From contig VRMN01000010.1 of assembly GCA_008690995.1 (NCBI GenBank), positions 124,001 to 188,000 of the forward strand: a stretch of 64,000 nucleotides of DNA, given 5' to 3'. The stretch's first letter is position 1. Every line of letters begins with the position of its first letter. The notes under the pieces were generated by a model. It did not search any database. It was not told the origin of the DNA and saw only the letters and a list, made by a program, of their open reading frames with translations. Source of the DNA: Porphyridium purpureum. Its lineage: Eukaryota. Positions 1 to 64,000 of this stretch are shown here, in pieces. Position numbers and translations under genes: made by a program.

Positions 1-898
1 TCAGTTTTAGGAGGGCGCGCGTGGACTGTGGATAAAAGGGAGCGTCGGAATTTCTTCTCTAAGGGGTTTTCCTGCGCTACTTCCCTGCGTCTTCCCTTCT
101 TCGATAAGAGTGATTGAGTATAGGTGAGTGAATAAATTCATTTTAGGAGCCATTGCGATGTGTTCCTGTTCGGAAACCTCGCTCCGCTGATGGACAACCT
201 CCAATCCAACGACCAAGTTTATCAAGTTCTAAACGTATAACTTTTCCAACTCGCACTCCCTACCGAAGACCACCACGGTCGCGCTCAGCATCGAGCTTCG
301 CGTGCGGCTTATAAGCCAACGGACCCTTTCTCCTACGCTCCTACCGCCGGCCGACAACCGCAGCCACGTTTCCCCTCTCAAGTCACGTCCCTTATCAGTT
401 ATTAGCTTAACGGCTTAACGACTACAAGGTAACTGCTAACCGTTAACCGCCATGCTCCACGCATCTTAACAGTTCCTCTTGGCACGACGCCCATTGCGAA
501 TGACATTGTGACAGCTGGCCCCATCCTTCAAGCTAGATAAAGCAAACACGAGACGGTGTCGCAGCTGAATTAACAAGAAAACGGGAGAGCAGGAGGCTCA
601 TTAAATAGACCGCTCACGTCGTCTTCAACCGTTTTCCGACCCGCCGCTCTCCACGCGCCTCAGCACGCACGCGCACGCTCTGCGTGCACCTGCGACGCCG
701 CGCGCTAGAAGGTCACGCGACTGGCGACCACAGAACATGCGCGCGCGTCGATGCAGACGCGCGCAGACGCATTCTGAGCCTGCGCGCGTCTCCCATGCGA
801 GCTACGCAAACCGCAGGCGCAATGTGCCGTGGATAGAAACACGCCAATCGCCGTTTCCCGCCACGTTGCGGCAGTTTAGCCATCAGTTCGACACTGCC

Positions 899-1272
899 TG
901 TGAAACAGGATTATGAATGGGGGCATGAGCGTAGACGAATGCCACGGTGCGTATTGTCGCCTTACCGAGAGATGATGACTTTCCGATTCCAATGCCGCCT
1001 TTATACGTTAAAACCTATTCATCTCTGCCTCCCAGTCTAGACAAGCACCACGACAAAGACACGGGCACCTCTTGTATATCTCGGCCTCGCGAACCCGGAC
1101 CGAGGTGGGCTGAGGCTCACACAGCGCGCGCACGTGGTGGTCCACTACGCGTACCGGTCGTCACCTTGGCGCCCCCATTGGCGACGACCCCTCGAGTCAT
1201 TGCGGGTACAAGCGTGGCGCCCCCACGGGTCATCGTCGAGCTCGTCGCGAGGATTTCGAAGTACTCTTCACG
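899..1272. mobile_element. Solo LTR (family different from the copia next to it); its right end was the target of the copia insertion
   Basis: Begins TGTGAA at 899 after CTGCC. Ends TTCAC(G) at 1272; the duplicated target after the copia restores TTCACA followed by CTACC. This gives 6-bp inverted termini and a 4/5 TSD. It interrupts upstream sequence that is continuous in WD40 paralogs 2 and 3. Confidence 0.65.
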
Positions 1273-1273
1273 C

Positions 1274-1594
1274 TGTTGTATCCTTTCCTTCTGAGAGATG
1301 CAAGTGCGGGTTGTGCACGTGCCTTTAGGAACTCAACCCTGCCAAGACGAAAACTCAATTTCTTCAACAAATTCCGTTTGTTTAACTTCACATCTCTACC
1401 TAAAAGTATGAGCTGAAGCCTGCCAAACGACTCGCCATCCTGCTTTCATACTCTGCTCTCAGCCCACTCGAAACCGGGTCAAGTGCGTCGCACCACGCCC
1501 CTTCGCACTCGCAACCCCCTTTTCCGAAACAACCCCAAGGTTTCAAACCAAGCCGACAAAGCGAATCACCTCAAGCAAGGGTCGCGTTCAAACA
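1274..1594 (-). repeat. 3' LTR of copia element
   Basis: TGTTGTA...TTCAAACA, direct repeat of 5292-5612. Confidence 0.95.
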
Positions 1595-1605
1595 CTTCCC
1601 CTTTT
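1595..1605 (-). other. Polypurine tract of copia element
   Basis: AAAAGGGGAAG on minus strand immediately before the 3' LTR. Confidence 0.85.
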
Positions 1606-4600
1606 TAGACACCTTGCTTGACCTCTTGCTCAACATGGTCAAGTACTTTCCCAGTCTGTAAGAAGCGCGCTAATGACTTGTTGCTTTTCACCTTGGTAAG
1701 CGCGTCTGCTAGATTATCTTCACCCCTAATCCAGCAGATTCTTGCAATTTCTTGCCGCTGAAAAGCCTCTCTGATGACTGCTAAATCCAATGCGAGACGC
1801 TTCTCTGTAGTAACTCGGCTGGTCGTCACCGAATCAAAGATGCATTTGCTATCTGTGAATAAGTGCAGCTCCACTTGTTGTTTGAGGCTGTGCAACAAAG
1901 CTTTCACATATAATCCGGCATCCAACGCATCGCTTAGGGCCAGCACTTCTGCTCCTAAAACGCTCCTCACGATTCTGCGAGTCTTCTTTGATGTCCATAG
2001 AAGCGGCACGCCAGTCCCATTGTTATCGCACAAAATGACGCAATATCCAACCTGGGATGACAAGTCCTCATTGTTCCCGAACGCTGCGTCTGAATATACT
2101 CGGAGAGCAAGCTTGGTGCTCAAGTTGGGAACTAGCAGCTTAGTGTCGAGACCTACCACGTTTCGTGCCATCGATATCAAGTGGTTTGTTTTGTCCCTGT
2201 CAAATGTGCTCTCCGTAACTTGCATCAATTGTCCTGTGATATAAGTAGTAAGTGGGCTGGTGAGTGCGCTCAACCAAGCCCACTTGCCTCTGATCGTTTG
2301 GAGCTCTTTGTAGCTATTCACCTTTGTATCTTGGTCAAGCAACACCTTCAAGAATGCCTGTTGATCAATTTCCAGCATTCCACGAACAAGCCTCATAGAT
2401 TGGCCGGCAAATCGCAAAGGAGGGCCGTCGTCCACCAAGAACTCTCTTTCCTTCACGTCAAACCTGTTCTCAAATGTTTTCAAGACATCACTCAAGTGAT
2501 TTCCGCCTCCCGCAATAATATCGTCGACGTAAATACCGAGGAGTTCAGCTTCGCTGGTGATAAACGCGCAGGGATCGGTTCCTTGCACCAGATTTCGCTC
2601 TTGCAAATCATTCAGTACTGTTTTAGACCAGTATGTGGGTGCGTCCACCAATCCATACAAAGGTTTCACCAATTTCCAATATTTCATATCACCTTTTCGG
2701 TTGTACTCGGCAGGCGGCAAGACGTAAATGGCTCTGCTCAAATTCTCGCTTTGTAGAAAAGCTTGCTTAACGTCTTGCGTCCACAGCTGCAGCCGGCGGT
2801 GTCGCGCCAGTGCGAGTATTGCCCGCATGGTTACAAACTGTAGCGTGGGTGCTTCAGGAACTTGCTCGGCTTTGTCACGGTCTACATGACCCAGAATAGT
2901 AAGTCTTGCCTTCGGTGAGCCGTCAGCTTTGACAGTCAAAACCCATTTGGTGCGTAGCAGGTTAGCGTTTGAGGGCAGATGTGAGACGTCCTCAAAAACG
3001 TTCCTTGCGATCAAGCCTTGGAGCTCAGATGCTTTTGCTGCTTCAAATACTGTGTCCGACTCATCATTGAGGTAGTACAAGTCTGGTGTGGCGAGTCCAG
3101 ATGTTCGTTCACGAAACGGTCGAACAACTGCTACTGATAGCGTCATCTGTGTACTGTTTTTGTGGTCTCGTACCACAGCTATGTTACGGTCGTACTCAAT
3201 GCTCACCAGTGTCATGGGGCCTTCCCACAGTTTCCGTTTGAAACGATAGACCTTGACCAAGTCACCTGGTTTCATCGCAACCTCCATGGGGTACTTCCCG
3301 CTCAACGCGCGATGAAGTCTCTCCATCGCTACGAGACTCTCATATTCCGTTCTGATTGTTCGCATTACGTGCATTCTTGCGCGCTGATCCAAGGATGCCA
3401 TCATATCGGTGCCCAGGATAGTTCGTGGCGTTACTCCAAACACCAGCAACGTTGGTATAAAACCACTTGGATTCATCGTGTCGTTCAAAACTTTTACGCA
3501 CAGTTCGAGAAGCAGGCTGTCCGATAGAGCATCACTGCCTGGTTCAGCAGAGAGACGACTATGCACGCGTCTAAGCGGCCCATGTACTTGTTCTCCACGT
3601 CCGAGTTGCCAATGGGCTTCCACCCCAATAGGTACCACACTTATGCCATGAGACTGCGCGGTCGAGGTGAAACCCATACCGATAAACTCTGAGCCTTGGT
3701 CTACCCGGAGTTCGTGTGGTAATCCGCTCGTAGTGCATACCCATGTTGCAATGAAAGCATCCCATACTGTCTTGTTTGACTTGTCTTTCAAAAAAACTGC
3801 CCTTGTATATCCGGTGTGAACACAAACAGCCTGCAGAACTGGTTTGTTGTTCAGGTAGAACACATCCACTTCGTGGACTTCGTCATCGGCCGGAAGCTCT
3901 TCAACAAATCTCACATGCTCCTCTTCCTCATCACTTGCTTTTCCGCTTCCCGCTTCCTCGTCTTCGGCTTCTCCTGTTGCAAACATCTCTGTGAACCTGA
4001 TGTCATCTGCCTCGTCAGCGCGTGGGCACTCGCGAAACAGATGGTACATTGACTTGCACTTGAGACAACGTAAAGTTTTCCCGTCGCGTCCCTTTCTGTT
4101 CTTTCGCTTCGAGTACTTGTTCGTCGCAAAGAATGTATTGTTTGTTGGTTCATCTGCTGGCATGTTCACAATCCCTAAGCGGCAGCGCTGAACGAAGTGC
4201 TGCAGGCTATTCGGCGGGTCGTTCAATACATTGAATGCCCATGGCTGCCCTCTAACCGCTCCCTGGAGCGTGCTCACAAGCACTTCCTCCGCCTGCATTC
4301 CCTTAGGCAGCCGTCTCTGCAGCTTCTGTGCTTTCGCTATGAGCGCATTAAAAGCTTCGAGGGTTGAGCCGCCTATGCTGTCATCAAACCGGAGTGCCCT
4401 GAATTCGCTCATGCCCAATTGTTCGCCAGCGAGACCAAACAAACGGTTCTTCAGAACTGTGAAGACCTCCGTCGGTGAGATGTAGTCCGTTGCCTTCATT
4501 GCTGTTGTCCATATACGCAAAGCTTCCCCTCCTAACACCAGAAAAATACATTCGACCTGCGCCTCTCGCGGAGCTTGCACTACCCTGCACGCGTTCTGAT

Positions 4601-5246
4601 AAAACATCAACGTCTCCTCCGCGTCGTCGTTGTAATCCCCGGTGAAAAGCGGGGCCTTATGTAGCAACTTGCTAAGCGCGTCCGGCATTTTACCTGCAGT
4701 GTTGGCCAACGCCCCGACATGTGACCCTTGTGCGGACGCTGGTTCAGTCTGCGCCGTCTGCGCAGATGCTGTCCTGCCCTGCTGCCCAATGGAACGCCCA
4801 TACGTCACGAAGTCACTCCGGAATTGCTCACTCCGTGCCAGTGTTTCCAGCAGCTTATCGCGCAGGCTCAAATCCCCGGACTTGGAGACTGGCACACCAC
4901 GGGCTTCCTAAAACTGCTTGACTTCCTTTCGCTGGATAGGCGACATATTGTCAATGATTTCTGCCGTCATCAACTCTTTGTACTCTTCCTCCAGTTCATG
5001 ACCTTTCAGCCCTTGAAGGCTGTTTTTTATCTCCACCCAATGATGGTACAATTGGCTCATTGCCAGTGCGTTGCTACCTGCCGCAGCTGGTGTTGTACCA
5101 GAGCCCTGCACTGAGGACCGTCCAAATTCAGGCGCACCGCCACTCCCGCTCCCTGTGGCCGCTGCGGCGAATTCTTGTCCAGCCGTGTCATGCGTCGCCC
5201 TTGCTGCCATGGCTCGCGTCACACGTTCAGTCATACGGTCCGTCAT
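1605..5246 (-). pseudogene. copia gag-pol with one in-frame TAG (4908-4910), lacking protease and integrase HHCC
   Basis: ORFs 4908..5246 and 1605..4895 are in the same frame. Zinc knuckle CLKCKSMYHLFREC; integrase core DVFY...DQGSEF; RT DVKQAFLQ, KPLYGL, YVDD; RNase H YSDAAF, NLADALTK. Confidence 0.9.
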
Positions 5247-5291
5247 TGTCGTTCCGTACGCTCAATACCTTTCAAGCTCTTAATTCATGAA

Positions 5292-5612
5292 TGTTGTAGC
5301 CTTTCCTTCTGAGAGGTGCAAGTGCGGGTTGTGCACGTGCCTTTAGGAACTCAACCCTGTCAAGACGAAAACTCAATTTCTTCAACAAATTCCGTTTGTT
5401 TAACTTCACATCTCTACCTAAAAGTATGAGCTGAAGCCTGCCAAACGACTCGCCATCCTGCTTTCATACTCTGCTCTCAGCCCACTCGAAACCGGGTCAA
5501 GTGCGTCGCACCACGCCCCTTCGCACTCGCAACCCCCTTTTCCGAAACAACCCCAAGGTTTCAAACCAAGCCGCCAAGGCGAATCACCTCAAGCAAGGGT
5601 CGCGTTCAAACA
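5292..5612 (-). repeat. 5' LTR of copia element
   Basis: Direct repeat of 1274-1594. Confidence 0.95.
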
Positions 5613-5851
5613 CACACTACCTCCGGCGTTTCGGGTGGAATGGTCGAACGATTCCGAACGTGTGCGAGCATCGGCGGTGGTTGGATGCCGACATTCGTGA
5701 GTGGCATTCGGTTTCGCCGTACGCATCGGAGTGAGCGCGCGCTAGTGCGCGGGAGGGGCGGCGGTGGAGGTTGTGTGTAGACGGGCGGGTGTGCCGTGTC
5801 CGCGAAGGGCAGCGTGCGGGCGCGGCAACGCGCGTGAAAGAGTAAAGGGAC

Positions 5852-7984
5852 ATGGCAACCGCGCTGACTTTGGTGGGGCACTCAAATGTGGTGGCCGCGG
5901 TGGACTTTTCGCCGGATGGTCGGTTTATCGTGTCCGCGAGCAATGACAAAACAGTCAAGGTGTGGGACGCGCACACGGGTGTGCGCGTGCGCACCATAGA
6001 CGGGCACTCGGGTGTAGTGCGGGCAGTGCACTTTTCGCCCGATGGCCGGTTCATCGCGTCCGGCAGCGATCACAAGACGGTGAAGGTGTGGGACGCACAC
6101 ACCGGCGCATGCGTGTGCATATTGACGGATCACTCAGAGGCGATAACTGCGGTGCGCTTCTCACCCGATGGCCGTTTCATCGTGTCCGCCAGTTTGGACG
6201 AGACGGTCAAGGTGTGGGACGCACATACCGGCGCGTGCACTCGCACCATGAACGGACACTATGAATTGGTCTGGGCGGTTCATTTTTCGCCCGATTGCCG
6301 GTTTATTGCGTCCGGCAGCGAAGACAGAACGGTCAAGGTGTGGGACGTATACACCGGCGCGTGCATTCGCACCATCTTGGGGCATTCAGGTGTGGTGCGG
6401 ACGGTGCACTTTTCGCCCGATGGCAAGCGCATCGCTTCCGGCAGCGAAGACACGACGCTGAAGCTGTGGGACGCACATACCGGCTCATGTGTACGCACCA
6501 TGACGGCGCACTCAGGTGTGGTGCGGGCGGTTCATTTTTCGCCCGATGGCCGGTTCATCGCGTCCGGCAGCGAAGACCAAGCGGTCAAAGTATGGGACGC
6601 ACACACGGGCGCGTGCGTGCGAACCATCACGGGGCACTCAAATTCGGTACGTTCGGTGCGTTTTTCCCCTGATGGCCGATTCATCGCGTCCGGCAGTGTT
6701 GACAAAACGGTCAAGGTGTGGGACACAAGCGACCTAAAGTGTGGCCCCGAAGGAACGTCAGGTGACGCTAACGAGGAAAAATATTGCAAGGACTATTGGG
6801 AGGTCGCCGACTCGGATGGGAGCCAAGCGTTGGACGCTCAGGAGGCGCTGGCGTTCTTCTCGAAGGCGCGGCTGCCGATGTCGGTGCTGCATCGGATGTG
6901 GGATGCGATAGCAACAGCTCGCGGCAAGCGTGCGCTTACCTATGACGACTTTGTGCTCGCACTGCGGTGGGTTGCGCTGGCGCAGAACGGCGAGGAGGCG
7001 AGCCTCGCACGTGTGCAGCAAGGTTCGCTGTCACTGCGCGCCAAGATCGACGTACCCGGGTGGAACCCGTTCGACAGGGTCGCGCGCACGCTGTCGGAGA
7101 CTGCGCGACACGAGGAGTACTGGAAGATGGCCGACGCAGACGGAAGTGGGGAGGTGGACGTGCATGAAGCGGTAGCGTTTTTGTCCAAGTCTGGACTGCG
7201 GAACCGCGTGCTGAATGAGATCTGGGGCCTTGCAACCAGCCAAGGGATGTTTTCGTCGCTGGACACGGAGCGGTTCAAGACTGCGCTGCGTCTGGTAGCA
7301 ATGGCACAGAAGGAAATGAAGCTGGATGTGAAGGAGGCGGCAGGTGGCGAGATGGAACTGATTGCGGACTTCAAAATCAATGCCGCGAAGCCGGCACCGG
7401 AACCGATGCCAGAGCCGATGCCAGAGCCGATGCCAGAGCCGATGCCAGAGCCAATGTCGAAGCCGATGCCGAAGCCAGTACCGAAGCCGATGCCGAAGCC
7501 GGTGCCAGAGCCGGTGCCAGAGCCGGACACCGACTTGGAGAGGATGTTTGCGGAAACTGCGCTGGATGATCTGACATGTGAGCAGCTGGCTCGAGTGCTG
7601 GAAGAGGTCTTGGAGGTTAACGGGGCCTCGGTGAGGAATGTGAGGGAGCGCCGGGTGAGCGGTGAGGCACTGCACGACATGAGGGAGTTCCAGGAGTTTG
7701 TGCAGCTTTCATTCCCGGACAAGAAGAGAGTTGAAAAGTGGGTTGCGGGGCGGAAATCGTACGAAGGATTCGAGGAATACCTGTTTGGCGTGCTTGGTGG
7801 TGATTCGGAGCGCGCCGAGCGTGCGTGCGCTTTGCTTTTAGAGTCTCACGCTGTGTCGAACTTGGACGAGTGGTTGTGGTTTCGGAAGCAGCCTAGCAAG
7901 CGAACAAGTATGAGGACGATTGTGCGGCGCTTCCCGGAGCTCGGGACGTGGCCGGGCGGGCCGGACGCGGAAGATTGGACGTAG
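5852..7984 (+). CDS. WD40(x7)-EH-EH-Pro/Glu linker-SAM-like protein, array copy 1 (710 aa)
   Basis: Seven 42-aa GH...FSPDG...WD repeats. Two EH-like EF-hand units (ADSDGSQALD...LPMSVLHRMW...[12 protein letters not shown]). PEPM repeats. SAM-like [10 protein letters not shown]...VSGEALHDM. Confidence 0.9.
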   Translation: MATALTLVGHSNVVAAVDFSPDGRFIVSASNDKTVKVWDAHTGVRVRTIDGHSGVVRAVHFSPDGRFIASGSDHKTVKVWDAHTGACVCILTDHSEAITAVRFSPDGRFIVSASLDETVKVWDAHTGACTRTMNGHYELVWAVHFSPDCRFIASGSEDRTVKVWDVYTGACIRTILGHSGVVRTVHFSPDGKRIASGSEDTTLKLWDAHTGSCVRTMTAHSGVVRAVHFSPDGRFIASGSEDQAVKVWDAHTGACVRTITGHSNSVRSVRFSPDGRFIASGSVDKTVKVWDTSDLKCGPEGTSGDANEEKYCKDYWEVADSDGSQALDAQEALAFFSKARLPMSVLHRMWDAIATARGKRALTYDDFVLALRWVALAQNGEEASLARVQQGSLSLRAKIDVPGWNPFDRVARTLSETARHEEYWKMADADGSGEVDVHEAVAFLSKSGLRNRVLNEIWGLATSQGMFSSLDTERFKTALRLVAMAQKEMKLDVKEAAGGEMELIADFKINAAKPAPEPMPEPMPEPMPEPMPEPMSKPMPKPVPKPMPKPVPEPVPEPDTDLERMFAETALDDLTCEQLARVLEEVLEVNGASVRNVRERRVSGEALHDMREFQEFVQLSFPDKKRVEKWVAGRKSYEGFEEYLFGVLGGDSERAERACALLLESHAVSNLDEWLWFRKQPSKRTSMRTIVRRFPELGTWPGGPDAEDWT

Positions 7985-9297
7985 GCCGATGCTGGTGCCT
8001 TTGAGTTTTGATGCGGACGAACAGTGTCCCGGTGTCGCGCCGGTTGCTCGTCAGTGTGTACGTGGAGCGCACGCGCGGGTGCCACTGACTGAACAGACCT
8101 TGCGAACATCGACATGGTTGCTGCGCCTGGGACGGGCTATGTTTTCCGGCTGGAAGCGAGAATGTTGTTTTCTTTCTGCGGAACGCCTGGAGGCCGGGCC
8201 CGTGTAGCGTGCTGTGGAACGCTTGATTGGCGCTGGCTGGTGTATCCAAGCACATTTGCGCGTTTCGGGCGTCAACGCCTGCACGGGCTGCGCTCTGCTA
8301 GCCACGCGCCAAGTTCATCCCGGTGCTGTATGAAAGGATCCTCCTGCCTGTGCGCTGACGCAACGATTACAGAACGAGGATTGAGACCAGTGGCTCAGCG
8401 CGAATGTGCGCCGAAAATCAGCAAGACCCGCTGGTTCGAATGCTGTCTGCCAGATGGGCGCGAGTCTGCGCATGTTGTGTGCTCCGCGTGACAGTCTCAT
8501 GCGAACCCTTCAAATGGCATTTCCATAAAAATGGCTGGGGACATTTTTGGTGTCGTGCGCAAGCTCTTTGCAAATACCACGCGCACGGACACATTCCTCG
8601 AGCAACTTTGGTACTCAGCATGTACGCCGTGCCCGCGATACGAACACGCTTTCTCACTGCGCTATGCCTACCTACGCACACCATGCCCATGAATCCGTTG
8701 GCCGCTCGCCGTGACCGCTCCATCTGACGCTTGCGCACAGGTTTTCACTCATCGGAATCCTCGTGAATACGATCGTGCGACTCGCACTCGGCTCCATCAC
8801 AATTCTCGCAATACTTCTGCCCATGACAACTCCGTCAACAGATGTTGTTGAAGACGGCTTCCCACTCCTCTCCGCGTACTGTAAAATCCGGTCGTGTCCT
8901 CTCTCTCGACGGATGAAAGAGCTGAGCCTGGACGCTTGCGCGGGGAGGTCCTGAGCTCGCGTGCACTGCACGGTAGGCTACTTCACGTAGATTACCTCTA
9001 GGAAAAGTTCCGTTGTTCAATCAGCCTTACCTTTTATTGTGGATTGAGAAACTCGGAGAAGTTGGTAGATGGTTGATCATATAGGCACCCCTCGGCTCGC
9101 AAAAGCCCGCCTGGACTCAAAAACTGCGTCGAGCGCATCAATCACAACCCCTCAAGTATTGAGGAATCGCACCTTATCACAATGACCGGCCTCGCAAGCA
9201 ATGACGACTATCTCCGAAAACCTGAAGTGCGCCCATTTGCCCAAACCATGCCACACTCAAAATTCATTGCTCTTGTCTCACTGCGTACTTAGCAGCA

Positions 9298-10669
9298 CAG
9301 TCCTTCGCCAGTAAATGCGTCTCAGACAATTAGCACGCTGCAAAATTTGTCCATTTTCATAGTAAATTATGAAAGTTTACTATGAAGACGTGTTTCGGAG
9401 GGGGAAACACGATGCTCAAACAAATAGGACACAAGCGTTTTGGCGCGCCCGGCGGCGGCCAGTCGACAAGAAGAGGGCGATTTCGGGCGGGAAATGGGGC
9501 GCGCGGGTGCGTTGACCGAGGCGGAGAAGCGTGCCATCTGGGGATGGCGCGCGGCGGGGCTCAAGCTGTCCGATATAGCCACACGCGCGGATCGGTCCAG
9601 AAAAGCCGTAAAAAGCTTTCTGGACCAGCCCGACGCGACCCCAGGCTACGTCGGCAACCAGAATACCCGTAAATTCACAGGACCCGCTCAAACGCGTGTT
9701 CTGAATAAACTTAGAGCGGCTCCTAGGAGCCCTCTAAAGGCTCTCACAATGCAGGTCAATACCGGCAGGTCCCAAAGGAAGCCGGTAAGCCGTGAGACAG
9801 TGAGGCGCAATATGGCTGATGATCTGTCCTTTCGGCGTGCCATCGTGAGGCAGCCTCTTTCCCGTGAGAATCGGCTGCGTCGCGTGGCATTTGCCATGCA
9901 AAATCTGAACAAAATTGAAGAGCATAAGAAAGTCATCTTTACGGATGAAAAGAAGTTCAATTTAGATGGCCCTGATGGGTATTCTGGTCAGTGGGTCCGG
10001 ACAGGAGAGTTCCCGGATCGAGTCCGTCGTCATACGGGCGGCGGAAGTGTGATGTTTTGGATGGCAATTTCTTCCGCCGGGAAGATGGCGCTCCTGAAGA
10101 CCCCAGCAAGGATCACTTCAGAAAACTATGTGGCCATGCTGGAGTCCTCTCGAGTGGCGACCATCGTCAGTGAAACCCATCCAGAAGGATGGACATTCAT
10201 GCAGGACAATGCCCCTGCTCATGTGGCGCGGAATACAAAGTCCTTCTTCGCGCGCGAAGGATGGCATGTAATGGATTGGCCAGCGTACTCGCCAGACCTG
10301 AATCCGGTGGAGAACGTGTGGAGCATTATGTCGCGCCGAATGTACGCCGGAAACAGGCAGTATGAGTCTCTCTCGGAGCTGGAGGCTGAAATCATGGAAG
10401 TGTGGGCGTCGATCACGAACGCAGAGGTCGGGAGCCTTGTGACGGGGTGGAATGCACGTCTACACCGGTGCGTGAACATGGAGGGCGCGAACGTCCAGAA
10501 CGTTTAGTTCCTAGATCTCCATATAGTCTCTCTTTGTCCATTGAGCTATTTGATCGAGCATCCTGTTTCCCTCGCCATAACAGGTCTTCATAATAAAAAT
10601 TCATAATTCACTGAAGAAGAACAAACTTTGCAGTTTGCTGATTGTTTGAGACGCACTTTACACGCACGG
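9298..10669 (+). mobile_element. Tc1/mariner DNA transposon with long imperfect TIRs
   Basis: ~130-bp imperfect inverted repeats: GTAAATGCGTCTCAGACAATTAGCACGCTGCAAAATTTG at ~9311 versus the reverse complement at ~10620-10660. TA at 10670-10671. Left boundary approximate. Confidence 0.85.
9494..10507 (+). CDS. Tc1-family DD34E transposase, intact (337 aa from ATG)
   Basis: FTDEKKF, QDNAPAH, WPAYSPDLNPVENVW; 34 residues between the second D and the E; N-terminal HTH region. Confidence 0.93.
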   Translation: MGRAGALTEAEKRAIWGWRAAGLKLSDIATRADRSRKAVKSFLDQPDATPGYVGNQNTRKFTGPAQTRVLNKLRAAPRSPLKALTMQVNTGRSQRKPVSRETVRRNMADDLSFRRAIVRQPLSRENRLRRVAFAMQNLNKIEEHKKVIFTDEKKFNLDGPDGYSGQWVRTGEFPDRVRRHTGGGSVMFWMAISSAGKMALLKTPARITSENYVAMLESSRVATIVSETHPEGWTFMQDNAPAHVARNTKSFFAREGWHVMDWPAYSPDLNPVENVWSIMSRRMYAGNRQYESLSELEAEIMEVWASITNAEVGSLVTGWNARLHRCVNMEGANVQNV

Positions 10670-10751
10670 TACTCACCTCCTCCTCTTCTTCCTTGCTGCC
10701 AAAGGACCGTCGTGCAGCTACCTAACAACTTGCCGGCTCTTATTCCCTCAA

Positions 10752-11058
10752 TGTTATCCGTTCGACCCCAGTCACCTAGAACGGTTCGGTTAATCCAAAA
10801 CCGGTAAGCCGTTAAACCGGTAGACCGTTTAACCGTTTCTAAAAGCTTCTAGAGGTTCCAGAACCTTCGAGACGCGCGCAGAAATGCCAATGATTTGCAT
10901 TGTCATTTCTCTTGGCGCCTTGCTGTCCCTGGCGGAAGTAAGGGTATAAAAAGGCGACGCGCCTGCTCGGACTAGCCGGTCAGGTCTTGCTCGGAGAGAG
11001 AAGAGGTAGGAAGAAGAGACCGACAGTAAAAAAACACTCAGATACACAGCTGATAACA
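10752..11058. mobile_element. LTR copy (same family as 22924-23216 and 23297-23609) without matching TSD
   Basis: TGTTATCCGTTCGACCCC...TGATAACA, with TATAAAA inside. Flanks CTCAA/ATTGA do not match. Confidence 0.75.
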
Positions 11059-12079
11059 ATTGACGCGTGCTTTCTCCAATGTCCAGCGCCGCTTGATCTC
11101 CTGGGCTCTGTCCAGAAAGCGCGTGGTCCTCAATTAAGTCCTGTGCATCCTCAGTTTCGCCGTTTAATATCTGTAGCGGGCGGTGCTCCCGCAGTGCGCG
11201 CAGAAGTCCTGCGCGCTGACGAGGGACCGGCTCAATGCCTAGGTTTGTTGCTGCGTCTCGCACTTCAGACACTGACAGCCTCTCGAGTGTCTCCTCGGTG
11301 TTCTATCTCACCCGTCCTCCCTCTCCTTTCTTTATTCTGGCCATTCTTCTCTTTCTAGTTCTTCTCGTGATCTTCTCCTGAAGCCCGCCGCTAACGACGG
11401 GCTTAAACTGTGGGAGATCGCATCAGCCCTGAGTTTAATCGAGTGTGAGTAATATTTAGGGCCCGGGAGGTCCAGAGGGGATACCATTGTACGGAAACGA
11501 TTAAGCGGTTATTGGATCGGTAGAACACTCGGATAGGTCAATTAGCTCCACGTTTCGAGGTGGAGGAGAAGCGTGCCGATACACGCGATACGCTTTCCAA
11601 CCTAAAAAGACACCGAATCGCGATTGTCAGTGCTTTTGCGTTGTGTCGTACTATCAAGGTGCGTATCTACTGGCAGTTTTGAGAGCGGATAGCTGCGCGC
11701 ACCTCCCGTGACCCGCGCAGCTTATTGCTTCGGTTTCCCGTTACGAGTCAACTAAAAGCTTTACCAGCCCCTTCTTACTGTCGTTCATCTTTATTCCCCG
11801 TCAGGCTATCCCACGGGGCGGAAGGTTTGTTCTTTTTCCATACACCCTTAACCTTTATTTTTGTTCTAGTGCTACTTTCCCGCCGCCGCTCGCCGCGTAT
11901 TTATACGCTGGTCAAGAAATTGAGGGTTCGGGTAACCCTCAAAGTAACTTGGTACATCTACACCTGTACTTGGTCAATTATTCACACGAATAATTGACAC
12001 TTTTTCTGTTCCACTCTGACGAGAACTCTACATTGCGACACGTCCACCGAGAGGCGGCTGGCTTTTGTAGCGCGCAGCC

Positions 12080-12990
12080 TAGCACGGAGCCCTTATTATG
12101 ACCGCAGTTATAACAAGGGTTGTGGGGAAGCGTGCTCTTGGATCTTTCACAACAGAAGATTCGCAGGTAACGGAGAGGCAGCTCATGTTATTGATCCGTA
12201 ACGGACTTGGGAATACACCTTTTCGTGTTTTCTGGTGGTATCTAGAGGGGAGCCCGATCATGTGGGGATAGCGGGAACTATCTGTGGATGTTGGTGTGCA
12301 GAGTACCATATCGGCGCACTGGCCCGTGGACAGGACGTTACGCGACCAAACTCAGCTCATCTAATTTTTCAGCTGGCCCTACCCAGGGACACGCTGGCAT
12401 TGATCACGATTCACCACCACGATTCTAAAACACACACCTTATCAGTTACCGGTTGGACGGTTTATCGACTACACCTTAACCGTTACCTGACCCGCTACTT
12501 TTGCACGCACCTCAACACGCATACGCGCATTGTGCGTGCACTTATGGCGCTACGCGTTCAAGGGTGACGCAAGTGGTGGTCATAGAAAACACCCGCGCCT
12601 CGATGCAGGCTCGCGCAGACGCGTTCTGAGTCTGCGCTGTTTTCCATGCGTGCTGCGCGAGCCGCAGATGCAATGCGCCGTGGGTGAGGAAAACCGCCAG
12701 TCGCGATTTTCATGGCCCCGTTTCGATGTTTCATATGTCAATTCGACGCCAGATGCGGCGTTTCGGGTGGAATGTCGCGATAGAAAATGCGAGCATGCAC
12801 GAGTAATGCGGCGATAGTTGGATGTCGGGAATCGCGAGTGACGTCTGGTTTCGCCGCACGCAACGGAGAGAGCGCGCGCGAGTAAGCGGAAGGGGCGGCG
12901 GTGAAGAGTTGTGCAGGGACGGACGGGTGTGTGGTTCACGCAAGCGGTAGCGTGTCGGTGCGGCGACGCGCGCGTGGATCGGAAAGGGGC
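12080..12990 (+). repeat. Duplicated upstream flank of the WD40 array unit (homologous to ~22420-23870 and in part to ~620-890 plus 5617-5851 and ~16500-16940)
   Basis: Shared blocks such as GTGGACAGGACGT(T/C)ACGCGACCAA, CGCACCTCAACACGCATACGCGC, GGCGTTTCGGGTGGAATG. Confidence 0.75.
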
Positions 12991-15075
12991 ATGGCGCGTC
13001 CGTTGACTTTGGTGGGGCACTCGGATACGGTGGTCGCGGTGGACTTTTCGCCCGATGGCCGGCTCATCGCGTCCGGCAGCTGGGATAACACGGTCAAGGT
13101 GTGGGACGCACACACCCGCGCTTGTGTGCGCACCATGGACCGCCACTCTCGTAAGGTGTGCGCGGTCCACTTTTCGCCCGATAGCCGGTTAATCGCGTCC
13201 GGCAGCCATGACAAAACGGTCAAGGTGTGGGACACGCACACCGGCGCGTGCGTGCACACATTGACGGGGCACTCAGATTTTGTGGAGGCGGTTCATTTTT
13301 CGCCCGATGGCCGTTTCATCGCGTCCGGCAGCGATGACGAGACGGTAAAGGTGTGGGATGCACACACGGGCGCGTGCGTGCACACGTTGACGGGGCACTC
13401 AGATTGTGTGGAGGCGGTTCGCTTTTCGCCCAATGGTCGATTCATTGCTTCCGGCAGCGATGACGAAAGGGTCAAGATTTGGAACGCGCAAACCGGCGCG
13501 TACGTGCGCTCATTGATCGGGCACTCGGATTGGGTTAAGGTGGTGCACTTTTCGCCCGACGGCCGGTTCATCGCGTCCGGTAGCGACGACGAGACGGTAA
13601 AGGTATGGGATGCAAACACTGGTGCATGCGTGCGCACATTGACGGGGCACTCAGGGGCGGTGAGCGCGGTGCACTTTTCGCCCGATGGCCGGTTCATTGC
13701 TTCCGGCAGCGACGACGAGACGGTTAGGGTATGGGACGCAAACACCGGCGCGTGCGTTCGCACATTGACAGGGCACTCAGGCGCGGTGGGCGCTGTGCAG
13801 TTTTCGGTCGACGGCCGCTTTATCGCGTCCGGTAACGACAACAAGAAGGTGAAGTTGTGGGACACAACCGACCTGAAGTGTGGCCCCGAAGGAACGCCAG
13901 GTGACGTTGACGAGGAAAAATATTGCAAGGACTATTGGGAGGTCGCCGACTCGGATGGGAGCCAAGCGTTGGACGCTCAGGAGGCGCTGGCGTTCTTCTC
14001 GAAGGCGCGGCTGCCGATGTCGGTGCTGCATCGGATGTGGGATGAGATTGCGATAGCTCGCGGCAAGCGTGCGCTTACCTATGACGACTTTGTGCTCGCA
14101 CTGCGGTGGGTTGCGCTGGCGCAGAACGGCGAGGAGGCGAGCCTCGCACGTGTGCAGCAAGGTTCGCTGTCACTGCGCGCCAAGATCGACGTACCCGGGT
14201 GGAACCCGTTCGACAGGGTCGCGCGCACGCTGTCAGAGACTGCGCGACACGAGGAGTACTGGAAGGTGGCCGACGCGGACGGAAGCGGGGAGGTGGACGT
14301 GCATGAAGCGGTAGCGTTTTTGTCCAAGTCTGGACTGCGGAGCCGCGTGCTGAATGAGATCTGGGGCCTTGCAACCAGCCAAGGGATGTTTTCGTCGCTG
14401 GACACGGAGCGGTTCAAGACTGCGCTGCGTCTGGTAGCAATGGCACAGAAGGAAATGAAGCTGGATGTGAAGGAGGCGGCAGGCGGCGAGATGGAACTGA
14501 TTGCGGACTTCAAAATCAATGCCGCGAAGCCGGAACCGGAACCGATGCCAGAGCCGATGCCAGAGCCAATGCCGAAGCCGATGCCAGAGCCAATGCCGAA
14601 GCCGATGCCGAAGCCGGTCACTGACTTGGAGAGGATGCTTGCGGAAACTGCGCTGGATGATCTGACGTGTGAGCAGCTGGCTCGAGTGCTGGAAGAGGTC
14701 TTGGAGGTTGATGGGGCCTCGGTGAGGAATGTGAGGGAGCGCCAGGTGAGCGGTGAGGCACTGCACGACATGAAGGAGTTCCAGGAGTTTGTGCAGCTGT
14801 CGTTCCCGGACAAGAAGAGAGTTGAAAAGTGGGTGGCGGGGCGGAAATCGTACGAAGGATTCGAGGAATACCTGTTTGGCGTGCTTGGTGGTGATTCGGA
14901 GCGCGCCGAGCGTGCGTGCGCTTTGCTTTTAGAGTCTCACGCTGTGTCGAACTTGGACGAGTGGTTGTGGTTTCGGAAGCAGCCCAGCAAGCGAACAAAT
15001 ATGAGAGTTATTGTGCGGCGCTTCCCGGAGCTCGGGACGTGGCCGGGCAGGCCGGAGGTGGAGGACTGGAAGTAG
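12991..15075 (+). CDS. WD40(x7)-EH-EH-linker-SAM-like protein, array copy 2
   Basis: ATG at 12991 (MARPLTLVGHS) aligns with the copy 1 start; C-terminal half nearly identical to copy 1. Confidence 0.9.
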   Translation: MARPLTLVGHSDTVVAVDFSPDGRLIASGSWDNTVKVWDAHTRACVRTMDRHSRKVCAVHFSPDSRLIASGSHDKTVKVWDTHTGACVHTLTGHSDFVEAVHFSPDGRFIASGSDDETVKVWDAHTGACVHTLTGHSDCVEAVRFSPNGRFIASGSDDERVKIWNAQTGAYVRSLIGHSDWVKVVHFSPDGRFIASGSDDETVKVWDANTGACVRTLTGHSGAVSAVHFSPDGRFIASGSDDETVRVWDANTGACVRTLTGHSGAVGAVQFSVDGRFIASGNDNKKVKLWDTTDLKCGPEGTPGDVDEEKYCKDYWEVADSDGSQALDAQEALAFFSKARLPMSVLHRMWDEIAIARGKRALTYDDFVLALRWVALAQNGEEASLARVQQGSLSLRAKIDVPGWNPFDRVARTLSETARHEEYWKVADADGSGEVDVHEAVAFLSKSGLRSRVLNEIWGLATSQGMFSSLDTERFKTALRLVAMAQKEMKLDVKEAAGGEMELIADFKINAAKPEPEPMPEPMPEPMPKPMPEPMPKPMPKPVTDLERMLAETALDDLTCEQLARVLEEVLEVDGASVRNVRERQVSGEALHDMKEFQEFVQLSFPDKKRVEKWVAGRKSYEGFEEYLFGVLGGDSERAERACALLLESHAVSNLDEWLWFRKQPSKRTNMRVIVRRFPELGTWPGRPEVEDWK

Positions 15076-16940
15076 GTCAGCGCTGGTGTCTTTGGGTTTT
15101 GAAAGGGACGAGTAGTGTCCCGGTGTCGTGCCGGTCGCTCGTGAGCGTGTGTCGGGTGCGCACGTAAGGGTGCCACTGACTGAACAGACCTTGCGAACAT
15201 CGACATGGTTGCTGCGCCTGGGACGGGCTATGTTTTCTGGCGCGTCGCAATAATGTCATTGTGTTGCTGCGGAAGGCCTGCCATGGAGCAGTTTATTGTT
15301 GCTGGCTGAAATATCCAAGCGCGGTCGCGCGTTTCCGGCGCCAGTGGCTGCACGGGCTGCGCTCTGCAAGCCACCTGCGAAGTTAATCCGGATGCGGTGT
15401 AAAACAAAGCTCGTGCTTACGCGCTGCTGCGACGGTTGCAAAGCGAGGATTGGAACCAGTGGCTCGGTGCGAATGTCCGCCAAAAATCACCAAGCCTCGC
15501 CAGTTTATGTGCGTGCAGCCAGATGGGCCTGAGTCCGCGGATGTTGTGTGCTCCCCAGGACGGTCTGATCTGGGATACTGTGTATGGCATGTCCACAAAA
15601 ATTGACTGGTGATTTAATACTTGGCCGGGCGTGATATTGCTGGGATCGTGCGCAAGCTCTTTGTAAATGTCACGCGCACAGGGACACATTCCTCGAGCAA
15701 CTATGGCATTCATCATCTACGCCGTGCCCGTGCAGTGTGAAAGTGCTTCCTCATCCACAACATTCGCACCCGCGCCCACCATATCCGCGAGTTTCTTGGT
15801 GACTCGCTGCGACCGCTCCATGTGACTCTTCCTGACACGTCGCCACTAGCTTCCAAAACACCGCCTTGCAGCTATCGCGGACGTCGTTTGATGCTCTTGC
15901 TCGTCGCGATTGTCTGAACTGACCGCACGGTACTCATGTCTGGACAAGTTCCAGAAGTCGGGCCTGTACGCGTAAGGTTGGATTCTCGTTTGTCTCCCTG
16001 GAATTGCAACTGTTGAAATACACGTGTTGTTGCTTTCGTTTGTTTACACCAAGCGCGGGGTCTGCCCGAACGTGAGCCGGTTCCTCCAAAGCTCGCAGAG
16101 AGATGTCGCACTGCCGAGTTGCTCTACTCCAGGCAGTGTCGCGAATGAATAAGACCCCTTCTTGTTTTCACAAACTTTTTCCTTATTGTTTTTACATTTA
16201 TTTTCAAAGTTGCATAGCTCCGCAAGCGGCCCTTCGTTTACACCCGACGGCACTGCCACGCGCCGATGTGTCAATTGCACTAAGGCCCTGGTGGACACGC
16301 ATGCACACGGATCGGCATTGTTCTGGTTGGTGATCTTGTCTTGCTGGTACGTTGTATCATGATCAACGCTGTCTAGGAAATGCTGGCACGACTGCTTGTC
16401 TGCACGTGGCTCAGTGGTACAGCCTGACAATGACGTGCGCTCTGATAAAGTGTTGAAAGTGGTTTTGACAAACACGAACTAGCGCGTTATGCATCCACCT
16501 CCAGAGCTGCGCGGTCGAGGGCGGGGCGGGTTGCGGTCACACAACATGCGCGCACGTCCATGCAGACGCGCACAGACGCGTTCTGATTCTGCACTGTCTA
16601 TGGTGCGTGCTACTCGGCAGCAGGCGCGATATGTCATCGGGCGGGAAAACGCCAGTCGCTATTTACACAGCCGCGTTACGATATTTCGGGCCTCCATTCG
16701 GCGCCAGATCCGGCGTTTCGGGTGGAATGGAAGAAAATGCGAGCGCGCGCGCTTAGCGGCGGTGGATGGATGTCGGGAATCGTGATTGGCGTCTAGTTTC
16801 GCCGCACGGAACGGAGTGGGCGCGCACGAGTGTGTGGGAGGGCCGGTGGTGAAGGCCTGTTTGTGGACGGGCGGGTGTGCGGTTGCCGCAAAAGAACACG
16901 GGAAGTGCGCGGCGACGCGCACGTGAAGCGAAAAAGAGGG

Positions 16941-19136
16941 ATGGCGATCGCGTTGAATTTGGTAGGGCACTCGTATGCGGTGGTCGCCCTGGACTTTTCG
17001 CCCGATGACCGCTTCATCGTGTCCGGAAGCTTTGACGACACGATCAAGGTGTGGGACGCACACAGCGGCGCGTGCTTGCGCACATTGACGGAGCACTCAG
17101 ATTGGCTGAGTGCGGTTCACTTTTCGCCCGACGGCCAGTTCATCGCGTCCGGCAGCCATGACGGAACGATCAAGGTGTGGGACGCACACACCGGCGCGTG
17201 CGTGCGCACATTGACGGAGCACTCAAATTTGGTTTTCACGGTGCGCTTTTCGCCCGATGGCCGGTTCATCGCGTCCGGCGGCAGCGACAGAACGGCCAAG
17301 GTGTGGGATGCATATACCGGCGCGTGCGTGCGTACCGTCATGGGGCACTCAAATTCCGTAAGTTCGGTGTACTTTTCGCCCGATGGCCGCTTCATCGCGT
17401 CCGGCAGCTGGGACAAAACGGTCAGGATGTGGGACACACACACCGGTGCATGCGAGCACACATTGACGGGACACTCAGGTGCGGTAAGCGCGGTGCACTT
17501 TTCGCCCGATGGCCGGTACATCGCGTCCGGCAGCGAGGATACGACGGTCAAGGTTTGGGATGCACAAACCGGCGCGTGCGTGCGCACAGTGGAGGGGCAC
17601 TCAGATGCGGTGAGCGCGATTCACTTCTCGCCCGATGGCCGGTTCATCGTGTCTGGCAGCAAAGACCAAGCGGTCAAGGTATGGGATGCACACACCGGCG
17701 CGTGCGTACGCACATTGATGGGGCACTCGAACTCGGTGCGTGTGGTGCTTTTTTCGCCCGACGGCCGCGTCGTCGCGTCTGGCGGCGGCGACAAAACGGC
17801 CAAGGTGTGGGACACGAGCGACCTCCAGTGTGGCCCCGAAGGAACGTCAAGCGCCGCGGACGAGGAAAATTATTGCAAAGATTATTGGAAGGTCGTCGAC
17901 TCGGATCGGAGCGGAGAGTTGGACGCTCAGAATGCACTGGTATTCTTCTCGAAGGCGCGGTTGCCGATCTCGGTTCTGTATCGGATGTGGGACGAGATTG
18001 CGACAGCTCGCGGCAAGCGCGCGCTCACCTACGACGACTTTGTGCTCGCACTGCGGTGGGTTGCGCTGGCGCAGAACGGCGAGGAGGCGAGCCTCGCACG
18101 TGTGCAGCAAGGTTCGTTGTCCTTGCACGCCAAGATCGACGTACCGGGTTGGAACCGGTTTGACACGGTTTTGCGCACGCCGTTGGAGACAGCGCGCCAT
18201 GAGGAGTACTGGAAGGTGGCTGTCGCAGACGGAAGCGGGGAGGTGGACGTGCATGAAGCGGTAGCGTTTTTGTCCAAGTCTGGACTGCGGAACCGCGTGC
18301 TGAATGAGATCTGGGGCCTTGCAACCAGTCAAGGGGTTTTTTCGTCCCTGGACACGGAGCGGTTCAAGACTGCGTTGCGTCTGGTGGCAATGGCGCAGAA
18401 GGGAATGAGGCTGGATGTGAAGGAGGCGGCAGGTGGCGAGATGGAACTGATTGCGGACTTCAAAATTAATGTCGCGAAGCCGGCGCCCGAGCCGGCGCCC
18501 GAGCAGGCGCCAAAACCGGTGCCGGAGCCTGTGCCAGAACCAGTGCCAGAGCCGGCGCCAGAACCGGTGCCAGAGCCGGTGCCAGAACCGTTGCCAGAAC
18601 CGGTGCCAGAACCGGTGCTAGAGCCGGTGTCGGAGCCGGTGTCAGATCCGTTCAGGCGGTCCCGAAACGACAGCCAGGGTGCTGACTTGAAGAAGACGCT
18701 TGCGGAAACTGCGCTGGATGATCTGACATGTGAGCAGCTGGCTCGAGTGCTGCAAGAGGTCTTCCAGGTTGATGAGGCCTCGGTGAGGAATGTGAGGGAG
18801 CGCAAGTTGAACGGTGACGCGCTGCACGACATGAGGGAGTTTCAAGAGCTTGCAAGGCTGTCATTTCCGGACAAGAAGAAAGTTGAAAAGTGGGTGGCGG
18901 GGCGGAAATCGTACGAAGGATTCGAGGAATACCTGTTTGGCGTGCTTGGTGGTGATTCGGAGCGCGCCGAGCGTGCGTGCGCTTTGCTTTTAGAGTCTCA
19001 CGCTGTGTCGAACTTGGACGAGTGGTTGTGGTTTCGGAAGCAGCCCAGCAAGCGGGCAAATATGAGAGTTATTGTGCGGCGCTTCCCGGAGCTCGGGACG
19101 TGGCCGGGCGGGCCGGAGGTGGAGGACTGGAAGTAG
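16941..19136 (+). CDS. WD40(x7)-EH-EH-linker-SAM-like protein, array copy 3 (most divergent, longest linker)
   Basis: ATG at 16941 ([11 protein letters not shown]); same architecture with PEPV/PEPA linker. Confidence 0.9.
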
Positions 19137-19969
19137 GTCAGCGCTGGTGTCTTTGGGTTCTGGAAGGGCTGAGCACTGTCCCGGTGTCGCGCCGGTCGCT
19201 CGTGAGCGTGTGTCGGGTGCGCACATGAGGGGGCCACTGGCTGAACAGACCCTGCGAACACCGACATGGTTGCTGCGCCTGGGACGGGCTATGTTTTCTG
19301 GCGCGTCGCAATAATGTCATTGTGTTGCTGCGGAAGGCCTGCCATGTAGCACTTTATTGTTGCTGGCTGAAATATCCAAGCGCGGTCGCGCGTTTCCGGC
19401 GCCAGTGGCTGCACGGACTGCGCTCTGCTAGCCACGCGCCAAGTTCATCCTGGTGCTGTCGAAAAGGATGCTCGTGCCTCTGCTCTGATGCGACGGTTAC
19501 ACAACGAGGATTAGGACCAATGGCTCGGTGCAAATGTGCGCCGAAAATCAGCAGGCCTCGCCAGTGTATGTACGTGCAGCCAGATGGGCCTGAGTCCGCG
19601 GATGTTCTGTGCTCCCCAGAACGGTCTGATGAGGGATACTTTGTGTCGTATGTCCACAAAGATGGCTGGTGACATTTTTGGGAGCGTATGCAGGCTCTTT
19701 ACAAATGCCATGCGCACGAACACATTCCTCGAGCAACTTTGGCACTCGGCATCTACGCCTTGCTCGCGCGCCGCGAGCGTGCTTCCTCAAACACACCATG
19801 TGAAGTGCGACCAAATCAAATAGGGGACAGTACGTTTTTTCAAGTTTCACTAGCAAAATGATCTGCTTTACTATAAAAGGGAAAGAGGTCCGGTGAAAAG
19901 GGAATGTGGAATAGGTCGAAACGGATAGGGGACACGGCACATTTCTGGCCATTACTCAGCCATAGAGAA

Positions 19970-20994
19970 TCAGAATTGGTCGCGGTTTCCTTGCACGTAC
20001 GCGCCTTGAAGACACGCACAGTCGAATATTCGTTTCGGCAGCGACGCGTACAAATTGGCCATCACAGGCTGGTCCAAAGTCTCCCAAGCCAGTAAAATGG
20101 CATTCTTGAGCTCTAGCACCGTCTGATACTGCCTTGCACCCTCGTAAACCTTGCGCGCTAGTATTCCCCACAGATTTTCGATAATATTGAAGTCCGGCGA
20201 GTACGCTGGCCAGTCTAGGAGCTCCACATTCTCGTTATTCATGAAATTCTTAACCAGGCAACTTTTGTGCACTGGCGCGTTATTCTGCTGAAAACCCATG
20301 TTCGGGCCCACTATCTGACGGCAGCGGTCCAGCATATTGTCCTCTCGAAGCAGGGAGAAATATTTTGCAGCCGTAAATGACCCTCAATAAAATGAAGGTG
20401 AATCTTTCCTCTTGCAGAAATTGCACTCCAAACCATGCATCCACCGCCGCCGGAATGTCGCGACCAAACGTTCGGAACGTCCGCCGTACGCTCAACCCAC
20501 GTCTTGTGGAAACCATCGGGTCCGTCCAGGTTGAACTTCTTTTCGTCAGTGAACACAATTGCGGCCCAATTGGTTTGTTCCAGCTGATGATGCCTGGCCC
20601 AGGCCAGCCTCTTGAGCTTGCGATTGAGTGTCAGTGGCGGACAAGCTGGAATTTTGCGGTATGCATGCGTGACACTCATTGCCTTCCTGATTGTCGTCAA
20701 GCTTTGGATTGGTTTAGCTCCACGAATTCGCAGAGCTGCTTGAACCTGACGTGCCGTGTGAATGTTCGGAAGCTTAGCGATGTTAAAAATCTTTGTTTTG
20801 ACCGCCTCAGTCAGCTTTGAAGCGTTCACATTGGCATATGTCTGGCAGTAATCGTTTGGAGCCGACAAATAGCGGGAAACCATTTTCTTCGAGTGCCCAA
20901 CCTTGGTCGTAGTGGCTCTCACGCTGTTGCCCGACTCTCGGAGACTCTGAATACGTCCTTTCTCGTCGCCCGTAAGGCCAATATTGCGCCCCAT
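19970..20994 (-). pseudogene. Tc1 transposase pseudogene (frameshift near 20378; catalytic D replaced, QQNNAP)
   Basis: FTDEKKFNLDGPDG in ORF 20311..20994 and WPAYSPDFNIIENLW in ORF 19970..20335. Residual inverted motif AAACGGATA(G/C)GGGACAC at ~19919 and ~21090. Confidence 0.88.
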
Positions 20995-21699
20995 GGAGTC
21001 AAAATCGAGCTTTTCACGAGCTGCGATGGATCCGCACTTCTCCGCTTACACTGAACAGCCGACTTCCGAGATATTTTGCTTTCACGCAGTGTCCCGTATC
21101 CGTTTTGAGCCAAAACTTTCGTCATAACCGTTGCAAACGAACCCGCCCGTTCTACGTTCATTGCAAAAGATCAAAATTTACCGTCAATCAACAATTTTTC
21201 TAGAAACCGTAGATAAAACAAACCACTGAGTCGTTGGAACGGTTACGGGATGATATGTCTTTAGCCGATTTGCCACCTAGACCGATTTTGTGACCGTGGT
21301 GACCGGGTTTTTGGTCCGAACACCCGAGTGCCTGCATCAGGCGGTCTTTAAGTCGATCAACCGTGATAAAACAGGGTCGCGGGGGCAATGCACATGAGGC
21401 ATTCGGACGTGAGCATCCGAAGTCACGCTTTCACCAGTCTCGCGGAGGCCAGGAAGGTGCACATGCTCCGTTTGTAGTTTGCGTTGCATTCCTGCAGCGG
21501 CCTCGGGAAAAGTCTTCAAAAGTAGCGCTGTGCGGGGCTGCGAGCTCATCTAGATAGAGAATATAACAACAGACATAGACAACTGCAAAGGCTGTTCAGT
21601 TCGGCGAAGAATATCGGTACGATTACACACAGGCTTTAACCATGGAACCGTTTGACTGTCCCCTTTCCATTTTCGTCGCACTTTGGTGGCAAAGCTTGT

Positions 21700-22345
21700 G
21701 ATGAAGCACGATTTCTCGACACGTCCTCCAGTGCGTGGCACTTCCCGCAAAAACACGCCACGTCCCTCATGTAGCTCCCGCCACACCCCGAGCAGAGTAT
21801 GGCTTCCGTCAGTACTCCACAGAGAAAACACGAACACGTATATTCCCAAGCCTTTTGCACACAATAATGTCAGCTACCTTTTCATCCTTAAGTTTTCCAG
21901 AACTTTTCATCTTTTCTAGCCCTAAAATAAATGCAGTCATCGTTGGCAGAAATGTAGCGTTAATTGTGATACATTCGAGTGCGAAGGTCGCCATCGTATT
22001 CGTGAGGATTCCAGAACTTCACACTTTTTAGAAAGTATGCAGCTGGCAAAGTTGAGCGTAGCACCGATAGCGAAGGAGCTGAAGACCAACGGCTCAGCTG
22101 TCCCCGCCGCAGCACATTTGCTGTTCGGAAACTTCACTCCGCTGAAAGGAGACCTCCAACCAAGCGACCACCTTTGTAACGCCAACCTTACATGTAAAAC
22201 TTTTCCAAGTCGCACTCCGTACCCAAGCCGCCGTGGTCGCGCTCTGCGCCGAGCTTCGTACGCGGGTTATAACCCAAGAGATGCTTTCTCTTGCGGTCGT
22301 GTCGCCAGCTGACAATCACAGCCGAGAGCTTCCCTTTTCAAGCCA
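21700..22345. repeat. Degenerate repeat, homologous to ~29900-30550 and in its right part to ~165-390
   Basis: Shared blocks AGCTCCCGCCACACCCC, CAGTACTCCACA, CCCAAGCCTTTTGCACACAA, GCCGAGCTTCG. Confidence 0.75.
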
Positions 22346-22923
22346 CAATGTCAAGATTTGGATGTGATAAAATGCATTTCTCCCGCCTCGCACTCATCGT
22401 CTGATCAGACATGCTCCATCTAGAGAACGTAGCTTGGCACGCGCTTATTTAATGATGTTGAGAAGGACGCACAGAAGATTCGCTAGGCGAGGTAGCTCAT
22501 GTAATGTTTTTGTAAAGGACTAGAGAATACACACTGTTGTGATTTCTTGTGGGATTTAGACCGGAGCCTGATCATCTAGGGATCGCAGGAGCTATTTTTG
22601 GACGTTGGTGTGAGCGGGAGACGCAACGGCGCACCGGTGCGTGGACAGGACGTCACGCGACCAAGCTCAGCTTATTTCCGACTTGCCCCAGGCGAGGACT
22701 CGCTGGCTTTGATTGGAAATCCCCGAGGTTATTCCGGCATTGTCGGTAACCTGCCTAACGGCTTGTCGACTACACGTTAAACGTTACCCGACCCGCTACT
22801 CGCGGCGCACCTCAACACGCATACGCGCGTTATGTGTGCACCTGCGACGCTGCGCGGTCGAAGGTGACGCGGCTGGCGCGTGTGTCAATGAAGACGCGCT
22901 CTGATCCTGCGCGCGTCTCCCTT

Positions 22924-23216
22924 TGTTATCCGTTCGACCCCAGTCACCTAGAACGGTTCGGTTAATCCGAAATCGGTAAGCCGTTAACCGGTAGACCGTT
23001 TAACCGTTTCTAGAAGCTTCTAGAGGTTCCAGAACCTTCTAGACGCGCGCAGAAATGCCAATGATTTGCATTGTCAATTCTCTTGGCGCCTTGCTGTCCC
23101 TGGCGGAAGTAACGGTATAAAAAGGCGACGCGCCTGCCCGGACTAGCCGGTCACGTCTTGCTCGGAGAGATGAGAGGAGGCAGAAGAGAGAGAATAAAGG
23201 CACAGCATTGGTAACA
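22924..23216. mobile_element. Solo LTR (293 bp)
   Basis: TGTTA...TAACA termini, perfect 5-bp TSD CCCTT. Confidence 0.9.
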
Positions 23217-23296
23217 CCCTTGCGTGCCGCGCCAATCGCAGGCGCAATGCGCCGTGGGGAGAAAAATGCCTGTCTCGATTTCCAGCCAAGATGCGG

Positions 23297-23609
23297 TGTT
23301 ATCAGCTGTGTATCTGATTTTTTTTTATTGTCGGTCTGTTCATTTTTCCTCTCCTTACCTCTTCTCTCTCCGAGCAAGACCTGATCGGCTTGTCCGGGCA
23401 GGCATGTCGCGATTCTATACCCTTACTTCCACCAGGGACAGGAAGGCGCCACGAGAAATGACAATGCAAATCATTGTCATTTCTGCGCACGTCTAGTTTC
23501 CGGAAGCGCTAGAAGCTTCTAGAAACGGTTAAAATGTCTAACGGTTCAACGGCTTAAAGGTTTTGCATGAACCGAACCGTTCTAGGTGACTGGGGTCGAA
23601 CGGATAACG
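23297..23609. mobile_element. Solo LTR of the same family in opposite orientation (313 bp)
   Basis: TGTTA...TAACG termini, perfect 5-bp TSD TGCGG; reverse-complement homolog of 22924-23216 and 10752-11058. Confidence 0.88.
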
Positions 23610-23873
23610 TGCGGCATCTCGTCCGTCAATTCGACGCCAGATCCTGCGTTTCGGGTGGAATGGTTTAGCGAATGCGCGCACACGAACGATGCGGCTCTGT
23701 TTCGATGCCGGGAGTCGTGATTGGCGACGAGTGTTGCCGCGCGAGACCGAGTGGGCGCGCACGAGTGTGGGGGAGGGCCGGTGGTGAAGGGTTGTTTGCG
23801 GACGGGCGGGTAGGCGGTTACCGCAAAAGACACGAAGCGTGCGTGGCGACGCAGGCGTGGAAGGGAAAAGGGG

Positions 23874-25334
23874 ATGACAACCGCGTTGACGCTGGAGGGT
23901 CACTCAGATGCGGTGAGCGCGGTGCACTTTTCGCCCGATGGCCGGTTCATTGCTTCCGGCAGCGACGACGAGACGGTTAGGGTATGGGACGCAAACACCG
24001 GCGCGTGCGTTCGCACATTGACAGGGCACTCAGGCGCGGTGGGCGCTGTGCAGTTTTCGGTCGACGGCCGCTTTATCGCGTCCGGTAACGACAACAAGAA
24101 GGTGAAGTTGTGGGACACAACCGACCTGAAGTGTGGCCCCGAAGGAACGCCAGGTGACGCTGACGAGGAAAAATATTGCAAGGATTATTGGGAGGTCGCC
24201 GACTCGGATGGGAGCCAAGAGTTGGACGCTCAGGAGGCGCTGGCGTTCTTCTCGAAGGCGCGGCTGCCGATGTCGGTGCTGCATCGGATGTGGGATGAGA
24301 TTGCGATAGCTCGCGGCAAGCGTGCGCTCACCTACGACGACTTTGTGCTCGCACTGCGGTGGGTTGCGCTGGCGCAGAACGGCGAGGAGGCGAGCCTCGC
24401 ACGTGTGCAGCAAGGTTCGCTGTCACTGCGCGCCAAGATCGACGTACCCGGGTGGAACCCGTTCGACAGGGTCGCGCGCACGCTGTCGGAGACAGCGCGG
24501 CACGAGGAGTACTGGAAGATGGCCGACGCAGACGGAAGCGGGGAGGTGGACGTGCATGAAGCGGTAGCGTTTTTGTCCAAGTCTGGACTGCGGAGCTGCG
24601 TGCTGAATGAGATCTGGGGCTTTGCAACCAGCCAAGGGATGTTTTCGTCGCTGGACACGGAGCGTTTCAAGACTGCGCTGCGTCTGGTAGCAATGGCACA
24701 GAAGGAAATGAAGCTGGATGTGAAGGAGGCGGCAGGCGGCGAGATGGAACTGATTGCGGACTTCAAAATCAATGCCGCGAAGCCGGCACCGGAACCGATG
24801 CCGAAGCCGAAGCCGATGCCAGAGCCGATGCCAGAGCCGATGCCAGAGCCGATGCCAGAGCCGGTGCCAGAGCCGGACACGGACTTGGAGAGGATGCTTG
24901 CGGAAACTGCGCTGGATGATCTGACGTGTGAGCAGCTGGCTCGAGTGCTGGAAGAGGTCTTGGAGGTTAACGGGGCCTCGGTGAGGAATGTGAGGGAGCG
25001 CCAGGTGAGCGGTGAGGCCTTGCACGACATGAGGGAGTTCCAGGAGTTTGTGCAGCTGTCGTTCCCGGACAAGAAGAGAGTTGAAAAGTGGGTGGCGGGG
25101 CGGAAATCGTACGAAGGATTCGAGGAATACCTGTTTGGCGTGCTTGGTGGTGATTCGGAGCGCGCCGAGCGTGCGTGCGCTTTGCTTTTGGAATCTCACG
25201 CTGTGTCGAACTTGGACGAGTGGTTGTGGTTTCGGAAGCAGCCCAGCAAGCGGGCAAATATGAGAGTTATTGTGCGGCGCTTCCCGGAGCTCGGGACGTG
25301 GCCGGGCGGGCCGGAGGTGGAGGACTGGAAGTAG
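23874..25334 (+). CDS. WD40(x2)-EH-EH-linker-SAM-like protein, array copy 4 (repeat-contracted, 486 aa)
   Basis: Only two WD40 repeats, essentially identical to repeats 6-7 of copy 2; rest intact. Confidence 0.85.
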   Translation: MTTALTLEGHSDAVSAVHFSPDGRFIASGSDDETVRVWDANTGACVRTLTGHSGAVGAVQFSVDGRFIASGNDNKKVKLWDTTDLKCGPEGTPGDADEEKYCKDYWEVADSDGSQELDAQEALAFFSKARLPMSVLHRMWDEIAIARGKRALTYDDFVLALRWVALAQNGEEASLARVQQGSLSLRAKIDVPGWNPFDRVARTLSETARHEEYWKMADADGSGEVDVHEAVAFLSKSGLRSCVLNEIWGFATSQGMFSSLDTERFKTALRLVAMAQKEMKLDVKEAAGGEMELIADFKINAAKPAPEPMPKPKPMPEPMPEPMPEPMPEPVPEPDTDLERMLAETALDDLTCEQLARVLEEVLEVNGASVRNVRERQVSGEALHDMREFQEFVQLSFPDKKRVEKWVAGRKSYEGFEEYLFGVLGGDSERAERACALLLESHAVSNLDEWLWFRKQPSKRANMRVIVRRFPELGTWPGGPEVEDWK

Positions 25335-26544
25335 GTCAGCGCTGGTGTCTTTGGGTTTTGATGCGGACGAGCAGTGTCCCGGTGTCGCGCCGGTTGCTCG
25401 TCAGTGTGTACGTGGAGCGCACGCGCGGGTGCCACTGACTGAACAGACCTTGCGAACATCGACATGGTTGCTGCGCCTGGGACGGGCTGTGTTCTCTGGC
25501 GGGGTGCGAGAATGTCGTTTTGTGCCTGCGGAACGCCTGAAGGCCGGGCTCGTGTGGCGTGCTGTGGAACGCTTGATTGGCGCTGGCTGGTACATCCAAG
25601 CACATTTGCGCGTTTCGGGCGTCAACGCCTGCACGAGCTGCGCTCTGCTAGCCACGCGCCAAGTTCATCCTGGTGCTGTATAAAAGGATGCTCGTGCCTG
25701 TGCGCTGACGCAACGGTTAAACAACGAGGATTAGGACCAATGGCTCGGTGCAAGTGTGCGCCGAAAATCAGCAGGCCTCGCCGATGTATGTGCGTGCAGC
25801 CAGTTGGGCCCGAGTCTGCGGATGTCGTGTGCTCCCCAGGACGGTCTGATGTGGGATACTGTGTATGGCATGTTCACAAAAAATGACTGGTGACCCAATA
25901 CTTCGCCGGGCGTGACATTTTTGGGATCGTGCCCAAGCTCTTTGCAAATGTCACGCGCACAGGGACACATTCCTCGAGCAACTATGGCATTCATCATTTA
26001 CGCCGTGCCCGCGTGATGCAAGCGTGTTTCATGACGCACACCATGTATACCCACGCAAACCAAGGCTGAGAATGTATAGCTCACTCGCTGCGACCTCTCC
26101 ATCTGAACCTTTCGGACACGCTTCCGCTCGCCTACCACACGCCGACATCCAGCCAGCAGGGACCTCGTCTGATGTTCTTTGCGCGATTGGCCGAACGGAC
26201 TCCACAATGTCCATGTCGTGTCGAAATTTAAAAAAACTGTACCCCTGCATTTTGGTGCCACCCAACGTGTCCTACAACACAATTATCCATCACTATTGTC
26301 TATCAAAATGACAGACGATAAAGATATGGTAAAAATGGTATGTTTTAACGATATCGGGCTTGTTTGTGTTTCAAGGCACGAAGAGAAGGAATGGGGGGGG
26401 GGGGAGGGAAGGGAGTGGGGGATGATGGTTTCGCAGTTGTCTCACAGAGGAACGTATGCAGTTCGAGTCAAGTGATCAATGCGCAACGTAGCTTTATTCT
26501 GAATGTTTTCCTTTGATTCACGCACCAGGCGCTGTGCGAGCCTG

Positions 26545-28710
26545 TTAAGGCAGTGTGGATACATTTTCAGCACGCCTCGGCTTTCGAATGACTTTTGCAG
26601 TGGTTAGGACTGTGCGATTCGACGCACGAATTGTGCGCTGCGTCATCTTTTCAGCAGACTTTGGCGCGATGCCGTGCTTTTCAAGAGCCTTCCACATATT
26701 TTGGATGTCGGCTAAGCTTGGGTGTGTGTGATCCATCGCAGGCTCCAATACGCGTACCGTGTCCGTGTAATACGTCATCAAATTGCGCCACTCAGTCAGT
26801 GCGCACTGACCGGACCTGGTCGCGAAGTCAGATGCTTTCAACAGCCGGAAGGCTGGAATGCGTACGGACTCTGTTTCTGAGAACTTGTGTTGATATCCTT
26901 CCCACCAGAGTTGCCAACCTGCTGCCGGCGAGACAGTGGGCAAGCCGGGCCATTTCTCGGGCACGAGGCGGTACTTTCCTTTCCAGAAGTGCATAAGAGA
27001 CTCTGCATTAACCGGGCGATTATGTCGACGCTCATCTGCATTCACGCGACGGCCGCTCTCAAGGCGGGCCAGCGAGCTCTGGATTCTTTGCTCCATCCCG
27101 ACGAGCCGCTGCTCCATGTACGCGCGGTCTCCGCTTACGGCACATTCCTCTAAAATGCGCTTCACTCCGTCCAACAAGTTTTCTGGACGCAACTCTTGAA
27201 GCTGCTTAAGGATCGCAGTCTGAGGCGGGATACCTGTCGCCGTCATGCCACTTTCACTCGATGTGACTACGTAGTCTGCAAGCTCTGTAAGCTCCGGTGC
27301 AGTCGTGACAAAGTTTTGCCTTTGAGGATGGTTGGCTGGTAGCGCACTTTGTAGCCACTCGCGATGATATATTAAAGAGGCCAGACACATGAGCAGAACT
27401 TCACGCATGTTCATGTGCTCAGCTAGGTCGACAAATGGAAAAACCATGTGAATGGCAGTGTTGATCTTCGAACTAATCAACTGGTGACACAAAGACTCAG
27501 TCGTAAAGTGCGGCGGAAGCAGGGCAAAGGTAGCCTTGTTTATCGGAAGGCCAGCGAGGCAACGACCCACGAATTGGTCACCAGCGCTGTCTGCCCGCAA
27601 GTACCTCCCGAGCGTGTCCCCAACTGACCAGCCTCCTCTGCGCAGGATCGATGTCAAGCTTGGCCCACCAACCGAACCTCATGTCCCGTACATTGCCGCG
27701 CCTTTTCGCAATGAGTGAAATCCAAACTCCTTCGGCTTTCTGCCCAATGTCGAAAGAAGGATAGAGCAAGAAGGGCTTGAAAGTGCATCTTGCATGCATT
27801 TACGGACGCGCTCGGCTTGATGACTTCCAGGAAATAGTTCGACGCCGGTTGCGGTTAGCCCGCTCGCGCAGTATATCGCCAGCGAAAGGATTGCGCAGGT
27901 TTGTGGTTCGGTCGGGTTTGCATAAACGTGTTTTGTCTCCCGTGCGAGGCCTTCTCCGTCCGTATCATTTTTGGCCGTTGTAAGATGAAAACCAAGAGCA
28001 TCGCCCGCCCAATGAAGGTGTATGAATGTAATATCTTGCGTATTATCTCCTCGGCACATCAGATTCCAACAGAGAATGGAGAGTAAATGAGTAAACGGAG
28101 CAGTTGTTGTATCACTGGAGCCTGATGCTCTGCCCTTCTGACCTGCGGCCCGCGCGGGGGTGGAGACGTTAGAGATTAAGAAAGAGCAAAGGAAAACATA
28201 CAAAGAGTACGCCAGGTACATTTTACCGTCGTCATCCTTTTCTTTTCCCTTATGGTTGTCCTGCAACCTCTTTTTCTTCATTCCGCGCGCCAGCTGGCTG
28301 ATTTCTGTCTTGAAGAAGACACGCACTGCGACTTTTTGATCGGCGAATAGTGCTCGCAAAGCCGACTTTGCGGATGCTAGGCCATCAGGGCCGATAGGAG
28401 CACCTGACTTGCTCTTCTTGAGAGTCACGAGGAATCTTGTAACCATTTCTTTCGTCAATGCGCCGGCTTGGATACCAAAGTGCGTCTCAGCAGAGCCTCG
28501 TTCATCAGTAAGGCTGATAGCGCCAGTATTCGCATAATGCTGGACTAAAAAGTCAGAGAGGCGCTTCCAGTACGTCTTATAAGTTTTCCTCGAACTTTCG
28601 CCTATCCTCGCTCTCGCATACTCTTGAGCATCCTGTATCCAGTCGTTGTCGACGGTTTCTTCTTGCTCAACGAGCGCGTTGATCAATGCCGCGCTTTCGT
28701 TCAAGTCCAT
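26545..28710 (-). pseudogene. Crypton-type tyrosine recombinase with a single in-frame TGA (27679-27681)
   Basis: ORFs 27679..28740 and 26545..27657 are in frame. Motifs WNLMCR, AKND, HSLRKG, RRGGWS...GRY, AGDQFVGRCLAGLP. C-terminal WQLWWEG...IPAFRLL domain typical of Crypton proteins. Confidence 0.82.
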
Positions 28711-29899
28711 GGCGCCGCCCAGTTCGCTCTTCTGCGGCAATCAACTCGCACGACTTCGCCTACTCTCACCACGATTCGCTTTAAACACAAAAATAAAGGG
28801 CGCACTTCGCCTCACACAAGCTCGCCCACTCGCTGCTCTTTACTTTCAATGCTTGGTACTTGCTTGACTTGCTTAATCGCAACCCGAAAGAGTGATGGTA
28901 ACGTCTTACTGATAAAACAGGAGATTGGCATATGTAAATTATCTTCTATCATTTCCACAGACAATAGTTTTCAACTTTACACGAAGCGACGCGATAAGTA
29001 AATTTCATAGGAAAACAGATGATTTTTACTATCACAGTACCTAGAAATTATTTTCGCTTTCAAATTATTTTCTGCCAAAATGATAGAAGATAAGCTAGTA
29101 AACCGTTTGTGGAGATAGAAATTAACTGTTTGTACACCACTATCTGTGGAGTAATGTGGCGGACCATTGTACACATTTGCTGGACTGAGGTGGGAAGGTA
29201 TGGATTGCGGACACTGGTCCGTGGATGCCTTTGATGGCGTTAGCAATGAGGCGTTAAATGACTCGCTGGGAGCGGCCGCCCGGCGCCCTCGTGCGCTCCC
29301 GGAGGTGCGTCAGTCGCAGAATAAAAGGAGGGCGACAAAAGTCGTCGCCCTGCGAAAGAGAGGAGTCCGTAGTTGCGTTTGGAAGGAGTGAAATCATACT
29401 TTTAGTCTCTGTGGGTATAAACGGTGTTTGCTGCTAGAAATCTCTTGTGCTTACATCACCCCAGCGGAGAGCGAATCACACCACTATCTGTTGCTTCTGG
29501 AATCTTCCGTTGGCGCGGGCAGGTCTCCAGTGTGGATTTCACCGCGTACACAATAAGCGCGTCCCAGTATCCGGGTGTCATGCTGGGAGGAAAACTTTAG
29601 AGACTAAACGTTGGGAGAGTAGAAAATCATATAACTCGTGTGAAATGTCAGTATGGAGCCCTCGAAGACAACCTCCCGCAGAGCCGAAGACTTACGCGTG
29701 GTCGGGAATTTGCTTCCGGCTCGTCCGTACGTTTTCCTGCGCCGTTGTAGTCTCTCCGATGCGCGGAATCTCGAAACACCGGGTTTTCTTGACACCAGAC
29801 GACCTGAACATCTACTTTCTGGTGGAAATTTGACGGGAAATTGACACCCTTCTAGATAAAAGGCGGCAAACCCGGAGAAATAAAACTAGTTACAGAGCT

Positions 29900-30635
29900 C
29901 TTAATGAGGCACGTTTTCCCGACACGCACTGCAGTGCGCGGTACGTTTCCCAAAGACAAGTCACGTCCCTTCTTTAGCTCCCGCCACACCCCAAGCAGAC
30001 TGTGGCTTCCGCCAGTACTCCACAAAGAAAACACGAGCACGTATACTCCCAAGCCTTTTGCACACAAAAATATCAGCTACCTTTTCCTCCTTACTTTCTC
30101 CAGAACTTTTCATTTGTTCTAGTCTTGCACACGCGCAGTCGTCACTGGCAGAAGTGTAGCGGTGATTGTGATACAGTCGAATGGGAATCGCGCCATCGTA
30201 TTCATAAGGGTTCCTGCACGTTCCACTTTGTAGAAAGTCCATTGTTGGCAAGGTTGGACGTGGCACCCATAGCGAAGGAGTTTAAAAGATCAGCGGCTCG
30301 GCCGTCCCGGCAGCAGCACCTACGCCATTCAAAAACCTCTCGCCGCTGATGGGAGACCGCCAACCTGACGACCCAGTTTATCCTCTCAAGTTTAATCGTA
30401 AAACTTTCTCAAGTCAGTTTACACGGAGAGCCACCGAGGCCGCACTATGCGCCGAGCTTCGTGCGCGGTTGATAACCCAGCGGACGCTTTCTCCGCGCGC
30501 TCGTTCCGCCGGCGGGCAATCATAACCAAGAATTCTCCCTCGAAAAGCCACGCCGCTTATCAGTTCCCGGCTTACCGGTTTATCCACTAAACGCTAGCCG
30601 CTAACCGACCCGCTATGGTCGACGCATCTCCACAG
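29900..30635. repeat. Degenerate repeat copy (see 21700-22345 and 165-470)
   Basis: Colinear similarity by eye, ending CCGCTATGGTCGACGCATCTCCACAG, similar to CCGCCATGCTCCACGCATCTTAACAG at ~447-472. Confidence 0.72.
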
Positions 30636-30955
30636 GGTGTACAGTATGCTTACACAGAAGTACAGCCGCGCGGTGTACGGTCCAAAATGAAGCGCAGCTC
30701 GGACCGAGTGGAAGGATCACGTGCGTTGGCCGCACGCATGTGCACGGGGAGCAGACCTACTGTGGTGGGATAAGAAGCAGCCTTTCTGCCCGACGAAGCC
30801 AGTTCGTAAAGAAGGAAGCGTGCGGATACCTCAATCCAGTCTCAAGGCACACTTTTGCACCAGATTGAGAATAAGCACGGCAAAATTTGCAAGTGGGTTC
30901 CTCGGTAGAGCGGGCAAAGACTTGAGGTATTGAAGGAGCAAGTTTGTGTGGCGTC

Positions 30956-31372
30956 ATGTTTGTCCCGACGTTTTCGACGACCAGCTGCAGCGTGGCGGCC
31001 ACGAGCCGTGTGCTGAGTGTTGCGCAGAGTGCGAACAGGTGTGACTCTGTGGCGCGTGGCGCAGTGAGCCGAAGCCGCGTGCGCAAGGGCAGGGCGATGG
31101 TGAGCATGGCCGGTGATGCGGATAAGGCGGCTGCCGCGAAGAGCAAGGCAGACAAGGCAGAGGCCACGCGGCGAATGCTGGCGGCGGATGAACCGCAGGT
31201 CAGGTTCCGAAGAGAGGAGACGCAGCTTGACTCGGGCTCGTTTTCATACCAGTCAGGAGTCAAGGATGGAGTGGATATTTGGCTCATTGTGGGTATCCTC
31301 AGCTTTGTTGTGCCTGCCTGCATTTTTGCATATGGAGTTGCGGTCGGGTGGGTTGATATTCCGCGCAGGTAG
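30956..31372 (+). CDS. Small plastid-targeted membrane protein of unknown function
   Basis: MFVPTFS...Ser/Arg/Ala-rich transit-like N-terminus; C-terminal hydrophobic helix IWLIVGILSFVVPACIFAYGVAVG. Confidence 0.65.
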   Translation: MFVPTFSTTSCSVAATSRVLSVAQSANRCDSVARGAVSRSRVRKGRAMVSMAGDADKAAAAKSKADKAEATRRMLAADEPQVRFRREETQLDSGSFSYQSGVKDGVDIWLIVGILSFVVPACIFAYGVAVGWVDIPRR

Positions 31373-31544
31373 ACTAGCGTCTTGCTGTTTTATCTTCTCC
31401 TTGGTCGGGGCCATGAAGCGGGCCCAAGCGTCGTGCATGATGGACGCGAGACGAACCACGGACGGTCCTCGCACATTTCTAGATAATAACCACTTTTCTT
31501 TCTTCTTCTTTTTTCATTCATCAATTTTTTTTACCTTTACACGC

Positions 31545-32990
31545 TCACGCGCTAAGCTTGTGGATCATAAACACACGTTCAAGCACGTCCTCGACGACCT
31601 TGTCTGGCGTTGACGCACCGGATGTCACGCCAATCGTGACTTTCCCTTTCGGCAGAAATCCCTCCTTCACAAACTCCTCGCCCGCCGAGTTGCGAAACAG
31701 AATGCGATTGTCCGGGCCGATGCAGTTCGGCTCATTCACCCAGTACGACGTCAGGTTGGCGTGCTCGGCAATCTCCTGCAGATGACTTGTGTTGCTCGAG
31801 TTGAATCCTCCAATCACCAGAAGCAGATCCATGTCTTCCTTGATAAGGTCGTACATGGCGTCCTGGCGCTCTTGTGTGGCGTCGCAGATTGTGTTGAACG
31901 CCACAAAGCGCTGTGTGATTTCCGCCACGCCATACTTTTTCATCATGGTCTTCTCGAAAAGTTTGCCGATCTCCTCCGTCTCGCCCTTGAGCATGGTAGT
32001 CTGGTTTGCAATGCCAATCGCCTGCAGGTCACGGTCTGGGTCAAAGCCTGCGCTCATCGCCTTCTCGTGGAACTTGCTGAAGAATTCTTGCTTGTCGCCG
32101 CCGTTCAAAATGTAATCGGCCACGTAGTTGGCTTCGTCCATATTCAGCACGATCAAAAACTTGTCCGCAAAGCTCGCGGTGGCAACCGTCTCTTCGTGCT
32201 TCCACTTGCCGTGAATGATGCTTGTCGCTTCCATACGCTGGTGCTTGTCGAGCGCGTTCCATACCTTGGACACCCATGGGCAGGTTGTGTCGACGATTTG
32301 CACGCCGCGCGAGTTGAGGTACTGCATTTCCTCCAGGGTTGCGCCAAACGCCGGCAGGATGACAACGTCGCCGTCATCCACGACCGTCAGGTCCTTAGTG
32401 AGCCCTTCCTGTGGCACAAACCTGACGCCCATTTCTGCGAGCCGGCGGTTCACGATGGGGTTATGAATCACCTCATTGGTGAGCCACAGGGTCTGCGTGG
32501 GAAACTGTTGCCTTGCCTCATACGCGATGGCCACGGCACGCTCCACGCCCCAGCAAAAGCCGTACGCCTTGGCGAGTTTGATGGTCAGATCTCCCTTCTG
32601 CACAATGTACGCCTGGTCCCGGAGCTCCTGGATGAGCCCCGACGTAAACTCCAGGTTCATCATGCCCTCGACCTCCTCCTTGGTGGTCTTATACCCGCGG
32701 CGATTAAACCGCTCGGAGCCCATAATCTCGCGGCGCGCGGCACGCTTATCGACCTTTTCGCGCTCCTCGACGTCTGCTTCCACGCCCGCGGCCGACATCA
32801 CCGCGCTGCGCGCCGCTCCGCGGCATCGCACACGCACCTCCTGCCGCGCTCCGCCACACACAAGCCCCGTGCGCGCGCGCACGCCCGCGCCATCGCGCCC
32901 GGAAACCGCCCACTTCAACGACCCGGGCATCCCGAGCGCCCCCGGTGCCCCACAAAACGCCGCATGCATCTCCCCACACCCACTCTCCAT
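31545..32990 (-). CDS. ispH: 4-hydroxy-3-methylbut-2-enyl diphosphate reductase (HDR, MEP pathway), plastid-targeted
   Basis: [49 protein letters not shown]. Confidence 0.97.
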
Positions 32991-33072
32991 CCTCTCCTAG
33001 CCTCTCCTTCTCTTCCTCTCTCTCTCTCTTCCTCTCTCTCTCTTCCTCTCTCTCTCTCCACCTCTCTCCCCC
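32991..33072. repeat. CT-rich microsatellite in the ispH 5' region
   Basis: Interrupted (CT)n run. Confidence 0.8.
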
Positions 33073-34020
33073 AGCGCCTCTCGCCATAAAAGGCGGTGCA
33101 CGCCACAAAACAGAAAACCAAAAGCGCAACCAACTCTCATACTAAAACGCGCCTGTTTTATCATAAACACAGCTGCGCCTCACGAGCAACGCAAATCACG
33201 CCAGTCCTGCAATGACCGCACTGTACCGCACTGAACGATGCTGTACCTGACAGTGTACACCCCCGGCGCATCCAGCGTGAAACCGCGCTGCTGGTGTGGT
33301 GGAGGTGGAAGGGGTTAGAGCCACGAGCGGCGTTGCGGGAACGGCCGGCGCGCTGCCATTGTCGCGCGTGGCAGCCTCTGCGATCTGCTGGTCGCTGCAA
33401 GCAGGCGCTCTTGTACACATGTAGCAGGGCTGACTTGCTTGCTTGATCCGTGGCTTGTTTACTGGAACAGCGTGGAACGAGCAGTTGGGCAGAGACGAGG
33501 TGGCGAGATGTTCCTCCCGCCTGTCTTGGATGGAGCGCCTGAAATTACCATTTTAGAATTTGGAGTGGTGAGTTGCTTAATTGTCTGACGAGCAACCCTG
33601 GCAGCGACGCGCGCGATCACGCACAACTGCGGACGTGCGGGGCAGCGCACCACAACCCATCCACCAACTCCCACTCGCAATGAGCCTACGCATGCAGTCA
33701 AAACCCGACTGCGCGATTACCCACAAACCGTAAAGCCGATAAACCGTTTGATGCTACACCACGTGTACGGACCGGTTACCGCGTATAAGAAACCGGGCGC
33801 GTTTTGATAGAGCTAGGGTGATGACCGAAAATGGTTGGCGTCATTTTTGTGCGCGCCCCAAGGGGGGTGGGGGACAGAGGGAAAACCCTTAACCGGTAGG
33901 GTTAGGCGGCATGCGTGGGGTGTGGCCACCAGAAAGCGCGCGAAAGCGGCGGTGTTGCGTGTGCGTGCGGCGTGGCGCGTCCGGGAAGCGGAGAGGGAGA
34001 GAGGGAGAAGGGAGAGGGGC

Positions 34021-37000
34021 ATGTCAGACGATGAGTGGGACTTCGAGAGGGCGTTACGCAGTGATGATGAGGAGGATGGCGGCGGCATCGGCGGTGGTGG
34101 TGATGATGCGCAGCCAGAGCCGCGGCGCGCGCATGCAGTAGCGCTTGAGACTGGTGCGGCGAGTGATGAGCGCTCGTGGCCGCAGCAAGGGCATGATGTT
34201 CTTGGCCGCGATATACTGTGTCGGCAGGACGTGTTCAGTGCTGAAGGAAGGCAGCCATGCTCACAGAAAGAAGCAGTGCGTGTGGATGGGGAGCGGGTGG
34301 GTGTGGGCAAGGCGGCAGCCGATGGTGAGCTTCAGCACTTGCGGCAGCATGAAAATGGTGCCCGGGAGGATGAGCAGGAAGCGGGCGCCGATTGGCTTGT
34401 CGAAAGCACGCCGCCGCTCGATGAAGCGGGCGCCGCGATGCTCATGGAGCGCTTTGTGCAAGCAGAAGAATTCGCAAGCTACAGTCTCGCGCTGTACTGC
34501 GCGCGCGACCGCGTGGCAGTGACAGGAGCCGCGATGGGAACATTGGCTGCCGCCCCAACCGTCACCGTGCGTGTCAGTGGGATGTATGACTTTTCAGCAC
34601 CACTCGCGGCGTACGTCGTCCAGCACCCAGATCAGGCAGTCGCGCAGTTGGAGCGCGTGTTTCTGCGCACGGGGTTCCGTGCAGATCCGCACGCGTTCGA
34701 GCACGACGACGCTGTGAAGATCCGGCTGTTTGATATTCCACACCGCTCAGCCATGCGCGACTCGCTGCCGCCTTCTGTGCGCTCGCTTCGCAAGGCGCAC
34801 GATGGCTCGCTGGTGCAGCTGACGGGCACTGTCGTGCGCGTAGGGGCCGTACGATCGCAAGAGCTGTGGCGCGAAATGAAGTGCATAAAGTGCGCACACA
34901 GATTCGTCCTGGAGGCCGACATGAGCCAACCAAAGCTCGACTTTAACCCGCCCAGGCGGTGTCCATCGGTGTATGATCGGCCGTGCACGGGTACGACCTT
35001 TCGCATGACCCGTTCTGGCACGGTGAACGACTACCAGATTATTCGGCTCCAGGACAAGCCGGACGCGGGCGCGCGCCCGCCGGCTCCGCTAATTGTGTCT
35101 CAGGTGGCCTCGGACAACGTTGGTGATCCGCACGACCAAACCCGCGTCGCAGCTGCGCCTGAGCAGGTGCCGGTTGGAGATCGACCAGCCGATACGACGC
35201 CGTGTAGCATTGCCGTTGTGCTCTGCGATGAGCTTGCGGACACGTTAAAGGCCGGCGACGACGCGGTGATCTGCGGCAAAGTATTTCATAGGTGGGTGCG
35301 CAACTTGGTGCCCAACTCGCGCGCGACCGCAGACTATGCGCTGCTTGCCTCGCATGTAGAGAACGCCAACGCGGCGAAAGACGCAACGTTTGGCGGTGCT
35401 TCAGACGGCCGACGGCTAGATCCGGCGTTGATTGACTCGTTCGAGTCGTTCTGGGGCTCCACGAGCAAGTGGAAAAATAAGCTCAAGCTGCGTGATATTA
35501 TTGTGCGCTCAGTGTGTCCGCAGCTGCACGGCATGTACCTCGTAAAGCTGATTGTGTTGCTCACGCTGATTGGGGGCTGCACAGATGCCGACGCGCTTGG
35601 CGCTGCGAATAAGCACGAAACAGCGGCTGCTGGCGCAAAGGTGGACGACACATCGACTCCTTCCCACCGTCACCACCAGCGCGTGCGTAGTATCAGCCAT
35701 TTGCTGATGGTGGGTGACGTCGGCACCGGCAAATCACAGTTGCTTCGCTTTGCGTCACGACTGAGCACGCGCGGCGTACTGACCACGGGCATTGGTTCTT
35801 CCGCAGCTGGGCTCACAGTGACAGCTTCGCGTGAAGCCGGCTCGAATGGTGAATGGGGCCTGGAGGCCGGCGCGCTGGTGCTCGCGGATGGCGGGCTGTG
35901 CTGCATCGACGAGTTTGACAGTATGAAAAGCTCTGAGCGTGCTGCCATGCACGAGGCGATGGAGCAGCAGACACTGTCGGTCGCCAAGGCCGGCATGGTA
36001 AGCACGCTGCAGTGCCGCACCACAGTTATTGCCGCCATCAATCCCCGCACTAGTGCCGCCCGTCTTGACTCACGCTCGTTTGGCGGTGGGGACCACCAAC
36101 AAATGCGCTCGCAATCGCTCCACGTCGGCATGGCGGCGCCGCTCATGAGCCGCTTTGACGTTGTGCTCGTCCTTCGCGACTTGAAAAACAAGCAGCGTGA
36201 CGAGCAGCTTTGCGAATTCATTCTAGACGGATTTGGTTTCGAAGAAGAGCGCGGGTCGCTACGTGCGGCTGCGTGCGCCGATGAGCTGCGCTGTGATGTC
36301 ACCGCGGACGGGCTTTACAAGGATGGCGATGAGCGCCTGTCCAAGGGAAACAGAAGGCCGGTCCACACGGATGACCAGCAGGTTGATGAGTACTTGTGGG
36401 GCATCGCCGACCTGCGCGCGTACTTGGCGTATGTGCGACGACGATTCCATCCACGTATCTCCAAGGCGGCGTCTACTGTGCTCCGTTACTACTACCAGGG
36501 CGAGCGACAGGCGCAAGGTCGCAACGCTGCACGCACCACGGTGCGTCTGCTGCAATCACTTATGCGTCTCACACAGGCACACGCGCGACTTATGTATCGC
36601 CAGGTCGCCGTTGTGCAGGACGCCATGTTTGCCATCATGGCCGTCGAGGCGTCGCTGAACAGCTCGAATCAGTTTTTACGTGACCCAGATTGTTTGCTGG
36701 CTGACTTTCCGAGCCATGCTTTCAAGCAGTACAAGTCATTTGCGCAGACGGTGCTGGTTGCCACTGGTCTCGAAGGCCGCGTGCCGCTTGATGAGACCGA
36801 AGAGGATGTGTTGGAAAGCCGCGACACGGACGAGGAAGCGACAGCTTTACCGCTCGAACTAGACAGAGACGACGACTTGGAAGACGAGCCTTCCGCAAGC
36901 GCACGGCCGAGCTCGTCCGCGGGTTCGCACGAGCTAGGACACAATGCGGCCGGAACCGACCTCGGCAGCGACAACGTAGATCAGCCGGAAATGGAAAGAA

Positions 37001-37371
37001 GCCTCTCGAACTCGTCGCGCGGCAGAAAGTCGGAGAAAAATCCAGCGTGTGCGAGCGACTCAGGTGCGAGCGTGGACGCCAGCGAGCTCGCACTGTCACT
37101 GAGAAAGAAGAGGCGCTTACGAGCGGGAAATGGCGAACCAGCTTTACATCCCATTAGCGAAGAATGCGTTAGCGGTGATGAAGACGGGCAAGGTCATGCT
37201 AGTGGTGCAAAGAACGAGCGCATGGAGCAGGCGCTGATGCCACAAAGGTCTCGAAGTCCGACGGAACCAGCCAATCGTGCTCCGGCTTCAGCTGTTTTAG
37301 ATGCCGCTGGGCCGGTGGCAACGCTCACATTGCCGCCCGATGACGACGAGCTGTTTGAAATTTCAGACTAG
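34021..37371 (+). CDS. MCM9: DNA helicase MCM9
   Basis: Zn finger CIKC...C...C; Walker A GDVGTGKS; VLTTGIGSSAAGLTV; LEAGALVLADGGLCCIDEFD; SRFD; RNAARTTVRLL. First ATG at 34021. Confidence 0.9.
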   Translation: MSDDEWDFERALRSDDEEDGGGIGGGGDDAQPEPRRAHAVALETGAASDERSWPQQGHDVLGRDILCRQDVFSAEGRQPCSQKEAVRVDGERVGVGKAAADGELQHLRQHENGAREDEQEAGADWLVESTPPLDEAGAAMLMERFVQAEEFASYSLALYCARDRVAVTGAAMGTLAAAPTVTVRVSGMYDFSAPLAAYVVQHPDQAVAQLERVFLRTGFRADPHAFEHDDAVKIRLFDIPHRSAMRDSLPPSVRSLRKAHDGSLVQLTGTVVRVGAVRSQELWREMKCIKCAHRFVLEADMSQPKLDFNPPRRCPSVYDRPCTGTTFRMTRSGTVNDYQIIRLQDKPDAGARPPAPLIVSQVASDNVGDPHDQTRVAAAPEQVPVGDRPADTTPCSIAVVLCDELADTLKAGDDAVICGKVFHRWVRNLVPNSRATADYALLASHVENANAAKDATFGGASDGRRLDPALIDSFESFWGSTSKWKNKLKLRDIIVRSVCPQLHGMYLVKLIVLLTLIGGCTDADALGAANKHETAAAGAKVDDTSTPSHRHHQRVRSISHLLMVGDVGTGKSQLLRFASRLSTRGVLTTGIGSSAAGLTVTASREAGSNGEWGLEAGALVLADGGLCCIDEFDSMKSSERAAMHEAMEQQTLSVAKAGMVSTLQCRTTVIAAINPRTSAARLDSRSFGGGDHQQMRSQSLHVGMAAPLMSRFDVVLVLRDLKNKQRDEQLCEFILDGFGFEEERGSLRAAACADELRCDVTADGLYKDGDERLSKGNRRPVHTDDQQVDEYLWGIADLRAYLAYVRRRFHPRISKAASTVLRYYYQGERQAQGRNAARTTVRLLQSLMRLTQAHARLMYRQVAVVQDAMFAIMAVEASLNSSNQFLRDPDCLLADFPSHAFKQYKSFAQTVLVATGLEGRVPLDETEEDVLESRDTDEEATALPLELDRDDDLEDEPSASARPSSSAGSHELGHNAAGTDLGSDNVDQPEMERSLSNSSRGRKSEKNPACASDSGASVDASELALSLRKKRRLRAGNGEPALHPISEECVSGDEDGQGHASGAKNERMEQALMPQRSRSPTEPANRAPASAVLDAAGPVATLTLPPDDDELFEISD

Positions 37372-38699
37372 ACATGGAAAGCTGTGCGCGTCGCTGAGGC
37401 GCGACGTTGTTGAATCTTGTTTCTGGATAAATGTCTCCCAGCGTCGACGCTCGATTCTGCTGAGAGTCTGGGTCGCATCGTATCTTGCACGCCAGCGAAG
37501 TGCGCGGCAGACGGACCGTCACATCAAGGGCCGAGCGAGGGAGAGTTGTTCTGGACGAGTTTGGCTTGACCTTGCTGTCCACGGTGCGTAACCCAAAACA
37601 GGAAACCTCCCATCGAGCAGCGCGCTGCCAGACAACCCAGGCTCGCGCACATACGTGGCTGCAACCTGCCTGCTTCTTCACGGACACATCCACTAGTAAG
37701 CAGCACTGACGCTTCAGGCAGAACCGCACCAGCTAACTGCTCCGTACTGGTCTCTCGCAGAGCATTAATAACCCACGGTCATTCCTCGTTCGCGCACCTA
37801 TCCATTGTCTGGGGGATGCGACGTGAAGCAGTGCGACACGCAAGGCCTTGCCGCGCCACACGCAGCAGGGGGTTGATCGCAATATTCAAAGTTCGGCGGC
37901 GTGCCTAGCGCGACGATGCAGTCCGGAGATGAGTTAAGCCTCCCATTGAGGAAAGGACGGAAAGAAATATAAAAAAAAACCAAAAGAATAATTCCGCTGT
38001 CCTGGAGTCTACCGCACTACCATTGTGCTACGGGGCCCATGCATTCGCATGACCCCGGTAGGAAATTCTTAAAGGCCTCGTCACATGATCAGCGAATCGA
38101 ACCCACAACCATCAGATTACATAACAGCGTGGTTGGGAGGGGGAAAATTACAATATATATAGAGTAATACGTGTAAGGTGGCTTCAGGTTGGCGGGTGTG
38201 CGGAGGCGAAGCGTTTACGGCGTGTGCGTGCAAGGCCGGAACTTGATAGAGAGATGGATAAGTGTGCGACGCAATGGCGCCGCAGGAATAGCGGCGTGTT
38301 GTCTTGTGGTTTGCTTGGATGAGGGTGAAAGCTGACTGGATGATTGGGCCATAGCTTGCAAGGCCGCGGCTGTTTGATCGTAGCCACGTGCGGGTTCCGG
38401 TTTTGAGTTCATGTGAGGTGGCTCATTGCGGTACGCTCAGGATCGAGTGAAGTTATGTCTCGCGTCGAAAGTGTTTCGCCTTCACAGCAGGCATTCAAAG
38501 CTCACCCGGCGAGCAAATGCCTCAGGGCACTGGCTCTGTTGGGTCATGCCCTACCGGCAATCCTTTTCACATTTCTGGCTGTCGTTCAGCGTCTACTGCA
38601 TACGTAGGAGGATTAGTTTCCGCGTGCAAATGACCCCACGGACGCCACATTTTGCGTGATCACAGGGCTGGATTGGCTTTGCGCGACTTTGCGATCCAA

Positions 38700-39480
38700 C
38701 TCGACAGTCGCGCGCCCATCCACGTACGAACCACCCCCTTCCAAGTTTACATTCTGTACCGAAAGCGTGTTGCGAGTCGGTGTCTCCCTGCTTCTCGGCT
38801 TTCTCGTACCACTTGAATGCCGCAATTTCTTTTTTGCCTGGACTTGCCGGTCCGATATTATCAGAAAAATGCCCACGTGACTCTGAGCACCAGCATGACC
38901 GAATTCTGCCGGTCGACGATTCTATATCAATGCTTTCCCATTTCGTATACGTCCCCAGCATTCTGTTTCGACAAATTCAAACCATCCCTCCCCACTACAG
39001 AGCGCTTGTTTGGCCACGGCTTCAAGATACCGAGCCTCGGCGTCTCGCCATCGAGCCTCTGCAGCTCTTGCCTCGCAAAGTGCAGACCTTTATCAATCAT
39101 GCGCAACCGGACGCCAACATTCTTCAAAAAGTGAAGAAGCGCAATGCGCCGGCGTACTCCCCAAATTCAGCGTCGCGTCAAGCAGAGGTCTTCGCCGCCG
39201 GAAAACCTTCGCGCTTCTAGCACGGATTGATCATCTGTCCCCCGAGCCGTCATAAACGTTGACGCGATCGTTCTGCCCTGTTTGGCAGCGTTTGTACACC
39301 AGTGCTTGACCAAAGGTCGGTCCACGAGTGGTGGTGGCGGCCCAACTCCGCTACGGCCTTTCGGTTGTCCCGGAGCTGCAGCCGCGCACAATCCCAGCCT
39401 AAAGCGCAGCCCAAATGGATGAATATCCCATGCAATCCGTTCAGAAAGATCTTGTCCGGTCGAAACTCGCACTCAGCGCA
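38700..39480 (-). pseudogene. Degraded Sel1-like-repeat gene remnant
   Basis: Fragments in different frames: AAFKWYEKAEKQGDTDSQHAFG, NAGDVYEMG, WCTNAAKQG. Confidence 0.45.
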
Positions 39481-40092
39481 GCCTTGCCTCGGCACCTACT
39501 TTCACAACCGCCCACACACACACACTCCACGAACGCCATCCTTTCCCTTTGCTGCGCGGCACTCATCACTTGACCAACACCCAGTACCGTGGCAGTTTCA
39601 GCGCGCATCATTTCGCGAGCCCACGGCACCTGTGTTCTGTCATATGCAGAACAAATCACCGCGCCGACAGATTGCGCTGCATGCTGCTGCCCACCATCAC
39701 CGCCACATGCCAAAACCTACCCCCTCAACCGCCACCCCGCAACCCTTCAATTCTCAAACCCTAAATTACCCTAATCTCCACCACACGCTTTTCTGCCCTC
39801 TATATGTAAACCGGCTCGTTTACATAGGAAACTGTAAAAGTACAGTGAAACATAGTAGAAGTACAGTGTAAATATGCGCGTTTGAAGATGGTTTACATAT
39901 AGGCCATTGGCTCGGTAAAGCGTGCGAGTTTGATAAGAGGTAACGATGGGGGTACAGTGAAGATGATGAGTCGTGGAAGTACACTTGTCACTGTACTTGT
40001 GTTCTGTAAGGCGGGTGTACCGCGGTGTGACGCGGTTATTGAGATGCACGGATTGGTGGGTGGCGACGCCAAGCGAGAACGCGCCGCGCGCC

Positions 40093-41871
40093 ATGTCCGG
40101 TATCAAGGCTTGCTTCTCGCCGGACGCGCAGCGCGCGCACGTCAATGTGCGGCACCAGCAGCGCCGCATCCGCGCCTGCGTGCAGCGCCTCGCGCATGAA
40201 ACTCAGCAACTGCACGACCTCCACGCGCAGCTGGAGGCGCTGCAGCTGCGCTTGCAGGACGCGTGCGCCGCGTCAGACGGCGCGGATGAGCACCACTCTC
40301 GGTTTAACTCGGATGCAAGCACCGCTAGGGAAGAGAGGCAAAGTATGCTCCTGCATGAGCACAAAGCACTGCTGCAAAAGGCCGAGCGCACAAAAGTGGC
40401 GCTCGAGGCGTGGAGCGCAGCCGAGCGCGAGCACGACGCGCTCACTGCGGACGAGCTAGATGCTCTGGATGAAGCTGAAAAGGTGGCTCGCATGCGACCT
40501 ATTCTTGAAAGCGAGGCGCGAGCCAGGGCGCGTTCGTGCCGCGGTTGGACCGATTTCCGCAACAAACACCCGTGGATGAAGAGTCTTTGGTACACGCTAG
40601 AGTTCCCTGGATACTCAACTCTTGCGCTCATCTGGGCCATATTTATGATGCTGCTCATCTTGTTGTACGTCGTGCTGCTCGTGCTTGACTCATTTGTGAG
40701 CATCGGTGAAAAGAGCCAGTGGATACAGACCTTTTTTGTATTTGAGGCCGTGATCACGGCGTTTTTCCTGGGCGAGTTCTTGCTGCGAATTAGCACGTGC
40801 CCTAGTCATGTCACTTTCGCGCTTTCATTCCTCAACTGGATCGATCTGATTTCGATTCTGCCGTTCTTCATTGGTCTCGGCGTTGTGGCGTCGTCAGGCG
40901 TTTCATCGCTCGTCGCGCTGCGCCTTCTCAAGTTTCTGCGGCTCATCCGCGTGCTGCGTATCTTCAAAACATCGTCGACCATGCAGACGCTGCTGGACGC
41001 CGTTATCGAAGCTCGCTTTGGCGTCATCTTCCTGGTTGTGCTTCTTGTTGCCGAAACAATCTTTTTTGGCACCTTGATCTTTTACGCCGAGACGAGTAGC
41101 TGTGAGCTTATCGACGACCAGTACGTTTACAAATCTTCGGCGCTACCTGGTGAGGTGGGCTCGGTATCTGTATTCCAGAATATTCCGGACGGTATGTGGT
41201 GGACTATTGTCACGCTCACCACTGTTGGGTACGGAGATACATTTCCGGTGACTTGGGCCGGGCGCGCCGTTGGTGCAGTCACCATGGTTGTGTCACTGCT
41301 GTCCATAGCGTTTCCCGTGACGCTGATTGGCGTCGGCTTTAGCCGCGTTACCGAACGTCTAATTCTTCAAAAGGGGACCAAAGCTGCCGGAAAGGCGAAT
41401 GACGACGACGCGGGAGGCTCTCACAGCAAAATCATGTCGCCAATTGACCAAGGTGTTCCTCTTGCACATTCTACAAGCGTAGTTGCGGCGCTCAGCTCCA
41501 AAGTCCGTCGCGGCAAAGTCAGCGGTCCCCGGAGCATCCCGAAACGCCCTGCCCAGAGCGCTTCCCGCGAGGGAGATTCTTTGGTGACAGGGCAAGCAGC
41601 AGAGAGCGGCACGGAGCTTTCTGAAGCGCTAGAGCGCGATAATGGAATCACCTTTTCCGAGCATGAGGAGAAGCGAACAGATCACGATGTCAGTGTTGGA
41701 TCGAGTCCAAGAAGAATAGTTAAGACGCACGAGCTGAACCCCAATCTGTCACGTATCATAGCCGAGCTGGAGACTCTCAAGGCACAGCTGGACCGTGAGA
41801 GTCTGAAAGAGTCAAACGCAAGCCGAGCAGCGCATCGCAATGGCGAAAGTTACGCCATGAGCGACGGGTGA
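40093..41871 (+). CDS. Six-TM voltage-gated potassium channel (Kv-type)
   Basis: S4 LRLLKFLRLIRVLRIFK; pore WWTIVTLTTVGYGD; N-terminal coiled coil; first ATG at 40093. Confidence 0.92.
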   Translation: MSGIKACFSPDAQRAHVNVRHQQRRIRACVQRLAHETQQLHDLHAQLEALQLRLQDACAASDGADEHHSRFNSDASTAREERQSMLLHEHKALLQKAERTKVALEAWSAAEREHDALTADELDALDEAEKVARMRPILESEARARARSCRGWTDFRNKHPWMKSLWYTLEFPGYSTLALIWAIFMMLLILLYVVLLVLDSFVSIGEKSQWIQTFFVFEAVITAFFLGEFLLRISTCPSHVTFALSFLNWIDLISILPFFIGLGVVASSGVSSLVALRLLKFLRLIRVLRIFKTSSTMQTLLDAVIEARFGVIFLVVLLVAETIFFGTLIFYAETSSCELIDDQYVYKSSALPGEVGSVSVFQNIPDGMWWTIVTLTTVGYGDTFPVTWAGRAVGAVTMVVSLLSIAFPVTLIGVGFSRVTERLILQKGTKAAGKANDDDAGGSHSKIMSPIDQGVPLAHSTSVVAALSSKVRRGKVSGPRSIPKRPAQSASREGDSLVTGQAAESGTELSEALERDNGITFSEHEEKRTDHDVSVGSSPRRIVKTHELNPNLSRIIAELETLKAQLDRESLKESNASRAAHRNGESYAMSDG

Positions 41872-41936
41872 CAAACCAAAGCCTTGAATTTATTTACTCG
41901 CCTTCTATCGAGCACTTGCTTATCAGTACATTTTTC

Positions 41937-42515
41937 TCAAGAGAGCTCTACAGACGCGGAGGTCGCGTCAGGTGCAGATGTTCCCTCAGCTCCATGTCCA
42001 TCAGCGGCATCCAAGGAGCTTACTTGGTGCACGTACTCGCTGAGCGTGGAGCTAAAAGTGTTGAGCAGCCTGCGTTTGCCTGAGACCTGAGCATCCTTCT
42101 CCGCCAGGTTCTCCAGCAGCTGGCGGGCACATGCGTACGGGTTGCGTCCCTGGTCCACTCCCAACACAATGTCGACAGGAACTTGCATGTGAGTTTCCTG
42201 TTCGAGGCGTTCCGCGCACTGCATGACCTCGGCAAGTTCCTGCACGAGCTGCACAATGAGCGCGCGCAGCGCGCTATTCTGTTCCTGCGCCGTGAAGATA
42301 CACGCCGTCTCAGCAATCGCTCCCAGCGTGTTTACCGTCTTAACGAGCGCGCGCTCCAATGCAACTGCCGACGCCGGCGTACCCGCGCGCGCGCGCTCAA
42401 GCAATTGTGCGGCATCCTCCACTAGAGCATTCACTTCTTCCACTTGTGAAAAGTCAATGTCATCGTCCTCGCCATCCTTCGCGGCGACCATGGACACCAC
42501 CTCGTGCGTCTCCAT
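41937..42515 (-). CDS. MED10: Mediator subunit Med10/Nut2
   Basis: VPVDIVLGVDQGRNP...KDAQVSGK motif. Confidence 0.78.
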   Translation of the reverse strand: METHEVVSMVAAKDGEDDDIDFSQVEEVNALVEDAAQLLERARAGTPASAVALERALVKTVNTLGAIAETACIFTAQEQNSALRALIVQLVQELAEVMQCAERLEQETHMQVPVDIVLGVDQGRNPYACARQLLENLAEKDAQVSGKRRLLNTFSSTLSEYVHQVSSLDAADGHGAEGTSAPDATSASVELS

Positions 42516-42855
42516 CTTCACGCTGAGTTTGTGTCCGATGGAAAGGACCAAGCCAACGGGTTCGGCCTGATGTGAGGAAAGAATAGAATATAGTCACCTC
42601 CCCAGCGTAGCCACGCGATGGACCCTCATGCAGTGGCTCCAGGTGCGCGTCCCACGTTGCTCTTGGCGATGCTTATGAGCTCTTTTTCACGCTATCCACT
42701 CCCTGCGTCTCTTCCACCTTCACTTCGTAGAGCTTCGCGATAATAGAAGCTCAAGTCAACCGACGCAGTCTCCTGCTTGGCATTCACGTTGCGCGGCGTG
42801 CCTTGGACGAGTGAGCCATTCAAGTTGGCTCATTGCTCCGCTTGTCGAGTAGCTC

Positions 42856-44037
42856 ATGGAACGTGTGGTAGTGTGCGTGACTGGCGCGACCGGCTTTGTC
42901 GGCGGCCACATTGCGGTCGAGCTGCTCAAGAGCGCACCGTTTCATTGGGTGGTACGCGCGTGCGTTCGATGCTCCGCAGACGACGCGAAACTGTCGTTCT
43001 TGCGCGCCGCCGAGCAAGAGCGTGAGCAGAAGGAGGGGCGTGCGGCAGCCTGCGCGAGGCTCGAGATCGCTCGCTTCGACATTGATGACGACAACAATGA
43101 GCAACAAGACCGCGATGCATTCCGCGACGCAGCGATCGTGGTGCACGCGGCGGCCAAGGTGGCGTTCGAGAGCTCGCAGGCCGACACCGAGATCGTGCAA
43201 CCCAGTTTGCGCGGCACGCAGCGCGTGTTGATGCATCTGGACCGGAGCACCACCCGGCTGCTGCTGTTTCTGTCCTCCATCGCCGCAGTGCGTTCATTTG
43301 ACCAGCCCGACACGCACGTCTTCACCGAGGCCGACTGGAACTCGTGGAGTACGCTCGCCAACGGCGACGCGTACGGCTACGCCAAGACGGCCGCAGAGCG
43401 TATGGTGCGTGACTTTGCACAAGCCGAGCTTCAAAAGCAGCAGCAGCATCGAGGGCACGTACCGCTTCAAGTGGTTAGCGTGAACCCAGGCGTGTGCTTG
43501 GGTCCGGCACTCGCCAAGGCTCACACAAAGGCATCACCGCTGATTGTGCGGCAAATGCTTTTCGCCAACAGTCTTGTTGCGGACCAGCAGCTCGCGGTTG
43601 TGGATGCGCGCGATGTGGCCCGATTTGTTCGCATGGTCGCTGAACGTGCCCTTGCAGGCCCGAGTGCTACCTACGTTGACTACCAGCGGTTTGTTCTCGT
43701 GTGCGACAACTTGTTGCTGTCCGAGCTCGCTGCTCTGCTGCACAATTGCGCCGACCTGGCGCAATACGACGTGCGAGCTGTTTTCGACCATCCTTTCAAG
43801 CTGTGGTGCAAGAGCTGGCTAATGTCGCCCTTCTGGCGCGAGAGCTTTGCGCGGCGCTGCGTGCTGGACGGCTCGCACGCGGTGAGCGAATTCCGGCAAG
43901 CTGAGAGCGCTTCCGGGGTGGAAGTCGATACGGGTTTTTCCTACACGGATATTCGCGACTCGCTGCGCGATACCGCACTCACAATGATCCGCGAGTTTGG
44001 TATCACGCCTAGAGCGAAAGCAACGGCTGCGTCTTGA
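42856..44037 (+). CDS. NAD(P)-dependent epimerase/dehydratase, DFR/CCR-like extended SDR
   Basis: VTGATGFVG, SSIAA, YGYAK, NPG, VDARDVA. Confidence 0.92.
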   Translation: MERVVVCVTGATGFVGGHIAVELLKSAPFHWVVRACVRCSADDAKLSFLRAAEQEREQKEGRAAACARLEIARFDIDDDNNEQQDRDAFRDAAIVVHAAAKVAFESSQADTEIVQPSLRGTQRVLMHLDRSTTRLLLFLSSIAAVRSFDQPDTHVFTEADWNSWSTLANGDAYGYAKTAAERMVRDFAQAELQKQQQHRGHVPLQVVSVNPGVCLGPALAKAHTKASPLIVRQMLFANSLVADQQLAVVDARDVARFVRMVAERALAGPSATYVDYQRFVLVCDNLLLSELAALLHNCADLAQYDVRAVFDHPFKLWCKSWLMSPFWRESFARRCVLDGSHAVSEFRQAESASGVEVDTGFSYTDIRDSLRDTALTMIREFGITPRAKATAAS

Positions 44038-44115
44038 AGAACATGTTATGTTGTGTTATTTTAGCATTTAGGAAGCCAGGTATAGTATGCGCCTCTTCTC
44101 ATGTTTCTTTTGTTT

Positions 44116-45843
44116 TTAAAAGTACAGGTCGTGCTCGCCGGCATTGATGCGCTTGAGCTTGCGCTCGTATGCCTGCTTTGCGCGCTCGCTCCCGATTGTT
44201 TCGCTCTCTTGTTGCACGACCTTTTCACCAAGCGCGCGCGTTCGCTCGGACGCGTAGTCAATCAAGTACTCTTGCAGCGTCAGCAGGCCGTTCGGATGGC
44301 AGTAGTTATGGATGTCGCCCTTCTTGGCAATCTTCATGAATGCCTCTCCCGTGCGCCCCTTGCGATAGCAGGCTGTGCACCAGCTCGGCACAAATCCGTC
44401 CTCCATGAGATCGTGCACAATCTCGTCCATCGCGCGGTGGTCCTGCAGTGTAAATTGTGCGAGCATGTCCTGAGATTCTTCTTGGCACTTTTCTGGCAGC
44501 ACGTTGGCCTTCTTGTCCTCCTTGGAATACGAGCCGACATCTGTCTTGCTGCCGGCGCTCATCTGGCTGACACCCAAGTGCAGCAGCATCTTTCGCGTCT
44601 GCGGGTTTTCGCGCGTGCTGAGGATCATGCCGGTGTACGGTACGGCACAGCGAAGCACAGCCACAAGTTTCATGAAGTCGGCGTCGCTCACTGGGTTGGG
44701 CCCGCCGTTGAGCGAATCTGGCGCCCCGAGCGCCGGCTGGATGCGCGGAATACTGACCGTGTGCGGGCCGGCGCCGTACGTCTGGTCTAGGTGCTGAGCG
44801 TGCTGCAGCATGCCTAGCACCTCGAAACGGTAGTCATATAGGCCAAACAAGGCACCGATGCCCACATCGTCGACGCCCGCGGTCTGCGCGCGATCCATTG
44901 TCAGCAGGCGATAGTCATAGTCGCTCTTGGGGCCCGCCGGGTGGACGCGCCTGTACGTTTCGCGGTGGTACGTTTCATGGAACAGCGTATAGGTCCCGAC
45001 GCAGTTGGTGGCCTTGAGCCGCCGGAAATCTGACACGGAAAGCGTCGGAATTTCAACATTAATGCGCCGAATGCCACCGCACGGCTCGGTGCGCACTTGC
45101 GACACAATTTGGAGTGCCTCGAGCGTCTGTTCGAAAGAATACTTGGGGCTCTCGCCGGCGACCAGCAGCAGCCGGCGGTGGCCCTGCCGTTGGAGCGCCT
45201 CCACCTCGCGCACGAGCTGGTCATTGGAGAGTGTGCCGCGCGGCGCGGCGTGGTTTGACGCGCGGAACGAGCAGTACGTGCACTGGTTGACGCAGTACGA
45301 GCCCACATACAGCGGCGCGAACAGCACGATCCGGTTTCCGTAAATGCGCTCCTTGATCCGGAACGCGGTGTCAAAAAGCAGCTGCATGAGCAGCTTGTTC
45401 GCCGAGTCGACATTCAGCAGCGTGGCAGCCTCGAGCACCGTCAAGCCTTGCACGTACTCCGAGCCGGACTGCGGCGGCACCGGCGCGCCTGATGTGCCTA
45501 CCTTGAGCAGCGCGTGGTCCTCTGCCTTTTGCAGCAGGTCCTTGACGAGCACGGCGTCCTTTGCATTTTCCTTTGTGACAAACAGCGCCTCGTGGATCTC
45601 GGCCTCGCGCACAATGTCTCGCGGCGACTTGAACACATGCTGAGGCTCCTTCTCGACGGACCACTTTGCGCCGCGCCGCGGCACATCATCCCACCGCGCG
45701 CGGCGGCCGTACCGCGCCATCCCCACCATCCTCATCACGCCCATCGCGCACCCGGCGGCGAAGCCCATGCCTCCTCCGCTCGTCACCATCCCGGCCGCGC
45801 CCACGGCGCTCCCAACCACCGCACTCATTGTCATCGCTGCCAT
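44116..45843 (-). CDS. hydG: [FeFe]-hydrogenase H-cluster radical SAM maturase HydG with N-terminal presequence
   Basis: YGNRIVLFAPLY...CVNQCTYC (CX3CX2C); GPHTVSIPR His; C-terminal CTAC-X22-C auxiliary cluster motif, which ThiH lacks; CHPNGLLTLQEYL. Confidence 0.93.
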   Translation of the reverse strand: MAAMTMSAVVGSAVGAAGMVTSGGGMGFAAGCAMGVMRMVGMARYGRRARWDDVPRRGAKWSVEKEPQHVFKSPRDIVREAEIHEALFVTKENAKDAVLVKDLLQKAEDHALLKVGTSGAPVPPQSGSEYVQGLTVLEAATLLNVDSANKLLMQLLFDTAFRIKERIYGNRIVLFAPLYVGSYCVNQCTYCSFRASNHAAPRGTLSNDQLVREVEALQRQGHRRLLLVAGESPKYSFEQTLEALQIVSQVRTEPCGGIRRINVEIPTLSVSDFRRLKATNCVGTYTLFHETYHRETYRRVHPAGPKSDYDYRLLTMDRAQTAGVDDVGIGALFGLYDYRFEVLGMLQHAQHLDQTYGAGPHTVSIPRIQPALGAPDSLNGGPNPVSDADFMKLVAVLRCAVPYTGMILSTRENPQTRKMLLHLGVSQMSAGSKTDVGSYSKEDKKANVLPEKCQEESQDMLAQFTLQDHRAMDEIVHDLMEDGFVPSWCTACYRKGRTGEAFMKIAKKGDIHNYCHPNGLLTLQEYLIDYASERTRALGEKVVQQESETIGSERAKQAYERKLKRINAGEHDLYF

Positions 45844-46448
45844 CCTTCCGCACCCTAGTCCTCTTCCTCATTCGCTGTCTCACCCATCCCCACCTCCCAT
45901 ACTCATGCCTATGCCCACGTCTATGCCCACGCACCCGCCCGCGCGCGCTCTATGTCACACGGTCCCTCTCTGCGCATCTTATACACCTTCTCCACCGCCA
46001 CCGCGTCACCCGCTCCACCAATTCACCGCCACACCCACCCCACCCATCCACGACACTGCATCCACCGCACCAACCCCGCAACCCCCTCCCCCCTCTCGGT
46101 TACATCTCCCCTCTCTCTCTCTGCCATAAGCTCTCCATAAACCTCACCCCCGTGTAACCTGTCCTCTCCCCCCTCTCTCTCTTTCTCTCTGTCTCACCCC
46201 TTCCGCTTCCACTTTCACATAACCACCAACACACGTATCCTTGCAACACCTGCGCTCCTTCTCTCCCTCTCTCCTTCTCTCTGTGTCTTTTGCTTCGCCT
46301 CCTTCTTTCCCTTCTCGATCCTCCTGAATTCTCCGTGCCACCGCAGCAATACGTGTCCGCACCACGCAAGTTTGACTTGCACGCCCACAAACAACACACG
46401 CCATTTCTACGTGTCACCCACACCACGCTATTTATAGCTACCAGCCAT

Positions 46449-46479
<31 letters not shown>

Positions 46480-46480
46480 C
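46449..46480. repeat. (CA)n microsatellite in the hydG-hydE intergenic region
   Basis: ACACAC run. Confidence 0.85.
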
Positions 46481-47035
46481 GCCATACCAAAACATGATAT
46501 CTGCCAAACACCACCGCCTCCAAATGAACACACGACGCAACACAACCGCGGTTGCAGGACACGTGCACGCGTGATATGAAAAGGGGAGGATTCACACGTG
46601 GCGCAGAGTGGTGAGGATGGGCGCTGGCCGAAAAGATGGTAGCCCACTAGCATGGAAGAAGAAGGGCCGCGTGTAAACCGGGTGTAAACCGTGTGGGACC
46701 CGCGTCACATCTGTGTATCAGATGTGCAAGGGCGCACCGGTATAAGGGACAAGAGGAAAAATGTACAGCGCAGCGGAGGATACTTTGAGGCAAGGTGGAT
46801 GGATGTAAACCTGACAGTGTACTTGTCGCGCGTGGCAGAAGTGGCGGCGCGGATTGCGTTTTTATGTGGTGCGGTGCGGTGCGGTGCGCAGGGGCTCGCG
46901 CAGATCCCTGCATGCGCTGTGCGGCGGAAGATGATGGGCGCGGGTGTGAATGTCAGTGCATGTGAGAATTTGTGCGTGCGTGCGTGAAAGGATTGACAGA
47001 TTGAGAGATAGAGAGATACACACAGGGAACGTGTC

Positions 47036-48379
47036 ATGGCGGCGTCGGCAGCGTCCGCGGCGCAGCTCGCGTCGAGATTGGGCGACGTGTTGCGCCGGCC
47101 GCTGCTTTCGGATGCCGTGCTCGCGCAGCGCGTCGCTCCGTTGGGCGCCGTGCTGGGCCATTCGGTCGAACAGCTCATGGAGCGGCTGCGCCGCGCGCGA
47201 GGCGTGGAGAACGCGCACGACCAGACGCACCAGCGCACCGCGCCAGTCTTGTCGCATATCAGCGCCGCGCAAATGAAGCACCTGCTGGACACAACAGATG
47301 TCCGAGAGACCGCGGCGCTGTTTGCGTACGCAGACGCGGTCAGTGCCGCGTACTTTGACAACCGCATTTTCTTCCGCGGGATCGTCGAGTTTTCAAACGT
47401 ATGCCAGAAAAACTGCGGCTACTGCGGCATTCGCAGAGCCACAAAGCTCCATCGATACACTATGCCCAAGCACGAGATCCTCGACTGCGCGCGCTTCTGC
47501 ATGGAGCGTGGCTACGGAACCATTATGCTGCAGTCAGGAGAGCTCAACACGCCGCAGCGCATCGACTGGCTTGTCGACCTGATCGGCGAGATCAAGCAAA
47601 CGACCAAGCAGATGGACACGAAGCATCCCGAGGCGCCCAAGGGGCTGTGCGTCGCGCTCAGCGTGGGTGAGCTCGACGAGCTCGACTACCGTCGCCTGTT
47701 CGAGGCCGGCGCGTCGCGCTATCTGCTGCGCATCGAGACGTCCAACCCAACGCTGTACGCGCAGCTGCATCCGCCAGACCACTTGTGGCAACGGCGCGTC
47801 GAGTGTCTGCGCGCACTCAAACGCGTCGGCTTTCAGCTCGGCACGGGCGTCATGATTGGACTGCCCGGTCAGACCACCGACGACCTCGTATCGGACCTGC
47901 ACTTTTTCCGCGATATCGATGCGGACATGATTGGCATGGGCCCGTACGTATATCAAGAAGGTACGCCTGTGGGCGATGCCCACAAAAAGCTCCGTGAGCG
48001 CGCCGGACAAACCGAGCAAGACAAAATGGAACAAAACGCACGCATGGTGGACTTGACCACGCGAATGTACGCGCTCGCGCGACTGTTCCTCGGTGCCGTC
48101 AACATACCAGCCACCACGGCGCTCCAGGCGCTGGACCCTGTGGGACGCGAGACCGCGCTGCAGCGCGGTGCAAATATTCTCATGCCAATTGTGACCCCCA
48201 CACAGTTCCGCAAGGAGTACCAGCTGTATGAAGACAAGCCATGCATCGACGAAGGGGCCGCCGAGTGCAGCGCGTGCCTCGCCGGGCGGGTCAAATGGGC
48301 CGGGAAAGAGCTCGCGCTGGGCGAATGGGGCGACCCACCACACTTTCACCAGGCAAGCCAGGTGTGCGAAACAGGTTAA
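47036..48379 (+). CDS. hydE: [FeFe]-hydrogenase radical SAM maturase HydE, stand-alone (not fused to HydF)
   Basis: RGIVEFSNVCQKNCGYC; LQSGE; YLLRIETSN; IGMGPY; ATTAL; YQLY followed by CX7CX2C. Confidence 0.9.
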   Translation: MAASAASAAQLASRLGDVLRRPLLSDAVLAQRVAPLGAVLGHSVEQLMERLRRARGVENAHDQTHQRTAPVLSHISAAQMKHLLDTTDVRETAALFAYADAVSAAYFDNRIFFRGIVEFSNVCQKNCGYCGIRRATKLHRYTMPKHEILDCARFCMERGYGTIMLQSGELNTPQRIDWLVDLIGEIKQTTKQMDTKHPEAPKGLCVALSVGELDELDYRRLFEAGASRYLLRIETSNPTLYAQLHPPDHLWQRRVECLRALKRVGFQLGTGVMIGLPGQTTDDLVSDLHFFRDIDADMIGMGPYVYQEGTPVGDAHKKLRERAGQTEQDKMEQNARMVDLTTRMYALARLFLGAVNIPATTALQALDPVGRETALQRGANILMPIVTPTQFRKEYQLYEDKPCIDEGAAECSACLAGRVKWAGKELALGEWGDPPHFHQASQVCETG

Positions 48380-48975
48380 AAGTTGCTGTGCCGGCGAGGC
48401 AGCAGCGAAAGTCAAGACAGCCGTGCGAATCTAGGTGCGCGCCCGCTTCGCTGCCCAGTCAAGAATTCATGCGGGACGCGAAGAGAACCGTGTGCAAACA
48501 TCCGTTGCGTCTGAAAGCACATCTTTTGACGCACGCCCGGGGAATGATATCGCGGTCAGGACGCCGATCGAATGGAGTGAAAGGGATAAAAATCCATCTG
48601 CATCGACGTTGGACGGTGTCGAGTTCATGATGCTGCTTTCAACGGCATGATTTCAGGCTTGGTCATGCGCTGCACGCCGCAGGTGCACAGGAGCTTTTTC
48701 TCAGCATTGCCGACTCTTGCTGAGACAAAAAAGCTGTTCATTGGCCTTGGCGCCGCTCTCTGCACCGCGTGCTGCATGCAACGAATCTCATACAGTAGCC
48801 CGCTGCCAGTGCATTGCCTTTGGGGGTCTAGCCAGCTCGGGTATATCATCCCGCACAGTCAAGCAGTTGCGGATAGTGCGCAACGTCAATGGATGTCTAA
48901 TTTACACGCGCACTTTTTTGCAAAATATCGAACACCAAGGCATTCAGGACACTGCACCTTGCCGCCGGTAGATAC

Positions 48976-50526
48976 TCAACGTTTACGCGTCCCTGCACCA
49001 CGTGCTTGTGCAGTCAAGCGCGGAAATTCGTAGCCGACTTCGGCCAAATCGGTCAAAAACTTGTGGTTTTGCATGACATCGCCAAGCTCAATCATGCCCA
49101 ATTCATACATACTGATGTACAACAGGTCCAGGCAGCTCGAAAGTCGGTCGAGCAGGCATGTCCAGTCGTTCAGCGCGTTGACAAGTGCGTCAGCGTGCGT
49201 GTACAGCAGGCGTTCCGCCTCAAGATCCTTCATAAAGTCGTGCTCATTTCGATACTGCACAACCCACGGCTTGGTAAAGGCGACGTACATGCCCGTGTCC
49301 CACAGAAGCCGCTGGCCAAAGTACGAGCGCCAGATATCCGACACACGCCCAGGCACGGTGGTCGGCAGGTACAGGCTCCAGAATGCGCTGTGGCGGAAGA
49401 GCGTCGCCTGTGCGTTGTACGGGCTCATCACGCCCGCCGGAATAACCGTGACTGTACGATTACCGCGAAACTCGACGGGGCGAGCCCGGGTGAGCCGGTA
49501 CACAGCGTCCACATCCGGGTCGTGATCTGCGAGGGACTGGAACACGGCCACATCACGCAGCCGTATCCGAGTGCGCTCCGTTTTGCGGTCGCGCGGCCGC
49601 GTGCGTGCCTCGTCGTTCAGAATTTCCGTCAGCGGATAGCCGCGCGGCCAAATAAAGTCAGCAGAGTCTGGGTCCGGATCCAGCGCATTCGCTGCCAAAC
49701 GCATCAATGCGTCGCGATGCGCTCGCGACGCCGGCAATCCGTCCAACTCGGGAACTGTCTTGGCTCCAAAGTACAGGTACGGGTTCGTGACCTTGGCCGT
49801 GCCGCCGCCAGGCGGCTTGAGCTGGTGCAGTCGGTTCATCTTACGCTGCGCGCTGAGCAGCGCGGTGGCGTTCAGAAAGCGGAAACATTGCTTTTCCCAG
49901 CACTCGTCGCGCGTGCGCAGCCGGTTGTCATCGTCTGTGTCATATATCACCTTGGCGCCGCGCCACACGGCGTACAGAAAGCCCAGGTTTTTGCGGCCAA
50001 AGTGGTTCCACGGCGTGCTGGCCACTGAGCGGAACGGCAGCGCCAGTTGGTCGTCAGGCGATAGGTACACCACACGGCCATCGAAATCGTGTGGTAAATA
50101 GCTGCGCGGCGACTTCTTATCGCCCACCACCACTGTGCACCATCCGTCCGACACGCTCAGCGCCGCGAGCTGGTACACAAGCACGGTCGGCTTGAAAATG
50201 CTCGTGATCACGGCCCATCGAGAGCACGCGGGCTCGATTTCGCGTGAAGCACTTGGCGTCCGTCTGCGCGGCCGGATAGCGTCCAGAGCATCCCAATGCG
50301 TAAATGTGCGCACACGAGCCGCCTGAAACGACGCGCCCTGCACGTGATTGGACGCGGACAGCCGCTCCACAAACACACTCGACACATGCCCAGGCGCTGT
50401 TGGCGCGTCGCGCACCGTGTGCAAGGCAAAAATGGCGAGCAAAGTGGACAAGAATCCGACAGAAAAGGCCGAGACGCGTTGCGCGTACCCTGACGTACCG
50501 CCCGCGACGCTCCCTTGACCCGTCAT
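48976..50526 (-). CDS. STELLO/DUF288-like glycosyltransferase, type II membrane protein
   Basis: N-terminal TM; VVVGDKKSP, RKNLGFLYA, YDTDDDN, WPRGYPL, DPDVDA, SDIWRSY. Confidence 0.85.
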   Translation of the reverse strand: MTGQGSVAGGTSGYAQRVSAFSVGFLSTLLAIFALHTVRDAPTAPGHVSSVFVERLSASNHVQGASFQAARVRTFTHWDALDAIRPRRRTPSASREIEPACSRWAVITSIFKPTVLVYQLAALSVSDGWCTVVVGDKKSPRSYLPHDFDGRVVYLSPDDQLALPFRSVASTPWNHFGRKNLGFLYAVWRGAKVIYDTDDDNRLRTRDECWEKQCFRFLNATALLSAQRKMNRLHQLKPPGGGTAKVTNPYLYFGAKTVPELDGLPASRAHRDALMRLAANALDPDPDSADFIWPRGYPLTEILNDEARTRPRDRKTERTRIRLRDVAVFQSLADHDPDVDAVYRLTRARPVEFRGNRTVTVIPAGVMSPYNAQATLFRHSAFWSLYLPTTVPGRVSDIWRSYFGQRLLWDTGMYVAFTKPWVVQYRNEHDFMKDLEAERLLYTHADALVNALNDWTCLLDRLSSCLDLLYISMYELGMIELGDVMQNHKFLTDLAEVGYEFPRLTAQARGAGTRKR

Positions 50527-50665
50527 CACACGAATCTCTTTTATCTAAACTAGGTGAACATGCGCCAGCCCGCACGTGCAAAGCTCACAAAGAACTTGGC
50601 ACTCGACGCTGCGCGGGAGCGACGCGGAGCCTCTAAGATCAGTATGCTTCTTTGCCTTACGGGGG

Positions 50666-51793
50666 TCACACTTCGGAGAGCTTGACGGGGCGGTTCTCCT
50701 TGGCGCTGAGGCTGGCTGCCTTTGCCGCGACAATGGGTGCGCGGCCGTCGGCGCCCGTGCACGGTGGCGGCGCGCCGGTCTTGACCATCTCGACAAACGC
50801 GTCGATGGCGCCCGCGTACGCGTCGAGGTAGCGGTCCATGAAAAAGCTGTACGGCAGGCCGGCCTGCACGCCGGTGGCCGAGCTGAGTGTCACCGTGTTC
50901 GGCGCCTTGTTGTTGCCCGTGAGAATACCGTCGCGCCCAAACACCTCGATGCGCTGATCGTAGCCTAGCGCGCAGCGCCGCGAGTTCTGGATCGTGCCAA
51001 ACGATCCGTCGCTCATCTTGAGCGTCATGATCAGACTGTCGAGGTCGTTGGCGCCCTTGGCCTCCGGGTCGAACGCCGTGCCGCAAACGTACACCTCGTC
51101 GATCTCGGCGCCCGTCACAAAGCGCGCCATGTCAAAGTCGTGCGACGCCATGTCTAAGAAGATGCCGCCGGACTTTTCGAGGTACTCCTGCGGTGGGGGC
51201 GCGGGGTCGCGCGACACGATCTGGAACATGCGGACTGGTCCAATCGCGCCTGCCTCGATCTGCTTCTTGATGTTCAAAAAGTTCGAGTCGAAGCGGCGCT
51301 GGAAGCCGACCATGAGGCGGGACTTGCTCTTTTCCACGGCAGCCAAGCACTCGTCGATCACGGCCAGGTCGTTGGAGATGGGCTTTTCGCAGAAAATGTC
51401 CTTGCCTGCCGCGGCGCACGCCATGATCTGCTCGGCATGGAACGGCGTGGGCGACCCAATCACGACTCCCTGGATGCGCGGGTCCTCGACCATTTTCTTC
51501 CAGTCCTTCTCATATTCGACGCCATAGGCGTTTGCCAGCTTGAGCCCGAACTCCTCAAACACATCACTGACGGCAACAAGCGTGGCGCCCTTCGCGGCGG
51601 CGACCGACTTGGCATGCACCTGTCCAATGCGCCCGCACCCAATCACGCCAATCCCGACGCCCGACCCCGCCGCAGCATCCGCCATCCGCAGCGCCTGCGT
51701 GCGCGGGCGCGTGCTTCCACGCGCAACCGGCATCACCGCATCCCGCGCGGCGCGGCGCGTGCCAGCGCCACGGCTGCGCCGCGTGCCGCGCAT
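50666..51793 (-). CDS. iolG: myo-inositol 2-dehydrogenase (Gfo/Idh/MocA family); true start may be 51861 via a frameshift
   Basis: GCGRIG, CEKP, GFQRRFD, SRDP, SGGIFLDMASHDFD, GYDQRIEV. Confidence 0.88.
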   Translation of the reverse strand: MRGTRRSRGAGTRRAARDAVMPVARGSTRPRTQALRMADAAAGSGVGIGVIGCGRIGQVHAKSVAAAKGATLVAVSDVFEEFGLKLANAYGVEYEKDWKKMVEDPRIQGVVIGSPTPFHAEQIMACAAAGKDIFCEKPISNDLAVIDECLAAVEKSKSRLMVGFQRRFDSNFLNIKKQIEAGAIGPVRMFQIVSRDPAPPPQEYLEKSGGIFLDMASHDFDMARFVTGAEIDEVYVCGTAFDPEAKGANDLDSLIMTLKMSDGSFGTIQNSRRCALGYDQRIEVFGRDGILTGNNKAPNTVTLSSATGVQAGLPYSFFMDRYLDAYAGAIDAFVEMVKTGAPPPCTGADGRAPIVAAKAASLSAKENRPVKLSEV

Positions 51794-52390
51794 CGCTGTT
51801 GCACCTCACTCCCGCCCGCGCGGCGACCCAGCGCCGACGCGCCACACCCAACGAACGCCATCTTCTGCAGCGCGCGCGGAGTCTGTTCTCCGAATCCTCC
51901 TGTATGTCCTGCGTGTTCTCCTCCGTGTCCTCCTTCTCCTTCTTCTTCTCCTCCACACCACGTACACGCGCTTCACGCGCCGATCGCACGCGCGCCGCGC
52001 GCACGCACGCGCACAAAAAAAGGAAAAAAATTACAAAATCGCGCCGGAAAACCCGTTGTGGGTGTACAGTGAATGTACAGTGTCAGCGCCAGTGAAGGGG
52101 CGCGGGAGGGTGTACCGCACAGCTGTACACAAGCACTCGGAAACCGAATCGTTTACCGGAAACCGTTTGGTGTCGCGTTGGGAACACCGAGCGATGCAGC
52201 GGCAGCAGAAGAGCGGAGCGAAAGGAAGGAAGAAAGGGAGAAAGCTCGATATAATGCGGCACGATGGCAAGCAGATGGTCTGGGTCAAGACAAGGACAGG
52301 AGGGTACAGCAGGTACTGTCTGGAGGGGAGGTATGTGATGTGGGAAAGCGGGCACGGTGCGCGTGGAGCAGATGTATGGCGGCACGGCGA

Positions 52391-53869
52391 TCACGCGACG
52401 CGGTACGTGTCTAGAGGGAGCTGCTGCCATGTCTCGATCGAGTCCCACAGCCAGCTCGCAGACACGAGCTTGCTCTTGTCGGAAACGTGCTGCACTCGTC
52501 CCGCGCTCTTCTCGCCCACCAGCCACAGGTTGCACGGCGAAGCATCCGCCGCGCGCAGCGCGAGGCTGCCGCCGGCCTTCTCCACAAGGATGCGCAGTTC
52601 CAGCTCAGACACCTTGACGTGGCCGCGCACGCCAAGCTTGACGCCGTCCAGAAGCTGCGGGGCCTGTCGCTGCCGCTTCAGCGGCGCGTCGTACTTTTTC
52701 ACCACATAGTCTTCCGGCTTGAGCCACTTTTCTGCCGAAATCGATTCGAACACCCACGCCTCGTGCACGATCACGGCGCCAGCGGCCAGCGCCTTGAGAA
52801 GCGTGAGCGTGCGCCGGTGATTCTCTGGCAGCACATGCACCTCGGGAAACCAGTACGGGTCAAAGTTCTCGTCCGCCGTGCTCGGCAGCACATCATACTC
52901 ACCGAGCGTGTCACACGCGTGGCGAAGCGCATCGTACAAAGCGCCTTCACCAGCCGAGTACGACACGGGCTTGCGGTTTTTCCGCATCGCAGACTGTGGA
53001 ACTCTTGCCGTCGCCGACGCCGTAGCTCCCGCGGCACTGCCGTTGTCGGTCGCCTCTGTTTCACACTCGCTCTCCTGATCCGTGTGCTGCTCCGCCGCCC
53101 CATCTGACTCGCCGTCATTTTCGTTCGTTTCCAGAGCCGCTTTGGATTTTTTGGCCATGGCACGCTTTGCCTTGGCTGCTGTTGCAGTCTTCTCCTTTGT
53201 GGGAGTAGAAGCATTCGTCTTCGTGGCGCCCGGCTTCACACCCTTTGAAGCGGGAACGGCCTTGGGCTTCAACGCAGACGTGGCGGCTTTGGGCTTGGCC
53301 ACTTTGCCTTTCCCCTGAGGCGAAGGCACAGCTTTGTCCTTTCCACTGGCCGCTGCAGCCTTTTTCGAGTCCAGGGGCTTTGCTGGTTTGGCCTTGGTGG
53401 GCGTGCTTGTGTGCACCGTCGCCGCGGTCTTGGTGGTGCCAACTTCATCGCTCGACTGAGAAAGCCTGGCCTTCTTGGCGGCCGCCGCGGAGGGCTTGAT
53501 CGCCTTTGCTGCGTTCCCGTGCTCGGGGTCTCGCTTACGGGGCGCCTTGTACTTGTGCTCGGCGATGTCCTGCGACTTGACCTTGTGGTGCGGCTCGTCC
53601 TGCTCGGCGACCCACGACGGGTCTGACCCCGCCTCATCCCGCGTGTGCGGCGCACTCACGCCCTCCGCTCCGCCGTTGCCAAGCTCTGCTGTCTTGGGAG
53701 CAGGCATGTTCGGCATGGTGGGCATCCGCGCGCGTGCGGCACCAGCGTCGACGACCTCGTGCTCCACCTGCCGTCCAGCCTCTGCGCCCTTGATCACATC
53801 CTGCGTGGTGGCAAACACGGGCGTCGCCAGCATCTCCTCTGACGCATCCGAGTCGTACGGAAGCTCCAT
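52391..53869 (-). CDS. Lys/Ala-rich disordered protein with C-terminal tandem BRCT domains (microcephalin/MDC1-like)
   Basis: RRTLTLLKALAAGAVIVHEAWVFES; LRILVEKAGG...VSASWLWDSI. Confidence 0.75.
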   Translation of the reverse strand: MELPYDSDASEEMLATPVFATTQDVIKGAEAGRQVEHEVVDAGAARARMPTMPNMPAPKTAELGNGGAEGVSAPHTRDEAGSDPSWVAEQDEPHHKVKSQDIAEHKYKAPRKRDPEHGNAAKAIKPSAAAAKKARLSQSSDEVGTTKTAATVHTSTPTKAKPAKPLDSKKAAAASGKDKAVPSPQGKGKVAKPKAATSALKPKAVPASKGVKPGATKTNASTPTKEKTATAAKAKRAMAKKSKAALETNENDGESDGAAEQHTDQESECETEATDNGSAAGATASATARVPQSAMRKNRKPVSYSAGEGALYDALRHACDTLGEYDVLPSTADENFDPYWFPEVHVLPENHRRTLTLLKALAAGAVIVHEAWVFESISAEKWLKPEDYVVKKYDAPLKRQRQAPQLLDGVKLGVRGHVKVSELELRILVEKAGGSLALRAADASPCNLWLVGEKSAGRVQHVSDKSKLVSASWLWDSIETWQQLPLDTYRVA

Positions 53870-54134
53870 GACTGCTTGTCCACCTGTGCTGCACCTCCAC
53901 CAACCCCCGCCCCACCCTGCGCCCTATCCCCAGCTCGCACGCCCCCGCGCCACCACTTGCGAACCAATTCCACAATCTCATATAAAAACAACGTCGTTTT
54001 AGTATGAACGGCCGCGTGCAGTTTGGGATGACGCGTGCGGTTTCGTCTCGTGCCGCTTCTTTCGCGCCAACTGGGCGAGTCGCCACGATGGCAGGTGTTG
54101 GTGTGACGCCAGGCAAGAACGCTGGATGGTAGCT

Positions 54135-54752
54135 TTATTGCTTGGGCCAGAAGTTTCCGTCCGCAGGGAACTGGATGCCCTTCTTGTCAGCGTCAAAGTA
54201 TCCGGTAAAGTCGTTCGGGCCGCCCTTGGGTCGAAAGTCAATGGTGATGCACGCGGCGTCGTTGGGAAGGCCCGGCGGGCATTTGAACACCATGGCCGGG
54301 AGCTCATACTCCTTGGGCTCGCCGCGGCCGCCCTTGCCAAACACCTTTGCCAGCGTGAAGCCACCGAGGCGGGTGTCTGTGAGAGCGACGGTGCGCGTTC
54401 CGCCAGGATGGTTCACGGGGTCGGTGTACGTGCCGACCACCACGCCCGGGTCGAACGCCGCGCTCACGGCCGCCGGCGCCATCATCACTGCCGCAACCGC
54501 ACATGTCGCAGCCACCAACTTGACACGCGCATTCCCATCAACACCATCGCAAGCCGCGTGACGCCTGTTCCGCGGCATCGCTCTGACCGCATCGCACGTG
54601 GTCGACGACGCGCGTGCCGCGCTCTCGCGCACAGTACCTGTCGGCACCACGCCGCGGTCCATGCCGGCCGCAGTCGCCGCCGCCGCGACAAAGCAGATCG
54701 AGCCACGCATCTCCGAACCCGTGCTACCGCTCACCATCCAGCGTTCATCCAT
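54135..54752 (-). CDS. Conserved algal protein of unknown function, probably plastid/thylakoid-lumen targeted
   Basis: Transit-like N-terminus plus hydrophobic signal ending VSA; mature part YTDPVNHPG...IDFRPKGGP...FPADGNFW. Confidence 0.6.
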   Translation of the reverse strand: MDERWMVSGSTGSEMRGSICFVAAAATAAGMDRGVVPTGTVRESAARASSTTCDAVRAMPRNRRHAACDGVDGNARVKLVAATCAVAAVMMAPAAVSAAFDPGVVVGTYTDPVNHPGGTRTVALTDTRLGGFTLAKVFGKGGRGEPKEYELPAMVFKCPPGLPNDAACITIDFRPKGGPNDFTGYFDADKKGIQFPADGNFWPKQ

Positions 54753-55677
54753 CTAACCACACCCCAATACCATTCACTCCCCCCTCGCATCTCCCGCTTG
54801 TCACGCACCATTTCCCATCCCGCAGCGCTTTTCCCGGTTGCTATGAAACTTCGACCCCCCCAAAACGGCATGTGACTGTTCATATCAAAACGCCCTCGTT
54901 TACATACACGCTTGCGGTGCTCCAGCACAGCCCGTCCGATCGGCATCGCGTGTTCTGTCCACTGTACACGAGCTGTACAGCACCCAGCAATGACGCTTGC
55001 TATAAACGGGGCGCGTTCTGGTAGGTCCATGCGGGCGCTCGATACGTGCGTTGGGTGGGTGTACAGTGGACGTGCACTGTACCGCGCGCGAAAGCTACCG
55101 AAAAGTTCGAGAACGATGCGCGGCTGGAGCCGGGGTTTGTAGCAAGAAGGCGCGGCTGTGTGAGAAAGTGTGGGACACGGGAGCCGGAGAGAGAAGGGAG
55201 AAAGGGAAGAGGCACGAGTGTGGGGACGAGTGGACTGCGCTGCGCCGGCTTGTAGGCGAGTCTGTGCTGGTGCGTGCGTGCGTGCGGTCTGTGGGTGCAC
55301 TCGGTACTGCGGTGCGGGGGTGTCTGAAGAGTTAAGGGAGGAGAGGGGCAGGTGGTGAGGATAGGGGGTTGAGGAGGTTGTGGGACTGGGCGTGTGGCGT
55401 GCGGAGTACAGGTGAGAGACGCGTGGAGCTTGGGATTGTGTCGGCTGTGGGCGTGTATCCGGGTGTATGCGAGGGAGGCGGAAGGCGTGCGAGCTGTTTC
55501 GAAGGGGAGCAGCGAAGTGAGAGACTTTTGGTGCGCGTTGTCAGAGCTGGCGTTGCTTGGGTGGGGACTCTTTGCGTACCGTGCCCAAAAAGGTGGATAG
55601 GGGGTTGCCATCGGGTGGACTAAGCACAAGCCGTCATTTCAGTGGAGTAACGACCCGGGTTGTAGGGCGTATATCAG

Positions 55678-56163
55678 ATGTCGGGAGGAGCGTCGTCGGG
55701 GTCGCGCATGTCGGCCTCGCGACTGCGCCTCATGACGGACCTCAAGATGATGAACCAGGAACCGCCAGATGGCTGCAGCGCAAGCCCGCTCAGTGAAAGC
55801 AATCTGTTTGTGTGGGGCGCGACGATCTTTGGGCCTTCCGAGACGCCATGGGAAGGCGGCGTGTATTCGCTGCGCCTAACCTTTACGGAGCAGTACCCGG
55901 AGAAGCCGCCGCGCGTCCGATTTACCTGCGAAATGTTTCATCCCAACGTGTATAGCGACGGCACGCTGTGCCTCGACATTATCCAGGACAAGTGGTCGCC
56001 GATTTATACGGTCAACAGCATCCTCACATCCATCCAGTCGCTGCTGACTGACCCAAACCCGCTCAGCCCGGCAAACACCGAGGCCGCACAAATGTTCACT
56101 ACCTCGCTCGAGGCGTACAACAAGCGCGTGCGTCGCTGTGCCCAGAAGAGCTTAGACGGATGA
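55678..56163 (+). CDS. UBC2: Ubiquitin-conjugating enzyme E2, RAD6/UBC2 type
   Basis: RLRLMTDLK; FHPNVYSDGTLCLDI; WSPIY; PNPLSPAN. Confidence 0.92.
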   Translation: MSGGASSGSRMSASRLRLMTDLKMMNQEPPDGCSASPLSESNLFVWGATIFGPSETPWEGGVYSLRLTFTEQYPEKPPRVRFTCEMFHPNVYSDGTLCLDIIQDKWSPIYTVNSILTSIQSLLTDPNPLSPANTEAAQMFTTSLEAYNKRVRRCAQKSLDG

Positions 56164-56552
56164 CCGACGGCCGGCACACGGAGCAGTGGGCTTTCCTTTC
56201 AGGCAATGAACAAACGAGAAAAGAAAAAGAGAAGAAAAACGAAATAAAGACGATCACTGCGAGCTTGCAGTATTATGACTTCAAAACTTGCGCTTGCGGT
56301 TAAACGACATCCATGCGAGCGCATGCTGCTCATACGACAGGTTTCTATCGAGCGGCATCCCGAAGTCATTCTCTTTTTTTTCTTTTTTTCAGCAACTGTT
56401 TTTTTCCCCGCCCTGTTTTCAGGGCGCGCCTTGAAAACCCGAGACGGACCAGAACAAGAGACGGGAAGCACGCTAGCCAAGCAGAGGGGTTCCTGAAACA
56501 CAGGTCTTGAAGGCATACTTTCAGCTGCGAAGAAACATAAACGCAAAGTCGG

Positions 56553-57447
56553 ATGCTGGCGACCAGCCGCCGGGCGCGAAGCCCGTTCACTGCGCTTGGG
56601 CAGTGGACCCATGGCGCAGCTGGTGTAGTGGCCGTCCTGGTTGCTGTCGCGCTACTAGCCCCGTCTAGTTCAGCTGCTGTCATTCCGAGGGCACCGCTTG
56701 TGCGGCAGCCTTTCCAGGTACGTCTTGCCTTGCGCATCCTTCTGTTCGTAAGGACTCGTGGTTTCTTTGCAAGCACGAAACCTGTTGGTGCCATGAAAAG
56801 AGCCCATGTCGATTCTGCGCCGTGTCCGGACGAACTGAGCTGACTGTGTTCATTTTGTCTTCATGTCTGTGATATTCGGATCTGCATGTGCACAACTTGG
56901 CGTTCAACAGCCCTTGAACCCTCTGCCTGGCTTTTTGGGAACGCCCGCGCCGGCGCCCGACCAGCAGGAGAGCAGCCCTGAGGCAGGAGCGAATACTCCA
57001 AACCCGCCAGAGCTGCCAGAAACCGATCCGCCGCAGCCAGAGTCTCCGCCACCACAACAAACGCAGCCAGATGCCGGGAACTTGCAGCAGCCGCAGAGCG
57101 CGCCGCCACCGGGACCACGCGCACCGGGCATTGTGGTACCTTTCTTGACTGTGGTTCCGTTTGATCAGCTGCCGCCTGGAGGAGACGGCAGCGCGGGCGG
57201 CGTAGGCTCTGAGTTTGACACGAGTGGGCTGCCGCCCTTTGGACCGAGTCCAGATCCTGGCGCTGGTCAGTTTGGGCCATTCAGTCCACTAGCGCCAGCG
57301 CCTGAGCCCCAGCCCCAGCCCCAGCCCCAGCCCCAGCCCGAACCAGAGCCGGAGCTCGAGCCAGAACAAGACCAAGGCCCGCGCGTTCAGTTCCAGCCGC
57401 TCGCCCAAGTGTTACCCAGACCAAATCTCGAATTTGGACGTCGCTAG
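56553..57447 (+). CDS. Secreted Pro/Gln-rich protein, two exons (56553-56717, 56911-57447), ~233 aa
   Basis: Signal-like VVAVLVAVALLAPSSSA; phase-0 intron CAG|GTACGT...CTGAC...AACAG| joins two ORF-track frames; PQ/PE repeats. Confidence 0.65.
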
Positions 57448-58121
57448 ATGGCGACGCGTCTCCGATTGTTGGCCTGGAGCTACTTTCAGAGTTGACGCTG
57501 GTTGACGAGTGAAATTCAAGCGGCGCGTGTTTCGTTTTACCCCTCTGACTTGATTTGATTCGGTCATCGTCCTGCCGAATTGTTTCTTTGTTTCCGTACC
57601 CCACAAAACCTAATGCAGTCTGTTCAAACTTGCAGAAAAGGTCTTTTCCCTCACTGAGTCTTGAGAGGGGCAAAGAAAATCTCACATGGAGGAACGTAGA
57701 CTTCGAAGCGACGCTTCCATCAGCATCTATCCGCGTAGACTTGGTGTAGACATCATCATGAAGCAACCTGCCCAGCATGGCAAATCTTCCTCTGACTAGC
57801 CAAATCTGAAATGTCGCTCGACGTTTGCCGCTACGTCATCCATGTTCCACAGACATGTCCTCCAATCACCGACGCCATCGCATGATGACCCACTCACGCA
57901 CGAAAGCAAGCGCGTCCACCAACTCGACAGGACGCGTAGTGACACGTTCTCAGCGTCTCCGAGGTTGAAACCAAGCTGCTCGCACCGCATGGACTTGCAC
58001 AACTAGGCGCGTGAAGCGATGTTACCGTCGTGCCATCGAACCATCTGCGCTCGTGTCCTCCAATTCCACTGCGGGCGCAACGAGCTGCAGCACACGACTT
58101 ATAACCGTTAAACCGGTATCC

Positions 58122-58220
58122 TTTCGGTTTCGGTTTCGGTTTCGGTTTCGGTTTCGGTTTCGGTTTCGGTTTCGGTTTCGGTTTCGGTTTCGGTTTCGGT
58201 TTCGGTTTCGGTTTCGGTTT
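58122..58220. repeat. Perfect hexamer tandem repeat (TTTCGG)~16
   Basis: Directly visible, ~180 bp upstream of the FANCI-like ATG. Confidence 0.95.
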
Positions 58221-58401
58221 GCGCGGATGAACCGGTTTCTCCGTAAACCGAAAACGTTTAGTTCGCGCCATTTGTTGGATGGACGGCCACTTTCGAATCG
58301 TGCATGTGCTGCGGGACAGGGATAGGAAGTCCTGGAGACTCGGACAAACAAGAGGAATGGATGCACAAAGGGCATGCATGTGACAGAGAGGAGAACTCAG
58401 G

Positions 58402-61400
58402 ATGGCGTCCTTGGCCGCAGCATCTCTGCCCGCGGACGCGGGGTCTGCGGAAATGGACGCGGCGCGCGCGGCGGTCGAGTTGTACGCGCGCAGACTAAAG
58501 TTTGCAAGCATGCATGCGTTTGGTGAGCAGATGCGCGGCGTGACAAGACGCCTCGTGGGATATTCTGCGGCACAGCATAAGCATATGCTCCGCGCGTTTG
58601 GCGATGCATACTTATTTGCGTGCTTAATGCCTGGCTTGCAGAGTGAGTTGCGAGAGCGCGTGCTGGCCGCCGCGCTCGACACCATGTTTGACGAGAATCA
58701 GAACCCGAATTCGAATCCTCATCATCAAAGTCACGCCCAGCAGAGAAATGCGACGCAGCAGTTGCGTATAGGGTACGGCATGTCGCAGTCTGTGTCTGCG
58801 TACTCGCAAATCCAGCGCGCGGTCACGGTCTCCGCTATGAATCAGTCGGCAAAGCACCTCAAGCTGGGTGCTCTTCTAGATCTCGAACTGTCGGTTCAAA
58901 CACTTTTCCGGATCGCAAGCGATGCCTTCTCGCACTTTGCTGCACCGCTCGCAACACAAGCATTTCAGCTCCTTGAGCGCATCGAGAGCGTGCAGGTGCT
59001 AGCAGGTTCACACGATTTGGTCCCGATCGGCCAGCGCGCTCGCCACGGTCGTACCAGTGTGGACGACGACGGAGTGGGCGCGCCTGGAACCCAAACTCAG
59101 ACTGAATTAGACGCTGCAGCAGCCAACGGAGCGAAGACCACGTGTGCACAAGAAGCGGTGGACGAGTCCGACAGCAACACCGAGTCCATGACTGGGCCAG
59201 TGTTTGTAAAACGTCTGCTCGTTCACTTAATCGACATGCACAAACCAGAGCACCGTAATATCATTCAAAGCAGTCTTGGGCGTGAGTCGAGCTCATTGTC
59301 ATCCGTACGAAACCATGGGTCTTGTGCCCCGACGCGGACAGAGCGCAGTGGAGCTGCGGCCCCGTTGAACGCTGTGTGCCTTGTCTCGGTTTCTCACGAT
59401 GTTATCCTCGGTTGCGCACGCGCAAGAGACGACGCGACCTTTGTGAAGGACGTATGGCACGCATTACTGGATTGGTTACATTTTGTCGATCCTGTTGACC
59501 TTCCTGCGTTCGTGTACCAGCTTCTGCTTCTTTGCAAAGATCTGGACGTAAATATGAAACATTCTGGTGCAGCCGCGGGTGGAGGTATGGCCGGCTTGAG
59601 CAACGTGACAAGCTACAAGCCTCTCATCGGCGTTGCAAAAGGCAGTGGTTTGAAAAAAGCTGACAAGCTTGCCATGCGAAAACTGCTGATTGACAGCGTG
59701 GCCGAACGATTCACCAAACTCGAAGTAGCATCCGAAGTTGAATCAGGAGCCAGACGCGAAACAGACCATCGCACTGAGGGTCCCTCGTCGTTTGGACGTT
59801 TAAGGGAACAACTGGAGCGAGAGGAGGAGCCTCATGCGATTGATGAAATTTTGCCTGTGGCTTCGGCTGCTAGAGTGTGCGTAGGCTCTAGTTCGATCAG
59901 CTCGCGCGTGTTGCAGGACATTCAAGCAACAACACTCTTTCACTTTGATACCTTTTGCACACAGGACGCTCTGTTTGCAAAATGCCTGAGTGATTTAGTC
60001 TCGGAACCATCGTCGCTCCGTGTATCATCTGGCGGCTCTTCCACTGGCACCCTGTCGCTCACGTGCTCATTTGGGCTCGCACTTCTGATTTGCTTTGGCC
60101 GTCGCTCAGCAACAGGCTCATCTTCTGCGGGCGATGGTACAACTTCCGCATCGGGCCGAGCTGGAATCGAGCGGTCCAGTTCGTCGTGGTCTATGCCGGC
60201 TGCTGCACCGCTCGGTATGTCAGCATTGCAGGAGCTCCATCCCGCAACAAAGTATGTGTATGCGGCATACGAGCTCGCGCTCACGGATTACTTGCCGTTT
60301 GTAGACCGCGTCGATGCTTTCCTAATGTCAGTTGGTGACGAAGATGATGATTCCACAGGGCGTGGACAAGGGGAGCACATTCTGAAAGTCCTTGAAGGAC
60401 GATTGAAAGAAGTGGCAGCTCGAAGCTCGAGTGCAGGTGCATGGGCGCATTTGGCTCCTCGCATTGCGCAGTTAGCGCTCGAGCTCGTTAGTTGCCTGCC
60501 AAGGCACATCCATATGAATGGTGTGCGTGGCTCAGGCGCTTCTGCGGGCTCCGCGTGTGTCCTTCAGCAGCCCGCCCTTGCGCGGAGAGTTCTTGTTCCG
60601 CGCTTGCGCGCCCTTTCACGTAGTTTGCTGCACATCCTTCTCTTTAACGCGAACGAACATGCGCAAGGATTTGAAACGGGAGCTTCACGCAGCCTCGCCG
60701 CAGCAAATGCCGAGCAGCAGAACCAGATTTGCGCGGAAGTGCTTGACTTTTGTCTTTATCGCATTGTCGCAAACGACGGTGACACACAATTTTGCAGCGA
60801 GCTTGCAGCCGAGATTCTCGGCCGATGCGCGACTTCTACCGAGTTCACGTCATCAAATCACTTAGAAGACGTCAAAGCACGTGTGACGTTTCACCTTGAC
60901 AGCATCGTTTCCGAGAAACCCGCTGCGCTTCGTCGCTTCGTGCGCGTGTTGTACCCCTTGCTTGCTGCGGAACTTTATCATCAGCGAGCACAGAGAGGCC
61001 GACATTCTCTTGATGGTTTGAACCAGGCGCGTGGCAATAATGGCCAGCTTCCCACCAGTGGGAGTGGTACTTCCAGGAGTTTCAATGCCAGTGTTTGTAG
61101 CTTGAATAATCGCGTGTTGATGCTCGCCAGGAAGTGTCAGTTCCATCAGGATTCCGCGGCGCAATCCAGCGCTACGCTCACATTAATTGAATACTGCCAT
61201 TGGTACGAGAATGAAGCGATAGCTTCAGTTCTTGACGTGCACACGAAGCAAGCAAGGCTGCCCGAGCGAGTGCATGCTATGTCTCCACGTTCTTACCCTG
61301 TTTCTGATTTGGGTGCATTGGTGACGAGAATGTTGAACCAGCATTGTTCCGTGCGCGAAGCCGTTTACCTCGAGACCGTAGGGCTAGCTGACTGTACGAG

Positions 61401-64000
61401 CCGGAATCGCAACAACGAAAGTGTTCGTGCTACGACCGCGCCGCTGCGAAGCAGTGCGACGGGTAGAATTCTACGCGATGTGCTTGCTGTCAAGTGTGCG
61501 GACTACATTGAAGATGACTCTAACGGATCGGCAACATCGTCCATGAGCACTCGTTTTCGCCGCGCCATTGGTCGCACTCAGATGTGTGTTCTGGAACCCG
61601 TTGGGTCATTGCTGCAGGCTGCGCTCTACTTTGACCAGCCGGTCTCCCAAGGTGCGACCAGCGAGGCCGGTGATGACCACGACACCGGCAGAAGCACCAG
61701 TGACATGGAGGTGCGACGCTTCGACAACGGAGCAGGCTATAGTAAGGTAGGGAGTCTTGCGCTCGCAAGCACCCGATGGACCGACTTTGTGCGCGTGTTT
61801 TCGCTAACGCCATTTGCTGTAGTTCAGCAGCACCAGCAGCAATCCTCGAGTTCCCCCGCCAATGAAAGCCGCGATATGGACCAGCAGTTTTACTATCGAA
61901 GTTGTGCCGATGACGATGCAGCACGGGCTGCAGCATCTCTAGAAGCGAGCGTCTTGCTGGGTGTTCTCGATTTCTTGCTTGCCCGGCTTCTCACCGAACG
62001 TCCCCCTCATCTGGATGTTGCGGCATCACTGAGGGTGGTGAACATGCATGCAATCTTGTTGGACGCCTCCGCCAAGCTATCCAATGCCACTGCTGCTGCC
62101 TCTGCCGCGACCAAGAGGCTGAACAAGAAGGATGGTGATGGAGATGGTGTGGAGGACGAGCCTCATGCCAAGCGCACACGAATTGGCGGTTCGGGAAAGG
62201 GTAAGGGTAAGGGTAAGAGTAAGGGAAGAGGACTCGGTACGGACCGGGGCGAGGACAGCGGCTCATTATTGGATACGCTCGACTGGTCTGAACGCGTTGC
62301 GTTGTATGCCGGCGAGGACTGGCCACATCTATTCTCGACACTTGCGGTGATGCTGAGCAGTGGTAGCAATGCAAGCTTAACAGCACAAAACGAACGGGCA
62401 CATTTTGTCTTGCTAAAAGTGATTGACGCTCAGCTGAAACGTCGAATGGAAGTGGATTGCAGCGACGGCCTTTGTGAGGATGGAATTGATCATATATTCA
62501 AGCTTTCCACGGGTATTACAGTTCCTGTGTTTCACTTGGGAGAAGATCCGCAGATGCTTGACGGCGTGACAAGTGAAAATCATGAAAGCGGCCTGCATAC
62601 TGCTTTCCAGGCTCTTATGGGTACTTTTAAGTTTTACCGTCGTCGGTGTGACCCGACATCGTCTCGTCTGGAAGCGCGTTGCGGTGTGCTTGCGCTCGAA
62701 TGCACCAAGAAGCTGTTTCGAGTTGCGCTTGAAAGTGACACCGCGAATGGCGCGGGTCCGGTGCGGGATGAAAACGGACCAGGGGATCAATATGGAGCGC
62801 ATGCTGGGCAGTACATCGAGAAGGAACTGCGCAGACTTGATTATGTATGCGCAGCATTCCTGCCGCCCCCGATGCGGCTTCAAGCCGGGCGCGCGCAAGA
62901 CCGTACCGTGAGTCAGGGTGCAGTTCAAAGCCAAAGCCTGAAAGACAACCAGCGCTTGCGCATGAATGCCGGCAACGAGGATGCCCAGATTGCTTGCGGC
63001 GGCGGTGGAGGACAGGTGGCAGTTCGTTGCATCGAAGCACTAGAGGAGCTCGTTTCGAATCTTCTTGGTGAATCACAGTGGCGCCATGCAATAGTTGTTC
63101 TCCACATGATCGCTACACTTTCCGCCCGCGCATCCATGCTCCTGCGCGGCGCGCCCAGTGCCGCCAGATGTGTTGAGCATGCGATTTTCGAATCGGAGCG
63201 GCTCGTGTGGGTGAAAAATCATTTTGGTAGTACTGTGCCGTCTTCGACTTCGTCCGGCTCGGATGCAGCCGCAGCCACGAGCATTGGATGTGCATTGGCC
63301 GAACTAATGATCAACACTTCGGCAGACAAGCACAAAAACTTGGTGGTGCTTCACGAGCTTGCTCGTGCACTCGAATACAATTTTGGCAGTAACAACCCCG
63401 ACGCGCCACCGCGCGCCGCGCCAAACATGTTGGCCTCAAGTGGTGTTCTGAGCGGTGGCCCGCACGGTCGTGAAAACTGTCACGCTATTCTTCAAAGTGT
63501 CATGTGTGCAGCAAGTTCGGCCGCACAGCAGTTGGGAAATGCAGCGGACGCGAGCCAGCGGCGCGTGCTGCGGAGTCTAAGCTCGAGCACATACATGGGG
63601 AGCGCAGACGATTGTGTACTCACCGAGCTGCGCCGCTGCCATGATATGGAGGCAGAGATGTACGTGAGGATGGAGCTTGTAGTGGGTGTGATGGTCGCAG
63701 CGCTTCGTTCACTCATTACACGCGTCGCGCAGATTGAAGTCGTCCTTCGTACCACAATCGTTGTGTATAAGGTTCTGCTCAAGTTTGCCACACATGCCGA
63801 CCAGCGTCTCAAGCGCAGCGGTGGCGGCAGTGCCGCGAAGAAAGGTAGCGCATTTGCATTCGAATTTCAAGCCGCTTTCGGGACGCTGATTGAAAAAGTG
63901 GTTTCCGAGCTGACGCCAGCAACGTACGCGTTCATGTCATTTGCCACCTCAGATGCTGTCCCCGCAGGCAAGAAGTCCTTCATTCGAAAGGAGTCACGTA
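58402..64000 (+). CDS. FANCI: Fanconi anemia group I-like protein (3' end beyond window)
   Basis: Open frame from ATG 58402: the first ~1 kb was checked codon by codon, and no closed ORF is listed in this frame. Motifs DLPAFVYQLLLL, VLMLARKCQF, LTPATYAFMSF, IRKESR resemble FANCI blocks. Confidence 0.78.
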   Translation, partial: MASLAAASLPADAGSAEMDAARAAVELYARRLKFASMHAFGEQMRGVTRRLVGYSAAQHKHMLRAFGDAYLFACLMPGLQSELRERVLAAALDTMFDENQNPNSNPHHQSHAQQRNATQQLRIGYGMSQSVSAYSQIQRAVTVSAMNQSAKHLKLGALLDLELSVQTLFRIASDAFSHFAAPLATQAFQLLERIESVQVLAGSHDLVPIGQRARHGRTSVDDDGVGAPGTQTQTELDAAAANGAKTTCAQEAVDESDSNTESMTGPVFVKRLLVHLIDMHKPEHRNIIQSSLGRESSSLSSVRNHGSCAPTRTERSGAAAPLNAVCLVSVSHDVILGCARARDDATFVKDVWHALLDWLHFVDPVDLPAFVYQLLLLCKDLDVNMKHSGAAAGGGMAGLSNVTSYKPLIGVAKGSGLKKADKLAMRKLLIDSVAERFTKLEVASEVESGARRETDHRTEGPSSFGRLREQLEREEEPHAIDEILPVASAARVCVGSSSISSRVLQDIQATTLFHFDTFCTQDALFAKCLSDLVSEPSSLRVSSGGSSTGTLSLTCSFGLALLICFGRRSATGSSSAGDGTTSASGRAGIERSSSSWSMPAAAPLGMSALQELHPATKYVYAAYELALTDYLPFVDRVDAFLMSVGDEDDDSTGRGQGEHILKVLEGRLKEVAARSSSAGAWAHLAPRIAQLALELVSCLPRHIHMNGVRGSGASAGSACVLQQPALARRVLVPRLRALSRSLLHILLFNANEHAQGFETGASRSLAAANAEQQNQICAEVLDFCLYRIVANDGDTQFCSELAAEILGRCATSTEFTSSNHLEDVKARVTFHLDSIVSEKPAALRRFVRVLYPLLAAELYHQRAQRGRHSLDGLNQARGNNGQLPTSGSGTSRSFNASVCSLNNRVLMLARKCQFHQDSAAQSSATLTLIEYCHWYENEAIASVLDVHTKQARLPERVHAMSPRSYPVSDLGALVTRMLNQHCSVREAVYLETVGLADCTSRNRNNESVRATTAPLRSSATGRILRDVLAVKCADYIEDDSNGSATSSMSTRFRRAIGRTQMCVLEPVGSLLQAALYFDQPVSQGATSEAGDDHDTGRSTSDMEVRRFDNGAGYSKVGSLALASTRWTDFVRVFSLTPFAVVQQHQQQSSSSPANESRDMDQQFYYRSCADDDAARAAASLEASVLLGVLDFLLARLLTERPPHLDVAASLRVVNMHAILLDASAKLSNATAAASAATKRLNKKDGDGDGVEDEPHAKRTRIGGSGKGKGKGKSKGRGLGTDRGEDSGSLLDTLDWSERVALYAGEDWPHLFSTLAVMLSSGSNASLTAQNERAHFVLLKVIDAQLKRRMEVDCSDGLCEDGIDHIFKLSTGITVPVFHLGEDPQMLDGVTSENHESGLHTAFQALMGTFKFYRRRCDPTSSRLEARCGVLALECTKKLFRVALESDTANGAGPVRDENGPGDQYGAHAGQYIEKELRRLDYVCAAFLPPPMRLQAGRAQDRTVSQGAVQSQSLKDNQRLRMNAGNEDAQIACGGGGGQVAVRCIEALEELVSNLLGESQWRHAIVVLHMIATLSARASMLLRGAPSAARCVEHAIFESERLVWVKNHFGSTVPSSTSSGSDAAAATSIGCALAELMINTSADKHKNLVVLHELARALEYNFGSNNPDAPPRAAPNMLASSGVLSGGPHGRENCHAILQSVMCAASSAAQQLGNAADASQRRVLRSLSSSTYMGSADDCVLTELRRCHDMEAEMYVRMELVVGVMVAALRSLITRVAQIEVVLRTTIVVYKVLLKFATHADQRLKRSGGGSAAKKGSAFAFEFQAAFGTLIEKVVSELTPATYAFMSFATSDAVPAGKKSFIRKESR

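Follow-up and report, generated by a model that had tools for sequence, protein, structure and literature searches.

Porphyridium purpureum is a culturable and widely studied microalga, and to our knowledge almost nothing is known about parasite recognition by unicellular red algae. A window of 64,000 nucleotides from its genome (contig VRMN01000010.1, positions 124,001 to 188,000 of the forward strand), in whose numbering all positions below are given, holds a tandem array of WD40 genes that a first-pass annotation had read as a candidate diversifying receptor family. The question raised by this locus is whether the array encodes variable sensors of non-self molecules, or whether its pattern arose in another way.

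The results showed that four open, unbroken reading frames (genes A to D; Table 1) lie on the plus strand between an ATG at 5852 and a stop codon at 25334, and a tblastn search across the window revealed no additional copy. Pfam matched WD40 seven times in A, B and C and twice in D, and EH twice. In all four proteins the WD40 repeats are followed by EH, EH, a Pro/Glu linker and lastly a C-terminal domain, the first half of which is modelled as a SAM fold, and the WD40, EH, linker and SAM parts account for every portion of the proteins. The repeats, 23 in total (7+7+7+2 in A, B, C and D), have a period of 126 bp. The coordinates, the gene and repeat numbers, the period and every motif quoted by the first-pass annotation were all present in the sequence, and its WD40-EH-EH-linker-SAM-like order was borne out by Pfam for WD40 and EH and by the fold predicted for residues 1-75 of the C-terminal domain. 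Its description of the genes as NACHT-less also held: HET, NACHT and NB-ARC were absent from the best 25 Pfam rows per protein, and no P-loop motif was found in six frames from 5852 to 25334. Literature searches gave no account of this architecture, in agreement with the earlier remark that it resembles no described family. The WD array begins at residue 2, with in-frame stops 2-48 codons upstream, and introns or an upstream NTPase exon were rejected, as no intron was present among the 15 joints listed of 27. A 54-base skip in the reads (24788-24843) was rejected as an intron and taken for a length variant, because it has CC..TG ends and lies within the linker repeat. Hydropathy analysis showed no membrane span and no clear signal peptide. 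A single-sequence model of the full-length gene B protein gave a 27-strand propeller, with pLDDT below 50 over most of the remainder, and was left out of the reading of the C-terminal domain.

Table 1. Features of the WD40-EH-EH-SAM array, in window numbering.
Feature	Position	Strand	Remarks
Gene A	5852..7984	+	710 aa; WD40 x7 - EH - EH - Pro/Glu linker - SAM (predicted) - helical tail; sense RNA reads
Gene A, WD40 array	5855..6730	+	seven 126-bp repeats
Gene A, EH domain 1	6770..6997	+	pocket Trp retained, aa 350
Gene A, internal NPF motif between EH domains	7064..7072	+	aa 405
Gene A, EH domain 2	7094..7321	+	pocket Trp retained, aa 458
Gene A, Pro/Glu-rich linker	7382..7531	+	built of 12-bp units
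Gene A, SAM-fold domain (predicted)	7532..7756	+	structure model
Gene A, second helical subdomain	7757..7981	+	candidate degenerate second SAM
Tc1/mariner element between A and B	9313..10658	+	terminal inverted repeats
Gene B	12991..15075	+	694 aa; architecture as gene A
Gene B, parts	WD 12994-13869; EH pair 13870-14520; linker 14521-14622; C-terminal domain 14623-15072	+	
Gene C	16941..19136	+	731 aa; most divergent of the four copies
Gene C, parts	WD 16944-17819; EH pair 17820-18470; linker 18471-18683; C-terminal domain 18684-19133	+	DPF motif in linker
Tc1/mariner-like element between C and D	19803..21683	-	interrupted frame
Gene D	23874..25334	+	486 aa; two WD40 repeats only
Gene D, parts	EH pair 24123-24773; linker 24774-24881; C-terminal domain 24882-25331	+	

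Compared pairwise, the 23 repeats are on average 73% identical in DNA and 64% in protein, which falls short of the near-identical scaffold described earlier, whereas the fixed variable sites of that description stood, with variation concentrated beyond chance. Entropy was highest at repeat sites 14, 30, 12 and 32, at which 21 distinct four-residue combinations occur among the 23 repeats. The same sites rank within the top five in a set of 27 repeats drawn from five further members of the family, and the entropy profiles of window repeats and other members agree (Spearman 0.74). In the fungal HNWD receptors of Podospora anserina (het-d and het-e as well as het-r), 126-bp WD40 repeats are exchanged within and between genes, repeats are lost, and four binding-face sites diversify, according to excerpts of PMC1805685 and PMC2873952. 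The codons under selection there, 7, 9, 25 and 27 (excerpt of PMC1805685), have the spacing 2-16-2 common to sites 12, 14, 30 and 32, and sites 12, 14 and 30 are R1-2, R1 and D-1, the top-face hotspots of WD40 proteins in the excerpt of PMC3419727. The proposed resemblance to HNWD variation and the placement on the propeller top face were supported, with three of the four sites at hotspots. That this pattern marks HET-E-type receptors could not be upheld, since variable hotspots on a conserved scaffold are reported to be general in WD40 proteins that are highly repetitive (Hu et al. 2017, PMC5587647). The genes resemble HNWD in the 126-bp repeats, their exchange and loss, and the identical spacing; unlike HNWD, they lack HET and NACHT, have EH-EH and SAM as outputs, carry a single, N-terminal propeller of seven blades, and show less similar repeats and a weaker selection signal.

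The proteins of Hu et al. likewise combine recently amplified repeats with a conserved scaffold and variable hotspots, and the best solved sequence relatives of the propeller are the repetitive or designed symmetric 2ymu, WRAP-T, Tako8 and PkwA, but in the present genes an EH pair and a predicted SAM domain are joined to the propeller, within a tandem multigene family. Taking mean within-gene protein identity (0.64, 0.68 and 0.62 in A, B and C) as an approximate measure against the limit of at least 0.7 in that study, these propellers would be "moderately repetitive". The best internal repeat identity across 100 aa (72, 81 and 71% in A, B and C) is below the threshold of over 85% that denotes high internal repeat conservation in fungal NLR (PMC4986451). 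The face charge is +3 in A, -7 in B and +3 in C. By analogy with known families, we infer that the propeller top face may bind ligands.

Pooled dN/dS at sites 12, 14, 30 and 32 was about 1.7-2.3, against about 0.2 elsewhere in the repeats, the latter value indicating purifying selection on the scaffold. A basic test gave 1.82 for the four sites versus 0.22 elsewhere (p 0.003), and allowing synonymous or site-rate variation gave 1.67 (p 0.026 and 0.044). Whole-repeat site models were borderline (M8 over M8a, p 0.031; M2a over M1a, p 0.050), and neutral simulations with mosaic genealogies never reached the observed statistic (0/111, 0/93, 0/94 and 0/85). An excess above 1, pooled over these four sites, appeared in most tests and in the simulations, but it was not significant when the four sites were given their own synonymous rate (alpha 1.34, beta 1.84, p 0.38). 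When site 30, the sole individually significant site, was dropped, dN/dS fell to 1.50 (p 0.075); site 12 stood at 0.98, and sites 7, 11 and 12 were all near 1. When rates varied strongly, 12 of 85 runs of the simple test were false positives at the 5% level. Between paralogs, region-wide dN/dS was similar in the WD, EH and C-terminal parts (0.2-0.7).

Internal repeats are 76.9% identical at the same position, 76.2% at other positions and 77.0% within the same gene, and positional orthology is therefore lost. The four-gamete test (p 0.004) and the chimeric gene D, in which its own leader precedes a stretch that matches B repeats 6-7 exactly (zero mismatches over frame nt 37-286), likewise substantiated the recombination among repeats that had been proposed. 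With its two repeats, D is unable to close a propeller alone. Protein identity among A, B and D is 96-98% in the EH part and 93-97% in the C-terminal part, as expected from parts called almost invariant, whereas gene C departs from this (EH 87-88%, C-terminal 85-89%). Silent sites repeat the contrast, constant in the EH/C-terminal half and divergent in the WD part, which reflects gene conversion of recent date and not only selection; the constancy was rejected as proof of strong selection, and its interpretation as a conserved effector gives way largely to recent homogenisation. In the WD part of A and B, silent divergence (43/122 four-fold sites) matches that of the flanks (72-79% upstream) and thus reflects age.

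These results bear on the strongest alternative, in which young duplicates are under relaxed constraint, the repetitive propeller retains its scaffold while the exposed top face drifts, and unequal crossing-over with gene conversion, in a region rich in transposons, gives the pattern without selection for new specificities. It accommodates the age-like silent divergence, the non-significant test with a local synonymous rate, the reliance of the signal on site 30, the near-neutral sites, the borderline whole-repeat tests, the low expression and the truncated members D, P0021 and P0022. We nevertheless consider it unlikely, as pooled dN/dS above 1 survives the synonymous-rate models and each of the four sets of neutral simulations, none of the four frames is interrupted, the scaffold is under purifying selection, and identical sites vary in the 27 repeats of other members.

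The EH match (PF12763, 50.9 bits, cut-off 22) covers two stretches, 44% identical to one another. A tree placed both with the first of the EH domains found in canonical Eps15-like adaptors, and they seem to have arisen by duplication of a single EH of this first type. The best solved relatives of EH domain 2 are AtEH1/Pan1 EH1.1 (6yeu) and Eps15 EH1 (1qjt), and both domains retain a Trp aligned with the pocket Trp of AtEH1 EH1.1, which is required for NPF binding in the excerpt of PMC8144573. The internal NPF of gene A is also present in B and D and replaced by NRF in C; internal NPF, DPF or GPF motifs also occur in family members, and the linkers measure 50 aa in A, 34 in B, 71 in C and 36 in D. 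The proteins thus share the tandem EH with pocket Trp of Eps15 and AtEH-Pan1 adaptors, and are 30-33% identical to canonical EH-EH-coiled-coil adaptors (P0026-P0032). Unlike these, they place WD40 in front of the EH pair and a Pro/Glu linker and SAM fold behind it, and inspection against P0026-P0032 showed neither a coiled coil nor a tail that is acidic and aromatic. By analogy, the EH domains of A to D would bind NPF motifs and lipids.

Such kinship would also suit endogenous cargo adaptors, each propeller being specialised on its own host cargo, e.g., wall-polysaccharide enzymes or transporters, in EH-dependent endocytosis with no non-self role. The internal motifs, the paralog-specific face charge and transcription in ordinary RNA-seq runs are also consistent with this explanation, which we regard as distinctly unlikely: blade shuffling, repeat loss and lost positional orthology would break a fixed host partnership, and, unlike typical core adaptors, the architecture had no relative outside Porphyridium in word-index searches, which are weak evidence of absence.

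The C-terminal domain had no Pfam match, and a PDB sequence search was blank; sequence matches to RFC1, ANAPC8 and ribosomal S6 were rejected as chance rows. Its structure model reached pLDDT 86-92 over residues 11-70, and model residues 1-75 superposed on the SAM domain of the Shank3 scaffold (Z 8.4, rmsd 2.5 Å, 70/72 aligned). The top 38 structural rows, from a re-ranking of Foldseek's own hits, were all SAM-containing entries, and the first half is, by this model, a five-helix SAM fold. Foldseek itself placed SARM1 tandem SAMs on top with E 0.48 and weaker. The whole domain aligned to the SARM1 tandem SAM with Z 7.0 (rmsd 5.3 Å, 122 aligned) and the second half alone reached Z of at most 3.7; this second helical subdomain is possibly a degenerate second SAM. 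An atlas search with the whole domain gave SAM clusters scoring 0.79-0.83, ranked below unrelated rows and taken as no more than a lead; the second half found no match there, and the two halves gave no alignment to each other. As in SARM1 (ARM - SAM - SAM - TIR), a repeat sensor region is followed by SAM; unlike SARM1, there is no TIR or other enzyme, and Pfam and PDB sequence searches showed no similarity at sequence level. Self-association through the predicted SAM domain would follow by analogy.

Seven further relatives are annotated in P. purpureum, with varying repeat numbers and some domains lost; they form a multi-copy family rather than a conserved single-copy ortholog, and six carry the automatic name HET-E-1, a mislabelling. 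None of 76 candidates from viral contigs was a relative, and two metagenome loci were set aside, of which L001, matched via the search motif, is a bacterial tyrosine integrase. Sense-strand reads were present in all three RNA runs, with low expression; the marine metatranscriptome rows X19 and X20 (share 0.15) were left out. In run X1, summed contig depth was 94-110 over the EH-SAM part of D versus 15-22 over WD parts, which hints at collapsed copies and is not a copy number. The array is riddled with transposons, and the Tc1/mariner element between A and B retains an open 359-codon transposase frame (9428-10507). That the genes are remnants or decoys of HNWD/NLR proteins, with a propeller from a STAND protein that needs a separate NTPase or no longer works, is very improbable, the HET-E-1 names and the NB-ARC+WD40 genes of red algae (excerpt of PMC6928737) being outweighed by the lack of HET, NACHT and NB-ARC in the best 25 Pfam rows per protein and of a P-loop motif in any frame of the array, the stops just upstream of a WD array starting at residue 2, and the intact EH and predicted SAM domains.

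Taken together, the reading we favour, at somewhat less than an even chance, is a recombining, multi-copy, lineage-specific Porphyridium family of predicted cytosolic adaptors with variable ligands and a tie to endocytosis, whose ligands would probably be non-self proteins. The seven-bladed propeller with its diversified top face would bind varying ligands, likely foreign proteins; more speculatively, parasites or some other non-self source would supply them. Through its EH pair the complex would attach to endocytic proteins that bear NPF and to acidic membranes, and the predicted SAM domain would bring the proteins into clusters. We further speculate that the internal NPF (or DPF/GPF) might shut an EH pocket or link molecule to molecule, and that ligand binding and SAM clustering might raise avidity, sending cargo into endocytic or autophagic vesicles. 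Low expression, gene D falling short of a propeller, the many transposons in the array, the lack of a switch or enzymatic effector domain, and the fact that nothing ties the genes to infection were counted against a sensor role. A bolder version, doubtful at present, holds that the alga independently built NTPase-free innate receptors, in which shuffled propellers would read parasite proteins, SAM and an NPF-EH latch would form polymers that deliver the target to endocytic or autophagic membranes instead of STAND-triggered death, and gene conversion would keep the output half uniform. The HET-E-1 labels on P. purpureum proteins mask an undescribed architecture, and this compact, apparently intron-free and expressed family with an HNWD-like variable face offers concrete candidates for red-algal parasite recognition. 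If the proposal is true, repeat-shuffled WD40 sensors would be able to function with no STAND switch, linked to trafficking and not to cell death.

The window is eukaryotic DNA with few introns, and between positions 5852 and 25334 it holds an array of four open plus-strand frames, genes A (710 aa), B (694 aa), C (731 aa) and D (486 aa), with Tc1/mariner elements and short repeated elements lying between the genes. Each frame begins with WD40 repeats of 42 residues (seven in A, B and C; two in D), which are followed by an EH pair, then 34-71 residues of Pro/Glu linker, and finally a C-terminal domain of 150 residues. No further copy was found in the 64-kb window, no frame of the array contains a P-loop motif, and hydropathy revealed no membrane span in the array proteins. 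All the motifs quoted in the first-pass annotation were recovered from the sequence.

The EH pair scored 50.9 bits against Pfam EH (cut-off 22), and its closest solved structures were 6yeu and 1qjt. The former is EH1.1 of AtEH1/Pan1, for which the relevant passages of the source describe NPF binding that needs the pocket Trp, as well as binding of phosphatidic acid (PMC8144573). This Trp is conserved in both EH domains of all four array genes. EH1 and EH2 are 44% identical, and in a tree of 27 domain rows, which included four of the seven adaptors and omitted the relative P0020, they clustered (92/82, not starred) beside the first EH of canonical EH-EH-coiled-coil adaptors. Genes A, B and D encode an NPF between their EH domains, as do, by eye, the annotated P. 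purpureum relatives P0001, P0002, P0004 and P0021; C has NRF at this position and DPF in its linker, and the linkers of P0002, P0003, P0021 and P0022 carry GPF or DPF. The C-terminal domain had no sequence match in Pfam or PDB. Its model (mean pLDDT 77, built on an 8-row alignment) gave SARM1 tandem SAM as the top ten Foldseek rows, with weak E-values (at least 0.48), and on structural re-alignment the first 38 rows were all SAM-containing entries. Residues 1-74 aligned to Shank3 SAM (Z 8.4, rmsd 2.5 A, 70 aligned) and the whole domain to SARM1 (Z 7.0, rmsd 5.3 A), while the second half alone gave Z of at most 3.7; therefore, there is good support for one predicted SAM fold, and there may be a second.

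In word-index searches, this architecture was found only in P. purpureum proteins. P0001-P0004 are 67-73% identical to the array proteins across the non-WD part, and P0020 is nearly a copy of P0003; P0021 comprises EH-EH-C-terminal domain without WD40, and P0022 has two WD40 repeats, a single EH and a shortened C-terminal domain. Automatic naming called six of these seven relatives 'Vegetative incompatibility protein HET-E-1' and one 'EGFR substrate 15-like 1'. Exact sequences were present in NCBI, UniRef or EukProt for three of five tested neighbouring frames and for none of the four array proteins, from which we infer that the array either lacks annotation or was modelled in another way. The family would thus have up to eleven known members, if all share one genome.

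With the His of GH numbered 9, entropy across the 23 array repeats was highest at sites 14, 30, 12 and 32, then 7, 11, 40 and 17, and H9, F18, S19, S27 and W37 were invariant. The top five variable sites in 27 repeats of P0001-P0004 and P0022 (one irregular inserted P0004 segment excluded) were 30, 12, 14, 11 and 32. In P0003 and P0002, repeats of two types, with GYWQ or KWDx at the four variable sites, follow each other in turn, the mark of two-blade-unit amplification. Codons 7, 9, 25 and 27, flanking conserved 8 and 26, are those given as selected in the Podospora HNWD receptors in the pertinent part of Paoletti et al. (PMC1805685), and by spacing they map to sites 12, 14, 30 and 32; likewise, the top-face hotspots R1-2, R1 and D-1 (spacing 2 + 16) described by Wu et al. 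(PMC3419727) correspond to sites 12, 14 and 30. The array repeats carry 21 distinct four-site combinations, and the top-face net charge is +3 in A, -7 in B and +3 in C. Described at first pass as near-identical in scaffold, the repeats have a mean identity of only 73% in DNA and 64% in protein, and the best identity over 100 residues, 72-81%, falls short of the 85% applied to fungal NLRs (PMC4986451). The pattern had also been taken to mark HET-E/HNWD-type receptors. According to a passage of Hu et al. (PMC5587647), however, highly repetitive WD40 proteins in general combine a conserved scaffold with variable hotspots, so the pattern alone is no mark of an immune receptor.

Selection was analyzed with codon models written in-house (M0 likelihood -1531.7, against -1532.0 from IQ-TREE) on 22 repeats, with D2 omitted as equal to B7 and with first-repeat leader and last-repeat tail codons masked. 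M8 was favored over M7 (p 1e-5), and the tests of dN/dS above 1 were borderline (M8 over M8a, p 0.031; M2a over M1a, p 0.050). Sites 12, 14, 30 and 32 as a single class, taken from PMC1805685 though the entropy ranking was already known beforehand, gave dN/dS 1.82 versus 0.22 elsewhere (p 0.003), 1.67 when synonymous or overall site rates followed a gamma distribution (p 0.026 and 0.044), and 2.28 on the nucleotide tree. The statistic of the last tree was reached in 0/111 neutral simulations without and 0/93 with mosaic genealogies. With rate variation added, the observed statistic was reached in 0/94 and 0/85 runs, and in the last set (n=85) 12 runs went beyond the nominal 5% level and four attained 1.82. 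Singly, only site 30 was significant (2.8, p 0.002; sites 14, 32 and 12 gave 1.7, 1.36 and 0.98). Some excess of non-synonymous change is seen in the pooled class and stands out from the neutral simulations, but it is not significant when the four sites have their own synonymous rate (alpha 1.34, beta 1.84, p 0.38) or when site 30 is removed (1.50, p 0.075). Overall, these codon data provide moderate evidence for diversifying selection at the variable sites, which is probably real; that the genes are young duplicates under relaxed constraint is rather unlikely.

Internal repeats were equally similar at the same position in different genes (76.9%), at different positions (76.2%) and within a gene (77.0%), and adjacent informative sites were more mutually compatible than shuffled ones (p 0.004). 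Bases 37-286 of the D frame are identical to B6-B7 behind a different leader, so that five repeats of D were either lost outright or already gone when conversion took place; by the account of PMC2873952, HNWD genes rearrange most often through loss of repeats. Between A and B, four-fold sites differ at 43/122 positions in WD, 5/110 in EH and 5/65 in the C-terminal region, and each of these regions has a dN/dS of about 0.3. Upstream flanks are 72-79% identical in all gene pairs, and downstream flanks 77-94%, mosaic depending on the pair. The divergence of WD part and flanks, against the low values in the EH-SAM half, argues that the duplications are as old as the former suggest and that the EH-SAM half is a recent gene-conversion island. 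The near-invariance of the EH and C-terminal parts noted at first pass holds between A and B, but its origin is a different one, the four-fold sites being nearly constant too. That the propeller mostly escapes homogenization fits selection for distinct faces and is no proof of it, because the flanks escape too.

Three RNA-seq runs from one study, whose species label is that of the best DNA match, were sampled at 20-25% each. Sense-strand reads lay on all four genes; binned depth was low over the WD parts (A 0.1-4, B 2-3, C about 1, with some antisense at C) and greater across the EH-SAM parts, which are subject to cross-mapping between paralogs. Most reads were 95-99% identical to the array, implying that strain or gene copy differs. 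Contigs of run X1 were identical to parts of A, B and D; X1 is possibly the window's own source and is not independent. Duplication extended over 650-850 bp of 3' flank as well, and read ends clustered near 19811 suggest a long 3' UTR. An X1 contig joining 8724 to 15823 hints that some copy or allele is free of the inserted elements. The LTRs of the Ty1/copia-like element (322 bp) are 98.4% identical. The ~300-bp element has by far the highest RNA depth in the array, and loose read ends point to many copies elsewhere. RNA opposite the Tc1/mariner transposase may stem from read-through or from antisense transcription of copies at other sites. The two successive minus-strand frames look like a broken Crypton-type tyrosine recombinase; the radical SAM protein is presumably HydG/ThiH-like and the helicase presumably MCM9-like. 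The helicase, ion channel, STELLO and BRCT genes are ordinary neighbors of the array.

Features of the window outside the array coding frames
Feature	Position	Strand or orientation	Basis or remark
Ty1/copia-like LTR retrotransposon	1274-5613	minus (1100-codon frame)	integrase, reverse transcriptase; adjoins gene A upstream
Transcribed 3' flanks	7985-8750, 15076-15920, 19137-19800, 25335-26200	sense	RNA reads
Tc1/mariner transposase frame, open	9428-10507		RNA mostly antisense to transposase
~300-bp element, three copies	10752-11058, 22924-23216, 23297-23608		two are an inverted pair just upstream of D
Two successive frames, stop between, ending in HSLRKG motif	26545-28740	minus	no Pfam match
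MCM-family helicase	33817-37371		Pfam
Voltage-gated ion channel	39970-41871		Pfam
Radical SAM protein with BATS domain, likely transit peptide ahead	44119-45843	minus	Pfam
STELLO glycosyltransferase	48976-50544		Pfam
BRCT protein	52391-53923		Pfam
TTTCGG microsatellite, perfect, 16.5 copies	58122-58220

The model with the best support casts these proteins as cytosolic adaptors in three parts, of which all binding steps are proposed. A ligand would dock on the propeller top face, which varies between paralogs, and NPF-bearing trafficking proteins, along with acidic lipids, would be the partners of the EH pair. SAM domains can form polymers, and the one here may cluster the proteins and add avidity, by analogy with the SARM1 octamer. 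The internal NPF may latch an EH pocket in cis or bridge molecules in trans. Shuffling, loss of repeats and domains, and likely diversifying selection favor changing non-self ligands over fixed host cargo. We tentatively regard the proteins as variable non-self adaptors; that they are adaptors for endogenous cargo is unlikely.

The recognition domain would work as in HNWD, but the array lacks HET, NACHT and the high repeat conservation, and hence is neither HNWD nor NLR; that it is an NLR remnant is very improbable. Red algae possess NB-ARC+WD40 genes, three of them induced in Pyropia by oomycete infection according to the passage concerned (PMC6928737), and their architecture is unlike that of the array. 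Term searches found no passage on the array architecture in the main text of PMC6811547 (P. purpureum genome), PMC12843361 (transcriptome) or PMC8891106, and no description of a WD40-EH-EH-SAM family was found in the main text of openly available papers, a gene-table mention being possible. Taken together, the architecture is real and undescribed, its function is putative, and its evolutionary strategy is of a known type.

What the first reader, a model, noticed from the sequence alone, without database searches (positions are those of the whole stretch)
44116..48379. Intact head-to-head hydG / hydE pair ([FeFe]-hydrogenase maturation) in an apparent red alga
Seen: two intact intronless radical SAM genes diverging from a 1.19-kb shared region. 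HydG keeps CX3CX2C, the GPHT histidine and CX2CX22C; HydE keeps CX3CX2C, YxxY and CX7CX2C. Established: HydE/F/G build the H-cluster; in Chlamydomonas HYDG and a fused HYDEF are adjacent and divergent; red algae are not generally regarded as H2 producers. Inference: this host either has unrecognised anaerobic H2 metabolism with an ancient conserved divergent arrangement, or has kept the maturases for another role. The neighbours are ordinary eukaryotic genes, so bacterial contamination is unlikely.
Basis: partly seen in the sequence, partly recalled or inferred. Interest (0 to 1): 0.9.

Follow-up and report, generated by a model that had tools for sequence, protein, structure and literature searches.

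The report
Red alga's hydrogenase-building gene pair
Two intact genes sit back to back in a single-celled red alga and likely build the iron cofactor of a hydrogen-producing enzyme; its close relatives carry them too, which contradicts reviews that say red algae lack this machinery, although a 2019 supplementary table already listed hydG, hydF and the hydrogenase itself in Porphyridium.

Summary
hydG (44116-45843, -) and hydE (47036-48379, +) are uninterrupted ORFs diverging across 1,192 bp. Both pass their NCBIfam cut-offs and fail ThiH, BioB and PylB; all named motifs are present. Both fall in a supported clade with Porphyridium aerugineum and Erythrolobus (plus Timspurckia for HydG). The host is a Porphyridiales red alga, probably Porphyridium, and contamination is unlikely. 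hydG variants in public runs are mostly synonymous (8 of 12). 'Unrecognised' is only partly true: Gould et al. 2019 list expressed HydA, HydF and HydG in P. purpureum (supplementary table 4), though two reviews call red algae (nearly) devoid of such enzymes. In ten searches I found no report of red-algal HydE, the head-to-head pair, or the order-wide retention. hydG and hydE(F) carry consecutive gene numbers in 6 of 8 other eukaryote genomes; orientation was not testable. The compartment is open: relatives' N-termini look mitochondrial, this HydG's looks more plastid-like, and PFO was not listed for P. purpureum. H2 production is not shown here. A new member of a known kind.

The parts
44116..45843 (-). 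hydG CDS, 575 aa, radical SAM H-cluster maturase
   Evidence: colinear with contigs of 4 of 4 runs laid, no joints
45664..45843 (-). HydG N-terminal extension, 60 aa, likely organelle-targeting; Gly/Ala/Met/Val/Cys-rich, first basic residue at 38, internal Met26-Gly-Phe
   Evidence: targeting inferred
45271..45294 (-). HydG radical SAM CX3CX2C (184-191)
44977..44979 (-). HydG His289 in place of an otherwise invariant Gln (FQE[T/S]Y strand)
   Evidence: Gln in 119 of 119 homologues; no variant listed here in 4 runs
44758..44769 (-). HydG GPHT (359-362); His361 aligns with the GPHT His of structure 4WCX, the dangler-Fe ligand (role recalled)
44299..44379 (-). HydG auxiliary-cluster CX2CX22C (489-515)
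   Evidence: present in 119 of 120 HydG hits, absent from three ThiH-like locus proteins
45844..47035 (.). 1,192-bp divergent spacer with both 5' regions; low-complexity tracts; three TGTAAACC copies on the hydE side; likely two back-to-back or one bidirectional promoter
   Evidence: promoter function inferred
47036..48379 (+). hydE CDS, 447 aa, stand-alone (not fused to HydF)
47036..47125 (+). HydE N-terminal ~30 aa, Ala/Leu/Arg-rich and amphipathic (moment 0.58), possible short presequence
   Evidence: inferred
47402..47425 (+). HydE radical SAM CX3CX2C (123-130)
48218..48277 (+). HydE YQLY (395-398) and second-cluster CX7CX2C (403-414)

Best explanation
These are the host's own nuclear hydG and hydE genes, likely inherited from the Porphyridiales ancestor, and their products likely mature an [FeFe]-hydrogenase encoded elsewhere in the genome, which would act as an H2-releasing electron valve inside an organelle. 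Shown here: identity, intact motifs, divergent layout, Porphyridiales clade, mostly synonymous variation in hydG. Inferred from bacterial biochemistry (PMC8162317, PMC11736057): HydG cleaves two tyrosines and loads CO and CN onto the His-bound fifth iron of its auxiliary cluster, releasing Fe(II)(Cys)(CO)2CN. HydE activates this and cleaves its cysteine, giving Fe(I)(CO)2(CN)S units that pair up. [quoted passage not shown] The back-to-back layout would co-regulate the two enzymes that act in direct succession (inferred). Compartment, my odds: mitochondrion about 45%, plastid about 35%, dual or cytosol about 20%.
For: Cut-offs and structures. Trees: HydG window + P. aerugineum 98/96, five-row Porphyridiales clade 99/99 (FastTree 125 rows; IQ-TREE quick 31 rows); HydE four-row clade 98 and 96/91, within a eukaryote clade set off from 9 prokaryote or unnamed outgroup rows at 96/96. 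Taxa named. Selection: 12 substitutions in the hydG CDS in runs X5 and X14, 8 synonymous, pN/pS 0.16, p = 0.002. HydE departs from 0 of 67 and HydG from 3 of 156 conserved columns; 27 of 120 HydG rows depart as often or more. The stretch is held by 20 runs of 7 studies, 2 on record as RNA. HydA, HydF and HydG transcripts are published for P. purpureum. Acanthamoeba HydA and HydE-G are shown to be mitochondrial.
Against: No whole genome is held, so hydA and hydF were not seen in this assembly; neither is in the window (6 HydF queries without a hit, no H-cluster motif in six frames; motifs recalled), and no named red-algal HydF was among the 120 shown of 1,171 hits. That the host is P. purpureum is inferred, not shown. 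His289 replaces an invariant Gln. PFO/PNO and PFL have no P. purpureum entry in the visible parts of Gould's tables, so the usual fermentative donor seems missing. The N-termini of the two window proteins point different ways. No enzyme activity or H2 was measured.
Confidence: 0.8

Rival explanations
1. Plastid version of the same chemistry (Gould's model): the maturases are imported into the plastid and the hydrogenase takes electrons from photosystem I via ferredoxin at light/dark transitions, in air, with no link to anaerobic growth. This competes with the mitochondrial reading on location and donor, not on enzyme identity.
For: The window HydG N-terminus is an outlier among its orthologues: 33 of the first 40 residues are G/A/M/V/C, first basic residue at 38, like the window's plastid enzyme IspH (23 of 40, first basic at 26), and it has an internal Met-Gly-Phe. 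No PFO listed for P. purpureum. Expression at 21% O2 is published. Gould states plastid location for the algae studied to date.
Against: Phe lies in the first 10 residues of only 4 of 9 red-algal and 0 of 4 glaucophyte maturases, against 85% and 49 of 77 for plastid transit peptides (PMC4510345; p = 0.006 and 0.017; rows are related and the start sites are gene models). 10 of 13 have Arg/Lys in the first 10 residues. The Phe28 codon reads Leu in 2 of 4 runs. The comparison with IspH is a single reference.
Confidence: 0.35
2. The maturases are kept for a role other than making an active H2-evolving enzyme (for example CO/CN or sulfur-iron chemistry, or maturing a sensory HydA), or are slowly decaying.
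For: His289 for invariant Gln; long P. aerugineum HydE with low-complexity insertions; apparent lack of PFO; in Nannochloropsis oceanica, which has a full hyd cluster, H2 appeared only with methyl viologen (PMC3499364).
Against: All cluster ligands are intact; pN/pS 0.16; the same position is Ile in this HydE and His in the solved HydE, so His is probably tolerated; HydA and HydF are expressed in P. purpureum; retention in four other Porphyridiales species.
Confidence: 0.12
3. Contamination or a recent transfer from a bacterium or another protist.
For: Intronless genes of a family that is mostly bacterial; reviews report the genes missing from red algae.
Against: Both genes group with other Porphyridiales in trees; the HydG branching puts the two Porphyridium-like rows together and Erythrolobus with Timspurckia; host-like GC3; on a 768,875-base contig among eukaryotic genes; contigs in runs X1 and X14 span hydG and its neighbour. 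The 2021 review sampled Galdieria as its rhodophyte row.
Confidence: 0.02

Closest known systems
Porphyridium purpureum HydG (evm.model.contig_2123.4), HydF (contig_3384.19) and HydA (contig_2663.1) in Gould et al. 2019, PMC6732389, supplementary table 4
   Same: Same genus by my trees, possibly the same gene: a red-algal HydG expressed in air, with HydA and HydF under other contig numbers.
   Different: HydE was not among the genes in the tables I saw, and I saw no word on gene order, motifs, targeting or other red algae. Identity with the window gene was not tested.
Cyanophora paradoxa HydG/HydE (tig00020995_g16913/g16914) with HydF on another contig (tig00020516_g9962)
   Same: Stand-alone HydE numbered next to HydG, HydF elsewhere; 66% (HydG) and 55% (HydE) identity; neighbouring clade in both trees.
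   Different: Glaucophyte; has PFO and PFL; orientation not seen; the grouping with reds also holds non-algal rows and is not starred.
Chlamydomonas reinhardtii HYDG / HYDEF
   Same: Same chemistry; relatives Edaphochlamys, Gonium, Tetradesmus and Micractinium show consecutive hydG/hydEF numbers. Divergent orientation is recalled from Posewitz 2004, not read.
   Different: HydE fused to HydF; plastid location; PFO present; a separate branch in both trees.
Nannochloropsis hydA-hydE-hydF-hydG cluster (PMC3499364, PMC3293424)
   Same: Unfused HydE clustered with HydG in an alga.
   Different: There all four genes cluster; here hydA and hydF are absent from the 64-kb window.
Acanthamoeba castellanii mitochondrial HydA/HydE/HydF/HydG (PMC13632651)
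   Same: Unfused maturases in an aerobe with full respiration; HydE 51% identical.
   Different: Location and H2 production are shown there, with PFOR as donor; hydG lies seven gene numbers from hydE.

Membership tests
HydG (TIGR03955) | Score above curated cut-off over the full model | tested here: met
   505.6 vs 312.15, model 9-470 of 470
HydG (TIGR03955) | Radical SAM CX3CX2C | tested here: met
   184-191
HydG (TIGR03955) | C-terminal auxiliary-cluster CX2CX22C and conserved His for the fifth iron | tested here: met
   489-515 and His361, aligned with 4WCX; ligand roles from PMC8162317 passages and recall
HydG (TIGR03955) | Family-invariant residues retained | tested here: inconclusive
   153 of 156 conserved columns kept; Gln289His is unique among 120; effect unknown
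HydG (TIGR03955) | Tyrosine cleavage to CO/CN and synthon release | not testable with these tools
   needs enzyme assay
ThiH (TIGR02351) | Score above cut-off; no C-terminal auxiliary-cluster domain | tested here: not met
   265.1 vs 380; window protein has the extension that the three ThiH-like rows lack and branches apart from them
HydE (TIGR03956) | Score above curated cut-off | tested here: met
   305.1 vs 254.6
HydE (TIGR03956) | CX3CX2C, YxxY, optional second-cluster CX7CX2C | tested here: met
   123-130, 395-398, 403-414; 0 of 67 conserved columns changed
HydE (TIGR03956) | Activation of the HydG synthon | not testable with these tools
   needs enzyme assay
BioB / PylB | Score above cut-off | tested here: not met
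   69.4 vs 225; 108.6 vs 348.2
Green-algal HydEF fusion | GTPase HydF fused after HydE | tested here: not met
   stop at 48377-48379; no HydF hit in the window
Complete [FeFe]-hydrogenase system | hydA and hydF in the same genome | tested here: inconclusive
   no genome held; absent from window; published for P. purpureum
Complete [FeFe]-hydrogenase system | H2 production | not testable with these tools
   only a second-hand listing for P. cruentum
Conserved eukaryotic hydG-hydE(F) linkage | Adjacent genes in distant eukaryotes | tested here: met
   consecutive gene numbers in 6 of 8 genomes where both were visible; from names only
Conserved eukaryotic hydG-hydE(F) linkage | Head-to-head orientation in distant eukaryotes | not testable with these tools
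   no eukaryotic loci retrieved (one search gave 7 loci, none with a hit above 46% identity); Naegleria reported only in unchecked scan notes

The most novel reading that the evidence does not exclude
Porphyridiales red algae (and glaucophytes) keep a complete, PFO-independent [FeFe]-hydrogenase system in the mitochondrion rather than the plastid, fed by respiratory NADH or ferredoxin, and the head-to-head hydG-hydE pair is a relic of gene order from early eukaryotes shared with Naegleria, Cyanophora and green algae. Plastid hydrogenase would then be a green-algal retargeting, possibly repeated in this lineage.
Probability: 0.3. Interest if true: 0.8.

Novelty: new member of a known kind. Interest (0 to 1): 0.42.

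Why it matters
Reviews from 2019 and 2021 treat red algae as the oxic end-member without Fe-S anaerobic enzymes, but the Porphyridiales (at least three genera) keep hydG, and hydE was seen in two of them, with signs of vertical inheritance and selection. This makes loss, not recent gain, the likelier story for other red algae and bears on the LECA-versus-transfer debate about eukaryotic hydrogenases. Porphyridium is cultured industrially and transformable (recalled), so where a PFO-less algal hydrogenase sits and what feeds it is directly testable.

Tried and rejected
Whole-genome search for hydA, hydF and PFO: no genome held. HydF search with a fragment of an algal HydEF: no named red alga among 120 shown of 1,171; not evidence of absence. 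Scan of metagenome contigs for linked eukaryotic loci: 7 loci, 35-46% identity, used only as outgroups. Mixture-model tree on 125 rows did not finish; replaced by FastTree on all rows and IQ-TREE on 31 selected rows. P0122 was left out of the HydE tree because it is internally duplicated. The HydG set has almost no named bacteria, so eukaryote monophyly of HydG was not tested. Contig depth (366 vs 60 in X5; 83 vs 24 in X6) was not used to rank expression, as the tool warns against it. GTAC (Chlamydomonas hypoxia core, recalled): 2 in the spacer against 4.1 expected, no enrichment. No informative long repeat in the spacer. N-terminal motif counts did not settle the compartment, and they discriminate poorly: 3 of 7 mitochondrial-lineage controls also have Phe in the first 10. 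No structure or complex prediction was run, as sequence identity to solved structures was decisive. Papers not held: three look-ups for the P. purpureum genome paper and Pagnier 2022. Earlier scan findings: nothing for this genome, for the word search or for HydE.
Full report
Observation. The window holds hydG at 44116-45843 (-, 575 aa) and hydE at 47036-48379 (+, 447 aa), with start codons 1,192 bp apart. HydG scores 505.6 bits on TIGR03955 (cut-off 312.15) and fails ThiH (265.1 vs 380); HydE scores 305.1 on TIGR03956 (cut-off 254.6) and fails PylB and BioB. The best solved structures are HydG 4WCX (E 1e-137) and HydE 7O1P/3CIX (E 2e-69).

Surroundings. Pfam on 28 of the 46 ORFs of 150 aa or more (most of the rest overlap longer ORFs) shows a copia-type element, a Tc1-type transposase, four WD40 genes, IspH, an MCM protein, a K+ channel, Med10, an SDR, STELLO, an inositol dehydrogenase, a BRCT protein and a ubiquitin-conjugating enzyme. 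GC3 of hydG and hydE (0.79, 0.77) is within the 0.64-0.84 of ten neighbouring host genes. Eight of ten window proteins looked up are in NCBI, UniRef and EukProt on a 768,875-base contig. Six eukaryotic HydF proteins gave no tBLASTn hit in the window, and recalled H-cluster motifs were absent from all six frames. No whole genome is held, so hydA, hydF and PFO could not be sought elsewhere in this assembly.

Host and history. The top HydG hits (120 shown of 7,998) are Porphyridium aerugineum (77%), Erythrolobus australicus (71%), an unnamed sister of it (68%), Cyanophora (66%) and a protein whose cluster holds Timspurckia oligopyrenoides (65%). HydE hits (120 shown of 4,370) include P. aerugineum, E. 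australicus and a protein whose cluster holds E. madagascarensis; no Timspurckia HydE was among them. In HydG trees the window pairs with P. aerugineum (98 FastTree, 96 SH-aLRT) inside a five-row Porphyridiales clade (99, 99). In HydE trees the four Porphyridiales rows group at 98 (119 rows, P0122 dropped) and 96/91 (31 rows), and the 22 ingroup rows are set off from 9 prokaryote or unnamed outgroup rows at 96/96. So the host is a Porphyridiales red alga. It is not P. aerugineum, and it is probably P. purpureum, which I recall as the Porphyridium with an annotated genome; this is inference. Reds lie near glaucophytes in both trees (91 for HydG, 92/90 for HydE), but those groups also hold Stygiella, anaerobic fungi or Nannochloropsis, and green algae branch elsewhere. 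The trees therefore support vertical descent within Porphyridiales and do not decide between LECA origin and eukaryote-to-eukaryote transfer.

Selection and expression. The stretch 43500-49000 is held by 20 of 24 listed runs from 7 studies; 2 holders are on record as RNA, 12 are guessed RNA and 6 are unlabelled. Four were laid on 42700-45900: all cover hydG with no joints. In X5 hydG is on its own contig (44092-45848); in X1 and X14 one contig spans hydG and the convergent SDR gene. Runs X5 and X14 (one study) differ from the window at 12 places in the hydG CDS: 8 synonymous, 4 not, against 411 and 1,314 sites (pN/pS 0.16, p = 0.002). One replacement (codon 413) is seen in all four runs, so the window letter may be private or an error. 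HydE changes none of 67 conserved columns, and HydG 3 of 156, which 27 of 120 rows match or exceed. The oddity is His289 for a Gln found in 119 of 119 homologues, with no variant listed in the four runs. The aligned position is Ile in this HydE and His in the solved HydE, so it is probably tolerated (inference).

Gene order. From gene numbers alone, hydG and hydE or hydEF are consecutive in Cyanophora (g16913/g16914 on one contig, HydF on another), Chrysophaeum (003954-6: F, G, E), Tetradesmus, Micractinium sp., Edaphochlamys and Gonium; seven apart in Acanthamoeba; and far apart in the 'm51a1' genome (Mastigamoeba, recalled): 6 of 8. Four of the six are chlorophytes and not independent. Nannochloropsis has a published four-gene cluster (passages of PMC3499364 and PMC3293424). 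Two earlier scan notes report a divergent pair in Naegleria gruberi (unchecked). The Chlamydomonas divergence is recalled. I could not read orientation outside this window. Linkage is thus a recurring, partly known feature; its age is not shown.

Mechanism. [quoted passage not shown] The window proteins keep the ligands for these steps; activity is inferred. Both have N-terminal extensions. Among Porphyridiales and glaucophyte maturases, Phe lies in the first 10 residues in 4 of 9 and 0 of 4, below the 85% and 49 of 77 reported for their plastid transit peptides (passages of PMC4510345), and 10 of 13 have an early Arg/Lys. That leans mitochondrial, as does the glycine cleavage system being mitochondrial (recalled) and the proven case of Acanthamoeba (passages of PMC13632651). 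Against it, this HydG is the outlier: 33 of its first 40 residues are G/A/M/V/C with no basic residue before 38, like the window's IspH, and it has an internal Met-Gly-Phe, although that Phe is Leu in 2 of 4 runs. The test is crude (3 of 7 mitochondrial-lineage controls also have early Phe). PFO and PFL show no P. purpureum entry in the visible eukaryote entries of Gould's tables (cells cut), which favours photosystem I ferredoxin, or else NADH, as donor. The compartment is unresolved.

Prior knowledge. Gould et al. 2019 (PMC6732389; abstract, parts 1-3 of 5 of the text, supplementary table 4 whole, searches in the other supplements; figures and supplementary file 3 not visible) list P. purpureum transcripts for HydA, HydF and HydG at 21% O2. 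HydE does not occur as a gene in the supplements searched. PMC8003979 (passages) says these enzymes seem absent from rhodophytes, with Galdieria as the row shown; PMC6856715 (section 9) calls red algae nearly devoid of anaerobic pathways; PMC10744039 (passages) says larger hydrogenases were attributed to rhodophytes, citing Meuser 2011 and Price 2012 (not read); PMC12304615 (passages) lists P. cruentum as an H2 producer via another review. PMC13632651 lists no red alga among eukaryotes with demonstrated hydrogenase activity, and mentions a companion localisation survey that the search did not return and that may cover red algae. PMC10349137, PMC11314055 and PMC3897525 (passages) added nothing on red algae. 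Ten searches found no paper on red-algal HydE, this gene pair or Porphyridiales-wide retention; the library lacks most subscription journals, and it missed Gould 2019 itself because the genus is misspelt there.

Verdict. A real, intact, host-encoded HydG/HydE pair in a Porphyridiales red alga. The family and the existence of a red-algal hydrogenase set are known, if buried; the stand-alone HydE, the head-to-head layout shared in outline with Cyanophora, the order-wide retention and the targeting question appear to add to it. Interest 0.42; new member of a known kind. Most novel reading not excluded: a mitochondrial, PFO-independent hydrogenase system in red algae, probability 0.3, interest 0.8.

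Noticed in passing
window 44977-44979 (-): HydG His289 replaces a Gln found in 119 of 119 homologues; no variant listed in four runs.
   Followed up: partly
window 46672-46811, 39805-39897: TGTAAACC occurs 5 times in the window (0.94 expected, 0 of 100 shuffles reach 5): three upstream of hydE and two upstream of the K+ channel gene. Picked after seeing it, so the significance is inflated; possible shared regulatory element.
   Followed up: partly
window 46900-47035: A possible small upstream exon and GT-AG intron before the hydE ATG (pyrimidine-poor, ends ...CAG ten bases before ATG); the hydE 5' structure is unverified.
   Followed up: no
window 5852-25334: Tandem family of four WD40 genes (710, 694, 731, 486 aa; the last with an EH/EF-hand domain) interrupted by a Tc1/mariner-type transposase at 9494-10507 and flanked by a copia-type ORF at 1605-4688.
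   Followed up: no
window 50666-51793 (-): Inositol 2-dehydrogenase passing the bacterial IolG cut-off (TIGR04380, 384.6 vs 355), GC3 0.84; possible old bacterial transfer.
   Followed up: no
P0009/P0010 and P0159 (protein hits): HydG and HydE of anaerobic gut fungi (Neocallimastigomycota) fall near glaucophyte and red-algal sequences; HydE of Anaeromyces joins the glaucophytes at 98/95 on a long branch.
   Followed up: no
P0054, P0039, P0061, P0022, P0028, P0037, P0044 (protein hits): HydG homologues in Chara, Coleochaete, Paulinella, diatoms (Seminavis, Amphora) and pelagophytes, lineages often listed as lacking maturases; transcriptome entries may be contaminants.
   Followed up: no
P0081/P0089/P0252 (protein hits): Chromera and Vitrella HydG, and the fused Vitrella HydEF, group with green algae in both trees, hinting at a green-algal source in chromerids.
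   Followed up: no
P0003/P0124 (protein hits): Erythrolobus australicus HydE and HydG transcripts carry near-consecutive numbers (259 and 265; P000293 and P000295), which could reflect touching 5' ends in the assembly or be chance.
   Followed up: no
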